In this document: positions 1 through 64,000 of the stretch, one piece after another
How the letters are laid out: each line of letters opens with the position of its first letter
Position numbering within the stretch: the first letter of the stretch is position 1
NCBI GenBank assembly: GCA_964106645.2
Contig: OZ067041.1
Reading direction: 5' to 3' (one strand)
Source of the DNA: Podarcis pityusensis
Taxonomy: Eukaryota
Length of the DNA: 64,000 nt
Notes under the pieces: generated by a model
What the model was told of the DNA's origin: nothing
Seen by the model: only the letters and a program-made list of their open reading frames with translations
The model's database searches: none
Translations under genes and position numbers: made by a program

Positions 1-1850
1 AGCCCTCCATTTCCAGGGAGGCCTCACAAACAGCCATGCAACACGATCGGCACCGCAGCCTCCGGTGCTTTCGCCTGCTGGGCTTGCTTGTTAAAAATAA
101 ATGCTAGTGGTAGCGAGGGTGGGAGAGAGAAGGTGGGGAGGAGGTGGGTGGGTGCGTATATTCCTCCTCTTCCTTCCTCTCCGCGCAATGTTGCACTAGC
201 CAGTTAAATAGATCAAGCAGATTCTTTCCAGAGAGCCAGACTAACGTCGTTCTCGTGTGTGTGTGTGTGTACTACATCCGAAGGAGGTGGGGTGGGAGGA
301 AGAACGCTAGAGCCCTCCCTGACTCGAGCGTGGAGCGGAGGCCTCGTTTGCAGACAGGGGGAGTTCCCATTTCCGCGAGCAGCGCTGGCTGCGTTTAATC
401 CTTGTGTGTCCTTTCCCCCAAGCCGGGCTGATAAACGAGAATTACGCTGAAGCGACCTCCCTTTTCCTCGGCCCTGTTCAACTGTCGGGCCCTGAATCGC
501 GAGCAAGCAGCCGGGGCGTGCTTTCCTGGCAAAAGTTAACGAATGTTTCACAAGGGCTCCTCTGGCGTGCGCGGTGACTCTTCCTTAATGGATGAGCTGA
601 CTTTCGGGCAGAAAGCAAGGAGGCCACCAAGTCGAAGGAGCGAGCAGCACCCACCCCCCATCCACACCGCGTAGAAAATCAGCTTGTCCTCTTGAAGCGT
701 CTTCGTTTTCCTTATTTGCTAGGGAACCACAGTACTTTGCAGCTTAGGCAACACACACGGCTAAACTAAAATTCCTCATCACTTGAGAAACCTATGCACG
801 CGGTTCTTGCCTCGTGGTTACCTGTCAAAGATTAGAAAGCCAGGGCAGAAAAGCGGTGATAGCTGCGGCAGCAGCTCATTTCCTGGCCCTTCCGCTTGCA
901 TTTAAATTATGCACACACACCTGGCCCATTTCATCCGCTGCGGTGCTGTGAGGAGGGCAGGTAGGAGGAAGCCCGCGTGGAAGACGATCCTTTGGCTGCA
1001 TGAAATATAATTTCGTGATCTGCAAGACACTTTCCAGTATAATCTCATTATGCACCACAGGCTCCCGGTGTTATTTTGTAGGAGGCGGACAATGATCAAT
1101 TTACATTGACCTGGGGCTGGGCAAGCTTTTAGATGGTAATTGCCATATTGATTTGCATGAGAGGGAGAGAAGGGGGCGGGGAAGGGGAAGGCTGGCTAAA
1201 ATTAAACACCGGAAGCTAAATTAAACTAAATTTAATGTCTAGGCACAAACGTAAAAGACCTGCTAAACTCCCGGGTTCTTAGCTAGGCGTCTATTTTTAG
1301 AACTCTGGAACTTGGAGGAAGAGGGAGGTGGCTTGGGTCGCTTTGAACGTTATCCGGCTCTGCTCCAGACAGAGAGCGAGAGTGGGAATCCTGAGCGATC
1401 CCACCGTGGAAACCCGCGCCAGTCCCTTGGAAGAGTTCCGACCCTTGATGGAATTTCGGCCGTGTCCTCTCATACGTTATAAAGTAAAAAGAATATATTG
1501 GATCGCGAGTGAGTCTTGTCTTCCAGAAGGCAAGGACAAGGTTTTAATTTGATCATAAGGCAATTAGAGGAGAAAAATACAGAATCCGGCAGCAGTCGCT
1601 TCCCTGGAAACTGGCTGTGCGGAGAGTTGAGTGTAGTCAGCGAACCGTTAGGAAAGGGGGTGGGTGACTGTTCCGCTCTGCGGCACATCTCCTTAGAGGA
1701 AAGCATTCCGTGCACTTTGTATCGCCTTAATTTAGTAGCAGCAGGAGAGCTGGGCGGGGGAGGGGAGGCACCCCACTTCCTCCCAAAGTGCGCTGCAGCC
1801 GCTCTCTGGAACACGCGTGCAAAAGAAGCCACGAAACAGCGTTGACCATT
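1..1850. promoter_or_regulatory. CpG-rich upstream regulatory segment (boundaries approximate)
   Basis: Frequent CpGs relative to flanking DNA; octamer ATTTGCAT at 1151-1158; no credible ORF. Confidence 0.5.
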
Positions 1851-3138
1851 TATATTGGGGACACTTCTCTTCGCAAATGTGCTCTGTGCAGTTGGATCCT
1901 ATGCAAGCTTGTTCATTGGTGTGTGTGTGTGTGTGTGGGTTCATTCAAATAAGTATGGATAGGATTGCAGCTTTGACCTGCTTTACTTAGTGTCTAAAGC
2001 TACAGTCCCGTGCACGTTTTTCTGGGAGTAAGCTTTAATTAAGGCGATGAGACTAGCTTCTCAGTTACCTTGCAATTTAAGCACATTTAACTTGTGGGCA
2101 TTAAGATTAGCCAAAAATTTGAGGTGGGTGTGTGGGAATTAAAAGGGGGTGGAAAGAGTGCCTGTGTCTGGACAGAAAGACTTTGGCGATCCCATCCACC
2201 ATTGCACCCTATATGTTTTGACTATATGCGATGTTAGCTTTAGGCGGGATCCTTGAGCGTAATGCCTGACTACCGTAAACTGAGACAAACAAAAACACAA
2301 CAAAAAACCTGGCCACTCCTCTAACACCTAAATCCGAAACAAATTAGTTGGAAGGAAGGCCTGCTAAAATAACTGGGGCTTCCATCCAAGTCTTTAGGGC
2401 TGATGTCTTAAACCTCAGTGCTTTCATTTGTGTGCTGTTGTTGTTTAACTTGAAAGCATTCTGCTATTAGTCAGTCTACGGCAGCACGGAAAGATCCTGT
2501 TTTACTCAGAAGCTAGGCCCACTTTGCTCAGTTAAGCCTTCTCCTTAAAGAAGTGCGCAAAGGACTGCAACTTCAGATTCCTAAAAATGCACGAACTGGG
2601 ATACTTGTCAGACTTCAGGAACAGAATACTCTGCTGCTATTTCTTTTGTTTAAGAAGGGAGAGCATGCCGACTTAATGTTTGTATTGAAGGGTACAGCTC
2701 TAGCGATCAGGAATAAAATCAGTTTCCCACATCTGAACAAAATTGCAGTTGTGGCTGCCCTTAGGATGGGAGGCTCTTGAAAAGTGAAGGAAAGTGAATT
2801 GGTAGAGTTCAGGCTATATTTACTTTGTGCTTGTTTTGGTGGGGGGGGGGGGAGCAGTAAGCGGATGTTGTCTATTTTTGCACTGCAAGGTTGTGCTTTC
2901 CATCAAGGAAGTGAATTGTAGGCTTAGATGAAGACAATCTTGCTTAGGCTTTTCAGAAGACTTCAGTGGTGTTATTAAATGCAGGAGGGGGTGCAGGCTT
3001 AGAGAAGCAAACTTGCTTGCTTGGAAGTAGGTCATATCCGCCATCCTATGCACACTTCCTTGGAAGTAGTTTCCATTAAAATCCTTGGGGCTTTCTTCAG
3101 AGTAAATATTTAGGATGGATTGAAACTACCCAAGCATT

Positions 3139-3170
3139 AAACAAACAAACAAACAAACAAACAAACAAAC
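3139..3170. repeat. (AAAC)8 microsatellite
   Basis: Direct reading. Confidence 0.95.
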
Positions 3171-3859
3171 ACAGGGTAGCTTATAATAATTCCCTGCATA
3201 AATTAAACCAGGGATATCTAAGCCACATTAAACCCACATTCATAGAAAGTGAGATTTGGAGCCCAGATTATTGACAGGGATTGACAGATTCCTGGGGGCT
3301 TGTGATGGCCCTATTTGATGGGGCACTATATTTGGGGCTGTGCTGGTTTCAATTCTGATGTCTGTATATATAGATCTGAGCATGCACAGCCTATAATAAG
3401 ACCTTAAGAAGTGCAGTGCTGGACCAGACTGGGGGTGGGGGGAGATGCGTTTAGTCCGGCATTCTCTTTCAACAGTAGCCAGACTGATGCCTCTGGGAAA
3501 TCTACAAGCAGGGCGGGAAGGCAACACAGCTGTCCCCAGACTCTGGTATTTATGTAATAATAATAATTTTTTAATGTATGTGGCCTGCTCGTCATTGACA
3601 AACAAACCCAGTGTGAGATACAATTAATAATATATAAAAATTGCAGTATTCCATAAGACAAAAAGGGGAGCAGATAATAAATCAACACAACCAGCAGCTC
3701 TGCACAAATGATGGCATAGAAGGAGTCTTACTGGCACTAATACCCACAAATGCCTGGGTGAAAAAGTAGGTCTCCAGCTGGCAGCAGAAAATATTCTGGT
3801 ACATTGGCCTTTGAAAATGGGGGTTCCATTTAGCTATCATGTGATGGAGCTGTGATATC

Positions 3860-5260
3860 ATCTTTATGCATTTATTTAACACATTAAAAGCCATCCTATT
3901 TAGTGGCATTACCACATCCTGTGACAGTGAGTTCCATAAATTTACTTTTGTACAGTATTTACTTTTGTCAGGTCTGAATTGACTTCTGATTCATTTCATT
4001 GGGCAATCTTAAATTCTAGTATTTTGAGAGTGGAGAAACTTTTTTAAAAAAAAACATACACCCTCTTCAAACTATTCACAACTTTAAAAGTCTTTATCCT
4101 GGTAAGGAATTTGTCCCCCTTCTGTGTACCTTTTCCAATTCTATAGTTTCCTTATTTAGAGGGGGCAATAGAATTGCATGCAGTGCTCCAAAGGTGGCCA
4201 CACCACAAATATCCATAAAGGCTGAAAGGCTTATACTTCTAGCCCTGTTTGTTCGGCACGCTTGCATGTAAACAGTGATGTAGAGGCTGGTGTGTCACCT
4301 CAGCCTATTCACAGCCCGCAACAAACTTGAAGGCAAAAGTCTGAAGCAGAGAGCCTCACCTATCTACTCATGGAGGCTTTATGTACAGCTCAGAACCCTG
4401 CCGTTTCTACGTCATGCTGGGAGCCTTCTTGCATGGAGGAGGGTTCCCTGCTTTAGACTTTTCCCCTCAAGTCCATGGAGGGCTGCAAAAAGGATAAAGG
4501 TGATGTACTGGAGAGGGCAAAGACCTGCAAGCCTGTCTCTGTTCCTCCTTGTATGATTGTCCAGATATGACTGCAGTGAATACCTAGAGTGGCAAGTTGA
4601 CTTTGCCTCTTTCAATACAGTGGTACCTCGGGTTACAGACGCTTCAGGGTACAGACTCCCCTAACCCAGAAATAGTACCATGGGTTAAGAACTTTGCTTC
4701 AGGATGAGAACAGAAATTGCGCCGCTGCGGCACAGAGGGAGGTCCCTATAGCTAAAGTGGTACCTCAGGTTAAGAACAGTTTCAGGTTAAGAACAAACCT
4801 CCAGAACAAATTAAGTTCTTAAGTACCACTGTGCTTCTGCACACTGACTGAGTTGGGTCGGTCTGTCCCTCCCACATTGATTTGTCTGCCATGATCCCTG
4901 GATCTTTCCTGGTTGGTCACTGCTAGGTCAGCTCCCATCATACGAAGTTAGGATTTTGTGCCCCAGTGTGCATCACTTTGCACTTAGATAGAATCTTGTT
5001 GGCCATCTTGTCAGCCAATTGCCCATCTTGGAGTTCTTCATAGTTTACTTGGGATTTTACCAATCAGAAGGATTTGGATGTTATCCATAAACCTGGCTAC
5101 CTCGTTACTTGTCCTGGATTTCAGATTCTCTGTGGGGGTGGGGGACAGGTCTCAAGTCTGATCCTACCCCACTGCTTATTTCTCTCAATTGTAGGAAATT
5201 GTTCCTTTATTTGTACCCTCTGCTACTCATACTTTAATCAGTTACCAATCCTTAAGAAGA
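3860..5260 (-). mobile_element. Old, fragmented CR1-like LINE remnant, interrupted by younger insertions
   Basis: Degenerate segments (e.g. 4140-4220, 4860-5260) resemble the reverse complement of CR1 ORF2/3' sequence; recognised by pattern only. Confidence 0.4.
4618..4831. mobile_element. Tc1/mariner-type MITE, copy 1
   Basis: TA|CAGTGGTACCTC...GTACCACTG termini; internal sequence near-identical to copies at 13278 and 38919. Confidence 0.9.
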
Positions 5261-5267
5261 CTTGTCT

Positions 5268-5274
<7 letters not shown>

Positions 5275-5313
<39 letters not shown>

Positions 5314-6243
5314 GCCCCTACCATCTGGCTGGGTTTCCCCAGCCACTCTGGGCGGTTTACAACATATCTAAAAACATAATAAAAACATCCTTAAAAACTT
5401 CCCTAAACAGGGCTGCCTTCAGATGTATTCTAAAAGTCAGATAGTTGTTTGTTTCACTGACATCTGAAGGGAAGGTGTTCCATAGGGAGGGAACCACTAC
5501 TGAGGGCCCCATTACTGAGAAGGCGCTCTGCCTGGTTCCCTGTAATTTTGCTACTTGCAGTGAGGGAACCAGCAGAAGACCCTCAGAGGAGGACTTCAGT
5601 GTCCGGGCTGAGCGATGGGGGCAGAGATGCTCCTTCAGGTATACCGGGCCAAGGCCGTTTAGGGCTTTAAAGGTCTGCACCAACACTTTGAATTGTGCTC
5701 AGAAATGTACTGGGAGCCAGTAAAGATCCTTTAGGTGTTATATGGTCCCGGTGTCCACTCCCAGTCACCAGTCTAGCTGCCACATTCTGGATTAGTTGTA
5801 GTTTCTGGGTCACCACGTAGAGTGCATTGCAATAGTCCAAGCAGGAGATAACTAGAGCATGCACCACTCTAGTGAGACAGTCTGCAGGCAGGTAGGGTCT
5901 CAGCCTGCGTACCAGATGGAGCTGATAAACAGCTGCCCTGGACACAGAATTGACCTGTGCCTCCATGGACAGCTGTGAGTCCAAAATGACTCCCAGGCTG
6001 CACACCTGTTCTTTCAGAGGCACAGTTACCCTGTTCAGGACCAGGGAGTCCCCCACACCCACCTGCCCCCTGTGCCCCAATAACTTCTGTCTTGTCAGGA
6101 TTCAGCCTCAATCTGTTAGCCGCCATCCACCCGCCAACCGCCTCCAGACACTCACACAAGACCTTCACTGCCCTCACTGGTTCTGATTTGAAGGAGAGGT
6201 AGAGCTGGGTATCATCTGCATACTGGTGGACACCCAGCCCAAA
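5275..6243 (-). mobile_element. 5'-truncated L2 LINE (RT C-terminus, 3' UTR, (TTA)n tail)
   Basis: Minus-strand frames WMAANRLRLNPDKTEV, LGVILDSQLSMEAQV, HALVISCLDYCNALY, LQLIQNVAARLVTG are typical of L2 ORF2; frameshifted; (AAT)12 at 5275-5310 is the tail. Confidence 0.9.
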
Positions 6244-8002
6244 GCCTTATAAAGCCGTATATTATTTTAATAAATGTTAGTTGTTATATGCACTTAGAAT
6301 TTTGCTTCTCAATTGCTGTGCTGGCTTCTTTTACCCAGCACATTGGTTTTGCCATAACTTGTGTGTTTTTAATTCCCACCACCTAATTAGGACAAGACTT
6401 TCATTTTGGAATAGGGGAACCTTCTTACCTTTTTATACCTTTGTTTACACTGCTCTTTAACCATGCTGGCATCTTCCATAATGTGAACTTTAACCTGTAG
6501 ATCAGGATTCAGTTATCAGGGTGTGCACTGTGGCAACAGAGCTTAACGCATGTACTTCTAGGTACACTGAGTTCAAAGCAATCAATCAATGAATCAAGTG
6601 ATTCTGGATTTAATGTGGCTTGGGCAACATGGTAATGGCTGCAATATGATGAATACTATACTTACTTTGGAGTAAGTGCCAGTGAACTCATTGAGGCTCA
6701 CTTATGAATACACATGCAGTTTCAGGTTACCCATTTGCACATTATAATTGGCATAGGCAAATTCTTATCACGAGGATGACTGGCTTCCTTGAAGGAAACC
6801 CCAAACCCAAAATAAGATGTGTGGTTGCAATCCATGAGCTATGTTTGCTCAGTAGTTCTATGCCACCTCTGCAAGGCCTTTCCTGACATAGTGATAGATT
6901 GGAGAGTGTGCATAATTTTGAGTGCCTACAGCATTTTCAAAAGGAGCAAGTAGCTGGGGGAGGCCAAAAGAAAGCAATTAAGCGAATTCCGGGTTTGCTA
7001 AATAAGTACAACATTAAAGAGAAGGGGAGCACTTGGGAAAAAATATATATGGGGGTGGTGAAAAAGGCGTATTTGGCAATAATCCTATTCACTTTCTGAA
7101 GAGTAAGTATTTTGCTTACTTTCTAGTAGACATGCATAAGGACTCTACTCTGGTTTAACAAAAAAATAAGCAAAGGGTTTGGTGGTGCTTTCAGGCTGAT
7201 ATGTTTGTTGTGGTATCCGCTATCTGGGGTAGGCCAGGAGAGAGTTCTTTTGTCCCCTGTGCTCTGAACAAGCTGAGATGTTACTTGAACCATGGGTTGT
7301 TAGTTTCAGGAACCCTTTACAAGCAGAAGCCAAGCAGAGTTGTAAAAAAGAGAGAGAGGAGTGGCTGAACGCCCCCTCCCCCCAGTTAAGGAACCTCAGA
7401 GCAGGAAGTGACTGGTGCGCCTTCCTCCCCACTGAGTCTCGGTTCCTGTCATCTCCCTTTCCTCCGGGCTGCTTCTTGGCCGGGCGGGTTGTGTAAACCA
7501 CACTCGCAGTTGGTCTTGCACAAGAAGCTGCAGTTCCCCATCAAGAATCCTTCCTGATCATTGATTGGAGAGGAGGAGGAGATGGGGTGGCCCGGGTGGA
7601 CAGTGGCCTTCCTGAGAGCATTGTTTCTCGCCACAAGGTTGCTGTTTGGGCGCGTTCCACCTGACCCATGCCTGGGCTCCCATTCTAGACAGAGCTTAAA
7701 CTATTACGCCGATCAGGTTGCATTGTTTTAGTGGAACTAACCGGATCCGTGAAACCAAGTGGTTCGGCTAATCTGGTCTCGGGTCGAAACGAAGCGAACC
7801 GTAAATATGTTTCCAGTGGCTTCGTATACCTGACCAAAGAGCCCGATCCTACAAACAGTTGAGCGCGCCTAAATCCTGCAGGGGGTCCTCGGGCTGTGAC
7901 GCAGCCCTCCTAATAATGGCCAGGAAGCCGGTACCATCGGCTGAGCATCCTTGCTTACTGCTGAGTAACGATGATCTGGGTGCGGAAGCAAACATCCAAA
8001 GG

Positions 8003-8092
8003 TCCGCTCTCAGGCACATTTCCTTGGAGGTAAGCCCCACTAAGTTCAGTGGGACTTCTTCCCAAGGAAGTCTACCCAAGAGGGCTGCAGCC
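8003..8092. repeat. ~88 bp palindromic squamate interspersed repeat (MITE-like)
   Basis: GTAAGCCCCACTAAGTTCAGTGGGACTT core and CTGCAGCC end; same family as 34083-34170. Confidence 0.7.
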
Positions 8093-10249
8093 TTACGCGC
8101 CGGAGATTCCTTGTAGGTGTAATCAAGAGCATAAAGAATACGGGTGGGAGGAGGAGACGGCTTGCGAGCTTGGAACAACGGCTTCGCCCCGGTGGATGCG
8201 ACGCGAGGCTGCCCTGCGTGGATGTTTCGAGGCTGTTTTGCTTTGGCAAGAACGGAGAGTCCCCGACCTGATTTCCCCGCCCTCCCGCCTCATCTCCTTT
8301 TCAATCAGGAATATTGGATCTCGTCTCTATATACAAATTGCTGGTATGAAAGGGAAGGCGGATGGGGGCGTGGGGGGAGCCCAGCCCGTGTAGATGGAGG
8401 CAGGCATAAACTTGTGAGATCAGGTTTCCTGCTGAGTTCCCGAAGGAGAAGTCAGCATTTGATTGAAGCTACACTTGGTTCTTGGTTCCCAGGGGGACAA
8501 CAGCCCTGAAATACGAGAGCGCTCTCGCTCCCTCCTCTCCCTCCCCCGCCCCCTCCCGTCTTCCTCTCTAAAAGCCTTTGTGCTGAAAGAGCCTCGGTAG
8601 GCACGAAGCGCTGCTCTCTCGCAAGAATGTGTTGCAGCCTTTGCTGACATTATTTTGTTAGCAATGGTTTTCTCTTTCTCCCTCCTCTCTCCACCCGCCC
8701 CCCCCACTTTGTACAGCGGCAAGCAAATAAATTGCCAGCTCGGCTGAGGCACGGGTTGTAACTGACCACAGCAGGGCTACAAAGACGCGGATGCTTGGAA
8801 TCGCTCGCCCGGGAGAATTTGGCTCGGAAGTTGGGTGCTGCGGAGGCAGCGGCTCGTCTGTCGGAGACACAGGAGCTGCGCTAGCGAAACCTTTTAACCT
8901 TTAGTAGCTAGAGCTGGAGTCTGCGGCTCCCGCTGTCTGGAGCACAGGCAGAGCCCCAGATCCAAAGACCCGCGCAGGCCGATCCTATGCCTTCTCCCTC
9001 GGAAGTAAGTTCCCTCGAGCTTACTTGTTTGCCTTGGTTGGGGTGAGATGTCGCCTGGGGTTTCGGCTTGCAGTGGAGCAAGTTCCCTGCTTTTCTGTGG
9101 CGGCGAAGGCACAAACAATCCTTTGCCGCGGCGGCAGCCCAATCCAATACGTGGTTACTCGGAAGTAAGTTAAATGGGACTTATTTCCAGAGAAGTATTG
9201 CGGTCTACGTTTGCGACCCCACGCGCAGTTAACGTGGGGGAAAGGCCCATTTAAGGACTCTTGTGCCTTTTGCTTCCGGCGGGTAATCTTGCATCGGGTT
9301 AGGCTGTTACAGTTTCTAAGGTGAAGCAAGACGCTTAGGCTGCCATCTCTGACACACTTTAGGAGTAAGACCCAATGGTTTAATAAAATTTAGGAGTTGG
9401 CAAGTAAGGAAATGCACCGCCAATTTCCTCCCTTCACACCCGCTTTAGTTTCCCTGCGCCTCTTTGGTATCCTAGTTTTTCAACTGTATTTTCGAGAGTT
9501 TTTTTTAAAAAATATTTTTTATAAAAACAGTAGTAATAAAAAAGGGGCAAAATGGAAAACAAAAAGAAACGGTCTTAAGTGGTTGCTTATGACACAGGCC
9601 TGTTTGTCAGTTGCCAGGGGTCTACGGAGGTACAACCACGAGATTTACTCCCTTTGCAAAGTTAACTGCATTTGCACACTGGAGCCAGCCAGCCTTCTTG
9701 ACTTGAGCAGGGCCGGCTGCCATGTAAATGTGTTTAGGGTCAAGAGTTAATTTTCGCGGCTGTTGGTGCCTCCCAAAGCTGCACTCTTGGAGACCGCAGC
9801 TGAGACTCGGCCTGCACAGCTCCAGCCACCTGGTCTCCCCGTCATAATCGAGATGAATTGCACTGAACCTAAAGGCCAGCTACTCGAGAGGAGGAAAGCC
9901 GCAGGCTGGACCGGGGTCTCTTTCCCAAGTAAAAGGCTGTGTGTTTGTTCCGCGGTGACGGTCGCCTGGGCTTTGAACAAGTGGTTGGTGGCAAATTGCC
10001 CGCTGGCCCAGAGAGACCAAAGCAGCTTCCTTCTCAGCTATTTGCCCAAAAGATCAGGACACCTAAGCAGCTGTTCCTCCGGCTGCTGAGGACTTTGGCA
10101 TACAAGAGCTGTATTTTACGCAGCAGGGTTTTTTATTTTTAAGGATAGGCAAATAGTTCAATTGCTCAATGAGTACATATAGGGTGCCTAGGAGGACACG
10201 TGTGTGTGTGTGAGAGAGAGAGGGGCACTCGCTGGGATCACCGTCGGGC

Positions 10250-10350
10250 AGGGACTACAGCTCCCATAATCCCTAGCCGCTGGATACAATGACTAGGGGT
10301 TGATGGGAATTGTAGTCCAAGAAAATATGGCAGGCCTCACTGAGGTTGCT
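10250..10350. mobile_element. Palindromic non-autonomous DNA element fragment
   Basis: Inverted arms GGACTACAGCTCCCAT / ATGGGAATTGTAGTCC; partial relative at ~57610-57690. Confidence 0.65.
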
Positions 10351-10731
10351 CCTGTCATGCGGCATAAGATCTTCCATTTCCGTTTTTCGCTCCGGGCTTG
10401 GCCAAAACCATAGCGGAGTATCAGCAGCAGCAAGGACGTCCGGGAGCAATATCCAGTGGGTCTAGGTCGCTCTAGCAGGGGGAATATTATATGCACTTGC
10501 CTTGAGAGCAAACCCTAACTGAACACAGGGATTTAGGACCGAGTCAACTTGGATATTGTCGAGCGGTTAGAGGGTGTGGGACGTGGGAATAAGAGCTGAG
10601 CGAGGCCCCTTTCATCTGAACTGGGACAAGCCAGAAGGTGGTACCCAGGCAAGGTCATGGGTAGCCATGAGCTGCGCCTACACTAATGTGGACGCCCTGC
10701 TTCCTACCTTCATATGGGAGAGCTACATAGT

Positions 10732-10797
10732 CCTGCATTGGGGGTTGGACTAGATGACCCTCAGGGTCCCTTCCAACTCTACACTTCTATGGTTCTA
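10732..10797 (+). mobile_element. CR1-type 3' tail fragment
   Basis: GGTTGGACTAGATGACCCTCAGGGTCCCTTCCAACTCT...TTCTATGGTTCTA; similar pieces at ~12592-12660 and in the SINE at 17160. Confidence 0.75.
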
Positions 10798-13249
10798 CCC
10801 CTTTCTTCGCCCCGACAATCACCGACCCAGTAACCCCTATCTCTTCTACCGGGTGGAAGTTTCCCAGCATCAGAATAACCCCCCGGGCGCTTTTTCTGGC
10901 AGCTCGTTCTTTCTCCAGACAGCTACGACTCGAGTATTTGGGCCTCAGCTGGTGCGGGGAACAGAAAACCGACCTGCAAGTGCTCGCTTCAGGTAGCGGG
11001 CGCCGGGTGCGGCAGGCGCTGGAAAAAAGAGGATTTCAAACCACCACCCCTCCCTCCGCGTCCCTCTCGCTTGAGTGACACGGCGTCTCTTCGTGTCACT
11101 CAATGCAAATAATCGGACCCACGTCACTGTCCGGGGCCTGTAGCGTCTGGGGAGCTGATGAGAAGCGCTTGGGGGGGGGGGCGGCGACGGGGTGCGTCTC
11201 TTAAGGACCACGAGGGAAAGAAACTGTTAAAAGCAGGACGGCAAGAAAGCAACAGTCTCTGCTCTCTGCTCGGCGCCCCCCCCCCCCCCACCGACGCCCG
11301 CGCTTGCAAATGCAGCCAGCTGAGGAATTTCTCCTGCGGAACGAGAGGCATTAAAGCTTCTAAGAGCCACAATGAGCGAGACCCGGGCAAAGGCACGGGC
11401 GGGCGGGGGGCGCACTAAGCTACTGCAGCTGGACTGGAGGCAAGCAGAAGAGGACTCCAGCTCTGACCTGGCCCTTCGGGGAGAGGGCGACTTGGGGAGG
11501 AAATGAGAGAGAGAGAGAGACGCGTCAAAAAAGAGCAAAAAGAGGACGGGGGTGGCGCGCGGGGAGGCGGAGGAAAGCTTACTTTTTAAAAGACCCCATT
11601 TATTGCCCAAGGAGAGTTCGCGAGAGTGAGGGACCGGCTGATACAAATAGTTCCCTGGCCTGGGGGGAGGCGGGGGAGGGGAGAGGGGGGCTCCTTGTTT
11701 CGAGTAAACCAGCTGCAGGAGTGATGCTAGAGCAAGGAAGGGCAGACACAATGCTGCTGTTGTTGGTTTGATCTCTAACTGTGGATTGTTAGTCTGGATT
11801 TAACTATGTGGTGTGGGGAGGGAGGGAGAAAGGCGGAGGGGGGGGGGGCCCGAAGGCTGTTTACAGCTAGTGCAAATAATGTGACAGCTGTTGGAGCGCG
11901 AGCAGCCAGCGCCTCTTCGGCTTTTACACAAAGCTCTCTCTATGGCGAGGGAGAGAGAACTAAAGGGGGCGGCGCGGCGACAGGGGACAACGGTTTCGCC
12001 CCGGGCCCTAGTAAAGAAAGTAGCGAGCATGCCCGAGGGAAAAACAAAACAAATATTAAACACAAGAAATCCACCCCAGCATCATCTTCCTCGTCGGTTT
12101 CCTGGGATGGAGTTTTGAGGCCCGCCCTCCCCCTTTCTCCCCTCCCCCTTTGAATAGCTTGCGGCGCAGTCCCCAACCAAGCCTGTTTGTAAATTCCAGT
12201 CTTGCGGGGTGCAATGGCCCTTACTCCTTTGTAAGTGTGTCTGGTGGTTTTACCGTAACCACAAAACTGAGCTGAAAGAATAACACCTCCCAGTGCTACT
12301 GGGAGGAATGAGCTTTTTGGGGCCAGTTAGAGGAGGGGGGACACGACCCTCACCTGCAACATTCATTTAGCACGCGTGTCCCCAACTGCATACTATTCCT
12401 CTGAAAGTAGGAAAAGGATGTATGCGCCCCCGCGAGGATGTTACAGAGTTCCTTGTAAGCAGCTTAGCTGAGGGTTGATTCACACATGCACACACACTTC
12501 TGCCTATCTCATGCCTCCGATAAAATGTGTGAACCTGCGCCTTTGAAAAGCCTCCATCGTGGAACCCCAAGGAAGTGCTGTGTGTCCTCTTCCTGCATTG
12601 CAGGGGGTTGGACTACACGGCTCTTGGGGTACCTTCCAATTCTAAAATTCTATGGTTCTAATTGTGATGGCTGTCAACACTTGATACTGAGGTCATGTAG
12701 TTGAGAACACACACCTGTGAATTCACTCTTTTGAAAGATTTATTCACCTAAAAACAAACAACTGGCCTGCTCTTAGGCCAGACCAGATATTTGTTTCCCA
12801 AATCCCACCCGCACTGTGGACCTCTTGAAAATTGTTGATGGTCTTTACAGACCATTTAATGATATTCTGCCTTTTGTAGCCATTGTATTGTGCCATGCTA
12901 GGAGCTGTATGATGTTTAATTGCCTTTTAATTGCTTCTTTTATTTCTTATACTGTATTTTATTATATTACAACTCACATTCCATAGAACTCAGATTGTAA
13001 TACAATAAATTACGACATAAGAAATAAAAGAAGCAATAAAAAATATCAGTAAAAATCATTATGAATATTTAATGTGGGCATGCTGCAGCTCACCTGAATG
13101 AAACCTGCAGACCACACTTTGGGAACCCCTGGGCTAGATAATCCTGCATGGAGTACACAGTGTCCTGGAACATCTACCTGAAGCCAGGGAGGAACACTGT
13201 TCTTTAGGAAGTAAGGATTGCAGTCTCTTCCTGGTGTGGATGGCAGAAG

Positions 13250-13638
13250 CACATGGGAAGCTACCTTATACTGAATACAGTGGTACCTTGGATTACATAC
13301 GCTTCAGGTTACAGACTCCGCTAACCCAGAAATATTACCTTGGGTTAATGAACTTTGCTTCAGGATGAGAACAGAAATCATGCTGCGGCGGCGCGGCAGC
13401 AGCAGGAGGCCCCATTAGCTAAAGTGGTGCTTCAGGTTAAGAACAGTTTCAGGTTAAGAACGGACCAAATTAAGTACGTAACCAGAGATAGCACTGTATG
13501 GCCATTGGGTAAATCTAGATCTGCACTGGCTACAGAGATTTGCAGCTGCTCTCTTTCAGTCAGGGATCTCCCAGTCCTACCTGGACATACCTGGGTATGC
13601 AAAGCATACATCTCATCACTAAACTATGGCCCTTCCCC
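13250..13638 (-). mobile_element. tRNA-derived SINE (Squam3-like) split by a nested MITE
   Basis: Flanks 13250-13277 and 13497-13638 join into the reverse complement of the SINE at 19766-19942. Confidence 0.7.
13278..13496. mobile_element. Tc1/mariner-type MITE, copy 2
   Basis: TA target duplication on both sides; CAGTGGTACC...GCACTG termini. Confidence 0.9.
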
Positions 13639-16600
13639 AACCACATCCTTGGGAGTTGCTAGGATCTAAGTACCTGGCAGGGCTGATGCCTGCTCCTTGC
13701 ACACACACCCCCGGCCTTGCATTCAAAGCAGTGCCAGGGAGCTGGATCTAGCTATTCTTTTATGATAATAATTCCTACCTAGCATTGTTACAGGCAATTG
13801 TGGAAAATTAAGACAGAGGCTAGACACAGTGCTTCTCCTTGGAGCCTTGCCCACCACAGCCAGATAAATCCACATGGGCCCACTGACAGAAGAGGGGGCC
13901 TAACAAAGGACACATTCCACTTGCATCTAAGAAAAAATCTGAAGATGTACAATTTTGCAGGTGTTTTCAGGACCACAGATTCAGTTACTTTTGTACACAC
14001 AATTTCCAGTCTACAAATGGCTTAGTTCAGGATTCTCTCCTTGAAGCCCATTGGGCTATTCTCCAGGATAATTGTCCTGAGGATACAGTTGATCCCTGTT
14101 TGTTTCACTACGTTTAAAAATGGCACATAATCTTTCATATTTGTGGGAATGTTAAGGAAGGTAGGAGAGGATATATTGTTTGAATATTATCCCTCCTCAC
14201 TCACGCTAGCAAGTAAACAGCCTGCAACTTATTGGAAGCAGGTTGATGATTCGTTATAATCCTTTAATTAAGCAATCCAGCCTGGCTTGTCCAGTTTGGA
14301 TTGTTCCTGGTAAGTTTCCCCTTTATTTCCCTCTTAAAATAAGAATAACACAACACAGTATTCTTTAAAAGTAAGAATAAACTTTTTACTCACATTCAGT
14401 TCACAGCAGTAATCTGAAGGCAGGTTTTATCTTGTGGCTACAATGAAAAGAAGTCTGAGCTACATCTCAGACTTTCTGCTTTTGGGCTCCATCCTATTTG
14501 ACGGTTGAGCGGTGTGCTGGATAAGAGCCAGGACAGCGAGGGTCCAAGAGAGCAAGAGGGAGATGGTTGCGTGGCTTGCCCTTTTATCTGGTCAGCTAGG
14601 GTCACACACAGGGGGAAGAAGCTCCAGAGAAGGTATGACAGGAAGTCCTCCCTGTCTGGAGTCACATTCCGCTGTGTGTCCATTCTAGGCAACAAGAAAA
14701 CATTGTACTTGACTGCTCTAGTAATAATGCATCCCACAATATTTTTTCTCCCCCCCCCATCTGTTATATTTTTTACCCTGTCCTCCTTCCAATAGGAGCC
14801 CATGGAGACACACACATAGTAAAGGAAGTGTTTTTGCTTTCTGCTCAGCACCCTCCCCCCACCTCCATATATTTTCTATATAAAAATACTCAAAACAGTT
14901 TAGGTTCACAACACAGCAGGCAAGGAATAACAGACTGCCAACCCTTGTCACCCAACTGTCAGCAAAATGATGCCAACATGGGAGACATATGCAACTTTAC
15001 AGGGAGGGAGTGTTCCATAATCTGGGAGCCACCACAGAGAAGGCCCCTGTCCTTCAAGGATACTGGAAAGTTGTTCAAGACAGTCTAAATAGTTCAGTAA
15101 TAAGTGCTTTTGTTAAACTTGTATGATTTATTACAAGTACTTGCCAAAGCACCTTCACTAACACCTGCCAACTTGTGCCTTAAGATCTCTGGGGGAGGCT
15201 CTGTTTGTCCTCCTGCCAGTGAGCATGGCATGTTTGGCACTTAGGCAGGATTCATTCTGTTGTGGAAATAGTTGTGCTCCACCTTCTAACACACCAATTG
15301 TGACTTGCAGTCTAGGTGTCTCAAACTGAATTCAGAGAGGGACATACTAGCAGGATTGGATGATCACTGATTTCTTGATATTTCTGCTGCAATACTCAAG
15401 CCATAGATTTTAGAGTAAGTTCATTTATACATGCATGATAACCATATTGGGTCATTCGGAAGAAATCCAGGTGTTAACATTCTGTGGATCTTAAGTTATA
15501 TAGTGCCTTGGACACTCTATAATGGAAAGGCAGGATAGAAATGTTTTTTAAAATTCTAGAGGAAATGGTTTGAAGGCAGAACTGTTGGTAGTGACTTGTG
15601 TACTACTAATACCTCAATGCTTTCACATGTCTCCAGTGCATAGTCTGAGGACTGCCAATGCTCAGGAATTGTAGTAGCCAAACTCTCTTATCCAAAAGCC
15701 TCACTTTTCATTCCAGGCGCACTCTATGTATGCTAACTGTAGTCTCTAGCCAGCTTGCAGGTGCAAAGAAAAATGACTCTCGCCAGATTCTGGCTCCAGA
15801 TGTCAATGCAACTAGGTTTCTGCCCTGGAGAGTCCTATCTGAATTTAAGCACTGAAGCTGTTTTTGTCCCACCCTGGGTAGGAACCAACCTATTCCAGTA
15901 TCTCCTTGTGGAATAAGAGTTGGCATGCCTGGGACCTTCTCCTTTAGCAGCCGATACCAAGGCACAATTAGCAATGTCAATGCAATTTATATATGCAGGC
16001 ACTGAAAGGGAAATTCCTGGTTCAAATGAAACCCTTTTCATAATTCGGGACTAAAACCAAGTATAAACTGCACAATTTTAGGCAGATCTCACATTTGATC
16101 TTTCCAAATGGGTTTATTAAGGGGAGAATTAAATTGTGGGAGGCAAGTGGGAAGTAAATTTTCACATTCTTTCAGGATTAAAGAGTATTTCACCTCGCAC
16201 AAGACCAGCTCCAGTATGCAGTCACACCCCTTGCTAAATGAGTATGGCTTTGTTTGAAACCAGAACATAAAAAATACCAAGGAAAGCTCATCCAAGATGG
16301 GTGAGGTCTAGGGCTGTGATCCTAAGCTTACAAGTGAAATCCATGAATTTACTGTGTTCTAATCACTCTGAAATAATCAAACTGGTATTTAAAAAGTGAT
16401 AGAGGAGTTCAAGATAGGCATACCTTTTGCACATAGCGGGAGAAAACTGCTTTTTACTGAAGACTGAGTCAAAACTGCCTGGCTTTCCTAGGAGAAGAAA
16501 GATAAGGTTTGGCGTGCATGTATGTGTGAGTGAGAGAAATAGAAGAACAGGGCTACACACAGTGTGTTTTGTGTGTTCTGATTTGCATGGTAATTTAAAA

Positions 16601-17159
16601 CAGAGTTAGATTAGTTTGTAATGTGAGGAAATTTCCATTGTATTTATTGAACAAATCTGTTAACTTTCCATTGTTTTTAAATATTGTACGATCAAGTTCC
16701 GAAATAAACTGAATCTATTCTGAGAAAACTAGGCTGCTATTCTCACAATGTCTAAGTGTTAAAACGTGAAGCAAAACTACTTTTGCAGCAAAAGGAATCT
16801 ATCTCATGATGCTTTGTTTGCAGGTTTTCTCCCTGCTTTTACATAAACAGTAATGTCAATGACTGAGGTACACCAATTTTGTTAGGGGCAACAACATCCT
16901 GTTTGTGTGATCCTGCTCCTGATTCTCTTGATTGAGAGTCAGGTTTAATAAGAAAATGAGTGCTGAATCAGGGGCGTGGCCCATGTGGTATTTTCTCAGA
17001 CTGGTCCACCAGATATCTATGGGAAGCATGAAAGCAGGCCATACGTTTAATAGCAGAAACTGATATACTGAGGCATACTGACCTCAAAAATGGTGCTTAC
17101 ACAATGCTTATTTCAATGTGGCCAACATTTGCATAACAGTAAACAGAACAAAACCCTCA

Positions 17160-17288
17160 GTTGTATAGCATGAGAATCTTAATCTCAGGGTTGTGGGTTC
17201 AAGTCCCAGGTTGGGCAAAGGATTCCTGTCTTGCAGGGGGTTGGACTAGATGATCCTCGTGGTCCCTTCCAACTCTACAGTTCTGTGA
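17160..17288 (+). mobile_element. tRNA(Lys)-like SINE with CR1-derived tail
   Basis: tRNA-like head (CTTAATCTCAGGGTTGTGGGTTCAAGTCCC, B-box) followed by GGTTGGACTAGATGATCCTCGTGGTCCCTTCCAACTCT. Confidence 0.75.
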
Positions 17289-17299
17289 AATTTAGCAAT

Positions 17300-17389
17300 G
17301 TGCAATTCTAACCTTGTCTACTCTGCAGTAAATTCTATTGAATTTAATGGGGCTTACTTACAGGTAAATGTAGTTAGGGACTGTAGCCT
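17300..17389. repeat. ~88 bp palindromic squamate repeat
   Basis: Similarity to 34083-34170. Confidence 0.7.
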
Positions 17390-19765
17390 GGACCATTGCT
17401 TTACTTGCATCACATTGACATGGTTCCTAGACTTTGCTTTGGCTCAGCGGGAGTGAAACCTGTTATCCACAGTGGCTCTTTGATCACACATGCGCAAGAA
17501 ACACTCTGCTTTGCCACAGCCTTCCTGTCCCCCTAGCAGAGTGAGGTAGCTTCACTCCTCTTCATAAACTTTTCAGATTAGGTGGGAATCATTCTGCTAC
17601 AGAAATTTGACGCTTCCTTATGTAGGTAATGGAAGGAGCACTTCTTTGTATATCAACTATATCAATATAGCCAATTAGTAGCCTATACAGCTTTCCCACC
17701 TTGGAAAGTGCATCAGGGCCTTATTGCTAATGACCCAAAATGGCTAGAGACATGATGGCAAAGTGGGCTTTTAATGCTTTGGTGTAATATGTGAAGAATG
17801 CACCCAATTTCTCCTTGCATGGAATGCACGAACCACCCCCCCCCATATGTTTCCTGTGCATCTCACTCGTGCAATTTCCTGTTTCACACATTAATCTGGA
17901 AGTACAAAAGTGTGTCTGAATTCCCACACTTCATAAAGTGAAGCTGAAGCAGTTTTCAATATGTTTTTTCCATCTCACTTGTGCCATTTGAGTGCATCTG
18001 GGAAAGACCTATAAGGGCACATGCACACAACATGAAATATAATTCTGAGTATTCTCTTGCACTACTGATACACTATGGCTGCAAAAACACTTAAAGTGTG
18101 ACAAAGAGAGAAAAAGAGCCATGTTTAAAATGAACAGGCATTGTAGCTTGTTTAGGTCTTATATTTGAATTAAAGATGTGGGAAAAACAAAAAAGAAAAG
18201 AAAACTTGTAACATATTGTGTGAAAATGTCCTAGTGTTTTCAAATTGATTGCGAGTATACAGGAAAGTAGATTTACACTTGGCAGTTAAATCTTTCAATG
18301 CTTTTTAAGGAACCTGTGATCCCAGTACGATTCACATCAATTGATTTCAATGGGATCTGTTTAATAAACTGGTTTAGTACCGAGATGATTAGTCTCGCTA
18401 AAGTGAGGGGTCAGCCTGTCTGAAATGCCCCCCCCCCCTTAACAGCTTGGAAATATGTCATTTTGATTTCAACGGAAAGCCATTAGTGATACAGCTCTAA
18501 CCCTGCTTGGAAGCGGATGAGCTCCATTCAGCACTGTGGGACTTGCTTCGGAATTAACATGCATGCAGCGGGGAGGCAAGTCATATAAAACCTGGGAATA
18601 AGGATTATTCTATTTTGTTTTGGATTGTGGCGCCGATCGTCTTCAATCCGAGCACTTCTGGTTTGTGAATAGAATTTCTGTTTTGGGCAATGCCGGCTTG
18701 TTTCAGGGCAACTGGCAACTGTACATCGAATTTCATTCCTCGTCACTCTCATGCGGCATATCTGTCACTCTCCAGTTTCTGTGCACGAGGCACTCTGGGT
18801 GGAAGATACCCCCAGCAGTCATTCATTAAGCGCCAGAGCAATAAATCGAGCTCTAACGTGACGTCTGCCATTTTCTGCAGGAATGTTGCTTGCGAAACTA
18901 CTTTTGCCTTGGAGCAAAGGCGGAAAGATAAACACGGCTGCCTTGCCAAAACACTGGCAAATCTTTTCCTGCTTCCACAAATTTCTAAAAGTCACCCAGC
19001 ATCTTTCTCTCCCCCCACCCCCCACCCACGGATTAGACTGCTGCCTCTGAGCGGGGCGCGCGAGTGGTGGTGCTGTTGTTGGCTTTTTATTTTGGTCGGG
19101 GGGGGGGGAGAGAGCTAATGCAAATGAGAGGAAAATAATTTTCTTTCAGCGATATGCAATGTATTAGTCACTTGTTATCGTGCTTGGAGGCAGACCTCAT
19201 TTGCGCGTCTGCCAACTCGCTCACATCTGCTCAGAGCTGTTCCAGGCATTTTAACCTTGGCGGTGTCGTGTCCTAGTCCCACGGATCAAGAGCCAGTAAT
19301 TAAGGCTCGAAGCAGCAGCAAAAATTCATAGCCGCCCATCTGCAGCGCAGTTGCTTCCGCGCTCAGCCCCCCTCACCTCCCTCCCGTTTCGGAGCCGACG
19401 ACTTCAAGATGGCAAGGCAGGCTGCGCCGGGGTCCTTAAGTCTTCCGAGGAAGGCCGAGGGGGCGCGCAGCTTCGCAGCCAGAGGAGCAATCCCAGCTGC
19501 GCCGTGAAACTTTGTCCGCGAGGCCCTGCTCTGTGCTCCCTCGGCCGGTTCTTGCCCTGCGCATTGCTGGGATATTAAAACCGGAGGATTCCTCTAGATC
19601 GCTGCTTGCTGCTTGAGGACACGTACGATGCTTTTAGTAAAGGCGGAATAGATTCTGCTGAAGATGCCTCTGGGAGACTGGAGGGTTTTTCCTTAGGGTG
19701 CTAGGCGATGTACAGTTAGAATTGAGGAACACTTCCTATCCCCACCAGCGGCCCTGTTTGGACTT

Positions 19766-19942
19766 GGGGAGTCCCTGGCTGAGTGGTAGAGCGTCTGCCT
19801 TGCACGCAGAAAATCCCTGCTTCAATCCCTGGCGTCTCCAGGTAGGCCTTCCTGAAACCCTGGAGAGCTGCTGCCGGTCAGTGTAGACAATATGCGCAAG
19901 ATAGGCCCATGGTCTGGTTCATGATAAGCCTTTGTTCCTATG
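19766..19942 (+). mobile_element. tRNA-derived SINE (Squam3-like)
   Basis: Head GGCTGAGTGGTAGAGCGTCTGCCTTGCACGCAG...TTCAATCCCTGGCGTCTCCA (A/B boxes), body CCTGAAACCCTGGAGAGCTGCTGCC, tail TTCCTATG. Confidence 0.8.
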
Positions 19943-20290
19943 AGTGATGCCCTAGCCCTAGTCGTCTTCGCAAAAATTGTCTTTCGGCTCCATCCTATGT
20001 ATGTTTACCTGGAAGCAGGTGTCGCTGTGTATTCTGTGTCTTCCTCTCGGTGAGCCTTGGACCGCCTGCAATCCTGTGCTCATTTGCTTTACGATGGAAC
20101 CCACCCCGGGGGTGCAGGAATGCACTTTAGGGGGGCTAAAAAAAGTTAAAGGAGCGGAAAGCACTTGGGACGGGACAGTTAGCTAGAAATGCTAATGTAG
20201 GGAAATCTGGATTGGAGAACATGATTCGTGGAAGAAACCCTCCTGCAACTGATAGGCAGGTTTAGGGACTGGGCCCAGATTTCACATTTA

Positions 20291-20380
20291 AGGCGGCAAT
20301 CCTATGCGCGCTCACCTGTGAGTAAGCCCCATTCAGCTCAACGAGGTTTACTTCTGAGTAGATATAAAAAGGGTCGCAGG
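20291..20380. repeat. ~88 bp palindromic squamate repeat
   Basis: GCAATCCTATG...GAGTAAGCCCCATT...TTTACTTCTGAGTAG; reverse orientation of 34083-34170. Confidence 0.7.
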
Positions 20381-23300
20381 GCAATTGTGAAGTCATCCTG
20401 GATCAAGCGGCTTGCAGATGGTTGCCACACAGCTCCTTTTCTGACATTTATGTCTGCTGCGCTCATCTTTATTTTAAAAGGCACGTTTAATGTACATTTT
20501 CCAGAAAGCGCTGGCACCAAAACTCCTTACTGGTAGGAGTTGTACAGACGAAGTGTGGCGGTGCTGGTGGTTTGGATTTTCGCTTCTTCTTCGCAGGAAG
20601 AGATGGCTAAGGACGCAAGCCAACGGGAAGGTCTCCTGCGCAAGCCCGGCTGACAGAGCTGCGCAGGGAGCGGCTGCTGTTCTTTAGCAATTAATTTCAA
20701 CCGGGGCTTGTGAGCGCTGGATTGCGCCTTAAGCTGCTTTGCTATGGCGTCATTTCATTGAAAGGAGAGCGAGGTTGCTCCTGAGTTAAGTTTGCGGGGG
20801 ACGAGTTCGCCACCTCGGCGTGGGGACTTCGACTGAGCGAGCGCTTAGGCGACGAGGATTGCAACCCCCCGCCCTGTTAAAAGCTCTCCATTCGCGAGCG
20901 CTTAACTCGCGGACCAATCTGCTGGCGGGCGAAGAGGAGGAGGCGGCGGCGGCGGCGGTGGTGGTGGAGGCGTAGGGGCCGACGACGCAGGCAAAAGCAG
21001 GCAGACGGTCCTGCGGGGGGAGCGGGAGGATTTAAGGCTACTTAAGCTCGCCCGAGCGCTCGACAGCGAACCAACCAAGCTGCATCTCTAGCTGCCGGCG
21101 CGCCGGCCATTTGCTGAATAATGAGAAGCTGCTGCTTCCCCTCCCGAGGGACTCGCCTTCACACAGGCTCCTCTCGGAGGTGGCTGCTCGCCCCCCCCCC
21201 GTGTGTGTGTGTCTGCCGGGAGGGAGAGCGGGGAGTGGGAGGCGCTGCGCTCCCAATCAATCAGACCCTCGATGCTGTTGCTCCGTAAATGAGGAAACCA
21301 CAGGCACTGTCAGCCACAATTAAGCAAAATCAACTCGCCCGTGATCAATATCTGCTCGTTTCCCCGGTGAATACGGGGGCCGACGCCGACCTCCTTTGGG
21401 CTCTCGCAGCGCGGCCGCCGGGCCGAAAAAGCCACAAAGGGCAGCGCCGACCCAAGCGGGGCAGGCAATGGGAAAGAGAAAGGGCGGGGGGCGCATTCAT
21501 CACGAAGGGGGTGGGGAGAAACTCGGCTGTGGGTGTGCGCCTCCCCGGTGCACGCGCGCTGCTGTAGACCGTGGGGCTTAAAAAGCAAGAGGGTGTGGAC
21601 CAAGCGGGTTTACCATTTCATCCTGGTCTTCACAGCAACCGACCTTGGGTCTGGGCTGGTTTTTTATGTGTACTAGTCACGCACATAGCTCGATACTTGT
21701 GCTGGTTTTCCTTCTTAAACTTTCCTATTAACAAACAGGGTTTTGGTTTTTTTAAAAAATAATTTCTTTCAGCCTATTCCCCCTCTAACCTGGATTCTTA
21801 GCACACCCTTGTGAGACCAAAACTGGTCTGGGAGGAACCTCTTCCTTCTGTCTTTGCAAGCCAGCCAGCTTGCCTGCTGTCCGGGCTGGGGGGCGTGCGA
21901 GGGGTTAATGGGCCGCAGGCGCCGACGGGGCCTTGCCTGCGTTTTCCCCCGCTCTCGCTTGGCTGATACCCAGGGAGGCGGCGTCCGCTTAGGTACCTGA
22001 AAGACCCATTGAGTGCCAAGCGGGTAGGCTCCAAGGAGGCCCTTCTCCTTTCCTCTGGCCCGTTGCTGCTGCCGCCGCCGCCCCTCCTCCGCCTCTGTCA
22101 CCGCCTGCTTCTTGTCTCTCCAAGCAGCAGCAGCAGCAGCGGAAACCGAGCCCGTGTCTGTGCGCGCGCCTAAAATGGCGCGGCCGGTCGGGGATCTCAA
22201 AGACGAAACGGGCTGGGATGACTCATTCGGTCTGGCTGAAAGAGCGAAGGAGAGTTGCAGGAGGCGGCAGCGCGAGGAGGTGCCTGCGCTCCGTACAGGC
22301 CAGGCGAGCGCCCTTCGCCGCGGTGCTGCCAAGCCTATAATCCTCTCCGAAGGGTGGAGGAGGGGACCCCGCGGGACGGGGTGAGACCCCCACATCGGCG
22401 CCCGAGGCGAAGGTGCTTTTCGCCGTGTACGTAGTGCGGAAACTGGGCCTTAATGGCACAAGTCAATTCGGGGACTTTCTCGGATCAAACGGCGGGTGGG
22501 GGGCGGGGGAGAGAGATGCGAGGTCGCGAGAGAAATACTTCTCTCCCCTTCATTCTGTTTCGCTGCCTTCGTTTCTGCTTCCTGCAACGTCCCGTGTGCC
22601 TGGGCTATTTCACGAGGGACCAGATTATTAAGGCGCACGACGACCCCCCCAATACCCCCCCCCGCGTGGCCGCTCCACCTCCCCCACCTCCGAGTTCATC
22701 TGGGTGGAACAAACGGGCCCCACAGCTTCCCCCGGGTCTCGTACTAGGAGAAGCGGGGGCGCTATTTCTCCACCGCGCAGAAAACGTTGGCAAGAGACGA
22801 CGTGTGTGAGAGAGAGTGAGAGAGAGAGACAGAGACGGCGGGCAGGGTTATTTGAAGGCTCGCCAGCCATTTTACCTTTCCCTTATTGACGGCCTTCCGT
22901 CCTCCTCCTCTCCCTGCCCCTCCCCCTCCCCGAACATCACTTATTCACAAGTTTTCCTGGCAAATGGCGGTAAAGAGTCGAAGTCACTGCGCTTTGCTTC
23001 GCGGTTGATGTGCCAAGGAGGCTGCTGCGGTCCTTGCGCACGGCGGAGGAGGAAACGACGGGCTGCTGCCGGAGGTCTTTGGCTGCGCTGCCGGTCTGTG
23101 CACCGACCCCTTTGAATCCCGATCTTCCAGGGAAACGAAGGCAAAGGCTGTCTGAAGCCACTCTCTCCCTTCGAAGCAGGGTCTCCCTGGCAAACGGCAG
23201 GAAAGTCCTTTCCTTTCCTGCGGCTACACAGCAGTTGGCTGGGGTTGTGGAGTCCTCTTTCCCCTCTTCCTCCTGCTCTCAACATCTCACCCCTCACTTT

Positions 23301-25341
23301 TGCAATGCATACGGCTCCTTTCCCCGAGGCTTGGAGCTCCTGTTCCTTACAAAAGCCAAGGGAAAACAGGAGATGGGGAAAGATCGTTCTCTCTCTCCTT
23401 CCCGTCCCGTTTTATCTGAGTCTCGAGTCCGGAATCCCCCATTCCGGATGCCGTTGCCTGTGCCCAATAGATCGCGGCCGCCCCGTAATGCCTACACAGC
23501 GCTTTGTTTACATGAGAAGAAAGTCCGGATCGCGAAGGCGCACGTGACGGCGCAGGAAGCCTCCCGAGGAACGTGGCGCAGACAGAAGAAAGAGGAAGTT
23601 TAAAAGCCCCTGAAATAGCCACCCAACCGGTTCTTCTCTTTTTCCGCGCGGTGCTTGGGCAAACTTGGGCATCGTTCTGCGCGCCTCCCTTACGCACATG
23701 AGAAAATCGGGTTGGAGACGTCGCAGGCACATTGTGCTTAGCTTTGTGGCCAGATAAAATGCCACACGTCCCGGCTAAAGGTCAGCCGCCTTCCTTCCAG
23801 CCGTGGATACTTAGTTTGCTGTTTCCTACTTTGCTTAACAAACGTGCTTCAAGCTCTCTCGTACAACGTAGCTCCCCACCACCTCTGCGCAACGGCGTGC
23901 TCAAATTTATGCCACCGTATTTTGCACGACCCAGTGCACGCTTATTCATAAGTTTTTCTGTGTTCAAGGGGGCTTACTCCGAGGCAAGTGTGCACAAGAC
24001 TGCAGCCTTGTTTAAAATAGCAAACTGCACTAATATCTTAAGGTTACAGTTGTAATACCGTGGGGCGAGGCCCGTTTAACACAGCGGGGCTTGGTTCAGA
24101 CATAAGATAGGAAGGGCTGGGCCAATTCGAAATTGTAAATGGAAGAAAAGGTGGTTTGACTTAAACGGAAGCCGGGACAGTGTAGTGCTTAGTGCAGACC
24201 AAGATGCTCCCTGAGTGACCTTGTCTCGCTCTGCCCTTTCCTTTGATCTTACCTCGCGCGATTGATGTGCGGCTAAAATTGGGGAACGTTTGGCACCTTG
24301 ACCTCCTTGGAAAAGATATATAAATGCAATAAATACATTTCCAGTAATGTAGAGCCAGAAAGCGTGTAGTTGCCCCTGAGTTCAGGCTTGAGTACATGTG
24401 CAGGCTCACGAATAGGCTAAGTGTACGTCGCGCCATGATTAAAATATAGGAGAAAAGGCTGCCTCCCCATCAGATGCTCTGCAGCTTGTTTAGGGGAGAC
24501 CTGAAACGGGCAGGAAGCTAGAGATGGGCGAACTATGTATGGTCTTGTTTTGATTACAGAGGAGGGCCTTCTCTGATTAACGCGAAAGCCCCGCTGGGTT
24601 AGCGCCATTCCCCCCTGACATTCGCCATCCCCGTCCGCTTGCTCTACGGCTCTGACCCGCCTGCCGTGCAGCTGACCGCGGGCCTGTGGTTTATGCAGTG
24701 GAAAGTGGCCGGCTGCCAAAAGGAGCAGGAGGTGGAAAGAGGAAAGGCGCCAACAGGGAACTCGTGTGCGCTCGCGGCATTCGCTCTCCTTCCTGGCTCG
24801 CTGGAGCCCGGCTGGGGCTTACTCTCTGGTTATTTTTCCTCCTTGCACCCTTTTTCGTGCCCTGGTTGGCAAGAAAGGCGCCTTCGCCACCTTGAATGGC
24901 GGGAAAGAGAGGCCGCCAACGCGCTCGGCATGGTTTCTCCGGACCCTCCTTCCCGGGGAGGCGAAGCGCAAAGCGCTGCGGCTGCTTCCCCTGGCCGCGG
25001 GCACCAGGTTTGTTGAGTTTGCGAAGGCAGGAGCGTGCGAGCAAAAGTTTGCTCCTGCGCCCGCCTCCAGTGGCTGCCAAGAGTCTGTTGCCGTTGCGAG
25101 GGCGATGCAAGTGGTTCCCTTTTTGAAAAGAGAGAGAACGAGAACGGGGAGGGCAGAGGAGAATCCAACAGCCAAGCAGGGCGCTGCGTGAATGCATTTG
25201 CCTCCCACCCAATGATGTGGAGTTGCGGCGGCTGCCAGTGGTGCCCGGAGAACTGGGTGTTCAGCCAGACACGCCGAGCGCCGGGGCCGCTTTTTTCTTT
25301 TCCTTTCGAGTCTGCTCTGTAACATGAGCGCAGCAGCTTGA

Positions 25342-25360
25342 GGGGGGGGGGGGGGAGAGA

Positions 25361-25402
<42 letters not shown>
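25342..25402. repeat. G14 + (GA)n polypurine tract
   Basis: Direct reading. Confidence 0.95.
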
Positions 25403-25405
<3 letters not shown>

Positions 25406-25560
25406 CTCCACTCGGCAGCGGACACCGAGCAGGTTTTGCAGCGAAACCCGCCGTGCAGCTCCCCCCTTTTCCTCCCAGGCGAGCTTGACGGATTTGTCAG
25501 CCGGACACCTCCGGGGAGGAAATTCCGCGTGGCCTCTTTGGCGCTCGGAGCCTGCCTGCC

Positions 25561-25587
25561 TGCTGCTGCTGCTGCTGCTGCTGCTGC
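25561..25587. repeat. (TGC)9 trinucleotide repeat
   Basis: Direct reading. Confidence 0.95.
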
Positions 25588-28500
25588 CTTAGGCCACATT
25601 CTCGCGCAGCCAGCGAGCTCGCCTCGCTCGGCAGGAGGCGCGGCGCGATCCCCACCCCGGGGAGGAGGTTTTGCTTTCCGTCGCGGGCTGGTACGGTCGG
25701 AAGCTACTGCAGCTATGGCAGCTTCTAGCAACTCTGGCCGAGGTGCTGGGCATGTGCTGGCAGCATATAAACGAGGTGGAGGAGGTGTGCTCTCCAAAGT
25801 AGCATGCGGGAGGGGGAGGCACCGAGGAGAGCTTTTTAATCAAGTTTTTTTTTTGGGGGGGGGAATCGTGACATATGTGCGGTTCTGTTATTTTGTGTTG
25901 TCTCCTGCCTTACGTCCCCTCCGCCCCCCTTCTATGTATAAAGCAAAAGAGTGTTACCTAACGGGGAGATTCCCGAAGGTAGAAGACTTGCGGGGACTCG
26001 GAAAAGTAAAGTGCCAAGCCCTGAATCGCTCCACGGAGGCGGAGAAACAGCCAGGGAGGTGGTTTATTTAATTTTCAGGACGAATTAGATAAAACTGCGG
26101 TCTTTAGTCCAACTCTCTAGTGTAGCCGGAATCTCAGCTAAAGCATACACACCAATTCAACGTACTGATTTTTTGGGGGATGGGGTGGGAAATAATCGCA
26201 ATAAACACTAACAAACTTTAGCAGCCACGGCCTACCCGCCCTCGTTATGCCCAAACCCCACTTCTTTTTGACAGTGTCTCTAAGCGTGACTTTCTCAGAC
26301 GCTTGTGCATTTTAATTTACACTATGCATTATATATGTCGCCTTTTATTAGCATGTCAAGGGAGGCGATTAATACCTAGAGCTAACAAGTAGTCCTGAAC
26401 AGCCCCGATTCTGCGTGCACTTTCTGGGGACTAGGCCTCGCAAAATACAAGCGGGACTTGGGTCTGTCTTTATTTCGGTGCGGGGGGGGGGCACTCCTTT
26501 TCAGCCTGAGGGTCCCACCTGAAGGAGCCTTCCGGGGCCGGTGGTGGGCGAGGCCAAAGGATGTTACGGTAGCCTACATTCTAACCGCGCAAGAGTCAAA
26601 AGGTTTCTGTGTTCTATTTCTCTATAAAGTGCGTCAAGGCAAGCAAAGAGGCATTATCTTCGGCCAAGGACACATTCAAACCAGACAAAAGCGCTCCGAA
26701 GGGTTTGTGGGGGCAGGGCCAGTGGGGTGCGGCCTAAGGAGAGTGGGCTTCCGGTCCCCCATCCTTGTTTTACTGGACCTCTTGGGATTTACCTTCAGGT
26801 AAGAGGGTAAAGGAAGGTTTGGGTAGTTACAGGGTAAACCAGTGCATGTCTACTCTAGTCCCAATGCGTTAACTGGGGATTACTCCCGGGTAAACGAGTA
26901 GTGGGTAGGATTGCAGCCTTGAGCGCATTTCTTTGATTTCACAGGGACTTGCGGGTAAAGCCTGCTCTGGACCGTAGATCCAAATGCTCGGACTTAACTC
27001 AGCTGTGGATCCATTGCTCCGTAAGCGGAGTGGTTGCTTATATGTAACCTTCCAGGCTCACAGCCACAAAGCAGAAAGAGCTGCTGCTTTGCCAGCAACG
27101 TCTCCTCCTGGAGCCCGAAGGGTTAAAAGTCTGTTGCTTGTTGCAATGAAATTATGGCTGGCAGTGGCGCCGCTGTTTGTTCAACAGACCTCCACTTTTA
27201 AACAGTTCACAAAAAGTTCATCAGGGCGGCGGTGATTATAAACAACGTATGTATGCGCTGGGAAGCGCGACCCTGAAAACGAGCAGAAACGAGCAAACAT
27301 CTCGCCTCGCCCACCTCCCGGGAAGGGATCGCGCGCGCTCGGTTGTACTTTTTGCACAGAACCGGCTCAGGCGCTGCGCGCTCCCGGCTGCTGCAACTCT
27401 TCTCCCGGCCTCCGAAAAGGCCTTTCTCTCCCAGCCCGCGGATCCCGCCTCCCTTTCGCCTCGTGTCGCTGGGATGGAGCGGCGACGCTCCAAAGGGGAA
27501 TTTGGCAAAAGCTCCGCGGCAGACCTTAAGCAATCCCTGCCTCGCTCTGGGCCCCTTCTGTGCAAACACCTTTGCCCGGGGCGAGTTTCGCGGCGTGGAC
27601 TAGCAAAGAGAGATGGTTGTCTTGCAGCAAAAGGCAACATAGTTTTCTTTCTCTCCTTGTTTTGTTGTTTTATTTTTAAATACGCACTGTAGCGTTTTGG
27701 GAGCTATCATAATCTGGGCCGATTATTTGGCAATTTGCCTTTGACCTTCCTCTCTTCCCAGTTTAGGAAACCTTTGCATTCAGGGCGTAGCTTCGCTTGC
27801 ATATCTGCCTTTGGAAGCCATCGGCTCCCCCTCCCCACACAGCGCCCCAAGTATCTGGTGTCGACTCAGATCGCGCTCTTGGGCTCGACTTTTGCAGATC
27901 TCAGGAGTACCAGCCGATTGCAACCAACGATACATTTCCCCGCGAGGAAACCCAGAGCCTTAGCTCAGTTCCAGCCTATAAAAAGCAAGATTAGGCTCCC
28001 GGGCATGTCTCCTGCTTTTCAGAAAAGGGGTGGGGGAAAGGGGAGAGGGAGCGGCGTCCCCTCCCTCCGTGCAGACAGCCCTATCTCTTTGGACTTTGTG
28101 TCCCCTCCATTCCTTACAGATGAGGCAGCGCTCTGGGCGGCTACTAACCGTATGTAAAACTCTCAATCACTCTCCAGGCTGCGGCTGCTCCATTTGAAAA
28201 CATTACGAGCCGTGCATCTGGAAAACACTAAATCTGGTCAGCAAAACCCGTCTTTCCCCTGGAACAACAACTTTTGAATGATAGGGCGATATTTCGTCCT
28301 AGCCTTTACTGGGGCGGTGGGGGGGGGGTGCGAGGAGAAGGAAGGAGAGGAGAAGGGGCCAGCTCCTCTTCCTTGACAGCAATTGGGGTCAGCTCTTGCA
28401 AGCTAGCTGCCTGCGCAGGGAGGGAGGGGACGGTGCCATTTCAGTAAAATATGTTCCGTGCGTGGGGATCTGCACAAAAGGCTTCTTCAAGGAGCTGGGA

Positions 28501-30447
28501 GGGGTAACAAGAAGGGCTCATGAAATGCTTGAGAGAACACAGGGCTTTCCTTGGCGCTTATACGGAGGTCCTCCTCTGATCGTGGTTGGAGCATTTGTGC
28601 GCAAACGCAACCTAGGTTTTGCCTCCGCTCTGGTTTTAAGGGTTAATTCGTCTGTTTTGGAGCACGGGGGCTTTTAAACTGCGGTGCGTGCGTGCGTGGC
28701 GCTCTCCACTGGCCTCTGCGTGGATAGGTCCGACCAGACCCCTGGGCTCCTCCACCGTTTACTCTCGGGTAATCCCACTGGGCTTGGTTGAGCCACAGGG
28801 GTTGAAGGGCTGCAGCAGCAGAGCCCGATCCTAATCGCATACTTATATTGGATAGTGAGTTAGTTTCAGTGGTGCTGTATCCCCAAGTTATTAACCGTGT
28901 GTAGGATGGCCCCTTATTAGGAATACAAAGGTTAAGGGCTCCATCCATTCCGCGCGATCCTAAACGCGTTTAGCTTAGAAATGGGTCCCGATTTGTGCAG
29001 AGCGACTTCCTCGGTGGTAGCTACGTTAAGGATTGCTCCCTAGTACGTCTCCGTTTAAAAAACTGAAAAAGCCCGGGAAGCCTCCCTTCTCTGCAGAAAA
29101 GCAATTTAGCGCAGCGCGTCCCGCGTTCGCCGTTCCTCCCCTTGGCGAGGCATTTTGTGCCTGCGCGCACTTTCCCCTCCCCTCCCTCCTTTTTGGTGAG
29201 AGGAAGAGCTGAAGGGGTATCCTGTGCATTAAAGGCTCCCCCTACTTATTAACCCAGCATTTAACAGCGGGATGCAGGCTGAAGCTCAGTCAAAAGAAAC
29301 GACTGAACCTCCAAAGAGCAATTAAAATCCGGCACTGGAATAAATCACGCGCCGCGATAATCGTGTTAATAAAACGCAGCTTGTCCTGACACTTCACTCA
29401 TGCAGCAAACTAGAATTTAATGCGGGCGGAGATGGCGCGTTCGGGAGGGAAGAAAGGCAGGCGAGGCCCTTCTGTTGCTGGACGCGAAAATCCGGTTGCC
29501 TTTCACCTGCCTTCCCTGCTGCACGCAGCGCCGATCCTTTCGGACTGCTAATGCTTCTCCAGTGAGCCCGCTAATGATTTCTTTCCCTGGAGTGAGCAGG
29601 CGTCATTGAATTACTGAAAGCACTCAAAGCAGCAGCGGCGGCGGCGCAACAACAGCAGCTCCAATGGTGGAAGCCACCAGGGTTGGGTTACTTAATCAAA
29701 TCAAGGGCCGGGGATCTCACCAACCAACTTAATGGTTTTTTTCCCCTCCCCTTAACCCTTTTCTGGGCTGGGAGACGAACTTCTAGGAAAATGGTTGCCC
29801 TATTAAAAATAGGAGCTCTTGTTTGTCTCTGGCATTCTACTTCAGCTTGTTTTCAGAGATAGAAACGCTAGAAACTTCATTTGAAGTGGAAACTGACATT
29901 TGACACCTTGCTTTTTTGCTTTTTTAAAAAAGTGAGTGTTAGGATATCACTCTGTGCCTTCAGTCTGGCCCTGTTCCCACTCCCAGGCAGTGTTTTCATA
30001 TTTGGATTTCCTTCTTGCTAAAGTTATCTCTTCAAACACAACCTAGTTCTTTTGTGCACTGGGTAAGATCCCGCCAATGTTGAGCCCTGCTTTGTGAATA
30101 AAGGAAAACCTGCGGGAATTTGTCCTGCTTAATTTTGGTTGGATCTTCCCTATTATTTGGATTTAAAGTTTCACTGAAAGTTACTTCAACATAATGGGGA
30201 CAATCAGTCTAAAAAGTACATTTAGTGACACTAGGTACCATTGATTTCAGAGGGATGGGGGTGTCACAATTGCCGCTGGATCACACACACACTGGTGGTG
30301 CTACACGTGGAAAAGAAAATCCACTGAAAAGAAAATGATACATTGCTGCTTACGAAGGGTTAAACACACACAGACAGAATCATGCCGCCAAAGTCGAGTA
30401 CTCTTACATCCTGTAGAAGTTACGCAGATGCCCAACACTCCCAGTGA

Positions 30448-30672
30448 ATTTATTTATTTATTGCATTTATTTCCTACCTTTTCCCCCAAGGAGCTCAAGG
30501 TGGTATATACATGGTTCTCTTTCTTCTCATTTAATCCGCACAACAACCCTGTGAGATAGGTTAGGGTGAGATAAGAAAGTGAGTGCCCAAGGTCACTTAG
30601 TGAGCTTCATGGCCAAGTGGGGATTGGAACCTAGGTTTCCCACTCAGACAATCTCACCACAACAATGCACTA
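30448..30672 (-). mobile_element. MIR/CORE-type SINE
   Basis: CACAACAACCCTGTGAGATAGG...CCCAAGGTCAC..AGTGAGCTTCATGGC core, reverse B-box GGATTGGAACC and (TTTA)n tail. Confidence 0.75.
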
Positions 30673-31273
30673 GACTGTGAAATCAATAGGATGCAAAAGC
30701 ATTTACTTTTGGGTGGGTTTTTGCTGGTCCCGTTTCCTTACTAAGTTTTATGGGTATATTGTTGTGTGTGTGCTTTTGTTTTTGCAAAAGTCTCTTATTT
30801 TTTGTATGCCACCTTAAGCAATTTTAATCAGTAGTGTGGTAACTAAATGCTATAATGTCCCAGTTGGTTTTCATTTGCTTGTCTGTGTGCACCATGAATT
30901 CCTGAGATGTAATTCACTTGAGTATCAAGCAAATATCTCTGGCTTCATTACAAGTAAGGTGTGCTTTGCTGATGGGCGTGCAATTGTTTTTATTTCAAAT
31001 TAAACTCAGTGGGAGTAACATTCTTCCCCTGTCCCGCACAACGTTAGATTTATAGCTTATCTGACCAGTGCATTCCCTCAACTTCCTACTTTTTGTTGCT
31101 CACGACCTTGTACCAAGCCTATATTCCTTGTTAATTATCTCGAGGGAGACCGGTGATTCCACTATGATGTCTGCCCTTCCTCCGCGGTCAATCTTCTCAA
31201 CTTCTTTTTTTTCTTTCCCACCAATTAGATTATACACACGTGTGAAGAAAAGCCTCTGTTTTAAGGTGAAGTC

Positions 31274-31359
31274 ATGCTTTCTGCAACTCCCCTGTATGGC
31301 AACGTTCATAGCTGGATGAGCAATGAGAGAGTCCGCATGTGTGGGATTAACGAAGAGAG
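31274..31359 (+). CDS. BCOR: BCOR first coding exon (human exon 2 homologue); exon probably starts at 31229
   Basis: [28 protein letters not shown](R) matches the BCOR N-terminus; 86 nt; AG|GTAAAT donor; polypyrimidine tract with TAG acceptor at 31226-31228. Absent from the ORF track. Confidence 0.97.
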
Positions 31360-33007
31360 GTAAATATTTTAAGTTTCAGGAAAGTTAAACCACGCGGTGT
31401 TTCTGGAGAAGGGGGCTTCAGCGTTAATTTGTTAGCTTTCTTTTAATAGCTTGCATGGAGATAACTCATGGAGGGTGCTTTTATGAGACAAGAGTTGGAG
31501 AAGAGAGATGTTATGGGCGCAGACTCTCCCTTCGTGTACTGTTTTAACAATCAGTGTTGCTCAGGAAACCAGAAGGGGGCTTATAAAAGATTAGCTCCCA
31601 AAGTCACCTCTTCCTCACATATATTGCATACATTCTCTCCCAATCTTCAGTGTATTTACTGGAAAGCAAACGCCTGTGATTTTTAATGAAACTTATTTCA
31701 TGGCATGCGTGCTTAAGGTTGTCCCTGTAAGTTAATTATTTTATTATTTTTAGTTTATTATTTTTATTTGTGAAAAAGACAAGAACAACATGGATTCAGG
31801 TTTTTAATTTTAATTGGTCCGCATTACGTGGCCTGCAACTTAAGATAATTTGCCCAGCAATTAGATATTTCTATAACTTTCCATAAACTAGCACAAAGGT
31901 CAGAGTTTGGCCCCAGTTCAGAAACCATTCGTCATTCTTCATTGAAATGAATGGGGCAAGTTAGTCATGATTAATCTAAGCCACATTCGCTGCAACGAGA
32001 CTGAAGCAGGGCTAACTTTGGATTGGGGCCTTGTAAAAGCACACCAAATACAGTTTTTTAAAGAGACTTTACAAAATAGTGGACAATGCTATAATTCTTT
32101 ACTTCTAATTATTAAAATGAAGCAAGCACACTGCTTGTGTTTGCAAGTACTTTTGGTCAGAGTTGTGCGCTATAGAAAATAAAATCAGGACACCATCGGG
32201 TCATTTAATAACTTTCTCAGATAGTTTGAAAACAGCACACGAAAATTATGAGTTCCGAGACACTGAGGGGGAATGCCATGGCTGTGTATATTGTTATCAA
32301 ATGTCAAAGGAAGGAGGTGCACATGAGCAAAATGCTATTGTTCTGTTTCTATCCAATTGCATCCTGTGGCTATTCCAGTAGGTGTGGGTTGTAACAATAA
32401 TAGCTGGAAACAGGGCAAAAATGTGGGTGTTGCTTTTACTTTAAAAATTGATAGTGCCACCACTTTAAATATCCTTCTGGGTAATGATGAAACTTCCCTT
32501 CTGCTGTATGTCAGCAATTGTGTCCCTGGGATTTGAAAGTTGGCACTGAGGTGCATTCTTTTATCTGTGTTTTCTGTGATAACAAGTCCCTGAGCTGCTA
32601 CGCTGCTAACACACAGATGTATGGTTCCTTCTACAGCACTGAACAGCTGACATTTGTATGATATTAGAAGTGTGTGGGTTTTTCCTGTCTCTGTATATGT
32701 GTGTGTATGTACATATATATATATGTATATAAACGAAAATATACAGGGTTGTTTGTTTTTAAATAAATAAAGCGTATTTACCACCACGTATTGCTTTAGC
32801 AGAACTCCTTAACTGGAAATAAAGTCCAAAAACATTTTTTCATCCCTGAACTCTATAGAACCCAATTAGAGGGCAAATCTGTTGATTTTCTTCTGCACTG
32901 ATGTATTGATAAAGGTAATTTAATAGAAACACTGCAGTCAGATCAAAATGTCAAACAATTAACGTTGTGTCTGTAAGTCACTTTTTAAAAATATCTCTTG
33001 AAAATAG

Positions 33008-33086
33008 GAAAATCCCAGTTAATGATGGAGATGCTTCGAAAAGCAGGTTGGAATTAAGGGAAGAAAATCACCTGAACCACAGTGTG
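33008..33086 (+). CDS. BCOR: BCOR exon 3 homologue
   Basis: TAG|[27 protein letters not shown] |GTAAG; 79 nt; phase fits exons 2 and 4. Confidence 0.97.
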
Positions 33087-33607
33087 GTAAGAAACCGATA
33101 GTTCCGTTTGACGACAAAAGGTTTTTCACTGGATTTTTGTGCTATGGCTTCAGTTTCAAATAACTATTTGGGACTAATGAAAGTTGCTGTTAAACCAGAG
33201 GTGGCATTCAAATATCGGGTTACGGTTGCATCCTTTTGTATATATTTCTAGTATCTGAGTCTTAAGCATTTTTTTACTTCGTCATATGCTTAATAGCACA
33301 TCATGAACACTCTAAGTCATGATTGCTCTAAATAACATTGCTTGGCATATTTCAGTTAGCCTTTTGAGAATTTCAGTGACTGACAGCTGGTAGCCTTGGG
33401 TGGACAGAATGGGGTGTGTGAGCCTTTGCTATAGTTTCAGTGTCTAGAGAGGAAACACCTAAAGATGATCCTAAAGATGTCACAGACTTCTTGAAAGAAT
33501 GGTGGGATATAAATATAAGAAAATTGGAAGAACTAGAACTAGTACAATTTGCAGTTTAGGGCTGGCTGAGTGTTAGGAATGAGATTGGAGAGAAAGTGCC
33601 CCAGGGC

Positions 33608-33678
33608 CAATGCTTTTATTCTAGAAAAAAAGGGTGTTGGGGCTGCGTACCCCTGAGTACCCCCGGGAAAAAGCACTG
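33608..33678. mobile_element. 71 bp hAT-type MITE
   Basis: TIRs CAATGCTTTT / AAAAGCACTG with perfect 8 bp TSD CCCAGGGC (33600-33607, 33679-33686). Confidence 0.85.
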
Positions 33679-33842
33679 CCCAGGGCTGCTGTTTTTTCTT
33701 GGGGCTTAGAAGGACTGTGGAGGCAAGGCCTTTGTCTGCTTTCACTGTAGTGTTGTTTTGCTTCTTAGAATTGGGTAGCCTACTTTCTCTCATCTTGTGT
33801 AGGAGCAAACATTTGGAACAGAGGAGAGACCAGTGTTTCTGT

Positions 33843-33926
33843 TTCTTCTTCTTCTTCCTCCTCCTCCTATCCCCCTTCTTCTTCTTCTTCTTCTTCTTCC
33901 TCTTCCTCCTCTTCTTCTTCTTCTTC
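33843..33926. repeat. (CTT/CCT)n polypyrimidine microsatellite
   Basis: Direct reading; explains the poly-K/E/F/L ORFs here. Confidence 0.95.
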
Positions 33927-34082
33927 CAACTTATATACCACCCTATACCCAGAGGTCTCCTGTAATACAACTACATGACGCGATCTTGCTTTCTCCTTTC
34001 CCGCAAGCTCCTCTTTGTTCATATGAGGATGCTGGGAAAGGCAGTAGTTTAGCTCCTCTGCTGGCCTGTGAAAGTTATTAAC

Positions 34083-34170
34083 GCACAATGCTATATGTGT
34101 CTACTTGGAAGTCAGCCCCATTGAGTTCAGTGGGACTTTCTCCCAGGTAAGTATGTATAGGATTGCAGCC
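34083..34170. repeat. Best-preserved copy of the ~88 bp palindromic squamate repeat
   Basis: GCACAATGCTATAT...CCCCATTGAGTTCAGTGGGACT...CAGGTAAGTATGTATAGGATTGCAGCC; imperfect inverted symmetry; many diverged copies in the window. Confidence 0.8.
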
Positions 34171-34730
34171 TAAATATCACTTATTTTGGCTATCAATAAG
34201 CAGAGGAACAGAAGTAAAAAAAAAGACTCAGTGTCATTATTTGATTTAAATGATTTTTGGAATATAAATAACTTTGCATCTGAGGGTCCCCCCCCCCCCC
34301 CGGAAGCATACCTTATGAAATGTCCCTTGTTGGAAGCGAGTACACACATGGTTCTGGAAATCATTTTTTTTAAATGGGACAGTTGGTTGAGTAGCAAAGA
34401 TTTAAGGATATTATCCTAAAATCCATGTAGATGTTTTGCTAAGTATGAAAGGATCTAGAGACCTATTAAACTAATCTTACTTAAAAAATAATAATCAAAC
34501 TTGGCAAGACTCAGACTCCACAGACAGAAGAATGAAGCAGGCTAAAATTTTAAAATTTGATTTACTTTATTCCTCTGCATTTATCAGTTTAATCAGCCCA
34601 CATTAGTTTTTCACAATGAAAACAATGTATTTGCTTCCTTTTGTTTCCCACAATGTTTTTTTTTAAGTACCTGTAGTCTTGAATAGTACTTGACTAAATG
34701 CCAAAGTCACCTCTCTCTTATTTCACAAAG

Positions 34731-37535
34731 GTGGATGCCACAGCAGTGCATCGCATTGACAGCCTTGCAGCTCTGAGCATGGACCGGTCTGGACTTATGC
34801 GGGAAGGGCTTAGAGTCCCCAGCAGTATTGTCTATTCCAGTTTGTGTGGACTTGGCTCAGACAAGCCCCGGGACACTACAAGTGCTATTGCTGGCCTTGG
34901 ATTTGCTCCTGAAAGAAATCCAGAGATGCAGTTCAAGTCTAATCCCACTGAAGCAATTGAAAATGCAGCTGGAAAACCCCCAAATGGCTTCAGTGCTATG
35001 TACAAAACGCCACCTGGAATACAAAAAAGTTCGCTTCCGACTGGGGAGACCTTAGGCTTGGACAGAAGCTCAAGCGACAAACCGAGTCCTCTCAATGTCA
35101 ATGGTGCTAGTTACCTAAGGCTACCCTGGGTAAATCCTTACATGGAGGGTGCTATTTATCCTTTTCTCGAATCACCAAATAAGTATTCGTTGAACATGTA
35201 TAAGGCCTTGCTACCTCAGCAGTCCAATTACAGCTTGCCACAGCATCTGACCTACTCGCCCGTATGTACAAATGGTGAACGTTTTTTATACTTGCCACCT
35301 TCTCATTACGTTGCTCCCCACATTCCGTCATCGTTAGCTTCACCAATGAGGATCTCTGCTGCAACCGCAGCTCCAGCTATTCCCCCTCTAGGACACTGTC
35401 CAGAAAAGAGCTTGTCTTGGAAGATGGGAGTCGGTCCCGGAACTCCTGTGGACTCTCATGCCTATCCACATATCCAGAATAGCAAGCCTCCCAGGGTCCC
35501 TTCTGCAAAGCCAGCGGCTAGTAATATGCCAACAGACCCCACTGTTCTCTTGTCTCATTCACCGAGACCATCACCTAGAGTTCACCTCCCGACACAGGTT
35601 GGGGACGCTTACTCGGAGTTTCAGAAACACTTTTCCAGGATTTCGACATCTCCTTCTTCAGTTACACTCCCAAAGCCATACGTGAATGTAAGCAATGAGT
35701 TTCCTCCAAGAGTCTCCGGGGGGAAAGCTCCTAAAACACACGACACAGGCGAAATCTCTCAGCAGCCTACAGTGCATGCAAGGAAAACAGGTCACGACAG
35801 GAAGGACAGCAGATCCCCTCCACTGTTAGAAAAACAACAAACTGTTACCAAAGAGATTATAGACAAACCATTGGATTTGTCATCAAAAGTTGTTGACATG
35901 GAGACAACCAAATCTGATCATGTTAAGAAAATGGCGCCAACTGTGCTGGTTCATAGCAGGGCCGGAAGTGGCTTGGTTTTACCCGGAGGTGATCTTCCAA
36001 AAGAAACCATTTCTCCTGGAAGCGGTTGCCCTGTCTATAGACCTGAAATAATCAGCACGGCGCCTTCCTCCTGGGTTGTTCCTGGTCCAGGTCCCAATGA
36101 AGATAACGGTGGTAAAAACATGCAGTTGAAAAACAAAGCATTGGACTGGGTGACGCCACAACAACGGAGTTCTTCTTGCCCTAGGATGGGGGGTACAGAA
36201 GCAGTTGTCAGTAATATTTCAGGGTCTGTATCAAGCGGAGGTCGCCCAGCATCTGCTTCTCCTGCCCCAAATGCCAATGTCGATTGCCCTAAGACGACTA
36301 GCTCAGTAGAGACCACTGCATCTGTCATACAGCACATAGGACAACCTTTAGCAGCAGCATCTTCAAAGCATAGTAATAAGGCAGCTAAATGCAATAATCC
36401 AGAACCTATCTTCAAAGCAAATGAGAACACCCTTGCACCAACTTCCATATTTTTCCCTCCCAATGATGCATTCCGATCTCCACCATTGCCCTATCCAAGA
36501 AGCTATCTCCCATATCCAGTTCCAGAAGGCTTAGCTATAGGCCCTTTGTCTCTACATGGGAAAGGACCTGTATATCCTCACCCTGTTCTGTTACCCAATG
36601 GGAGTCTTTTCCCTGGACATCTAGCTCCCAAACCTACCATTCCATACAGCTTGCCAGCCAGCAGAGGTGAGTTCATGACCTACCAGGATGCTTTGGGTAT
36701 GGGTATGGTGCACCCAATGCTGTTACCCCATACAGCTTTGGAGCTGAAAGATGAGAAATCGGAAAGGAGGTCTAGATCGCATGAACGGCTCCGTTATGAA
36801 GACCCTGCCTTGAGAAACCGATTGCCTGAGATGCTGGAAACCAGCACAAAACTACATTTTGAAGTACCTGCAGACAGAAACACGAAATTGCACCAAAGTT
36901 CAAGTCATGGTAAAAATACTACCAAAAGTGACAAGCACCTGTTTGCAGAACCGAGAGAGGAGCAAGATGTGAAAGGTGAAACGAACCTGACGAAACCTAG
37001 CTTTCCTGTTGAAAGCAGTAATCAAGCAAGCGACCCCACAAAGCACAAGGTAGAACAAGGCTTCCCCCACAGAGATTTCATTGTGATGAGAGAAGACTGT
37101 GGGAGAAGCAATTTCCATGAAGTTTATAACTTCAAGCAAGCCCAGAGCCCACACCCATCGATGTTCAACTTAAGGAAAGAGGACCTTTCCTTAAGCCAGA
37201 ATAGGGAGAGGTTAACGGTTCCCACTTCCTCTGTGTTCTTGGAGGCTGCTCACGGAAACGATGGCCTAGCTATGTCCTTTTGCAAAATGCCAGATGATGC
37301 TAAACAGCTTTGTATGGGAAACACGCAGTCAAGTATGGAAGTCAGTCAGGCATACGCCAAAGAGGGAACTGAGGGCGCGGAACCTAATGATGGCAAATTC
37401 CTGAAACCTAAGCCATCTAACCTGGCAAAGAGAATCGCAAACTCTGCTGGTTACGTAGGTGATCGATTCAAGTGTGTTACGACAGAACTGTATGCAGATT
37501 CTAGCCAACTTAGTCGAGAACAGCGGGCTCTGCAG
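34731..37535 (+). CDS. BCOR: BCOR large exon 4 homologue (935 codons)
   Basis: AAG|[22 protein letters not shown]...[17 protein letters not shown]|GTGAG; 2805 nt open; PLDLS CtBP motif (35868-35882) and BCL6-binding peptide [17 protein letters not shown] (36039-36089). Confidence 0.99.
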
Positions 37536-38122
37536 GTGAGTTCTGAGGCTTAACTACCAAAGCAGTTTTTAAAAAAACACAGTTCACAGTTGAGAATGAA
37601 ATATGTACAACTCTATAAGTCTATCTTGAACTTAACTAGCAGTGGTAATCTTGTGTATATTTGGGTTCTGCTATGAAGCCAGGGGTATTGGAGCGTTAAT
37701 AGATAAGAATTATATGTAGTTAATTGGTGTAACAAATAATTTAATCTCATAAGCATAACATGTAGTAGTGAAAGGAAGCTGAAGAATGCATGACATGTTT
37801 GTTTTTAAAGGTAGTTTGCTATAGCTTGCCTGTGTTTGGCTAGCACTATTAAATACCAAGGGAAAGGCAGAGGTTCTGATGATTATTTCATACAGGACAT
37901 TTGATTAAAAAGGAGTAGCAGCCATATGTTAGCGGGTTTAATGCAACTTCTTTACCAAGCAGAAATGTAGCTTAAAGGAATAGAAGCTGTAGTGAATTTG
38001 ACGTTGAATGATGGCAAGTATTGTAGGTTATTTTTTAGATTTGTGAAAGAATTGAGTTAAGCCAAATTGTTTTGCGTTGTTAAAAAAAGAAAGAATTAGT
38101 TGATGCTTATAAAAATGGATGA

Positions 38123-38270
38123 NNNNNNNNNNNNNNNNNNNNNNNNNNNNNNNNNNNNNNNNNNNNNNNNNNNNNNNNNNNNNNNNNNNNNNNNNNNNNN
38201 NNNNNNNNNNNNNNNNNNNNNNNNNNNNNNNNNNNNNNNNNNNNNNNNNNNNNNNNNNNNNNNNNNNNNN
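38123..38270. other. Assembly gap (148 N), probable location of BCOR exon 5
   Basis: N run; the first bases after it (TGAGTT) complete a GTGAGT donor; no exon 5 homologue elsewhere between exons 4 and 6. Confidence 0.8.
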
Positions 38271-38652
38271 TGAGTTAAAATTTCATTTCCAAGTACACAA
38301 AGGGAAGTTGTGGGCCATGGTCATCTTTATTCATTGTACAGTTTATGTTTTGTTTCTTTGTTATACCTCTCAAAAGACAATGCTTTTTAATACACATATA
38401 TAAATAAATATATATATATAATGTTATTTACTTTTATATATGGAAGAACTGTATATCATTTGTGCATAGATACTACATGCCTTGCATATTGAACACATGG
38501 CATTTTAAAACTTTATATAGAATTGCGTGTATCTCAAAACTTTGGGTTTGAGCAGATATTTTCTTTCGGAAATACTTTTCATAGAAGGTAAGGTAAATGA
38601 AGTAGCTCTTATTGTGAGGTGTCTTTCTTCCCCATATCAATTCTCTTTCTAG

Positions 38653-38836
38653 CGTGCAATGATGCGCTTCTCAGAGTTGGAGATGAAAGAGAGAGAAGGC
38701 CACGTAGCAACCAAAGACCCGGAGGTCTGCAGATTCAACCAAGCAGACTGGGAAAACTTGAAAGGAAATAATGAAAAGAAACCTAAGTCTGTCACTTTGG
38801 AAGATGCCATTGCTGGGCAAAATGACAATGACAGAT
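38653..38836 (+). CDS. BCOR: BCOR exon 6 homologue
   Basis: TAG|[26 protein letters not shown]...[21 protein letters not shown]|GTAAGC; 184 nt, phase 0 to 1. Confidence 0.97.
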
Positions 38837-38918
38837 GTAAGCAAAGTTTTTATATGCCTTTTTGAAATTTCTGTGTGCCTCCTGTAGTCATTTAGAGCAA
38901 AACATGGCAATGCCATTA

Positions 38919-39143
38919 CAGTGGTACCTCGGGTTACATACGCTTCAGGTTACAGGCTCCGTTAACCCAGAAATATTACCTCGGGTTAAGAACTTTGCTT
39001 CAGGATGAGAACAGGACACTGTGGCGGTGGTGCGGCAGCAGCAGGAGGCCCCATTAGCTAAAGTGGTGCTTCAGGTTAAGAACAGTTTCAGGTTAAGAAC
39101 GGACCTCCGGAACTAATTAAGTACTTAATCCGAGGTACCACTG
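38919..39143. mobile_element. Tc1/mariner-type MITE, copy 3
   Basis: TA|CAGTGGTACCTCGG...CCGAGGTACCACTG|TA. Confidence 0.92.
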
Positions 39144-39203
39144 TACGTAGATGTTAAAGCATTCAGCTCCAAAAAGCTGCTGCACAGTCATAGCAATACC
39201 TAC

Positions 39204-39299
39204 TGGGTGATATACAACATTAGTCATAGAGTAGACCATTTGATAACAGTAGATGTCAGTGGGTCTTCTCTGAATATGACTAATGTTGCATATCGCCCA
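39204..39299. repeat. 96 bp palindromic element (25 bp arms, 23/25 match)
   Basis: TGGGTGATATACAACATTAGTCATA ... TATGACTAATGTTGCATATCGCCCA; probably a foldback MITE. Confidence 0.8.
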
Positions 39300-41141
39300 C
39301 TAAGTTTCCCTTGACAAGAAGTGAAAACAAGTTTCTTTCATGTAAACATTTGTCAACTGCAGCTCGTCGTTTGTGTAGCTTAAAAGTTGCGTCGGTCTTA
39401 GTGTGGGTTCTCTGTTGTCTTAAGCAGGGAGAAAGGAAGACAGGTAATGGGAGGGTTGAGCTAAGTCATATAATCAGAAAACCTTCCATTTAGTTATTTG
39501 AAGTGTGTGAACGTTAACATTGTGTGTGTCTTGTTGCTTTTTTTGCAGAAAGCCACTGCAATGTGGTGATCTGTATTGTGTAGTAGAAGCCTGCCCTCTC
39601 CCTCCATATCAGCAAACTGTTCTGTGCACAAATTTTCCATTCATAGGCTTGTCAACTTCCATCAGACCAGTAAAGAATAAAACTATGCCATGAATCAACA
39701 GGGCCAGCTGGTGTGGCAGCACCGTAGTTCTGAACTCCTGCCAGCACTGCTGCTTGCTGCTTGCTGCTTACTAGGGTGATGTGGGAGCTGGGCAGTGGTG
39801 ACGCCAACGCAGCCTGGCCATATTGGTGGAGCCAATCTAGTGCCCCAACAGCTGCCCATTACCTTTTAAAATTGGGGGTGATTTGTTCTTGATTTTGGCT
39901 GTATTCTTCCCACCATTAGAATGGAAGAAGTACCTGCTAATTTCTAATGATTTCAGCAGCAGTAAGTGTGCAATGAACAAAAAGATTGGAGGGTTTGTCG
40001 CTTCAGTGTATCTAAACCTCTTCAGATGTGAGAACCTATTACTTCTCCCTTTCCACAAACTTGCTAATAGAAAAATGGGTGTTCTTTAGAGTGTGTGTAA
40101 CTTTGTGGGGGCGGGTCTGCCATGGCTGGTAAACTGAGTCAATAAGAGATGTTAATTACAAGTTGCTATCCCATAATAGGTTGGCCACAAATTCATATAT
40201 TCATCTATAAAATCCAGATCTACAGGCAATGATTTGCGTGCTTCCAATTGACGTGCAACCTCGCATTGCAGTGACCTGAAAGTGCCTGGGGAAAGGGGGC
40301 AGGCAGGAACGTAACCCCTGTGTAAACCAGTTGTTGCCTGTATTTGATAAACACTGTTAATCCAGCATAGAACAAGGTTGGGGAGCACTTGGCTGGTCTA
40401 AGACTCTTGAAGAGAGTCTTCTCTTCTCAGCTGTGCTCAGCAGAGTTCAGGTAGTTGAAGAATGCATCCTAGGCTTCCTTCTGAACCTGGAGACCTGATG
40501 CCCCATTCTGCTTGCTCCTCCTCCTCCGTTTTGTGGCTTCCTTCAGTTTCAGTAAATGCTTGTGCTTCAGTGCACTCCCCATGAGCCCTGAAAACTCAAA
40601 AGTCCTGTTCAGTTAAAAGGAAAGCAGTTGCAGGCTGTCTATTCCCCCAGCTGATACAGTGGGTGGAGGGGCAATTCATACACATCCTCATCAAGCAGTA
40701 GGGTGAAGGGAAGAGCTGTCTTTTTGAAAGGCAGCTGGAGCCCAAGAAACTAATGGTGTGAGGAAGGAAGGGAAGGGCAAATCAGGGTGTGAATAAAAGA
40801 AGGAAGGACACAAAAAGGTCTCTCAACATGGAGGTTGATTGGGTGCATATCATGCTGCGGGGGAGGCAAACATCTGTTTTGTGAAGGGAGCACCATGTTG
40901 CTGTGATCCTGCGGGTGCAGATGTGAGGACGAATTCTGTTGGAATGGGTTATCTAGGAACACAATTCAGGTTATTTACTCCACTGCAACTGTTCTTGTAT
41001 GCATGCAAGTGTCAAGTTTTATGTAAGATTGAGCGTAACTTGACACTTTACGTTATCCAGCAGTGGCATTTTTTTCTTCCAAGTTGACATTTACTCCCTG
41101 CTATGATGCCTCATTCTTCAAGGCACCATTGTTTCAAAGGC

Positions 41142-41221
41142 ACTGAAATCTTTGGGATGTTGTTGTTACTAAAATTATTTTTTATTATTGACAACACCAA
41201 CAACATCTCAAAGATTTCAGT
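41142..41221. repeat. 80 bp inverted repeat (24 bp arms)
   Basis: ACTGAAATCTTTGGGATGTTGTTG / CAACAACATCTCAAAGATTTCAGT, one mismatch (G-U pair in + strand RNA). Confidence 0.9.
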
Positions 41222-41914
41222 AGTTGCTATTACTATTATTATTTATTATTGAGTGGTTTCTCTAAAAAAAAGGAGTGGCCAAAACAAAATCAGAGTGGAA
41301 TTCAAACTCAATGAACACCAGGCAGTATAAACAGTTTTTATAGCCTGCCTAAAACTAGGGAATGAGTGCCACAAATAGGATGCACCAATCTAGGCTCTCT
41401 GGAGGATGGAACGTACAACAGGGTCCCTGAAAATGAAAATGGGCATTGTATGTTTTCTGTTATTTTCATTTGCTTTTGCAAAAGGTGAGAGGGGTGGAGT
41501 ATCTGCACTTTTAGGTTTGCTGAACTAACAGGATTTTATCAGTTCTTTAAAATTTGCAGTATTTAGAACACCTGTGTGAAAGAAACAAATAGTTGATAAA
41601 ATTGATTACACTATGTCTTGGAGCCAGATTACATATTGCTGTTGCCAGGGGATTGGCATCCTGTGGCAAGGTTTTCATTTCCTGCGGCTATTAGATTCAG
41701 ATGTACTCACTGCATCAATCAGGGCCATCAGGAGAATTTCCCTGCTTCTGCTCCACGCAATTGGTGGCCATTGAAGGGGGAGGGGCAGGACAACTCACTA
41801 CCTGATTATCTTGATGCACATAGTAAATACTATCAAATGTTATCTCTGCAGGGAGGCAAAGGTGCCATAGGGTTGTTGATCCCCACAGTGACTGTCCTAT
41901 ATAGCTCGGTTCTT

Positions 41915-42682
41915 TCTTCTTCTTCTTCTTTTTTTCTTTTTTTTTTTAATAAGTTTTTATTGTTAAAATAGTTCATCATTAATACACATATACAAGCATA
42001 CAAACATACATTTCATACAATCCTTAAAAGTGTTCAAACATACTTACACTCAATCCCACAAATAATTCCTTTCCCCATCACCATCCACCACCCCTCACCC
42101 CACCTTTGTGTTTGACTTCCTATCTACTCAATTACAATTTCTTTCCACTTCTATTACTTTCTTTCACACACCTTTAGCCTAATTTCATACTTCTTTTTCT
42201 ATTACACATTGTTGTCCATCTTATTTGATATTTCAGTATTTGAAACGGAACTTGTTTATTCTAATAGGAGTTCTGATTTTTTGATATGATTTTGCAAGTA
42301 TCTTTTAAACACCTTCCAGTCCCTATCTATCTTTTCTTTTGAAATCCTTCCAATTTCTTCCATTGTTTTGGATATATTGTACTACTCCAAAAATTTGGCA
42401 AGCCACTCTGTTTTTGTCGGTATTATACCACTTTTCCAGTTTTTCGCAATCAATAGCCTTGCTGCTACTGTTGCGTATAAATATAAGGTCTTATCTTCTT
42501 CCTTTAGGCTTCCTGGTACTATTCCCAATAGAAAACCTTCTGGTGTTTTCCTAAATGAGTATCTAAACATTTTTTTCATTTCATTATATATTATTTCCCA
42601 AAATTGTTTGATGTTTAAACAATTCCACCATATATGTATCATAGTACCTTTTCCCGTGTTGCATCGCCAGCAGACATCGCTA
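41915..42682 (-). mobile_element. 5'-truncated L1 LINE (ORF2 C-terminal CCHC knuckle, 3' UTR, A-rich tail)
   Basis: Minus-strand CWRCNTGKGTMIHIWWNC...AARLLIAKNWK; AATAAA and A-tail near 41930-41962; 10 bp TSD CTCGGTTCTT at 41905-41914 and 42683-42692. Confidence 0.9.
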
Positions 42683-42891
42683 CTCGGTTCTTAACTTCCA
42701 TGTAATGTGATTAACTTCAAGTTACTTTGACGTGGCAGTTTGTGATTTTTGTTTATGTGTGGACTGATAAGGTGTTTACAAAATAAAAGTTTTGTGCACA
42801 TCACAGGGCTTAGCTTTGCAAAAAAGTTTCGACACACAAAGGCTGGAATCTTGTCAATTCTGTTCTGCTTAGGCCTTAGGGAATAGACATA

Positions 42892-43141
42892 CAGTGGTAC
42901 CTCAGAAGTTGAATGGAATCTGTTCTGGAAGTCCATTCGACTTCCAACACGTTTGAAAACCAAAGCACGGCTTCTGATTGGCTGCAGGAAGCTCTTGCAG
43001 CCCACCGGAAGCCACAGAAGCCACATTGGACATTCGGGTTCCAAAGAACATTTGCAAACCAGAACACTTACTTCTGGGTTTGCGGTGTTCAGGAGCCAAA
43101 GCGTTTGACTCACAAGGCATTTGTGAACCAAGGTATGACTG
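42892..43141. mobile_element. Tc1/mariner-type MITE, second family
   Basis: TA|CAGTGGTACCTC...AAGGTATGACTG|TA. Confidence 0.85.
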
Positions 43142-46100
43142 TATTGATTTCAGCAAAACGAAAGAATGAGACTACTGCAGACTAAGCCGTCTGAAGGTGG
43201 TAAAGGAAGGCTGATTGCATAAAGTTTTTAAAAATTAATAAACAAATTAAAACCAATGTGGTAGACGAGATGCTTAAAAGTGCATTTTTCTTTGATGTGG
43301 TGATGTCTATGGTTACTATGCCTGCAAAGCACGGAAAGTTTTCACAGCATCACTACAAAATTTGCCACGTCTATTCACTTTTTGCTCCTTGCAACAGCAG
43401 CTAGTAAAGACAGCTGAGCAGAAAGCCTTTAGCATTAGGTTTTTGGTACTTCAGGGCATTTTGAACCTAAGCACCTGACATTCATCATGCCAATTGGCAT
43501 AAGTACCTGATGTGGTCAGAAAGTTTTCAGGTTCAGCTTTTCCCATGGAGAGTTGCTGTTATTCAGTTGATCAGTGTCTTACATCTAATGTTACCACGTT
43601 TATAGTCAGTCTTGAGAGCCTTAAATCTGGATAACATTTTGATCTTTAGTAGCATAGCTGGGAGCTTAACAAAACATTGCAGTGTGGAGTATTCCTATTC
43701 AGGATTCCAGCCAGCCATGTCTCTCCCAATGGTCTCCATTCTGCCTGTTCCCCAATTTTCTGCCCCTCGCCAGACATTCATTGTTTTGTGGCCATTGAGC
43801 AAGCTCTGTCCTTGTTGGGCTGTTTTGGGTGGTTTTCCATTCCCTTCCTCCCCCGCCCCCTAAATATTTTTTGTTATATGTCCATAAATCTTGGGGCTTC
43901 CACAAGCCTTTTGATACTTCCCTCTTGTGTGTGGATGGTGGTTCTTTTTGGCAACATAAGGACGGGTCCTGAGAGTTCACTATTCTTATGTACAATGTGA
44001 CTTGGAAAAGGGGTTTACACATACAACAGAATGGATTGTACACAGACTATAGTGAGGTGAGGTTTCTTTTTTGAAGGTTTTTCTATGTGTAAAAAGACCC
44101 TCAAATACAACCGTCTACAATTAGAAAACTATAGAGGCCAGTGAGATCCTTTTTCTCTACTGTGTTAGTCCCCCCCCCGTGAGGTGGGGGCATTTACAAA
44201 TGGTAACCTCACTTGCCATCTGAAGTGCTATATTATAGTCCACTTTACCACTTAATTCTGCTGCCTGTTACCTTCTGGATTGGTAGATTTCTTTGCTTTG
44301 CTTTTTTCGTTTATAGATCTGAGATTGGACAGAATGTTCTCAGGCCCTTATGGGAACTGTTAGCTGCCTCCTTTGGGGCTCTTATATACCTATGGCAAAC
44401 TTTTATTATCATTACTTTAAAAAACCCCAAGTTAAAAATAAAAAAATCCTGGTAAAAAGCATTCTTTTCTCCACCTTTCCCCCTCCAAATACCAGCAAAA
44501 CAAAGTTAGATGTGATAGTAAAAGACTGAGTACTGGTGATTTTCCTTATCTCTGACCAAAGTGGAATTAGCTGAGGCCATGAAAGGCTTTGGCATGTCTT
44601 AAGTTCTCCGAGGGAAGGTTCTTGCCAAAGCAGGAAGTCTGTGGAGAAGTAAGATGCCCCATTGGTTCTCAGTGCTGCTAATTATCTGAACAAAGGTGGT
44701 CCTTCCCCCCCCCCTGCCCCGTTTGTGGGCCCACTCCATACATGCAGCCACGTGAGTTATTAGTGAGTGGGGCGGGGAACCTATGAGGTCCGGGTGGTTT
44801 TTAAAAAACTCCATAGGAACCCTTTTTTCAGTGCAGAGTTGTGCTGGCTGAGTAAACCCTTTGGGGAGCCACTTGCTCAAGCATCTTCCAACTAGGATTA
44901 GGTGGTGCTAGAGGCCAGCCACCTGGGTCACTGCAGCAGACCTGAAATGGTGAGAGGGAAAGTCTAGGCTAGGAAGAGATTGCATGTCTGCAGGTAAATG
45001 TCTGTACTTCCCTTCCTTACAGCAAGAGTAGTTGGGCTACTGTGAATTTATATGAGTGGAGTCTTTTGTGGTGTGCATATGGAACTGCCACACTCAGGCA
45101 GAGTCTCATTCAAGCAAGCAAAATGCTGGGGAGGTAGAAGCATCTGCCTGCTCAAGTGCAGCCTAGAACATGCCTAATATAGTGGAAGAAAGGCTGTAAC
45201 ACTTGCCGGCAGTTTGAGTCAAGTTTCGGCAATGCCCAACTCCTAGGTCTGGTTGCTAAGTTTAAATGGTCTGAATAAAAGCTGTGGCTCTCACAGGATT
45301 GGTCAAAGTGTTAATTTCTGTTTTCTAGATTCATCCTTAATAATCAGCTAATTATTTTCATTCTCATAAGTGCGCTCTGAATGTTTTTTCTGGTGCAGTG
45401 GTGCAAAACAAATTACAGCAATGTTCATTGTGCTGCCTGCAGACAGATTGGTGCAAATTTATTTCATTTTAAATAATTTTTATCCATGCATCGACATGTA
45501 CTGAAGCAGACTTAGAATTGAGGCACAGAGAGAAAGTTTCCTAAAACCAATGATTCATCTGACCTCCAGGATATTTCCACTGCATTTGAAAATGCGTAGC
45601 AATTCTCTACCGGTGAATTGCATAATTTTTTTGGGGGGGGGGTGTGGTAGAGGGCCAAACGGTGCCAGGTACATCCAACCTGAAAATGCGAAAACCGAAA
45701 TGAGAAGCAAGCCTCTGTATTCTTTTTTCCAGGGAGTTTAAAAATCAGGAGGAACGGGGAGAGCCATAGCAAAAACTGCTTTGTTGCCAGGGAGACTTGT
45801 AAACGTTGCTATGGAGAGCTTCTTTCCCACAAATATGATAAATTATGGGATGTGTTCAGCAGAGGAATGATTTAAGCAGCCTGGTATATGGATCCATTTG
45901 AAATGGGCATGGCGGCTTAATAGTGCTAAAAGGAAGTGTCATTCGTTCTTTGAGAAATACTATAATTTTTAGGCATCCTGACCCTTTTTAAGGCTTTAGC
46001 TGCTGCAGCATGACCACTGTTGTGCACCAAAGAAACCTAAAGTGGGACAACTAGTGGAACAATGAATCTTCCCCGCAGGCCATGTAGCAAAAGCAGTGAG

Positions 46101-47311
46101 ATCCATAACCCTTTTCCTATTTGTTTTGGAAAGCAGAGTGCTGAAGTATAGGATGATTCCTGTCTGCTGCAAGAAATAAATTAACCAATTAAAAAGCTCT
46201 TGCAAGTACCAAGTACTCATTTGCAGAGGAAGCTCTAGCTGGGTCTCTGCATGATTCACTGCTGTGGACTTGCCTCCTTCCAATCAGCCTCTGCTGATTG
46301 GCAAGTGATCCTCTTGCATCTCTGCTTCAGATGTCATTGGATCTTTCAATCATTCCTCATGCAGAAATTCAGCAGCATTACTCAAGCTCAAGAGGAGGCT
46401 ACCAGTTGCATCTTTGCAAGAGTTGCTGCTCTAAGCTGGCCCTTCTGGTCAAGAAGCACCCCTGACTTCATGACCCTGTTGAGACAAAGGCATAGTTTCC
46501 AGTGAGGGGGATAATTGTTACTCCTGCCTTCAACCTCTAAAGAAGCAAACATTTTTCAGGTGTAAGGGTGATGTATATCAACTTTAATTCAGGAGATAAG
46601 TGTTGTTCAACTACCAGAATGTAAGAAAACATTGGAGTAGATGATTTTAAAATGCACTTGTTGTTTAAAATGAATTTATGAACAGTGGGTATAATGTACG
46701 ACAAGCAGAAGAGAAATGCTTATATCTGTCAGGCTGTTAGGAATTATATTGAGAATGAATCTGTAGCATGTTGGAGATATCTGGATTCCTCAAACCAAAC
46801 TTCTTTATTTTTAACCCAAGAATTTAGGAGATTTGGGTGAGTGGGTGGGAACTAAATTATGATCTTTACATTTGACATTGTGCCTCTGATATTTTCCATT
46901 TATTCTACAATAAGTTCAACCTGTCTAGGAATATTTTTCCAGGGCTGTCATTCTCTTTCTGCTGCTTTATAAGGTTCATGAGGAAGAGACATACACAGAA
47001 GTTGTTCATTCTTTTAGGAGGAACAGACTAATTCAGTGCTTCTCCATTGCTCTGACAGATACTTTTCATTTATCTCATTTTGGGAAGATCAAGGCCATTT
47101 TGGGGAGATTGCTCAGAATGAACAAGACTGTTAAGCACAATGAAAATGCAAAGTGACAAACATTTATTTGTCTTGCATGCTTGCCAGTGATAAAAAAAGC
47201 CAAATCCATGATTTGTTGTGGAGGAAGAAATAAACAAAGGTGGAAACATCCTGCATGTGGCAGAAGTATAGGATAGCTGATAGTTTGTATTCCTTCATGT
47301 AGGGCTTGGAA

Positions 47312-47682
47312 TAGGGATGTATTACTCTGTCAATTTCGATTTCTTATTTTTCCAGTCTTAAATTCTGTTTGGCCAATTTCTGTTGTCATTCATGTGTGTT
47401 TTTTTAATTTGCAAGAAATAAGTTATCTTACTATACACATTTTTTGCAAGCACTTTTCCCATAGGTAATACATTTTTAATGTTATCTTCACTAACGTAAG
47501 CATTTTTCTTTGTGCTTTTCTCAATACACATTTTTGTATGCATATTTTGGTTGGAGAGAGGCACTGTAAAATTCAGAAAAGCATGAAATTTGATGAGTAG
47601 TTGTGCTTTGGTTTTCATATGGATTCAGGAAGTGAAAATTACCGTAGTTTCAAACCAAACAAATATCTCTCCCCTTTCCCTA
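47312..47682. mobile_element. Old hAT-like non-autonomous element
   Basis: TAGGGATG...TCCCTA termini, AT-rich internal subrepeats (TACACATTTTT), degenerate target duplication. Confidence 0.55.
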
Positions 47683-48175
47683 GACTTGGGTAATATATTT
47701 ATTATACCTATTTGATAGATAAGACGTGACTTTCAGTGCATACTCTGATGTAAACCCAATTGAGTTCAATGGGGCTTACTTCTAGGTAAGTGTCATAGGA
47801 TTGCAGTTTGGGTCCCGTTTATTTCCAGTGCAGGTAAGAGTGCATGTGAATGGTGTATAGTCCTAGGGTATTTACTCTGGTGTAAGTTTCCCTGAGAAGT
47901 AACTTCCATTAAATTCAGACCCATAGGAATGTAGTCTAAGTTGGGCTTAGCTGTGACTAACGTAGGCTGGCTTTTGCCAATTGTGATATACTTTTGGATG
48001 AGGACACTGGATAATTTTAGAGTCTGGGTGGTCTAATAACATTTCCTAAAGAAGTTCCCGGGGTCAGAACTAAGCTGAAGAAAGGAAACGTGCCTGCTAC
48101 CATGTTTGAAGAAGATAAAGGACTTCATTTTTATAATGAAGTGAACTTGCTTGTTTCCTGTTCGCATATACTTAA

Positions 48176-48542
48176 AAGGTAAAGGTAAAGGTACCCCTGA
48201 CCATTAGGTCCAGTCGTGAACGACTCTGAGGTTGCAGCGCTCATCTCGTTCTATAAGCCGAGGGAGCCGGCGTTTGTCCGCAGACAGCTTCCGGGTCATG
48301 TGGCTGGCATGACTAAGCTGCTTCTGGCGAAACAAGAGCAGTGCACAGAAACACTGTTTATCATCCTGCTGGAGTGGTACCTATTTATCTACTTGCACTT
48401 TGACATGCTTTCGAACTGCTAGGTGGGCAGGAGCTGGGACCGAACAACGGGAGCTCACCCTGTCGTGGGGATTCAAACCGCCGACCTTCTGATTGGCAAG
48501 CTCTAGGCTCTGTGGTTTAGACCACAGCGTCACCCACGTCCC
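48176..48542 (-). mobile_element. Sauria SINE, full length
   Basis: (AAAGGT)n = reverse (ACCTTT)n tail; tRNA-related head GGGACGTGGGTGACGCTGTGGTCTAAACC on the minus strand; near-TSD TTCGCATATACTTAA / TTCACGTATACTTAA. Confidence 0.92.
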
Positions 48543-49655
48543 TTCACGTATACTTAAGGCAAAGTTAAAAATTATTTGTTGCTCCAAGTATGATAAGTGT
48601 ACTCTGGGCAACAAACAGTCCTTGAAGTAGACTATTTTCATTCTTGCTGTGGAATGCAAGGTCGTATTTTAGTTTCTGTGTTATCATGGTTGGACTGAAG
48701 CTGGAAGATGCATGCAATTTTGTGGTGGTAGATTTGGAATGCAAGAAAGACCTGAAATGGCCTTATCCTGAGGAGTTGTAAGGAAAGCTTGCATAAAACA
48801 CACACATGCAGCAGATGGTTACTTGACTTCACCATCTCTGTAAATTCAGGGTCTCCTTTTTGCCTGATTTTTAGATGTAGGGAATTCCCAGATTGTTAAA
48901 GGAGGGAAATGACCTTGTTGTAGGCTGATATTCCTGTGTGCTTGCTTATCTGTAAGAAGAACTGTCTTTGATTTAAAGCTCCTTCCCTCCCCAAACAGAT
49001 TCTCAGTAGGTAGCAAACTGGTACGGAATGCTAATAAAAAAGTTTAGTGAAGTCATCTTCTATCAGGCTCTTGTGGTAGAGCAGAAACTTTCCCCCTATA
49101 TTTGACTTCTTAGTTGCTGGACTTATCAGTCAGTTGGGTTTTGTTTTGTTTTTAGCCCTGTTTCAATTTCACATAGAGACTGGTTTGTTGACCAAATCCC
49201 TGTGTGCATTCCTGCCCCCCCCCCCGGCCCTTCTGTTACTGCTGATTCTGAACTGCAAGTGTAGCACACATGTGGGCATAATGTGTTTTTTAAAAATCCA
49301 CTGTTGATAGAATGGGGGTTAGGGGTTGGTCCAAACACCTGAACTTGTTTTAGAAACTGGACTTAGGCTCTAACCCAAATCCTAAGTGAGAAGGTGGTGG
49401 CATCAGAGGAAATGGTAGAGAACCTATTCAGCAGATTTTTGTTATGGTTCAGGTCAAAAACAGGTTAACAGCCTGGAGTGTAATCCATCTGAGGTCCACT
49501 GGAGCTCTTGTTATTCAAGGCCCATTGGAACTAATGATGGTTATATGGGAGCTGTGCTTGATGGTTGTATGCCTTAATGTTTCGTTTAAATGGTTGGTCT
49601 ATTGGTTTAAGCTTGGTTTGCAAAATTCTTATGTAACTATGAATTAATACTCCAG

Positions 49656-49892
49656 AACTAAGGCCCGGGGGCCGGATCCGGCCCAATTGCCTTCTAAATC
49701 CAGCCCATGGACGGTCCAGGAATCAGTGTGTTTTTACCTGAGTAGAATGTGTCCTTTTATTTAAAATGCATCTCTGGGTTATTTGTGGGGCATAGGAATT
49801 CGTTCACCCCGCCCCCAAATATAGTCCGCCCCCCCCCAAGGTCTGAGGGACAGTGGACCCAGCCTCCTGCTGAAAAAGTTTGCTGACCCCTG
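49656..49892. mobile_element. hAT-type MITE, left TIR missing
   Basis: GGCCCGGGGGCCGGATCCGGCCC subterminal motif, right end AAAAAGTTTGCTGACCCCTG followed by CTCTAGAG (typical NTCTAGAN target). Confidence 0.8.
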
Positions 49893-51914
49893 CTCTAGAG
49901 TCATATTTCAGGTTTACTTATAATCTTCAAAACAAGGACTTTTCTCTGGGCTAGCAACATCCCAATCCTCTAAATATTTGCAAGAAGCTTGCTAGTATTC
50001 ACTAATGAAGCTTTATACAAAATTAGAGCGAATGCTTTCTTCCAGCACCCAGTCAATAGAGCATCAAATAATAAAGACTATGAAACACCACCAGTCAAGT
50101 CTTTATACCAGAGGAAAAATAAGTTGTAGTATTTTCCTTCTTTCCAAGTTTGCAAATCCAAACGTTTTGTAGATTTGATCCAGTGTTGTGTGCCTTGCTA
50201 ATCATTTTTGAATGCAAACAAATTTCTATACCTCATTTTCTTCATTATCTGTAAGAGATCATCTATTTCAGCAAAATCACACATGCTAAAATAGGAAGTC
50301 TCATGTGTGTCATATTGAGATATACACCCCCTTTAAAAAAAAAATCACACTAAGAACCACCTAGAACTCTGTTAAGGGAAACACCTGTTTAGATTGCTGG
50401 TCATCATGAGTTCATCAAAGCTAATGTTTGGAGCATGATATTGTTCTCTTCACCCTATAATCTCAATACATGTTGAACCCGTCCTATAAACCAGTCCCAG
50501 GCAAAACTTGTTTCAATGTAACTAAAAATATTATGATAGGAGGGTAACCTAGTCCTATTAATCTGCTGTCAGTTTTATCTGCATGTAAATCTAACTCATA
50601 AACTAAATATTGTGTAGATTCTTGTGCTTTGACATCATCAAGTTTCAGTGTAAAAGAGCTGCTCCTGTAAATTGGCTCAGTTTAACCCTCACTGTTTTAT
50701 AATCTTCCTTTGCTGGGTTTCAAAACTCATTTCAGTCTGCTTTTTGAAGTAGCAGGTGTCAGGCAAACTTTTAAGAAGGGGGCTGATGGAAGGAGAAGAT
50801 AAGGCAGGCAGCAAAATGGAAGAGGAGGAAGTTAAGCGGGTGATAAGATTGATGGGATAAATTAGAGGAGGAATGTGCGGGAGGGTGGGAACAAAGGAGA
50901 CCAGAGGCAGATACATGAGAAGAGGGCTCCGGCTGCATCCTTTAAAAAATCCTTATCTACAGAGAAAGATAATGTGGGAAGGGCAAAGAAGCTTTAACAG
51001 GATTGCACAGGGGAAAAAAAAGTTTTAAAAATTTAAAAATTCAAGGTTCAAGGCGTGGGATCCTCCTTATGCATTGTTGATATACAACTTTGATTTTTTT
51101 AGGTCTAGTTCAGAAATGTTTGTCTGTTGGTTGAAGACTGTGGTTTTTGTTATATTGTATATATCCTTGACTAAGGTTAAGCATAACCTTGAGGATACAA
51201 AATGTCAGCCAGGTTTTCAAGGCCTGCTGCACAAAAGGAGGAAAGTTGTAGACTTTTTGAAGACGAGTGGCATTGCAATATGTTAACTGCACTACTAAAT
51301 CCCTGAATACGTGGATACTGGTGGTGTCATAGGTCAGAGAGGGCCACCTTCAGCGTCAGCCTAATTTCATGCAGGTTGCAGGGGCAGGAAGCAGAGAGAG
51401 TGAGCAAATCAGATTGGCCCTTCTCACTTTTCACTCTGGCCCTCAGTATGTGGCCCCTGATTAATTACTCTCCAGGGAACGTAACTCTCAACAGAAAAGG
51501 GTTTCCCATCCCTGCAATAAGTGTTTCCAGCAGTTCAGGTTATGGTGTATCGTCACACGTCTTTCATTCCCTGGGTTTGCAAATTTGACTTGGAGCTGCT
51601 AGAATTAATTCATGACAACTGGTTATTTTGCATCATGAGAAAAACAATATTTTGCATCATACCTACTTTTCCTAGTGAAATACCAGCAATATTAGTGTAT
51701 GTCTAGTTTTCCTGTTGGTCCTTGATGTAATAATATTCATCCTTACCAAAATCCATAGTTGTGTCTAAACTTTTTCATCTACTTTGTAAATTCTCTTTAC
51801 AAGCACGTACTTGGTGCTACAATTGCTCTGAAGAGATGGAAGCAATTGCGCAAGATGCTCGTTGAGTTAGTGATGTGGTAATCCTTTCTGTTTTTTGTTT
51901 TGTTTTAAATGAAG

Positions 51915-52193
51915 GTGATTTTCATAATACAGAGAGCACCCAGGACCACGGTTTTGAAGTTCCTGAGGAGAAAGGTCCTCCAGCAGACAGTTGTGTGGAG
52001 AGACTTACTGTATATGAAAAGGCCAGCGACCAGTCCGCAGAAGATGTCAACCAGGCCCTGTGCCCCCACCAGGACAGGAAGCGTAAACATTCTGGTGAGA
52101 AAATGCAGAACGATGGAAGCCTTAAAGAAAACTTTGTAGAGGAGCAGGAAGATGAATTTGCATCAAAAGCAAAAAAGAGGAAGAACTCCAAAG
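51915..52193 (+). CDS. BCOR: BCOR exon 7 homologue
   Basis: AAG|(C)DFHNTESTQDHGFEVPEEK...DRKRKHSG...KAKKRKNSK G|GTAAC; 279 nt, phase 1-1; basic NLS-like clusters. Confidence 0.93.
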
Positions 52194-52525
52194 GTAACCC
52201 GGCCAAGTTGGTCACTCTTTAAGGCATGGCTTGTGAAGTGAACACTCTTTGGATTAACCTATGTCCATTTATGACCTGTGTTGTGCCAATCCCAAATCCT
52301 CGCCTGAATTATGTTTGGGTACCTACAAGGTACAAGAATAGTCATTGGACAACGTAATCTTTGGCCAATGCAAATTGCTGTAGTGCATGCAAACCCCTCC
52401 TGAGCTAATCTTTTAAAAATGCATAGTGTGGTGGTGAAGCTGAAACAATCTGCCCCACAAGTGAACTATAGCTTTTGTTTCAAGTTGAGGGCCTTTTGAT
52501 TAATTTTTAGTTATTTTTCCATTAG

Positions 52526-52879
52526 ATGACTGGCCTGAGAGGGAAATGACAAACAATTCCTCTAACCACTTAGAAGAGCCCAATTGTAATGAGGTGACCA
52601 ACCTGAAGGTGTGCATTGAATTAACAGGGCTCCATCCCAAAAAGCAGCGTCACCTGCAGCATCTTAGGGAACTGTGGGAGCAGCAGGTGTCACCAGAGAG
52701 ATCCCCACCCGGCAAGTTGGGCCGGCAAAGCAGGAAAGATTTAGCTGAGGCTGTTCAGCCAGAGGCCACTGCAAAGGTCAAAGACTGCACAGAAGAAAGG
52801 CACACCAAGAAAAGGTCAGAGGTCAAAAGCAATAGAAGTTGGTCTGAAGAGTCCCTCAAAACAAGTGACAATGAACAAG
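52526..52879 (+). CDS. BCOR: BCOR exon 8 homologue (long form including 8a)
   Basis: TAG|(D)[18 protein letters not shown]...[19 protein letters not shown]...[16 protein letters not shown]|GTATG; 354 nt; AF9-binding LKVCIEL; internal acceptor at 52628. Confidence 0.97.
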
Positions 52880-54607
52880 GTATGCAGAGATTACTAGGGA
52901 AATCTAGCATTACTTAGTGACGCATGCTGCCACCAGTGCTAAGAAGCTGTCAGTAGTTTTTTGGGTAGAAGTTTTATATTATATTATATATAATATAAAA
53001 TTTTACTATGACCATATAAAGGACTTAAAGTGCCACTATTAAACCACTTATGCTTGTTTTGCCAAATCTGTAGTGTGTGGTGCTAATTGTGTTTTAATGC
53101 CACATCCTAGATGTGTGTGCTGTCTGTGTCGTGTGATTCCCTCCCCGCTTCAAATTGGGGGGGGGGGGGCGGGGGCGGGGAAGAGAATACCAAAACCCTA
53201 AAATATTTTTGTCTGTAGGTTCTTTTTGGTCATTTTTGCTTTTTGATATTCTTAACAGTTTTTGACTTCATAACAGTCCCCCCCCCTCAACTTTACCAGT
53301 CAGGAATGATTTTGATTTCATAACAATTTTTGACACGTATGAATGAGTGTAGATTAAGGAAGATAGTATGAAGAGTACTGCGTCTTTTAACCACTTGTGG
53401 GAATTCACTGCTCCATTAGGTTTGAACTTCTGAGTTAATTTTTCCCTGCTCTGGAAAGCTGGAGGGAAGAAAGAGGCCTCCTTGTGTTCCATTCTCTTTA
53501 TGCCAGGAAAGGTGCACAGGTGTCTTTCCCCAAATCTTTTCTGCTTTGTGGTTAAATGCAGACTAGCTGAGTTCTTCTACCTAGCCTGCTTTACCACTTC
53601 TTTCTTCTCTTTCCTAATTAGTCGTCGTCACTTTTGTATATACTGCATCTTCTACACATAGATTGTACTGAAAGCCAGTTCACAGGAAATAAAATGACAA
53701 TTTAAATATAACGACAAGCAACGTAGCTGTCACACACAATAAAAATCTATAGAAACCCACTATAACATTGAAATATAAGATTTCATCTCCAACTGGGAGC
53801 AGGTCTTTGGGAAAGAGCTTCTGAGGGTCAAATTATATGTTATGTTAAATTCTTGTTTAACCCTTTCTCCTTGCACTGTTGTTCTGACTAATATCACTCC
53901 TCAGAGCTGCTATAGGTACCAACAGCAGGTTCCCTGTAAGAGCAAATAGCAGCTGGAGAAGGGAGGGATTTTAATCAGGACCGTGGTGCAGGGGGAAAGG
54001 GTCAATGCCCTTCCCATGTGCTGTACTCCAGATCACAGCTGCTGTGTCTTAAAATAAAAACAAAACCTGAAACATATTAAATCAAATCATGCATTTAATG
54101 TAACACATAGTTTGGCCTCTACCATTTCAGACCGTGATAGGCAGAGTTTTGGTTTTTTGTTTTTATATGGGAGAAAATTCTGTTACTGAGAGCAGAGATC
54201 TGAATCGTTGAACGTTCTCCCATACAAAAAGACTCCCTGCGCCCGGAAAGCAATCATATGGAAAATGAGCCTTCTTTGCAACATGCTAGTTTTCCAGGTA
54301 TGGGGATATTTATTTATTTTGGAACAGAGGAACATTGAAGTGCAAGTCCCTACTTCCTGCCTGAAAAGTCCAGCCACAAGTTTCACCCTGGTGAAAACTA
54401 GGCCTAAGTCTACAACAGCTAGAGGATTCACCACTTTCTTATATGTTTTTTAAAAAGTTTTTTTAAGACAAGAGAGAGAATCCTTCATTAGATAGACAGA
54501 TCAGACTCATGAGTCAAGCCCTTGGTTTCTATTCCATTCAGACATTGCTTGATCTTACAGAAACAGAATTTAAGAAACCTTGATCTGATGCACTGTGAAT
54601 TCAGATA

Positions 54608-54812
54608 CAGTCATACCTTGAGTTGAATGCACTTCGTGTTACTTCCGGGTTTTGCCGCTCGCGCATGCACAGACGCTCAAAATGACATCACGTGCATGCG
54701 CGGTAGCGGCAAAACGCAACACACGCAGATGCGCCGTCACGTCTTTTGTGTTCCATTCAGGATGCGAACGGGGCTCCGGAACGGATCCCGTTCGCATCCC
54801 GGGGTACCACTA
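54608..54812. mobile_element. Tc1/mariner-type MITE
   Basis: TA|CAGTCATACCTTG...GGGGTACCACTA|TA; CpG-rich interior suggests a relatively young copy. Confidence 0.8.
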
Positions 54813-55845
54813 TATTGTTCTTACTCTAAAACCACAGCTAGTCATTCATTTTTATTCATTTCAGTTGTTCTGTTGGTCCCTTTGGGGTTCTGAAGAAGTT
54901 TAGTTCTGATTCCTCTTACCTGAAAATTGTCATGTAAACAAACTCATCATGAACCTCTTTGCTTTCTTTACATTTCCTTCATGTCTTAGGGAATCCTTTT
55001 CTCTCTTCAGGCATGGTCAGTAGAATGTTACAAAAGTGGAATGAACATTGAAGCTATGAGAAATGCATTGTTGGTATTTTAGAGAAGCTGAAAAGGTCAC
55101 TTAGGGTCAATATATCCTGTTTCTGTACACGACATCCTTGCAAAAGGCAACTCTTGAAAGTTAGGTCCTTGCAATGCAGCAAACAGGAGAGACAGCTGCT
55201 TAATGGTTAAGAGCCATAGAACACTGAGAAATTGCTGTTTGGATCTATGAATCCCTTTTCAGAATGCTGCAAGAAACAGACCCAATGCTTTCCTCATTTT
55301 TGGTGTACAAAGGGAGACTTTTTCAAAGGCAGAAATGGGAATTGGGCACTCAACCAGCGTTTCTGATTATGGAAACCGTTTCTGTGTCCTTTGAATTTTA
55401 CACTCCACTCTGCTCTACAAAAAGCAAAAATGGGTTTCCTGAGGTGGAAAGGTTTCAGCAGTTCTATACCTGAAAGAGCAGTATATTCCCACTTTGCTAG
55501 CATGTCATTACAGGTAAGGAAGCCTCTTCTCTCATCTGCATCCATATAAACAAGTACACTGAGAAGGAGGCCTGATTCATATCTACTTTGCCACGATGCT
55601 TAGATGGTGCAGTGCTAGACTGTGTGGTTGTTTACTGTGCTTAGATCTCGGAACAGCAAACTTTGTTTAGCAGATGTACCCACCCATTACAATTACTTTT
55701 TATCGCTTATAGTCCAAATGTGGAATTGCTTAATGCAAATGTAAAAGTTTTAAAATAATGTGTCATGTGTTAGGTGTGTGTGTGTGTGTGTTCTCTTTCC
55801 TTTCAACACACTATGCAATGTATGATGCCTTTCCTCCCCATTTAG

Positions 55846-56174
55846 GTATCCCTCCATTCCCAGCATCTCCGCACATGAAGACCCTTTCATCTACAAATAT
55901 AAACAGCAAAAGGCAAGCCCAGCCAAGCTGTACTCCAGTTTCAAGGTTGGCTGCCAAGCAGCAGAAAATTAAAGAAAACTGGAAGACAGATGTGCTGTGC
56001 ACAGACGAGGAAGAAGATTTTCAAGCTGCATCCCTGCTGCAGAAACATGGCGACTGTGAGAAGCCACCAGGGAAACGTCAGTGTAAAACAAAACATTTGG
56101 CACTGCAGGAAAGGAGAAGGAGGTCATCCCTGACAGGAGATGATGTCACTGATCTCGAAAGTGCTGAGGAGAAG
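55846..56174 (+). CDS. BCOR: BCOR exon 9 homologue
   Basis: TAG|(G)[16 protein letters not shown]...[29 protein letters not shown]...KRQCKTKHL...AEEK|GTATCT; 329 nt, phase 1 to 0. Confidence 0.93.
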
Positions 56175-56520
56175 GTATCTTTATTCCAACCCAGTTGTCC
56201 CACTAATATTTCAGGTTTGGCTAATATCAGCCACTTTAAACGCTTAGCTTGTTGTCTTATGTAGTGGCCCTTCCAAGCCCTTTCTGTTTACTTTAAAACA
56301 CATTGTATTGTTCTGCAGTGCTCAATCCACTTTACTCCAGGACACATCTGTGAGGGCTCCTCAGATTCTTTCAGGATTTTGATCTTAAAACTTTTAGAGG
56401 GTATAAATCTAGAAGCCGACACTACTACACTTTTAAAAAGAGAGAGAAAGGAAAATGGATTTTCAATGAATTATTAAGGATGGATGGGTGGGGTGTGGAA
56501 TCCAGTAATGATTTTGACAG

Positions 56521-56795
56521 GTCATAGTTAATGAGGAGAATCTGGAAGCGACCAGAGGCTCCTTCAGACTGTGACTCTTCACCAGTCAAATCACATGAGC
56601 AGGCATTGTACAATCGCCTGCAGCAGCAGAGTCCCTCATTATTGCCTGTCTCTTCAGCCCTCACAGCTGCAGATTGCAAGTGCCCCTCAGGAGACTCCCC
56701 CAAGTCGTCCCATGCCGCCAGAAGCCCGAAGGCTTATTGTCAATAAGAATGCTGGAGAAACTCTTCTGCAAAGGGCAGCCCGACTGGGATACGAG
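56521..56795 (+). pseudogene. BCOR: Frameshifted BCOR exon 10 homologue
   Basis: Homology spread over three frames: VIV / [19 protein letters not shown]...LLPVS / [47 protein letters not shown]; 275 nt (not a multiple of 3); GC donor. Confidence 0.88.
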
Positions 56796-58339
56796 GCAAG
56801 CATTGTTTCTGAAGTTCACTACTCTGAATTACAATGTGGAAGATGCTTGGTGTCACACATAATTCTAACTGTGCACGTGGTTGGAGTCTCTCTTTGTGTT
56901 CCTTCTCAACATGTCGAAATATCTCCAGGCTCTCTGTTCTGTTTCTTTATTCAAGCGTGCAATTAGTATATTTTGTGAGAAGGGCTAGGAAAGAAACAAT
57001 ATAAACCCCTGTAAGTTAATAACCTTGAGCCTGAATAGGCGCCAGTCATTTTCAATAAGAAGTCAGTTCTTGATGTGCTTTGCAGGATGGGGATCGTGAG
57101 TAAGTAGTGGGGGATGGGGATAGATACCCCGATACACAGCCAAAGTTAACATATATGCTACATTTCAGGAAGGTTAATTACCGGCACAGCTTTGGCAGTG
57201 TGAGAGTGTGGACACGCTTCATTTCAGGGCTGCTTTTGAACTTCACATTTTAATGTTATGAATATATATTTTGTGGTGCATTCCCATATTTGAAAAACAA
57301 ACTGGCATTTAGAGCTGGTAAATCACTGGGACTTACAGACTTCAGGTGAAAATAGTCATATGTACAAATAGTTTGGAGATCAGACTTATTAGCAAAGCAG
57401 CTCTATAGGTGCCTATGTCTTTGGGTTTATTTTCCTTTCTACATTTTTAGACATTGCTTGTAAGAATGCTGCCATCCTTAAAATGCTATATATAGAGAGA
57501 GAAAGAGGGCGGGGGATGAGTCCTGACGAATCCTTCTGTTAATTTTGTTTTATGGAAAGGTTTTGTTTACTTCTACCTGTAGCAATAAAATATGAGGTCT
57601 TCAAAAGCAGGGGTGTGGACTGGGGAACTGGTGCCCTCCATATGTTGCTGGACTCCAGCTCCCATAAACCGCAGGGATGATGGGAATGACTTGCTTCCAG
57701 TGGTGGTTATAGAGCTTAGTCAAGCACAAGTCAATCAGAACTTTACCTGTTCTGATCCTTAATCAAGAAGCAGTCAATTTGCTGTACCCCTTTTCCTTGA
57801 TGAAAAAGAGAAGAGAATCAGTTCAGTATGTTGAAGCCTGTGTTGAGGGGCTAGATAGCAATGTGGCAACTGAAATACGGGTAGTGGTGATATATTTAAC
57901 TTCTTGTGTGGTAGGGCAATGTGGCATCTTGTATATGGGAAAAGTCCAGTGATTAAAGTCACAACAGACAATTTCATTCTCCACCGCATCATGGAGCACT
58001 TTCTAGTCTTGTTGTGTTGGATGAGTTTCAGTTAGCAAGACTTATGGACATGGACAAGGTGCTTGACTTGGTTTGGGCAACTACTTCTGCTCTTCTTCCT
58101 TGATGCTCATGGTTTTTTAAAACGGCACGGTTGACCACATCAGAGAGGTGATTAAAGCCTCCTTGCAAGAGGGGGTGGGCCCCCCACCTGTCAAAAGGAG
58201 ATAGTGTTAAGACCACTCCTTAAGAAACACTCTGTGGATTCAGAAAATCTAAATAGAAATTGGTCAGTCACTAATGTTTCCTTCTTGGGCAAGGTTCTTG
58301 TGGGGTTGCAGGACAGATCTTGGGTATCCTGGGTGAAAC

Positions 58340-58820
58340 CAATCTTTTAGTTCCATTTCAGTTGGGATGTAGGCTTGCTTTGGGTGACCCTGTTAGGAGA
58401 GAGACAGAAGAGTGTGTTCCTGTTGCCGCTAATTTATTTCTCAAGGGCTTTTGACACCATTGGTCATTCTATGCTTCTGGAATGACTGTCTGAGCTGGGG
58501 TTAGGTAGCACCACTACCAATCTGACTTGGATGGTTGTTTTCAGAGGGTGGCGTGTGCTGGTTTTGACCTATGTGGCTTTGACCTATGTGGCTCAGCACC
58601 CCAATTCCTCAAGGGCCTCTTCTTCCCACATGAAGGAACCCAGACCCTACTCTGTGTGACCTCCTGTGGGAGGTGTGGAGGGTGAAAACAGGAGAAGGAG
58701 CCTTTTCCATGGTGGCCCCTCTCCCCTGTAAGTGGAGTGCTCTCTCCAGGGAGGCACACCAGTGCCTGTTTCTAGGTACCAGGCAGAGCCATTCTTATTC
58801 ACCTAGGCCTTGGGATCTTA
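58340..58820 (+). mobile_element. Highly degenerate L2 LINE fragments
   Basis: GCTTTTGACACCATTGGTCAT (AFDTIxH RT motif) near 58447 and L2 3'-end-like GGAGCCTTTTCCATGGTGGCCCC near 58698. Confidence 0.55.
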
Positions 58821-61247
58821 ATTTTAGCAGGGTGTGGTGGATCTGGAGCTGTTTTTATGTATGTTAGTTGTGTCTGCTGAGTGCCGATGGGGTGTGTTGG
58901 AACAGAATAGAAAAGGAATGGTTGGCTGACTAGGAGCACTCCCATGCTGCAGCATTTTGTTGCAGGACCCACTTGTCTCTGTAGGATCTATAGGTGTTAG
59001 TAGTGGAGACAGTTCTGAACCTCTGTTCTTCAGCCACATTGGGCTTCTGAGGATGGACATTGAGCACGAACAACAAGAGTTCAGCGCCACCTTATTTATA
59101 TATGTAACAACATTTTACATGAGACGCCCTTGGAAACGTTCTGCTTTTATAGCTACCACATGCCACTGGGAATCTTGCCTCTGACTTTGACGAGGTGTCC
59201 CATAGCTTAATTAATTCAAACTGTATTCCACGAGGCTTCAAGGAAAACAAATAAGGACAGTGCTGAAGGCCCTTTCCAGAGTAAACAGCGGCAAATACCA
59301 GATTAAAACTCCTCCTGAAACAGCTGTACTGAATGCACAGTTTGACGGGGAAAGGGAGAGGCATTCCTAGGTGGTACTCTCTGTGTCTTGACTTGGAGAT
59401 ATCAGTTACATGTCTCCTTTTCCTTCATCATGTCTGCTCAGGGCCAAACGAGATGTGATTGTTTCAGCTCAGTTTTGTGTATTGAAACACTCTGTAGGAG
59501 GAGGATTTTAATAGCAATGTGAGTGTAGTAGGTTGGGTGCCGACTCCACTATGTACCTATTGCTTACCTCTTCATGGACCTTCTCTCCAGAAGCTTTTTG
59601 CTTGGTTGTGTTTCAGAGCTTGGCTGTGGGGCTGGGGCGGGCAAGAGATGCGCCGTAATACCCAGATCACCAACTTTCATTAAGGAAAAAAAGAAAAAGA
59701 AAGTTTATGGCACTTTTAGAACCCAAGCTGTGAAGCAAAATGTGCAGCCCAATTGTGGAAACTCTAGAGAAGAAACACCCTTGCTTGCTTTTCACTTTTC
59801 CACCTTTTATTCTGGTCTTCCCTGGTGGAGAAGGGGTTGCTGCCCTATAGAAAACAATGCGTTTATTCAGGATTCGTGTGTAGCTGTGATTGGGGAATAA
59901 AGTGTTGTTGCACTTATTTTGGAGGGATTTTGTGTAGTGCACGTCAACCCTCAAATGTTGTCCAGTGCTATCCTGGTGTGTGCGGTTTATTTTTTTAGAG
60001 AGAGATGCAGCTGGCAGGGAGGGATGTGAAATTGATTATAGCAGCAGTGCCATTCATGAAGGGCTAGAGGTGTGTGAAAGGAGCAGGGAAAGAATTGCAG
60101 GTTTCAGCATTGAGTGGAAAGATGTTGCCTAGAAGAAAGTCGGATGTATAAATTGAAAAACAACAGAGAAATAGACCTGGAGCCCAATTTTCCCAGAGGC
60201 CATATCTACCCAGGTCTCTTTGCCACTACTCAGTCAACAGATCTAGTTTGATGCTAGCTATGTTTTATTTATTTCTTTGGAGTAATAAATTAACACTCTC
60301 CCCCCCGCCTCCCGCCCATCACCTTGCAGATGTGTAGGCAGAAGTTAATGGCAGATAAGCCATAGGTGAGGGAAAGTCTCTACTCAACACCTGTACATTG
60401 CTTTAAAGTCAGGCATGCACACTCTTTTCTCTCTCTGAGATTTGGACAGTTTACGTGTTTACAACATGCACAACCGTTGTCAGGACTAGATTGGCCCTGC
60501 ACTGGTGTGCAGCTGGCAACCTTTCAAATGACCTCTCTCATGTGACAGGCATAATCAGCTGAAATGCTGTAGTCCGTAAGACAGCCAGAAAAGTGTCTCA
60601 GACCCACAATACAACAAAGTTTTGAGATTTGTTTGTTGACAAACTTGTTTTCTTCATCTCTTAAATATAAATTGACAGGGAATATATTATCTTGAGGGAT
60701 GTTAAAATAACTTGTTTTTTTGTGGTGGTTTTTGTATGACCTTTCTAGTTTTTTGTTGTTGTTTTTTAAAATAAAATTTCTCACCCAAGTGTGTGCTCTC
60801 AACATTTTCCCTCTGTTATTGTACAGGAACATGCTAAAAAAGTCAGTTAATTTGGGAGCGGTGGTGAGGGGTGTGTGTGCATTGTGGATAGGGTTGTAGA
60901 CAGGAAATCCGAGGTTTTCTTCATGGTTTCCCCAGAGGAATGGGGTTTTGCTGGTAGAATGCATTGCAGGCCTCAGCCTAGGAAAGTCTGTTGGCTGCCA
61001 TGATACTTTGGCTGCGAGGGATATTTGCTCATAGGCGTTGCGTTTCCAAATGCCCTTCTTATCTGACTGCTTTATAGAAGGACTCCCCCTGGAACATTCC
61101 TCTTCTCTTCCCCCTCCCCAATTGAAACACTTCCCAGATGAATTGCGCCCCTCCCTCCTGTTTTCTTTAAGTGATAACCTCTGGTGTTAAAGATATCTCC
61201 ATAGCAACAAACAGTTTCTTTTCTCCACCCTTCCTGCCTTTCTCCAG

Positions 61248-61334
61248 GAAGTGGTTCTGCATTGTTTGGAAAACAAGGTCTGTGATGTAAATCACTATGA
61301 CAGGGCTGGCTGTTGCGTTGTAAAGAGACTTTAG
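61248..61334 (+). pseudogene. BCOR: Degenerate, truncated BCOR exon 11 homologue (ankyrin repeat)
   Basis: Strong acceptor TTTCTCCAG| then [24 protein letters not shown] (human [24 protein letters not shown]); homology stops ~61319, TAG at 61332-61334; the LHEACARGW...AQDGTR half is absent. Confidence 0.88.
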
Positions 61335-61721
61335 GCACATTATTCTTTCAGTGATTTCCTTTGCTGGCTTGGACGGAGGATGATGCACAGAATGCTCTGC
61401 GGATCCGTACTCATGGAACATGGATCTAGAGAGGCAGCCTGCCACACGTACTAAAGCAGCAAATGAGACATGCACACACCCCTCTCACACGCAGACACAC
61501 ACATTAAATAGGATTCCCATTTCTACTAGGCTAGAATGCATCACTTTCTAGCTGTCACGGAAGCATTGAAAATAATTCTGTGCTTTGGTTGGTGGAAACT
61601 GAGATGACTTTATAAATAACTATGCATCTTATAAATAACAACACACGGTTGCATGAATATGGCATATGGGCTAGAACTGGCCAGTAGGTGTCATGGTGAA
61701 TGCAGTTTTAAATTCTCTATA

Positions 61722-61967
61722 TTGGGGTTTCCAACCCTTTTGGGCTCAGGGGCACATTTGGAAAATGTTAGAAACTGCCACGTGATGACAAAATACACGT
61801 GTTGCAGAAGAAAAGCTGGTGATACACCAAAACCCGACAAATAACCCACATACTTCCTAAAACAAATAAAACACAAAAAGCTGAGCTCTCCCTCTCCCAA
61901 GCAAAATGCTCACAATCCAATGGCAAAACCAGGCAAGGCAATCTGCATCCAAGCAAAAGAAAAATCA

Positions 61968-62008
<41 letters not shown>

Positions 62009-62380
62009 CGATCACTCATAGCTGAGTAATATTGTCTTCCATAAACACGGTTTTAACAATGAGTCCGTACCACAAACACACAGAGCCCCCTCCAAAAAGC
62101 AGATAACCCCAACATACAAACACAAAAGTCAGGTGAAACACACACCAAGAAACAAAAAAAAATTCTGGCAAAGTGCCACCATTTGGAACCCAGAGGCTTT
62201 CCTAGTGGAAAGGGAGGTAAAAGAGCCAGGGCAGGGTGGCTTTCCAGTCAGTTTAGCATCACCAATGGTAATGAAGAAGGCTTTTTTTTTTAATAGAAAA
62301 AATTAGGAGAGTCGGGTGCAGTGGTGGTCACCAAGTGGGCATCATGGTGCCTGAGGGCATCACAATGGGGAATTGGGGAA
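61722..62380. mobile_element. Old hAT-like non-autonomous element containing a (CT)n tract (61970-62006)
   Basis: Left end GGGGTTTCCAACC...GGGCACATTTGGAA and right end GGTGCCTGAGGGCATCACAATGGGGAA resemble hAT MITE termini. Confidence 0.45.
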
Positions 62381-63259
62381 TTAATGGGCATAGCCAAGGG
62401 AGTAAATAAACCAGGTAAATAAATAGAAATACTTAACTAGCCGGCCAATTGCATCACAGAAAATTCTGTTCTGCCCGCCCCCCCAAACATAAAGCCTGCC
62501 CCTCTAAAATAAATCCTGGCTACACCCATATTTATATTCATCAATCTTAATTGTTCTACACAAGCTTCTGCAATGTGTTTTTTCCAGGATTCCCAATTTC
62601 AGATCCAAACTAGTCATGTGCTATCAGCCACATGTTGTGGAATTCGACAGAGAAGGCTGAGATTTCTATGAATTGAATAAATCATGTTTAAAGAGTTAAC
62701 GAGGCATTTAATTAATTAACCATAAAACTCTGCATTGTTACATCTCATGGTTAATGACACTGGATGAAATCCACTGGGAACTTCTCTAGTTCTGTGGCAA
62801 GAGGCTGAGTGTATGCAGAATGGGTGCCCTCCTTCAGGGATCTTCGTGCAGATTGAATGAATGGGAGTTCAGCAAAGGCATGTGCTCGGGGTTTATGGGG
62901 TGGGGTTGGGGGAATGACAACTAGCCCTGACAATTTCTGACGTACGTGTCACTTAAATATAGGCAAATGCTTATTGCCTGTTGATTTAAAACTCAGAATT
63001 AGTCCTGAGTTTTCTGTGCTAATGTTTTTTGTTTGAAAGCCAAAACTCTGGATGGTCCACAGCTCAGTGTGGCACAATGCATAGATTGGGCACAGAAAGA
63101 GGCCCAGGGTGCATCTAGATAAGGTCTTGCAATCTCAAATGGATCATTTAGAAACTGCAAATGGTTCATTTGCAACCTTAATGAATTTTCCGCAGAAGGG
63201 ATAAATCCAGCTTAAATGGAGAAAAAGAAGGGCTGAGCAATTAGATGCCAATGACATTG

Positions 63260-63474
63260 TGTGGCCTCTGTGAATTGCTTGCATGCATGAGCTCCATTGA
63301 TCCCACAACACTGTCAGTCCCTGGGATTTCCAGGCAATGGATTTGGGGTTGCAAGGCTGAGAAAGAGCTAGTTGTCGAGCTTAGCTCTGTTGCAGAGTCT
63401 CTGCCAGCCAGAGTAGATGATGCAAGCTAGCTGGACCAATGGCCTGATTCATTACAAGGCAGTTTCATATGTTT
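63260..63474 (+). mobile_element. Degenerate Squam3-like SINE
   Basis: 3' part CTGCCAGCCAGAGTAGA...TGGACCAATGGCCTGA...AAGGCAGTTTCATATGTT aligns by eye with 19860-19942. Confidence 0.6.
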
Positions 63475-64000
63475 AAAAGCACCCTTTTTTTAGTTCAGTT
63501 TAAAATTAAACAAGTGGCAGTTGTTTGTACTAACAAACTGCCCACTCACAGATGATTTGGTACTGTTTCTGCAAGCCAGAAATGGAAGGAAATGTATGAA
63601 ACAACTTTTCCCAGATTTTTATTTTTTAATTGAATTATATTGCTCATGTCGGTGCTGTTTGGACCAGCAGAGAAAAGCCTGGGTACCAGACTGACAGATT
63701 CCATCATGGCTGGCATTGGGGTGGGCAGGGAACACTATCTGGGAGAGCCTTTTAAGTTTTCCCCATTTTGACAAGACAGACCTTGTTCATAGTATGTGGC
63801 TGAAGCACTTAGTAATCCTAAAAGTCATATGGCTGGACTTCTTTCTTTAGCTTGGACAGCCAGTTCATTAGATTCCTGCGATCCACTTTAACCTGGTTAG
63901 CAAAGGCCTGCTACACGAACAGCTTCATGCTGTATCCTAGCTACCAACTCCTCAGGTCAGGTATGTGAAGAGTGCAGATTACTGTGGGCTTTCCGGCAGA

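Follow-up and report, generated by a model that had tools for sequence, protein, structure and literature searches.

BCOR coding exons in the window

The window, i.e. the whole 64,000-nt stretch of Podarcis DNA analysed here, contains eight BCOR exons (2-4 and 6-10), all on the + strand, whose translation differs from the full-length X1 protein of Podarcis lilfordi at 1 of 1,418 residues. The coding part of exon 2 runs from its ATG at 31274..31359 (28/28 residues identical to Podarcis BCOR), and exon 3, at 33008..33086, is identical over 26/26 residues and has AG/GT ends. Exon 4 (34731..37535; 2,805 nt, 935 codons) is identical to P. lilfordi X1 over 935/935 residues, and exon 6 (38653..38836) over 61/61. 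The single difference falls in exon 7 (51915..52193), which matches P. lilfordi at 91/92 residues and P. raffonei at 92/92. Exons 8 (52526..52879, 117/117) and 9 (55846..56174, 109/109) both match Pfam family PF15808 above its cut-off; exon 9 is also present in RNA-like contigs, and the synonymous sites of exon 8 are almost invariant, 41/42 fourfold sites being the same as in gecko. The squamate orthologues (P. lilfordi CAI5772414.1, P. raffonei XP_053242890.1) share the exon 2-10 protein, the exon-10 acceptor and the intron-10 layout, the exon-7 residue being the sole difference; exons 11-15 lie beyond the window.

A preliminary description of this DNA had joined exons 2-4 and 6-9 into one open frame of 1,372 codons. 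We reproduced this count exactly, with zero stops, and the frame reaches 1,418 stop-free codons with exon 10. The long stop-free exon that it reported is exon 4, and the three protein motifs it held to be kept were all located in the translation: PLDLS (35868) and the BCL6-binding peptide (36045-36089) in exon 4, and the AF9-binding LKVCIEL (52603) in exon 8.

An intronic run of 148 N (38123..38270) separates exons 4 and 6. Its flanks are collinear with P. raffonei and P. muralis, in which they lie exactly 148 nt apart; the interval corresponds to exon 5 of other species, and P. raffonei exon 5 maps inside it. Since the end of exon 4 and the start of exon 6 are both in phase 0, the frame is preserved with or without exon 5.

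Exon 10, its disused extension and a partial copy of exon 11

Functional exon 10 (56658..56795, + strand) comprises 46 codons, identical to lacertids at 46/46 residues, and ends in a GC donor. Acceptor 56658 is used by every squamate protein checked. RNA-like contigs from three studies join 56174 to 56658, removing 483 nt (GT..AG), and have zero depth at 56400-56599; the species behind these runs is a different one, with 4-5 differences in exons 9-10, and their RNA status is a guess. The segment just upstream, 56521..56657 on the same strand, is a disused 5' extension of the exon that is now intron and has kept the old acceptor, as indicated by alignment, by read-through and by its being skipped in the RNA-like contigs. 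Relative to turtle, it carries two single-base (+1) insertions plus one of +3, and its use would lead to a stop at codon 18. It is identical to gecko at 111/120 positions, and in rattlesnake it carries an insertion of ~360 nt.

The 44 residues encoded by the extension are absent from all squamate BCOR proteins shown. Turtles have both forms: an alternative 3' acceptor of BCOR exon 10, with the same downstream site, gives isoforms 44 residues apart (1,762 and 1,718 residues in Pelodiscus), whereas the squamate long form is frameshifted and was seen in no protein or contig. Turtles would keep two acceptors 44 codons apart, and the squamate ancestor probably lost the frame of the long form. The double frameshift previously ascribed to exon 10 is real but misplaced: it lies upstream of the exon that squamates use, and exon 10 itself is not broken. 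Assembly error was ruled out: the lesions are common to other squamates, and run X16, a large run whose type is not recorded and which was treated as DNA, has contigs of depth 21-30 that agree with 55800-61790 throughout (0 differences, 0 gaps).

A candidate RNA hairpin begins immediately downstream of the old acceptor (56521..56575, + strand); its fold z is about -4 in three genera (Podarcis, Sceloporus and Gekko), and it is lost in Rhineura and Crotalus. Compensatory changes were found at 0 pairs, and pairing reached 93.5%, versus 92.9% in shuffled sequences. Although the fold is strong in three genera, we rejected it as a conserved RNA structure, because it was chosen post hoc, lacks covariation and is gone in two lineages.

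Intron 10 contains a partial duplicate of exon 11 (61193..61315, + strand), made of ~55 nt of intron and ~68 nt of exon around an acceptor at 61248; it shares 78% identity with the region of true exon 11. The copied portion represents ~68 of the 167 nt of the exon, the match ends at ~61315, and an in-frame stop follows after 28 codons, at 61332-61334; this stop is common to Podarcis, Rhineura and Gekko (3/5 genera). The copy is present at six other squamate loci (P. raffonei, P. muralis, Rhineura, Sceloporus, Gekko and Crotalus) and absent in turtle and bird, and would have been gained in a squamate ancestor. At each of the six loci, an intact exon 11 sits 2-7 kb past the copy, followed by exons 12-15. 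Exon 11 had been described as degenerate and cut off; the piece at 61248 does diverge and does lose its match, but it is a duplicate and not exon 11. The proposal that splicing bypasses dead duplicated exons to reach functional ones downstream holds for exon 11, but not for exon 10, which is functional through its downstream acceptor.

Gene conversion was ruled out as the force maintaining the copy, which keeps a turtle- and bird-like lysine codon among other fixed differences from the true exon, and ignores a snake-specific change in true exon 11. An in-frame 72-nt cassette ending at 61319 was discarded: its donor is weak, altered and shifted in Sceloporus, and it occurs in no protein. The copy folds with a z of only -1.1 to -1.8 and an unfavourable covariation term, and long-range pairing between the copy, exon 10 and true exon 11 was no better than in shuffles. 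As with the mutually exclusive tandem duplicates 5a/5b of SCN-alpha genes (PMC12772994), an old exon copy is kept in a neighbouring intron; in contrast to these, the BCOR copy is partial, has neither a donor nor the substitution pattern of coding sequence, and its inclusion was not seen.

Conservation and possible role of the leftovers

Both leftovers, the exon-10 extension and the exon-11 copy, are 93-96% identical between Podarcis and gecko, versus 74% at fourfold sites (P = 8e-6 for the copy, 4e-6 for the extension, on a baseline that comes mostly from exon 4), and neither has a protein-coding pattern. At fourfold sites, exons 8, 10 and 11 hardly vary either, so the leftovers may just be subject to the same, older constraint. 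The copy lies within a conserved block (61145..61400, + strand) in which identity to Gekko and Sceloporus rises to 97% in 70-nt windows, the region around it being matched to these at 21-25% overall. Intron 10 has two more conserved non-coding blocks, at 62613..62827 and 63766..64000; in turtle and bird they precede exon 11, and here they lie after the 61248 piece.

This conservation suggests a splicing-regulatory or enhancer role, and both leftovers would stay conserved for a non-coding reason. Splicing control through decoy or unproductive acceptors is a serious candidate, a little short of even odds; a DNA enhancer that overlaps exons 10 and 11 is somewhat less likely, and other reasons take the rest. 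A conserved splice site with a premature stop, as in poison exons, is found in both pieces (codon 29 in the copy, codon 18 or earlier in the extension). Conserved poison exons and unproductive acceptors that are tied to nonsense-mediated decay, such as that of SF3B3 (PMC11162794), are alike in their high nucleotide conservation, intact acceptor and early stop; for the BCOR leftovers, no inclusion was seen in contigs. That paper also describes a concealed-branch-site structure in BCOR. Exonic enhancers and synonymous constraint elements (PMC3371700, PMC13216554) offer a second parallel: BCOR exons 8, 10 and 11 are likewise near-invariant synonymously, and the leftovers derive from exons 10 and 11, a likeness in sequence.

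It is possible, though unlikely, that within a full-length gene the exon-11 copy, perhaps along with the former acceptor of exon 10, acts as a regulated unproductive or terminal exon. It is equally doubtful that use of 61248 leads, in some tissues, to message decay or to a PUFD-less protein of ~1,464 residues. The acceptor and pyrimidine tract of the copy are retained in all seven squamate sequences, 69/72 positions are identical to gecko, the stop is shared, the fixed differences speak against gene conversion, and human BCOR has a truncated isoform produced by alternative processing (PMC13703134). However, the copy was included in no contig of the three RNA-like runs, whose contigs drop rare isoforms, and was covered only by one unspliced contig of depth 2.8. 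It follows exon 10 in 0/243 BCOR-family proteins, ~10 of its changes are non-synonymous and one is synonymous, Sceloporus has a 1-nt insertion in it, and neither a conserved strong donor nor a poly(A) signal was found at the copy across squamate sequences. We would give a similarly low chance to a scenario in which the partial copy, dating from the squamate stem, took on a regulated role as a decoy, poison or terminal exon and, together with the frameshifted old exon-10 acceptor, adjusts how much PRC1.1-competent BCOR lizards and snakes make, or gives them a minor isoform that lacks PUFD.

That both leftovers are neutral fossils, lying where the sequence evolves slowly, is improbable. BCOR is rich in ultraconserved elements (PMC13513235), and in rattlesnake, where the extension is interrupted by its insertion, both pieces are more diverged; but intron 10 is mostly unalignable to gecko (21% of bases matched), whereas these blocks reach 93-97%.

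Evidence for a full-length gene

No trace of exons 12-15, including any second copy, was found in the window. These exons were thus rightly called unrecognisable, but only because the window ends 2.7 kb after the 61248 piece. Window positions 29,300-64,000 align collinearly with the P. raffonei locus at 95-98% identity; that locus carries the degenerate piece too, and its exons 11-15 are intact. The P. lilfordi gene range spans 45,738 nt, and its end projects near window position 77,011; by projection from relatives, exons 11-15 of this assembly probably lie at about 66-77 kb. The preliminary description had named transcripts joining intact exons outside the window as evidence against a truncated protein, and the RNA-like contigs of a close relative provide them: they fit the 61248 piece over 49 letters only, to 61294, where true exon 11 begins to differ, and one continues for 1,639 nt past these letters into true exon 11. 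Exon 9 is spliced to 56658; from there, splicing would leave through the GC donor, pass the exon-11 copy and reach true exon 11 beyond base 64,000. No frame-breaking lesion affects the spliced exons, all lesions being in skipped sequence. Nor is the decay recent and confined to the 3' end of one lineage, as had been supposed, since both pieces are common to gecko, iguanian and amphisbaenian and conserved above fourfold sites.

We conclude, with a probability of about 95%, that this is the normal, full-length BCOR of a Podarcis wall lizard, P. lilfordi or a species very close to it. The product would be a ~1,711-residue corepressor that includes the ankyrin repeats and PUFD, both of which are present in P. 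lilfordi X1 (Pfam). A partial duplicate gene or an assembly chimera, for which the N run could speak, is very improbable given the collinearity with P. raffonei over 35 kb, the exact spacing across that run, the X16 match and the absence of excess amino-acid change in any exon. A lineage-specific BCOR amputated of its ankyrins and PUFD, adapting BCL6 and AF9 without Polycomb, is almost certainly wrong: its sole support is that exons 11-15 are invisible inside the window, while full-length proteins are annotated in P. lilfordi, P. muralis and P. raffonei, and the intact downstream exons and shared layout of the six other squamate loci, congeners with identical lesions included, refute the truncation.

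The claim that a vertebrate lives with a BCOR uncoupled from Polycomb is thus false, and this lead is closed; when a mammal-type exon model is applied close to the edge of a window, an intact gene takes on the appearance of a dead one. What squamates did lose is a stretch of 44 residues that immediately precedes the ankyrin repeats, and they carry a conserved, non-coding partial copy of exon 11; we found no paper on squamate BCOR splicing, on this loss or on the copy. The leftovers offer natural examples of sequence that no longer codes for protein yet stays constrained, and could help to locate a regulatory signal overlapping BCOR exons 10 and 11.

The BCOR gene and its reading frame

The long open reading frame at window 34698-37553 is exon 4 of BCOR, and matched Podarcis BCOR at 99-100% in a sequence search. 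The window exons were searched one by one, and were concatenated, without exon 5, only for a local frame check. Compared exon by exon, they showed a single mismatch, in exon 7, to the P. lilfordi protein X1 (CAI5772414.1, 1,711 residues), which contains PF15808, the ankyrin repeats and PUFD; P. muralis and P. raffonei BCOR differed at 5 and 10 positions, respectively. The 1,372 codons counted in the preliminary description for exons 2-4 and 6-9 were reproduced by the frame check, and addition of exon 10, from 56658, gave 1,418 codons without a stop, exon 5 being omitted. The truncated BCOR proposed there is not supported: exon 10 is intact, the piece at 61248 is a copy, and BCOR is already annotated as full length in the congeners. 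BCOR here is an ordinary gene.

Window 29,300-64,000 aligns collinearly to P. raffonei throughout (95-98%). Exon 5 of the compared species falls within the interval matching a run of N (38123-38270), whose flanks are spaced by exactly 148 nt in P. raffonei, P. muralis and Rhineura, and by 141 nt in Sceloporus and Gekko. The exact length match suggests that this run was masked and is not a true gap. Because the end of exon 4 and the start of exon 6 are both in phase 0, the reading frame does not depend on exon 5.

PUFD is the link of BCOR to PRC1.1, and BCOR isoforms differing in AF9 binding, as well as one truncated human isoform, have been described (PMC13703134). As the same review ascribes CtBP binding via PXDLS to BCORL1, not BCOR, the CtBP motif earlier credited to BCOR is a weaker point than stated.

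Two GC-rich stretches (52-59%) 5' of the ATG, at 8000-12000 and 20000-30000, are probably alternative promoters and non-coding first exons of BCOR. A ~770 nt insertion in intron 6 (41915-42682, minus strand), missing from P. raffonei and P. muralis, is a young retrotransposon copy: it has an A-rich tail and a target duplication of 10 nt, and its broken frame is taken to resemble the cysteine-rich end of a LINE-1-type ORF2. A reverse-transcriptase-like fragment (interspersed repeat) lies at 5670-6250 on the minus strand, and short interspersed repeats at 48179-48534, 57630-57670 and 58000-58300 draw many contigs.

Exon 10 and its disused extension

Each of the squamate proteins displayed, ranging from gecko to snake, passes straight from exon 9 into sequence starting at 56658, the first base of functional exon 10 (56658-56795). 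At this junction, ~44 extra residues are present in the proteins displayed for turtle, alligator, bird and marsupial, and turtles have both long and short forms annotated as isoforms. Alignment to turtle places the old extension at 56521-56657 (137 nt), where Podarcis and Gekko share an additional codon and two single-base insertions. Read in frame from exon 9, it meets a stop at codon 18; in rattlesnake, it is interrupted by a ~360 nt insertion. RNA-like contigs of a related species, from three studies, leave out 483 nt bounded by GT..AG, and have no depth at 56400-56599; their RNA label is a guess, they come from a species other than that of the window, and contigs lose rare isoforms. Since squamates join exon 9 to 56658 and skip the extension, the frameshifts reported in exon 10 are real letters that now fall within an intron, and the exon is not broken.

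Intron 10 starts with GC (56796-56801; GC-AG intron) in squamates and turtle, and with GT in bird. The short exon 10 acceptor lies 9 nt further downstream in Sceloporus (locus L004, 23590-23800) and Anolis proteins, an iguanian slide that came after an AG to AA change.

A partial exon 11 duplicate in intron 10

The supposed decayed exon 11 proved to be a partial duplicate at 61193-61315 (~55 nt intronic and ~68 nt exonic, acceptor at 61248), with 78% identity to the true exon 11 region. This copy was found in six of six squamate loci (P. raffonei, P. muralis, Rhineura, Sceloporus, Gekko and Crotalus), each with an intact exon 11 downstream of it, 2.3-6.6 kb away in the other five and 4.6 kb away in P. 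muralis, and then exons 12-15. It is missing in Pelodiscus and Lagopus, which have the true exon 11 only. Two conserved intron blocks are located 5' of exon 11 in turtle and bird, and 3' of the copy in the window; from their position after the copy it follows that the copy, not the true exon 11, is derived, and that intron 10 still continues at base 64,000. Projected from squamate relatives on window coordinates, the true exon 11 would start at 65.9-67.9 kb and the BCOR stop would lie at 76.7-77.4 kb. P. lilfordi BCOR, with a recorded gene range of 45,738 nt, would end at 77,011.

After exon 10, RNA-like contigs match the copy over just 49 letters, up to 61294, where copy and true exon 11 begin to diverge. 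One such contig of 2,107 nt extends 1,639 nt past exon 10, a length sufficient for exons 11-15 with a 3' UTR. Contigs of sequencing run X16 had zero differences with window 55800-61790; the type of this run is unrecorded, it was treated as DNA from its size and 0.99 share of words, and it may be the window's own sample. A second X16 contig (depth ~22) overlaps window 61345-61351 with small insertions. In Rhineura isoforms X1, X2 and X4, exons 10 and 11 are separated by a distinct exon of 21 residues (locus L002, 35509-35574), unrelated to the copy. Besides the copy, intron 10 has conserved non-coding blocks at 59152-59375, 62613-62827 and 63766-64000; the last two, the blocks located 5' of exon 11 in turtle and bird, are conserved as far as those groups.

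Conservation and possible roles of the leftovers

Identity to gecko was 69/72 for the copy and 111/120 for the extension, as compared to 354/477 at fourfold sites (Fisher P = 8e-6 and 4e-6, respectively), and merely 21% of the region around them aligns to gecko. Of the changes in the copy, ~ten are non-synonymous and one is synonymous, and there is one insertion; the constraint is therefore not on a peptide. Fourfold sites identical to gecko amounted to 41/42 in exon 8, 24/25 in exon 10 and 23/24 in exon 11, and to 63-71% in exons 4, 12 and 15. The simplest reading of these alignments would be that exons 8, 10 and 11 carry a non-coding signal, retained by the leftovers. Exon 8 (52526-52879) is a candidate for a synonymous constraint element; it is alternatively spliced, and its DNA is almost invariant in squamates as well as in turtle (39/41 fourfold sites identical to Pelodiscus).

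The leftovers may have been conserved for splicing control, to which we give a probability of roughly 0.45. A hairpin (z ~ -4 in three genera) starts immediately 3' of the old exon 10 acceptor and could mask that site; Rhineura and Crotalus have lost it, and covariation was looked for, with none found. The copy retains its acceptor, and three of five genera have a stop in it after 28 codons; in both respects it is like a poison or terminal exon; its inclusion was not seen in the contigs, which drop rare isoforms. Conservation as an enhancer is a somewhat less likely possibility. Gene conversion as the source of the copy's conservation is argued against by its fixed differences from the true exon 11.

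We found no paper on the squamate exon 11 copy or the lost long form of exon 10. Precedents exist both for duplicated exons retained in introns (PMC12772994) and for conserved poison exons (PMC11162794), and the conserved partial exon 11 copy, like the loss of the long exon 10 form, is a minor new case of a known kind.

Follow-up and report, generated by a model that had tools for sequence, protein, structure and literature searches.

A Frame-Shifted Exon Edge in the Intact BCOR Gene of a Podarcis Lizard and Its Probable Intronization in Squamates

BCOR has a role in the Polycomb complex PRC1.1 with PCGF1 and KDM2B (accessible text of PMC13703134), and PRC1.1 needs the ankyrin-plus-linker region of BCOR (human residues 1448-1633) as well as PUFD (accessible text of 10.1101/2024.05.21.595144). 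For a living lizard to have lost this PRC1.1 scaffold would be striking. A preliminary description of 64,000 nt of contig OZ067041.1 from Podarcis pityusensis (GCA_964106645.2; hereafter the window) reported two uncompensated frameshifts at the start of BCOR exon 10, raising the question of whether the gene is truncated in this species. The alarm was false. Both indels are real, and the BCOR reading frame is intact because they sit in a piece of the exon that is spliced out in the RNA of a close relative. Positions 56521-56657 are thus a benign, intronized exon edge within an intact BCOR gene. The features of the region are collected in Table 1.

Table 1. Features of the BCOR region, in window positions.
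Feature	Position	Strand	Remarks
BCOR exon 9	55846..56174	+	329 nt, ends in phase 0; GT donor 56175-56176; RNA joint from 56174
Ancestral exon-10 acceptor CAG	56518..56520	+	Weak context; not seen used
Intronized remnant, first 44 codons of the old exon 10	56521..56657	+	+1 near 56530, extra Gln codon, +1 near 56654
TGA	56572..56574	+	Reached only via old acceptor 56521; predicted NMD target
Working 3′ splice site, made of old codons	56635..56657	+	CAG 56655-56657, 76% pyrimidine tract, CTCAT
Actual exon 10	56658..56795	+	138 nt, 46 codons, PSQLQ to LGYE
Tandem in-frame CAG	56664-56666	+	9 nt past the working acceptor; annotated start in Anolis and Sceloporus
GC donor of intron 10	56796..56797	+	GC-AG intron; intron start conserved with turtle and snakes
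Tandem partial exon-11 copy	61248..61334	+	Own AG acceptor, 28 codons, TAG; likely alternative last exon

The gene in the window is the BCOR of a Podarcis-type lacertid. Its exon 4 is an open frame of 951 codons that, in a protein comparison, matches Podarcis proteins at 100% identity (rounded). In assembly G000 we found one BCOR locus, together with one BCORL1-like locus on a separate contig; with a single BCOR locus, a sex-chromosome copy or a duplicate pseudogene is rejected. A second PUFD locus in the same assembly (C20:32851218-32852939) is likely BCORL1. When exon 10 is started at 56658, exons 6-15 form an open frame of 703 aa that ends at the natural stop and shows one mismatch in 703 to residues 1009-1711 of the P. 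lilfordi BCOR (P0001). The introns across these exons are GT-AG throughout save for intron 10. The check covers exons 4 and 6-15, with a short exon (about residues 992-1008 of P0001) left out; exons 11-15 lie outside the window, the true exon 11 being 1.9 kb past its end. A broken-looking "exon 11" at 61248 had suggested pseudogenization of the 3′ part of the gene, which is ruled out by the intact true exon 11 downstream. The PF15808 region, the ankyrin repeats and PUFD at the C-terminus all fall within the one open frame. Since PUFD is intact, binding of PCGF1/KDM2B in PRC1.1 is predicted, from sequence, to be retained. Reptile and bird BCOR models vary in parts of exons 7/8 (window 51915-52879), with isoforms of about 1595, 1677, 1693 and 1711 aa, a variation that goes beyond the mammalian 34-aa AF9 segment.

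The preliminary description had its letters and positions right: CAG at 56518-56520, GTC ATA GTT at 56521-56529, AATG at 56530-56533, and GTC TCT T CAG at 56648-56657. Eight of 24 sequencing runs (RNA or presumed RNA, and DNA) were compared with the window. Run X1, which bears the same species label and may be the source DNA, is identical across 1601 bases. X8, X10 and X11, from three other organisms, each have a single contig across the region; among the differences listed for them there is no indel in 56521-56657 and one substitution, at 56581. Run X14 covers the second site alone and does not differ from the window by an indel there. Both indels are one-base gains in short runs, as might be expected of assembly or sequencing errors, but organisms A, C, D and E have the same letters in their short-read contigs and so, at the second site, does organism F. 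An error of assembly or sequencing is thereby refuted. A coverage gap at 59064-61715 in X10 and X11 was not taken as a deletion, since the contigs pass a filter. High-copy repeats occur in intron 10 at 57630-58060 and 58790-58980, with depth up to about 2600 in the DNA runs; one of them is also rich in RNA reads, and they are probably transposon fragments.

The nature of the two frame changes differs in part from what had been proposed. Splicing exon 9 to 56521 does give 17 residues followed by the TGA, and the BCOR-like frame does switch twice between 56521 and 56657. The motif AATG had been read as a 4-nt insertion because the comparison was with a mammal-type sequence. Mammal-type records (P0380, P0382, P0383) have one residue fewer before the basic run, where turtle, crocodilian and bird orthologs carry a fourth residue, T or M; AATG is therefore one codon plus one base, and the shift is +1. 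The change of YDLS to CDSS, likewise offered as a sign of decay, is no such thing, CDSS being the normal state in turtles, crocodilians and birds. In sum, the remnant measures 137 nt against 132 nt in orthologs, the difference being made up of +1, one extra Gln codon, and +1.

Direct evidence for the splicing comes from the RNA of organism G, a close relative. Nine junction reads with eight start places in run X23 join 56174 to 56658, skipping 483 nt between GT and AG; this is the only joint listed among the 45 X23 reads. A 2135-nt contig from X15 carries the same joint and runs on into the true exon 11. RNA depth over the remnant is zero, both in X23 (bins 56178-56609) and in X24 (bins 56208-56615). 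Depth is low overall (about 2-17), and joints with fewer than three reads were left off the list; for X24, 15 of 20 joints are listed, and the exon 9-exon 10 joint is not among them. No read from organism G supports the old acceptor at 56521 or 56528 at this low depth and with at least three reads needed for listing, and for these two reasons minor use of the old acceptor could still go unseen. BCOR is thus transcribed and spliced in frame in this relative, with exon 10 starting at 56658 and not at the acceptor previously assumed. The old acceptor has 53% pyrimidine at -20 to -4 and a further AG 13 nt upstream. The working acceptor is preceded by 24 nt free of AG and by a branch-point-like CTCAT whose A (56638, a consensus match only) lies 19 nt upstream. 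A rescue through a TAG acceptor at 56525-56527 was considered and rejected: it mends the first shift, yet leads to a stop at 56744-56746.

The view that BCOR is truncated or pseudogenized in this lizard drew on the two non-compensating indels and on the stop that follows if the mammal-type exon boundary is assumed. RNA from the close relative is spliced past both indels, the exons downstream are intact and nearly identical across reptiles, and no second BCOR copy exists that could take over. The mature mRNA has neither premature stop nor frameshift, the other exons examined show no decay, and the frame-breaking changes are restricted to the released segment at 56521-56657. Truncation is refuted by the junction reads together with the open frame of 703 aa. 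What stands of the original claim is that the changes are decay rather than sequencing error; that they decay a coding exon and truncate BCOR does not stand, as the segment is spliced out. Orthologs with a different, frame-preserving boundary, which had been named as one observation that would overturn the claim, are present both in the RNA and in all scorable squamate proteins. If exon boundaries from mammals or birds are projected onto squamates, the result is a spurious "BCOR loss."

We then tallied long and short forms of exon 10 in 369 proteins, all of them automatic annotations. All 129 scorable squamate proteins are short, i.e., they lack the 44 residues (141 in total, 12 being unscorable fragments). 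They represent 36 named taxa, among them geckos, skinks, a girdled lizard, lacertids, an amphisbaenian, a monitor, iguanians and snakes; two additional squamate proteins outside the tally are also short. The 48 turtle proteins divide into 25 short and 23 long, and the 15 crocodilian proteins into one short and 14 long. The 163 scorable bird proteins (165 in total) are all long, with no short form among them, so a single origin of the acceptor in sauropsids requires its loss or non-annotation in birds. Both forms are annotated in Chelonia mydas, Chrysemys picta, Pelodiscus sinensis, Eretmochelys imbricata and Crocodylus porosus. One of the protein searches favored short forms by design, and another, with the long segment as query, favored long forms; the latter returned no squamate among the 120 matches listed of 151. 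A query with exon 4, which is blind to exon 10, found short forms in 27 of 27 squamates. In Anolis and Sceloporus exon 10 starts three codons further, at the next CAG. Among 21 representatives of 50% clusters from divergent vertebrates, those that span the junction with exon 10 are long and one is without exon 10 altogether; the long form is therefore likely ancestral. The protein searches held no record of tuatara BCOR. Three records of Rhineura floridana (P0223, P0225, P0231) have a different insert, of 21 residues, between exons 10 and 11. Six others (P0376, P0386, P0387, P0388, P0389, P0391) are fast-diverged BCOR-like proteins of bird/mammal type, possibly paralogs or sex-chromosome copies.

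The consequence for the protein is limited. PF15808 matches over 197 of its 219 positions in short forms and over all 219 in long forms; the short form drops about the last 22 positions of the domain and the linker beyond, and retains the ankyrin repeats and PUFD. No solved BCOR structure over the lost segment was found among the 60 matches listed of 319. Squamates provide a natural deletion test, in that they can dispense with 44 residues that birds, crocodilians, turtles and mammal-type records retain. This dispensability bears weakly on human in-frame variants in the segment.

The frame stays open because exon 9 is spliced to the in-frame CAG at 56655-56657, and we consider it very probable that the 137 bases upstream are a formerly coding piece, intronized when the squamate lineage fixed an alternative acceptor that already existed. 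The segment is coding in outgroups and removed by splicing in this lineage, and a frame-preserving optional stage is found, by annotation, in five turtle and crocodile species. The splice in the RNA of the close relative, the open frame and the distribution of the two forms are observations, from which we infer the following steps. The long exon 10 would have been the ancestral state. In early sauropsids, a Gln codon behind pyrimidine-rich Ser/Leu/Pro/Val codons may have become a second, frame-preserving acceptor, which would still be optional in the turtle and crocodile annotations. On the squamate (or lepidosaur) stem the downstream acceptor would have become the sole productive one as the old acceptor weakened. 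The freed 132 nt could then have gained indels, apparently different ones in lacertids and in snakes. Transcripts with a premature stop upstream of later junctions are cleared by NMD. Leftover use of the old acceptor (stop at 56572) or of the TAG acceptor (stop at 56744) would make such targets and so would have locked the change in.

This path resembles known ones. In the exon erosion of the Intronization Model, a coding stretch of 3n length beside an intron turns optional via a competing splice site, and a premature stop gained later leaves the spliced form alone (accessible text of PMC9612004); alternative 3′ splice sites can also emerge from constitutive exons (accessible text of PMC1876488). 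The order is the same here, an optional stretch and then a premature stop. The BCOR case differs in that it concerns a vertebrate, adds to an intron already present instead of making a new one, and has its optional stage (turtles, crocodile) and its fixed stage (squamates) both in living lineages, which makes it a clean vertebrate example of exon erosion. The squamate BCOR models of Podarcis muralis (XP_028583205.2), P. raffonei (XP_053242890.1) and P. lilfordi (CAI5772414.1) use the same downstream acceptor and lack the 44 residues, so the erosion is already implicit in the RefSeq/Ensembl models, which are automatic annotations. In turtles and Crocodylus porosus, the short isoforms (for example Chelonia mydas X11 vs. 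X9; C. porosus X4 vs. X1) place the acceptor at the same position and lack the same 44 residues. A long isoform is annotated beside the short one there, with the segment in frame, whereas in squamates the long form is unreadable. Mammalian BCOR likewise includes or drops internal segments by alternative splicing (accessible text of PMC13703134). The isoforms named in the accessible text of this 2026 review are only those with the 34-aa AF9-binding segment and a short truncated form; it mentions, for mammalian BCOR, neither a choice of exon-10 acceptor nor an isoform ending at the start of the ankyrin repeats. We found no paper on the lineage-wide loss of the 44 residues or on the remnant in openly accessible text, which leaves its absence from print unproven.

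The remnant has decayed slowly. Of its 44 residues, 32-33 remain the same as in turtle and alligator, and 30 and 32 as in two birds; the identity of 33/44 is as high as that of the real exon 9 (74%). In a substitution-only simulation of 41 window codons the remnant fits about 0.12 substitutions per site. An identity of at least 77% has a probability of 0.56 at 0.12 and of 0.08 at 0.2, falling to no more than 0.002 from 0.3 upward. A neutral rate of 1.98e-9 per site per year (accessible text of PMC8760935) over about 200 My, the squamate root being placed near 200 Ma (accessible text of PMC12961865), leads us to expect about 0.4. The accessible text of the tuatara papers (PMC7116210; 10.1101/867069) gives no neutral rate for squamates. 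The remnant is thus better kept than neutral drift predicts, and yet its conservation is similar to that of the flank in intron 10. When the start of intron 10 is read through, 11 of 19 residues agree with a turtle record, and 16 of 25 and 11 of 18 with two snake records. Conservation with turtle and snakes covers the first 60-75 nt of this intron (window 56796-56870), a stretch that gene predictors read through in several species. Record P0390, a snake-type genomic read-through whose exon-10 core is identical to 23 named snake proteins, retains the remnant out of frame; its frame breaks, inferred back from the protein, sit elsewhere than in the window. The best-kept part of the P0390 remnant is the branch-point and pyrimidine-tract stretch needed by the new acceptor. 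Local constraint, through splicing, is the simplest and most likely account of the slow decay. Divergence of the region among the runs compared is only about 1-1.3% across species, too little for a constraint test.

Two other histories would make different use of this conservation. The old acceptor might belong to a regulated "poison" 3′ extension, with transcripts from 56521 or 56528 being destroyed so as to tune BCOR dose. Inclusion from either acceptor does meet a premature stop with several junctions downstream (that at 56744-56746 likewise makes a predicted NMD target), the old AG is kept, and the remnant has been preserved as well as exon 9, at a level that the simulation makes very improbable at the decay expected. 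The zero count of supporting reads weighs against such an extension, although NMD targets are rare in steady-state RNA, and so does the poor pyrimidine tract of the old acceptor. The slow change of the ordinary intron beside exon 10, the position of the best-kept stretch in P0390 and the small divergence among the species runs compared also weaken the argument from conservation. We regard a poison extension as quite improbable. The long isoform might instead have persisted as a minor coding form deep into squamate history and been lost late, separately in several families. This would suit the low decay of the remnant and the different places of the inferred frame breaks in P0390. One early loss can also yield different indels, however, the low decay is explained by slow local non-coding evolution, and not one of the 129 squamate records, from geckos, skinks, lacertids, an amphisbaenian, a monitor, iguanians and snakes, has a long form. 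Such a late loss is unlikely, and it alters the timing only; the verdict on the gene is unchanged. Early fixation of the downstream acceptor on the squamate stem accordingly remains our preferred history.

Further downstream, the window contains the partial copy of exon 11. In this copy, 96 of 123 bases are identical to the true exon 11 region. Past the first 70 nt the similarity is at shuffle level (113.5 vs. 110.4 ± 8.2), so we claim a partial duplication only. In the gecko Heteronotia binoei, RefSeq isoform X5 (XP_060090110.1, P0240, 1464 aa) ends in a 28-residue tail that is identical to the peptide of the copy at 25 of 28 residues, with the same stop, and the match includes the portion that departs from exon 11. 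In a neutral simulation, the copy-gecko match had P = 0.001 at 0.24 substitutions per site, arose in 0 of 5000 trials at 0.4, and had P = 0.2 at 0.1. The gecko isoform is the only one with such a C-terminus among 392 proteins; P0392 shares the final three letters of the copy's peptide by chance. From these comparisons 61248-61334 is likely a conserved alternative last exon, which would remove the ankyrin repeats and PUFD. In X24 RNA there is no depth on 61248-61334, at low coverage. BCOR had no matches in one supplementary file of a catalog of tandem exon duplications (PMC8373072), and we found no paper on an alternative last exon of BCOR in openly accessible text, leaving its absence from print unproven.

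That the copy is in fact used as a last exon is a tentative proposal, and a regulated function for it is more doubtful still. The broader idea, also doubtful, is that the 3′ half of squamate BCOR was rewired into a splicing switch, through the loss of the long exon 10 and the retention of 61248-61334 as a regulated last exon, which lacertids and geckos would have kept, stop included, for about 200 My. A role of the old exon-10 acceptor as an added NMD brake on this switch seems improbable. If the proposal is true, BCOR with this last exon would keep the parts that bind BCL6 and AF9 without the ankyrin repeats and PUFD, making it a natural isoform incompetent for PRC1.1 and similar to the products of truncating mutations in human disease. 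Confirmation by RNA would make the copy the mark of a new class of BCOR isoforms. Poly(A)-like signals, ATTAAA at 61503 and AATAAA at 61865, are present past the exon-11 copy.
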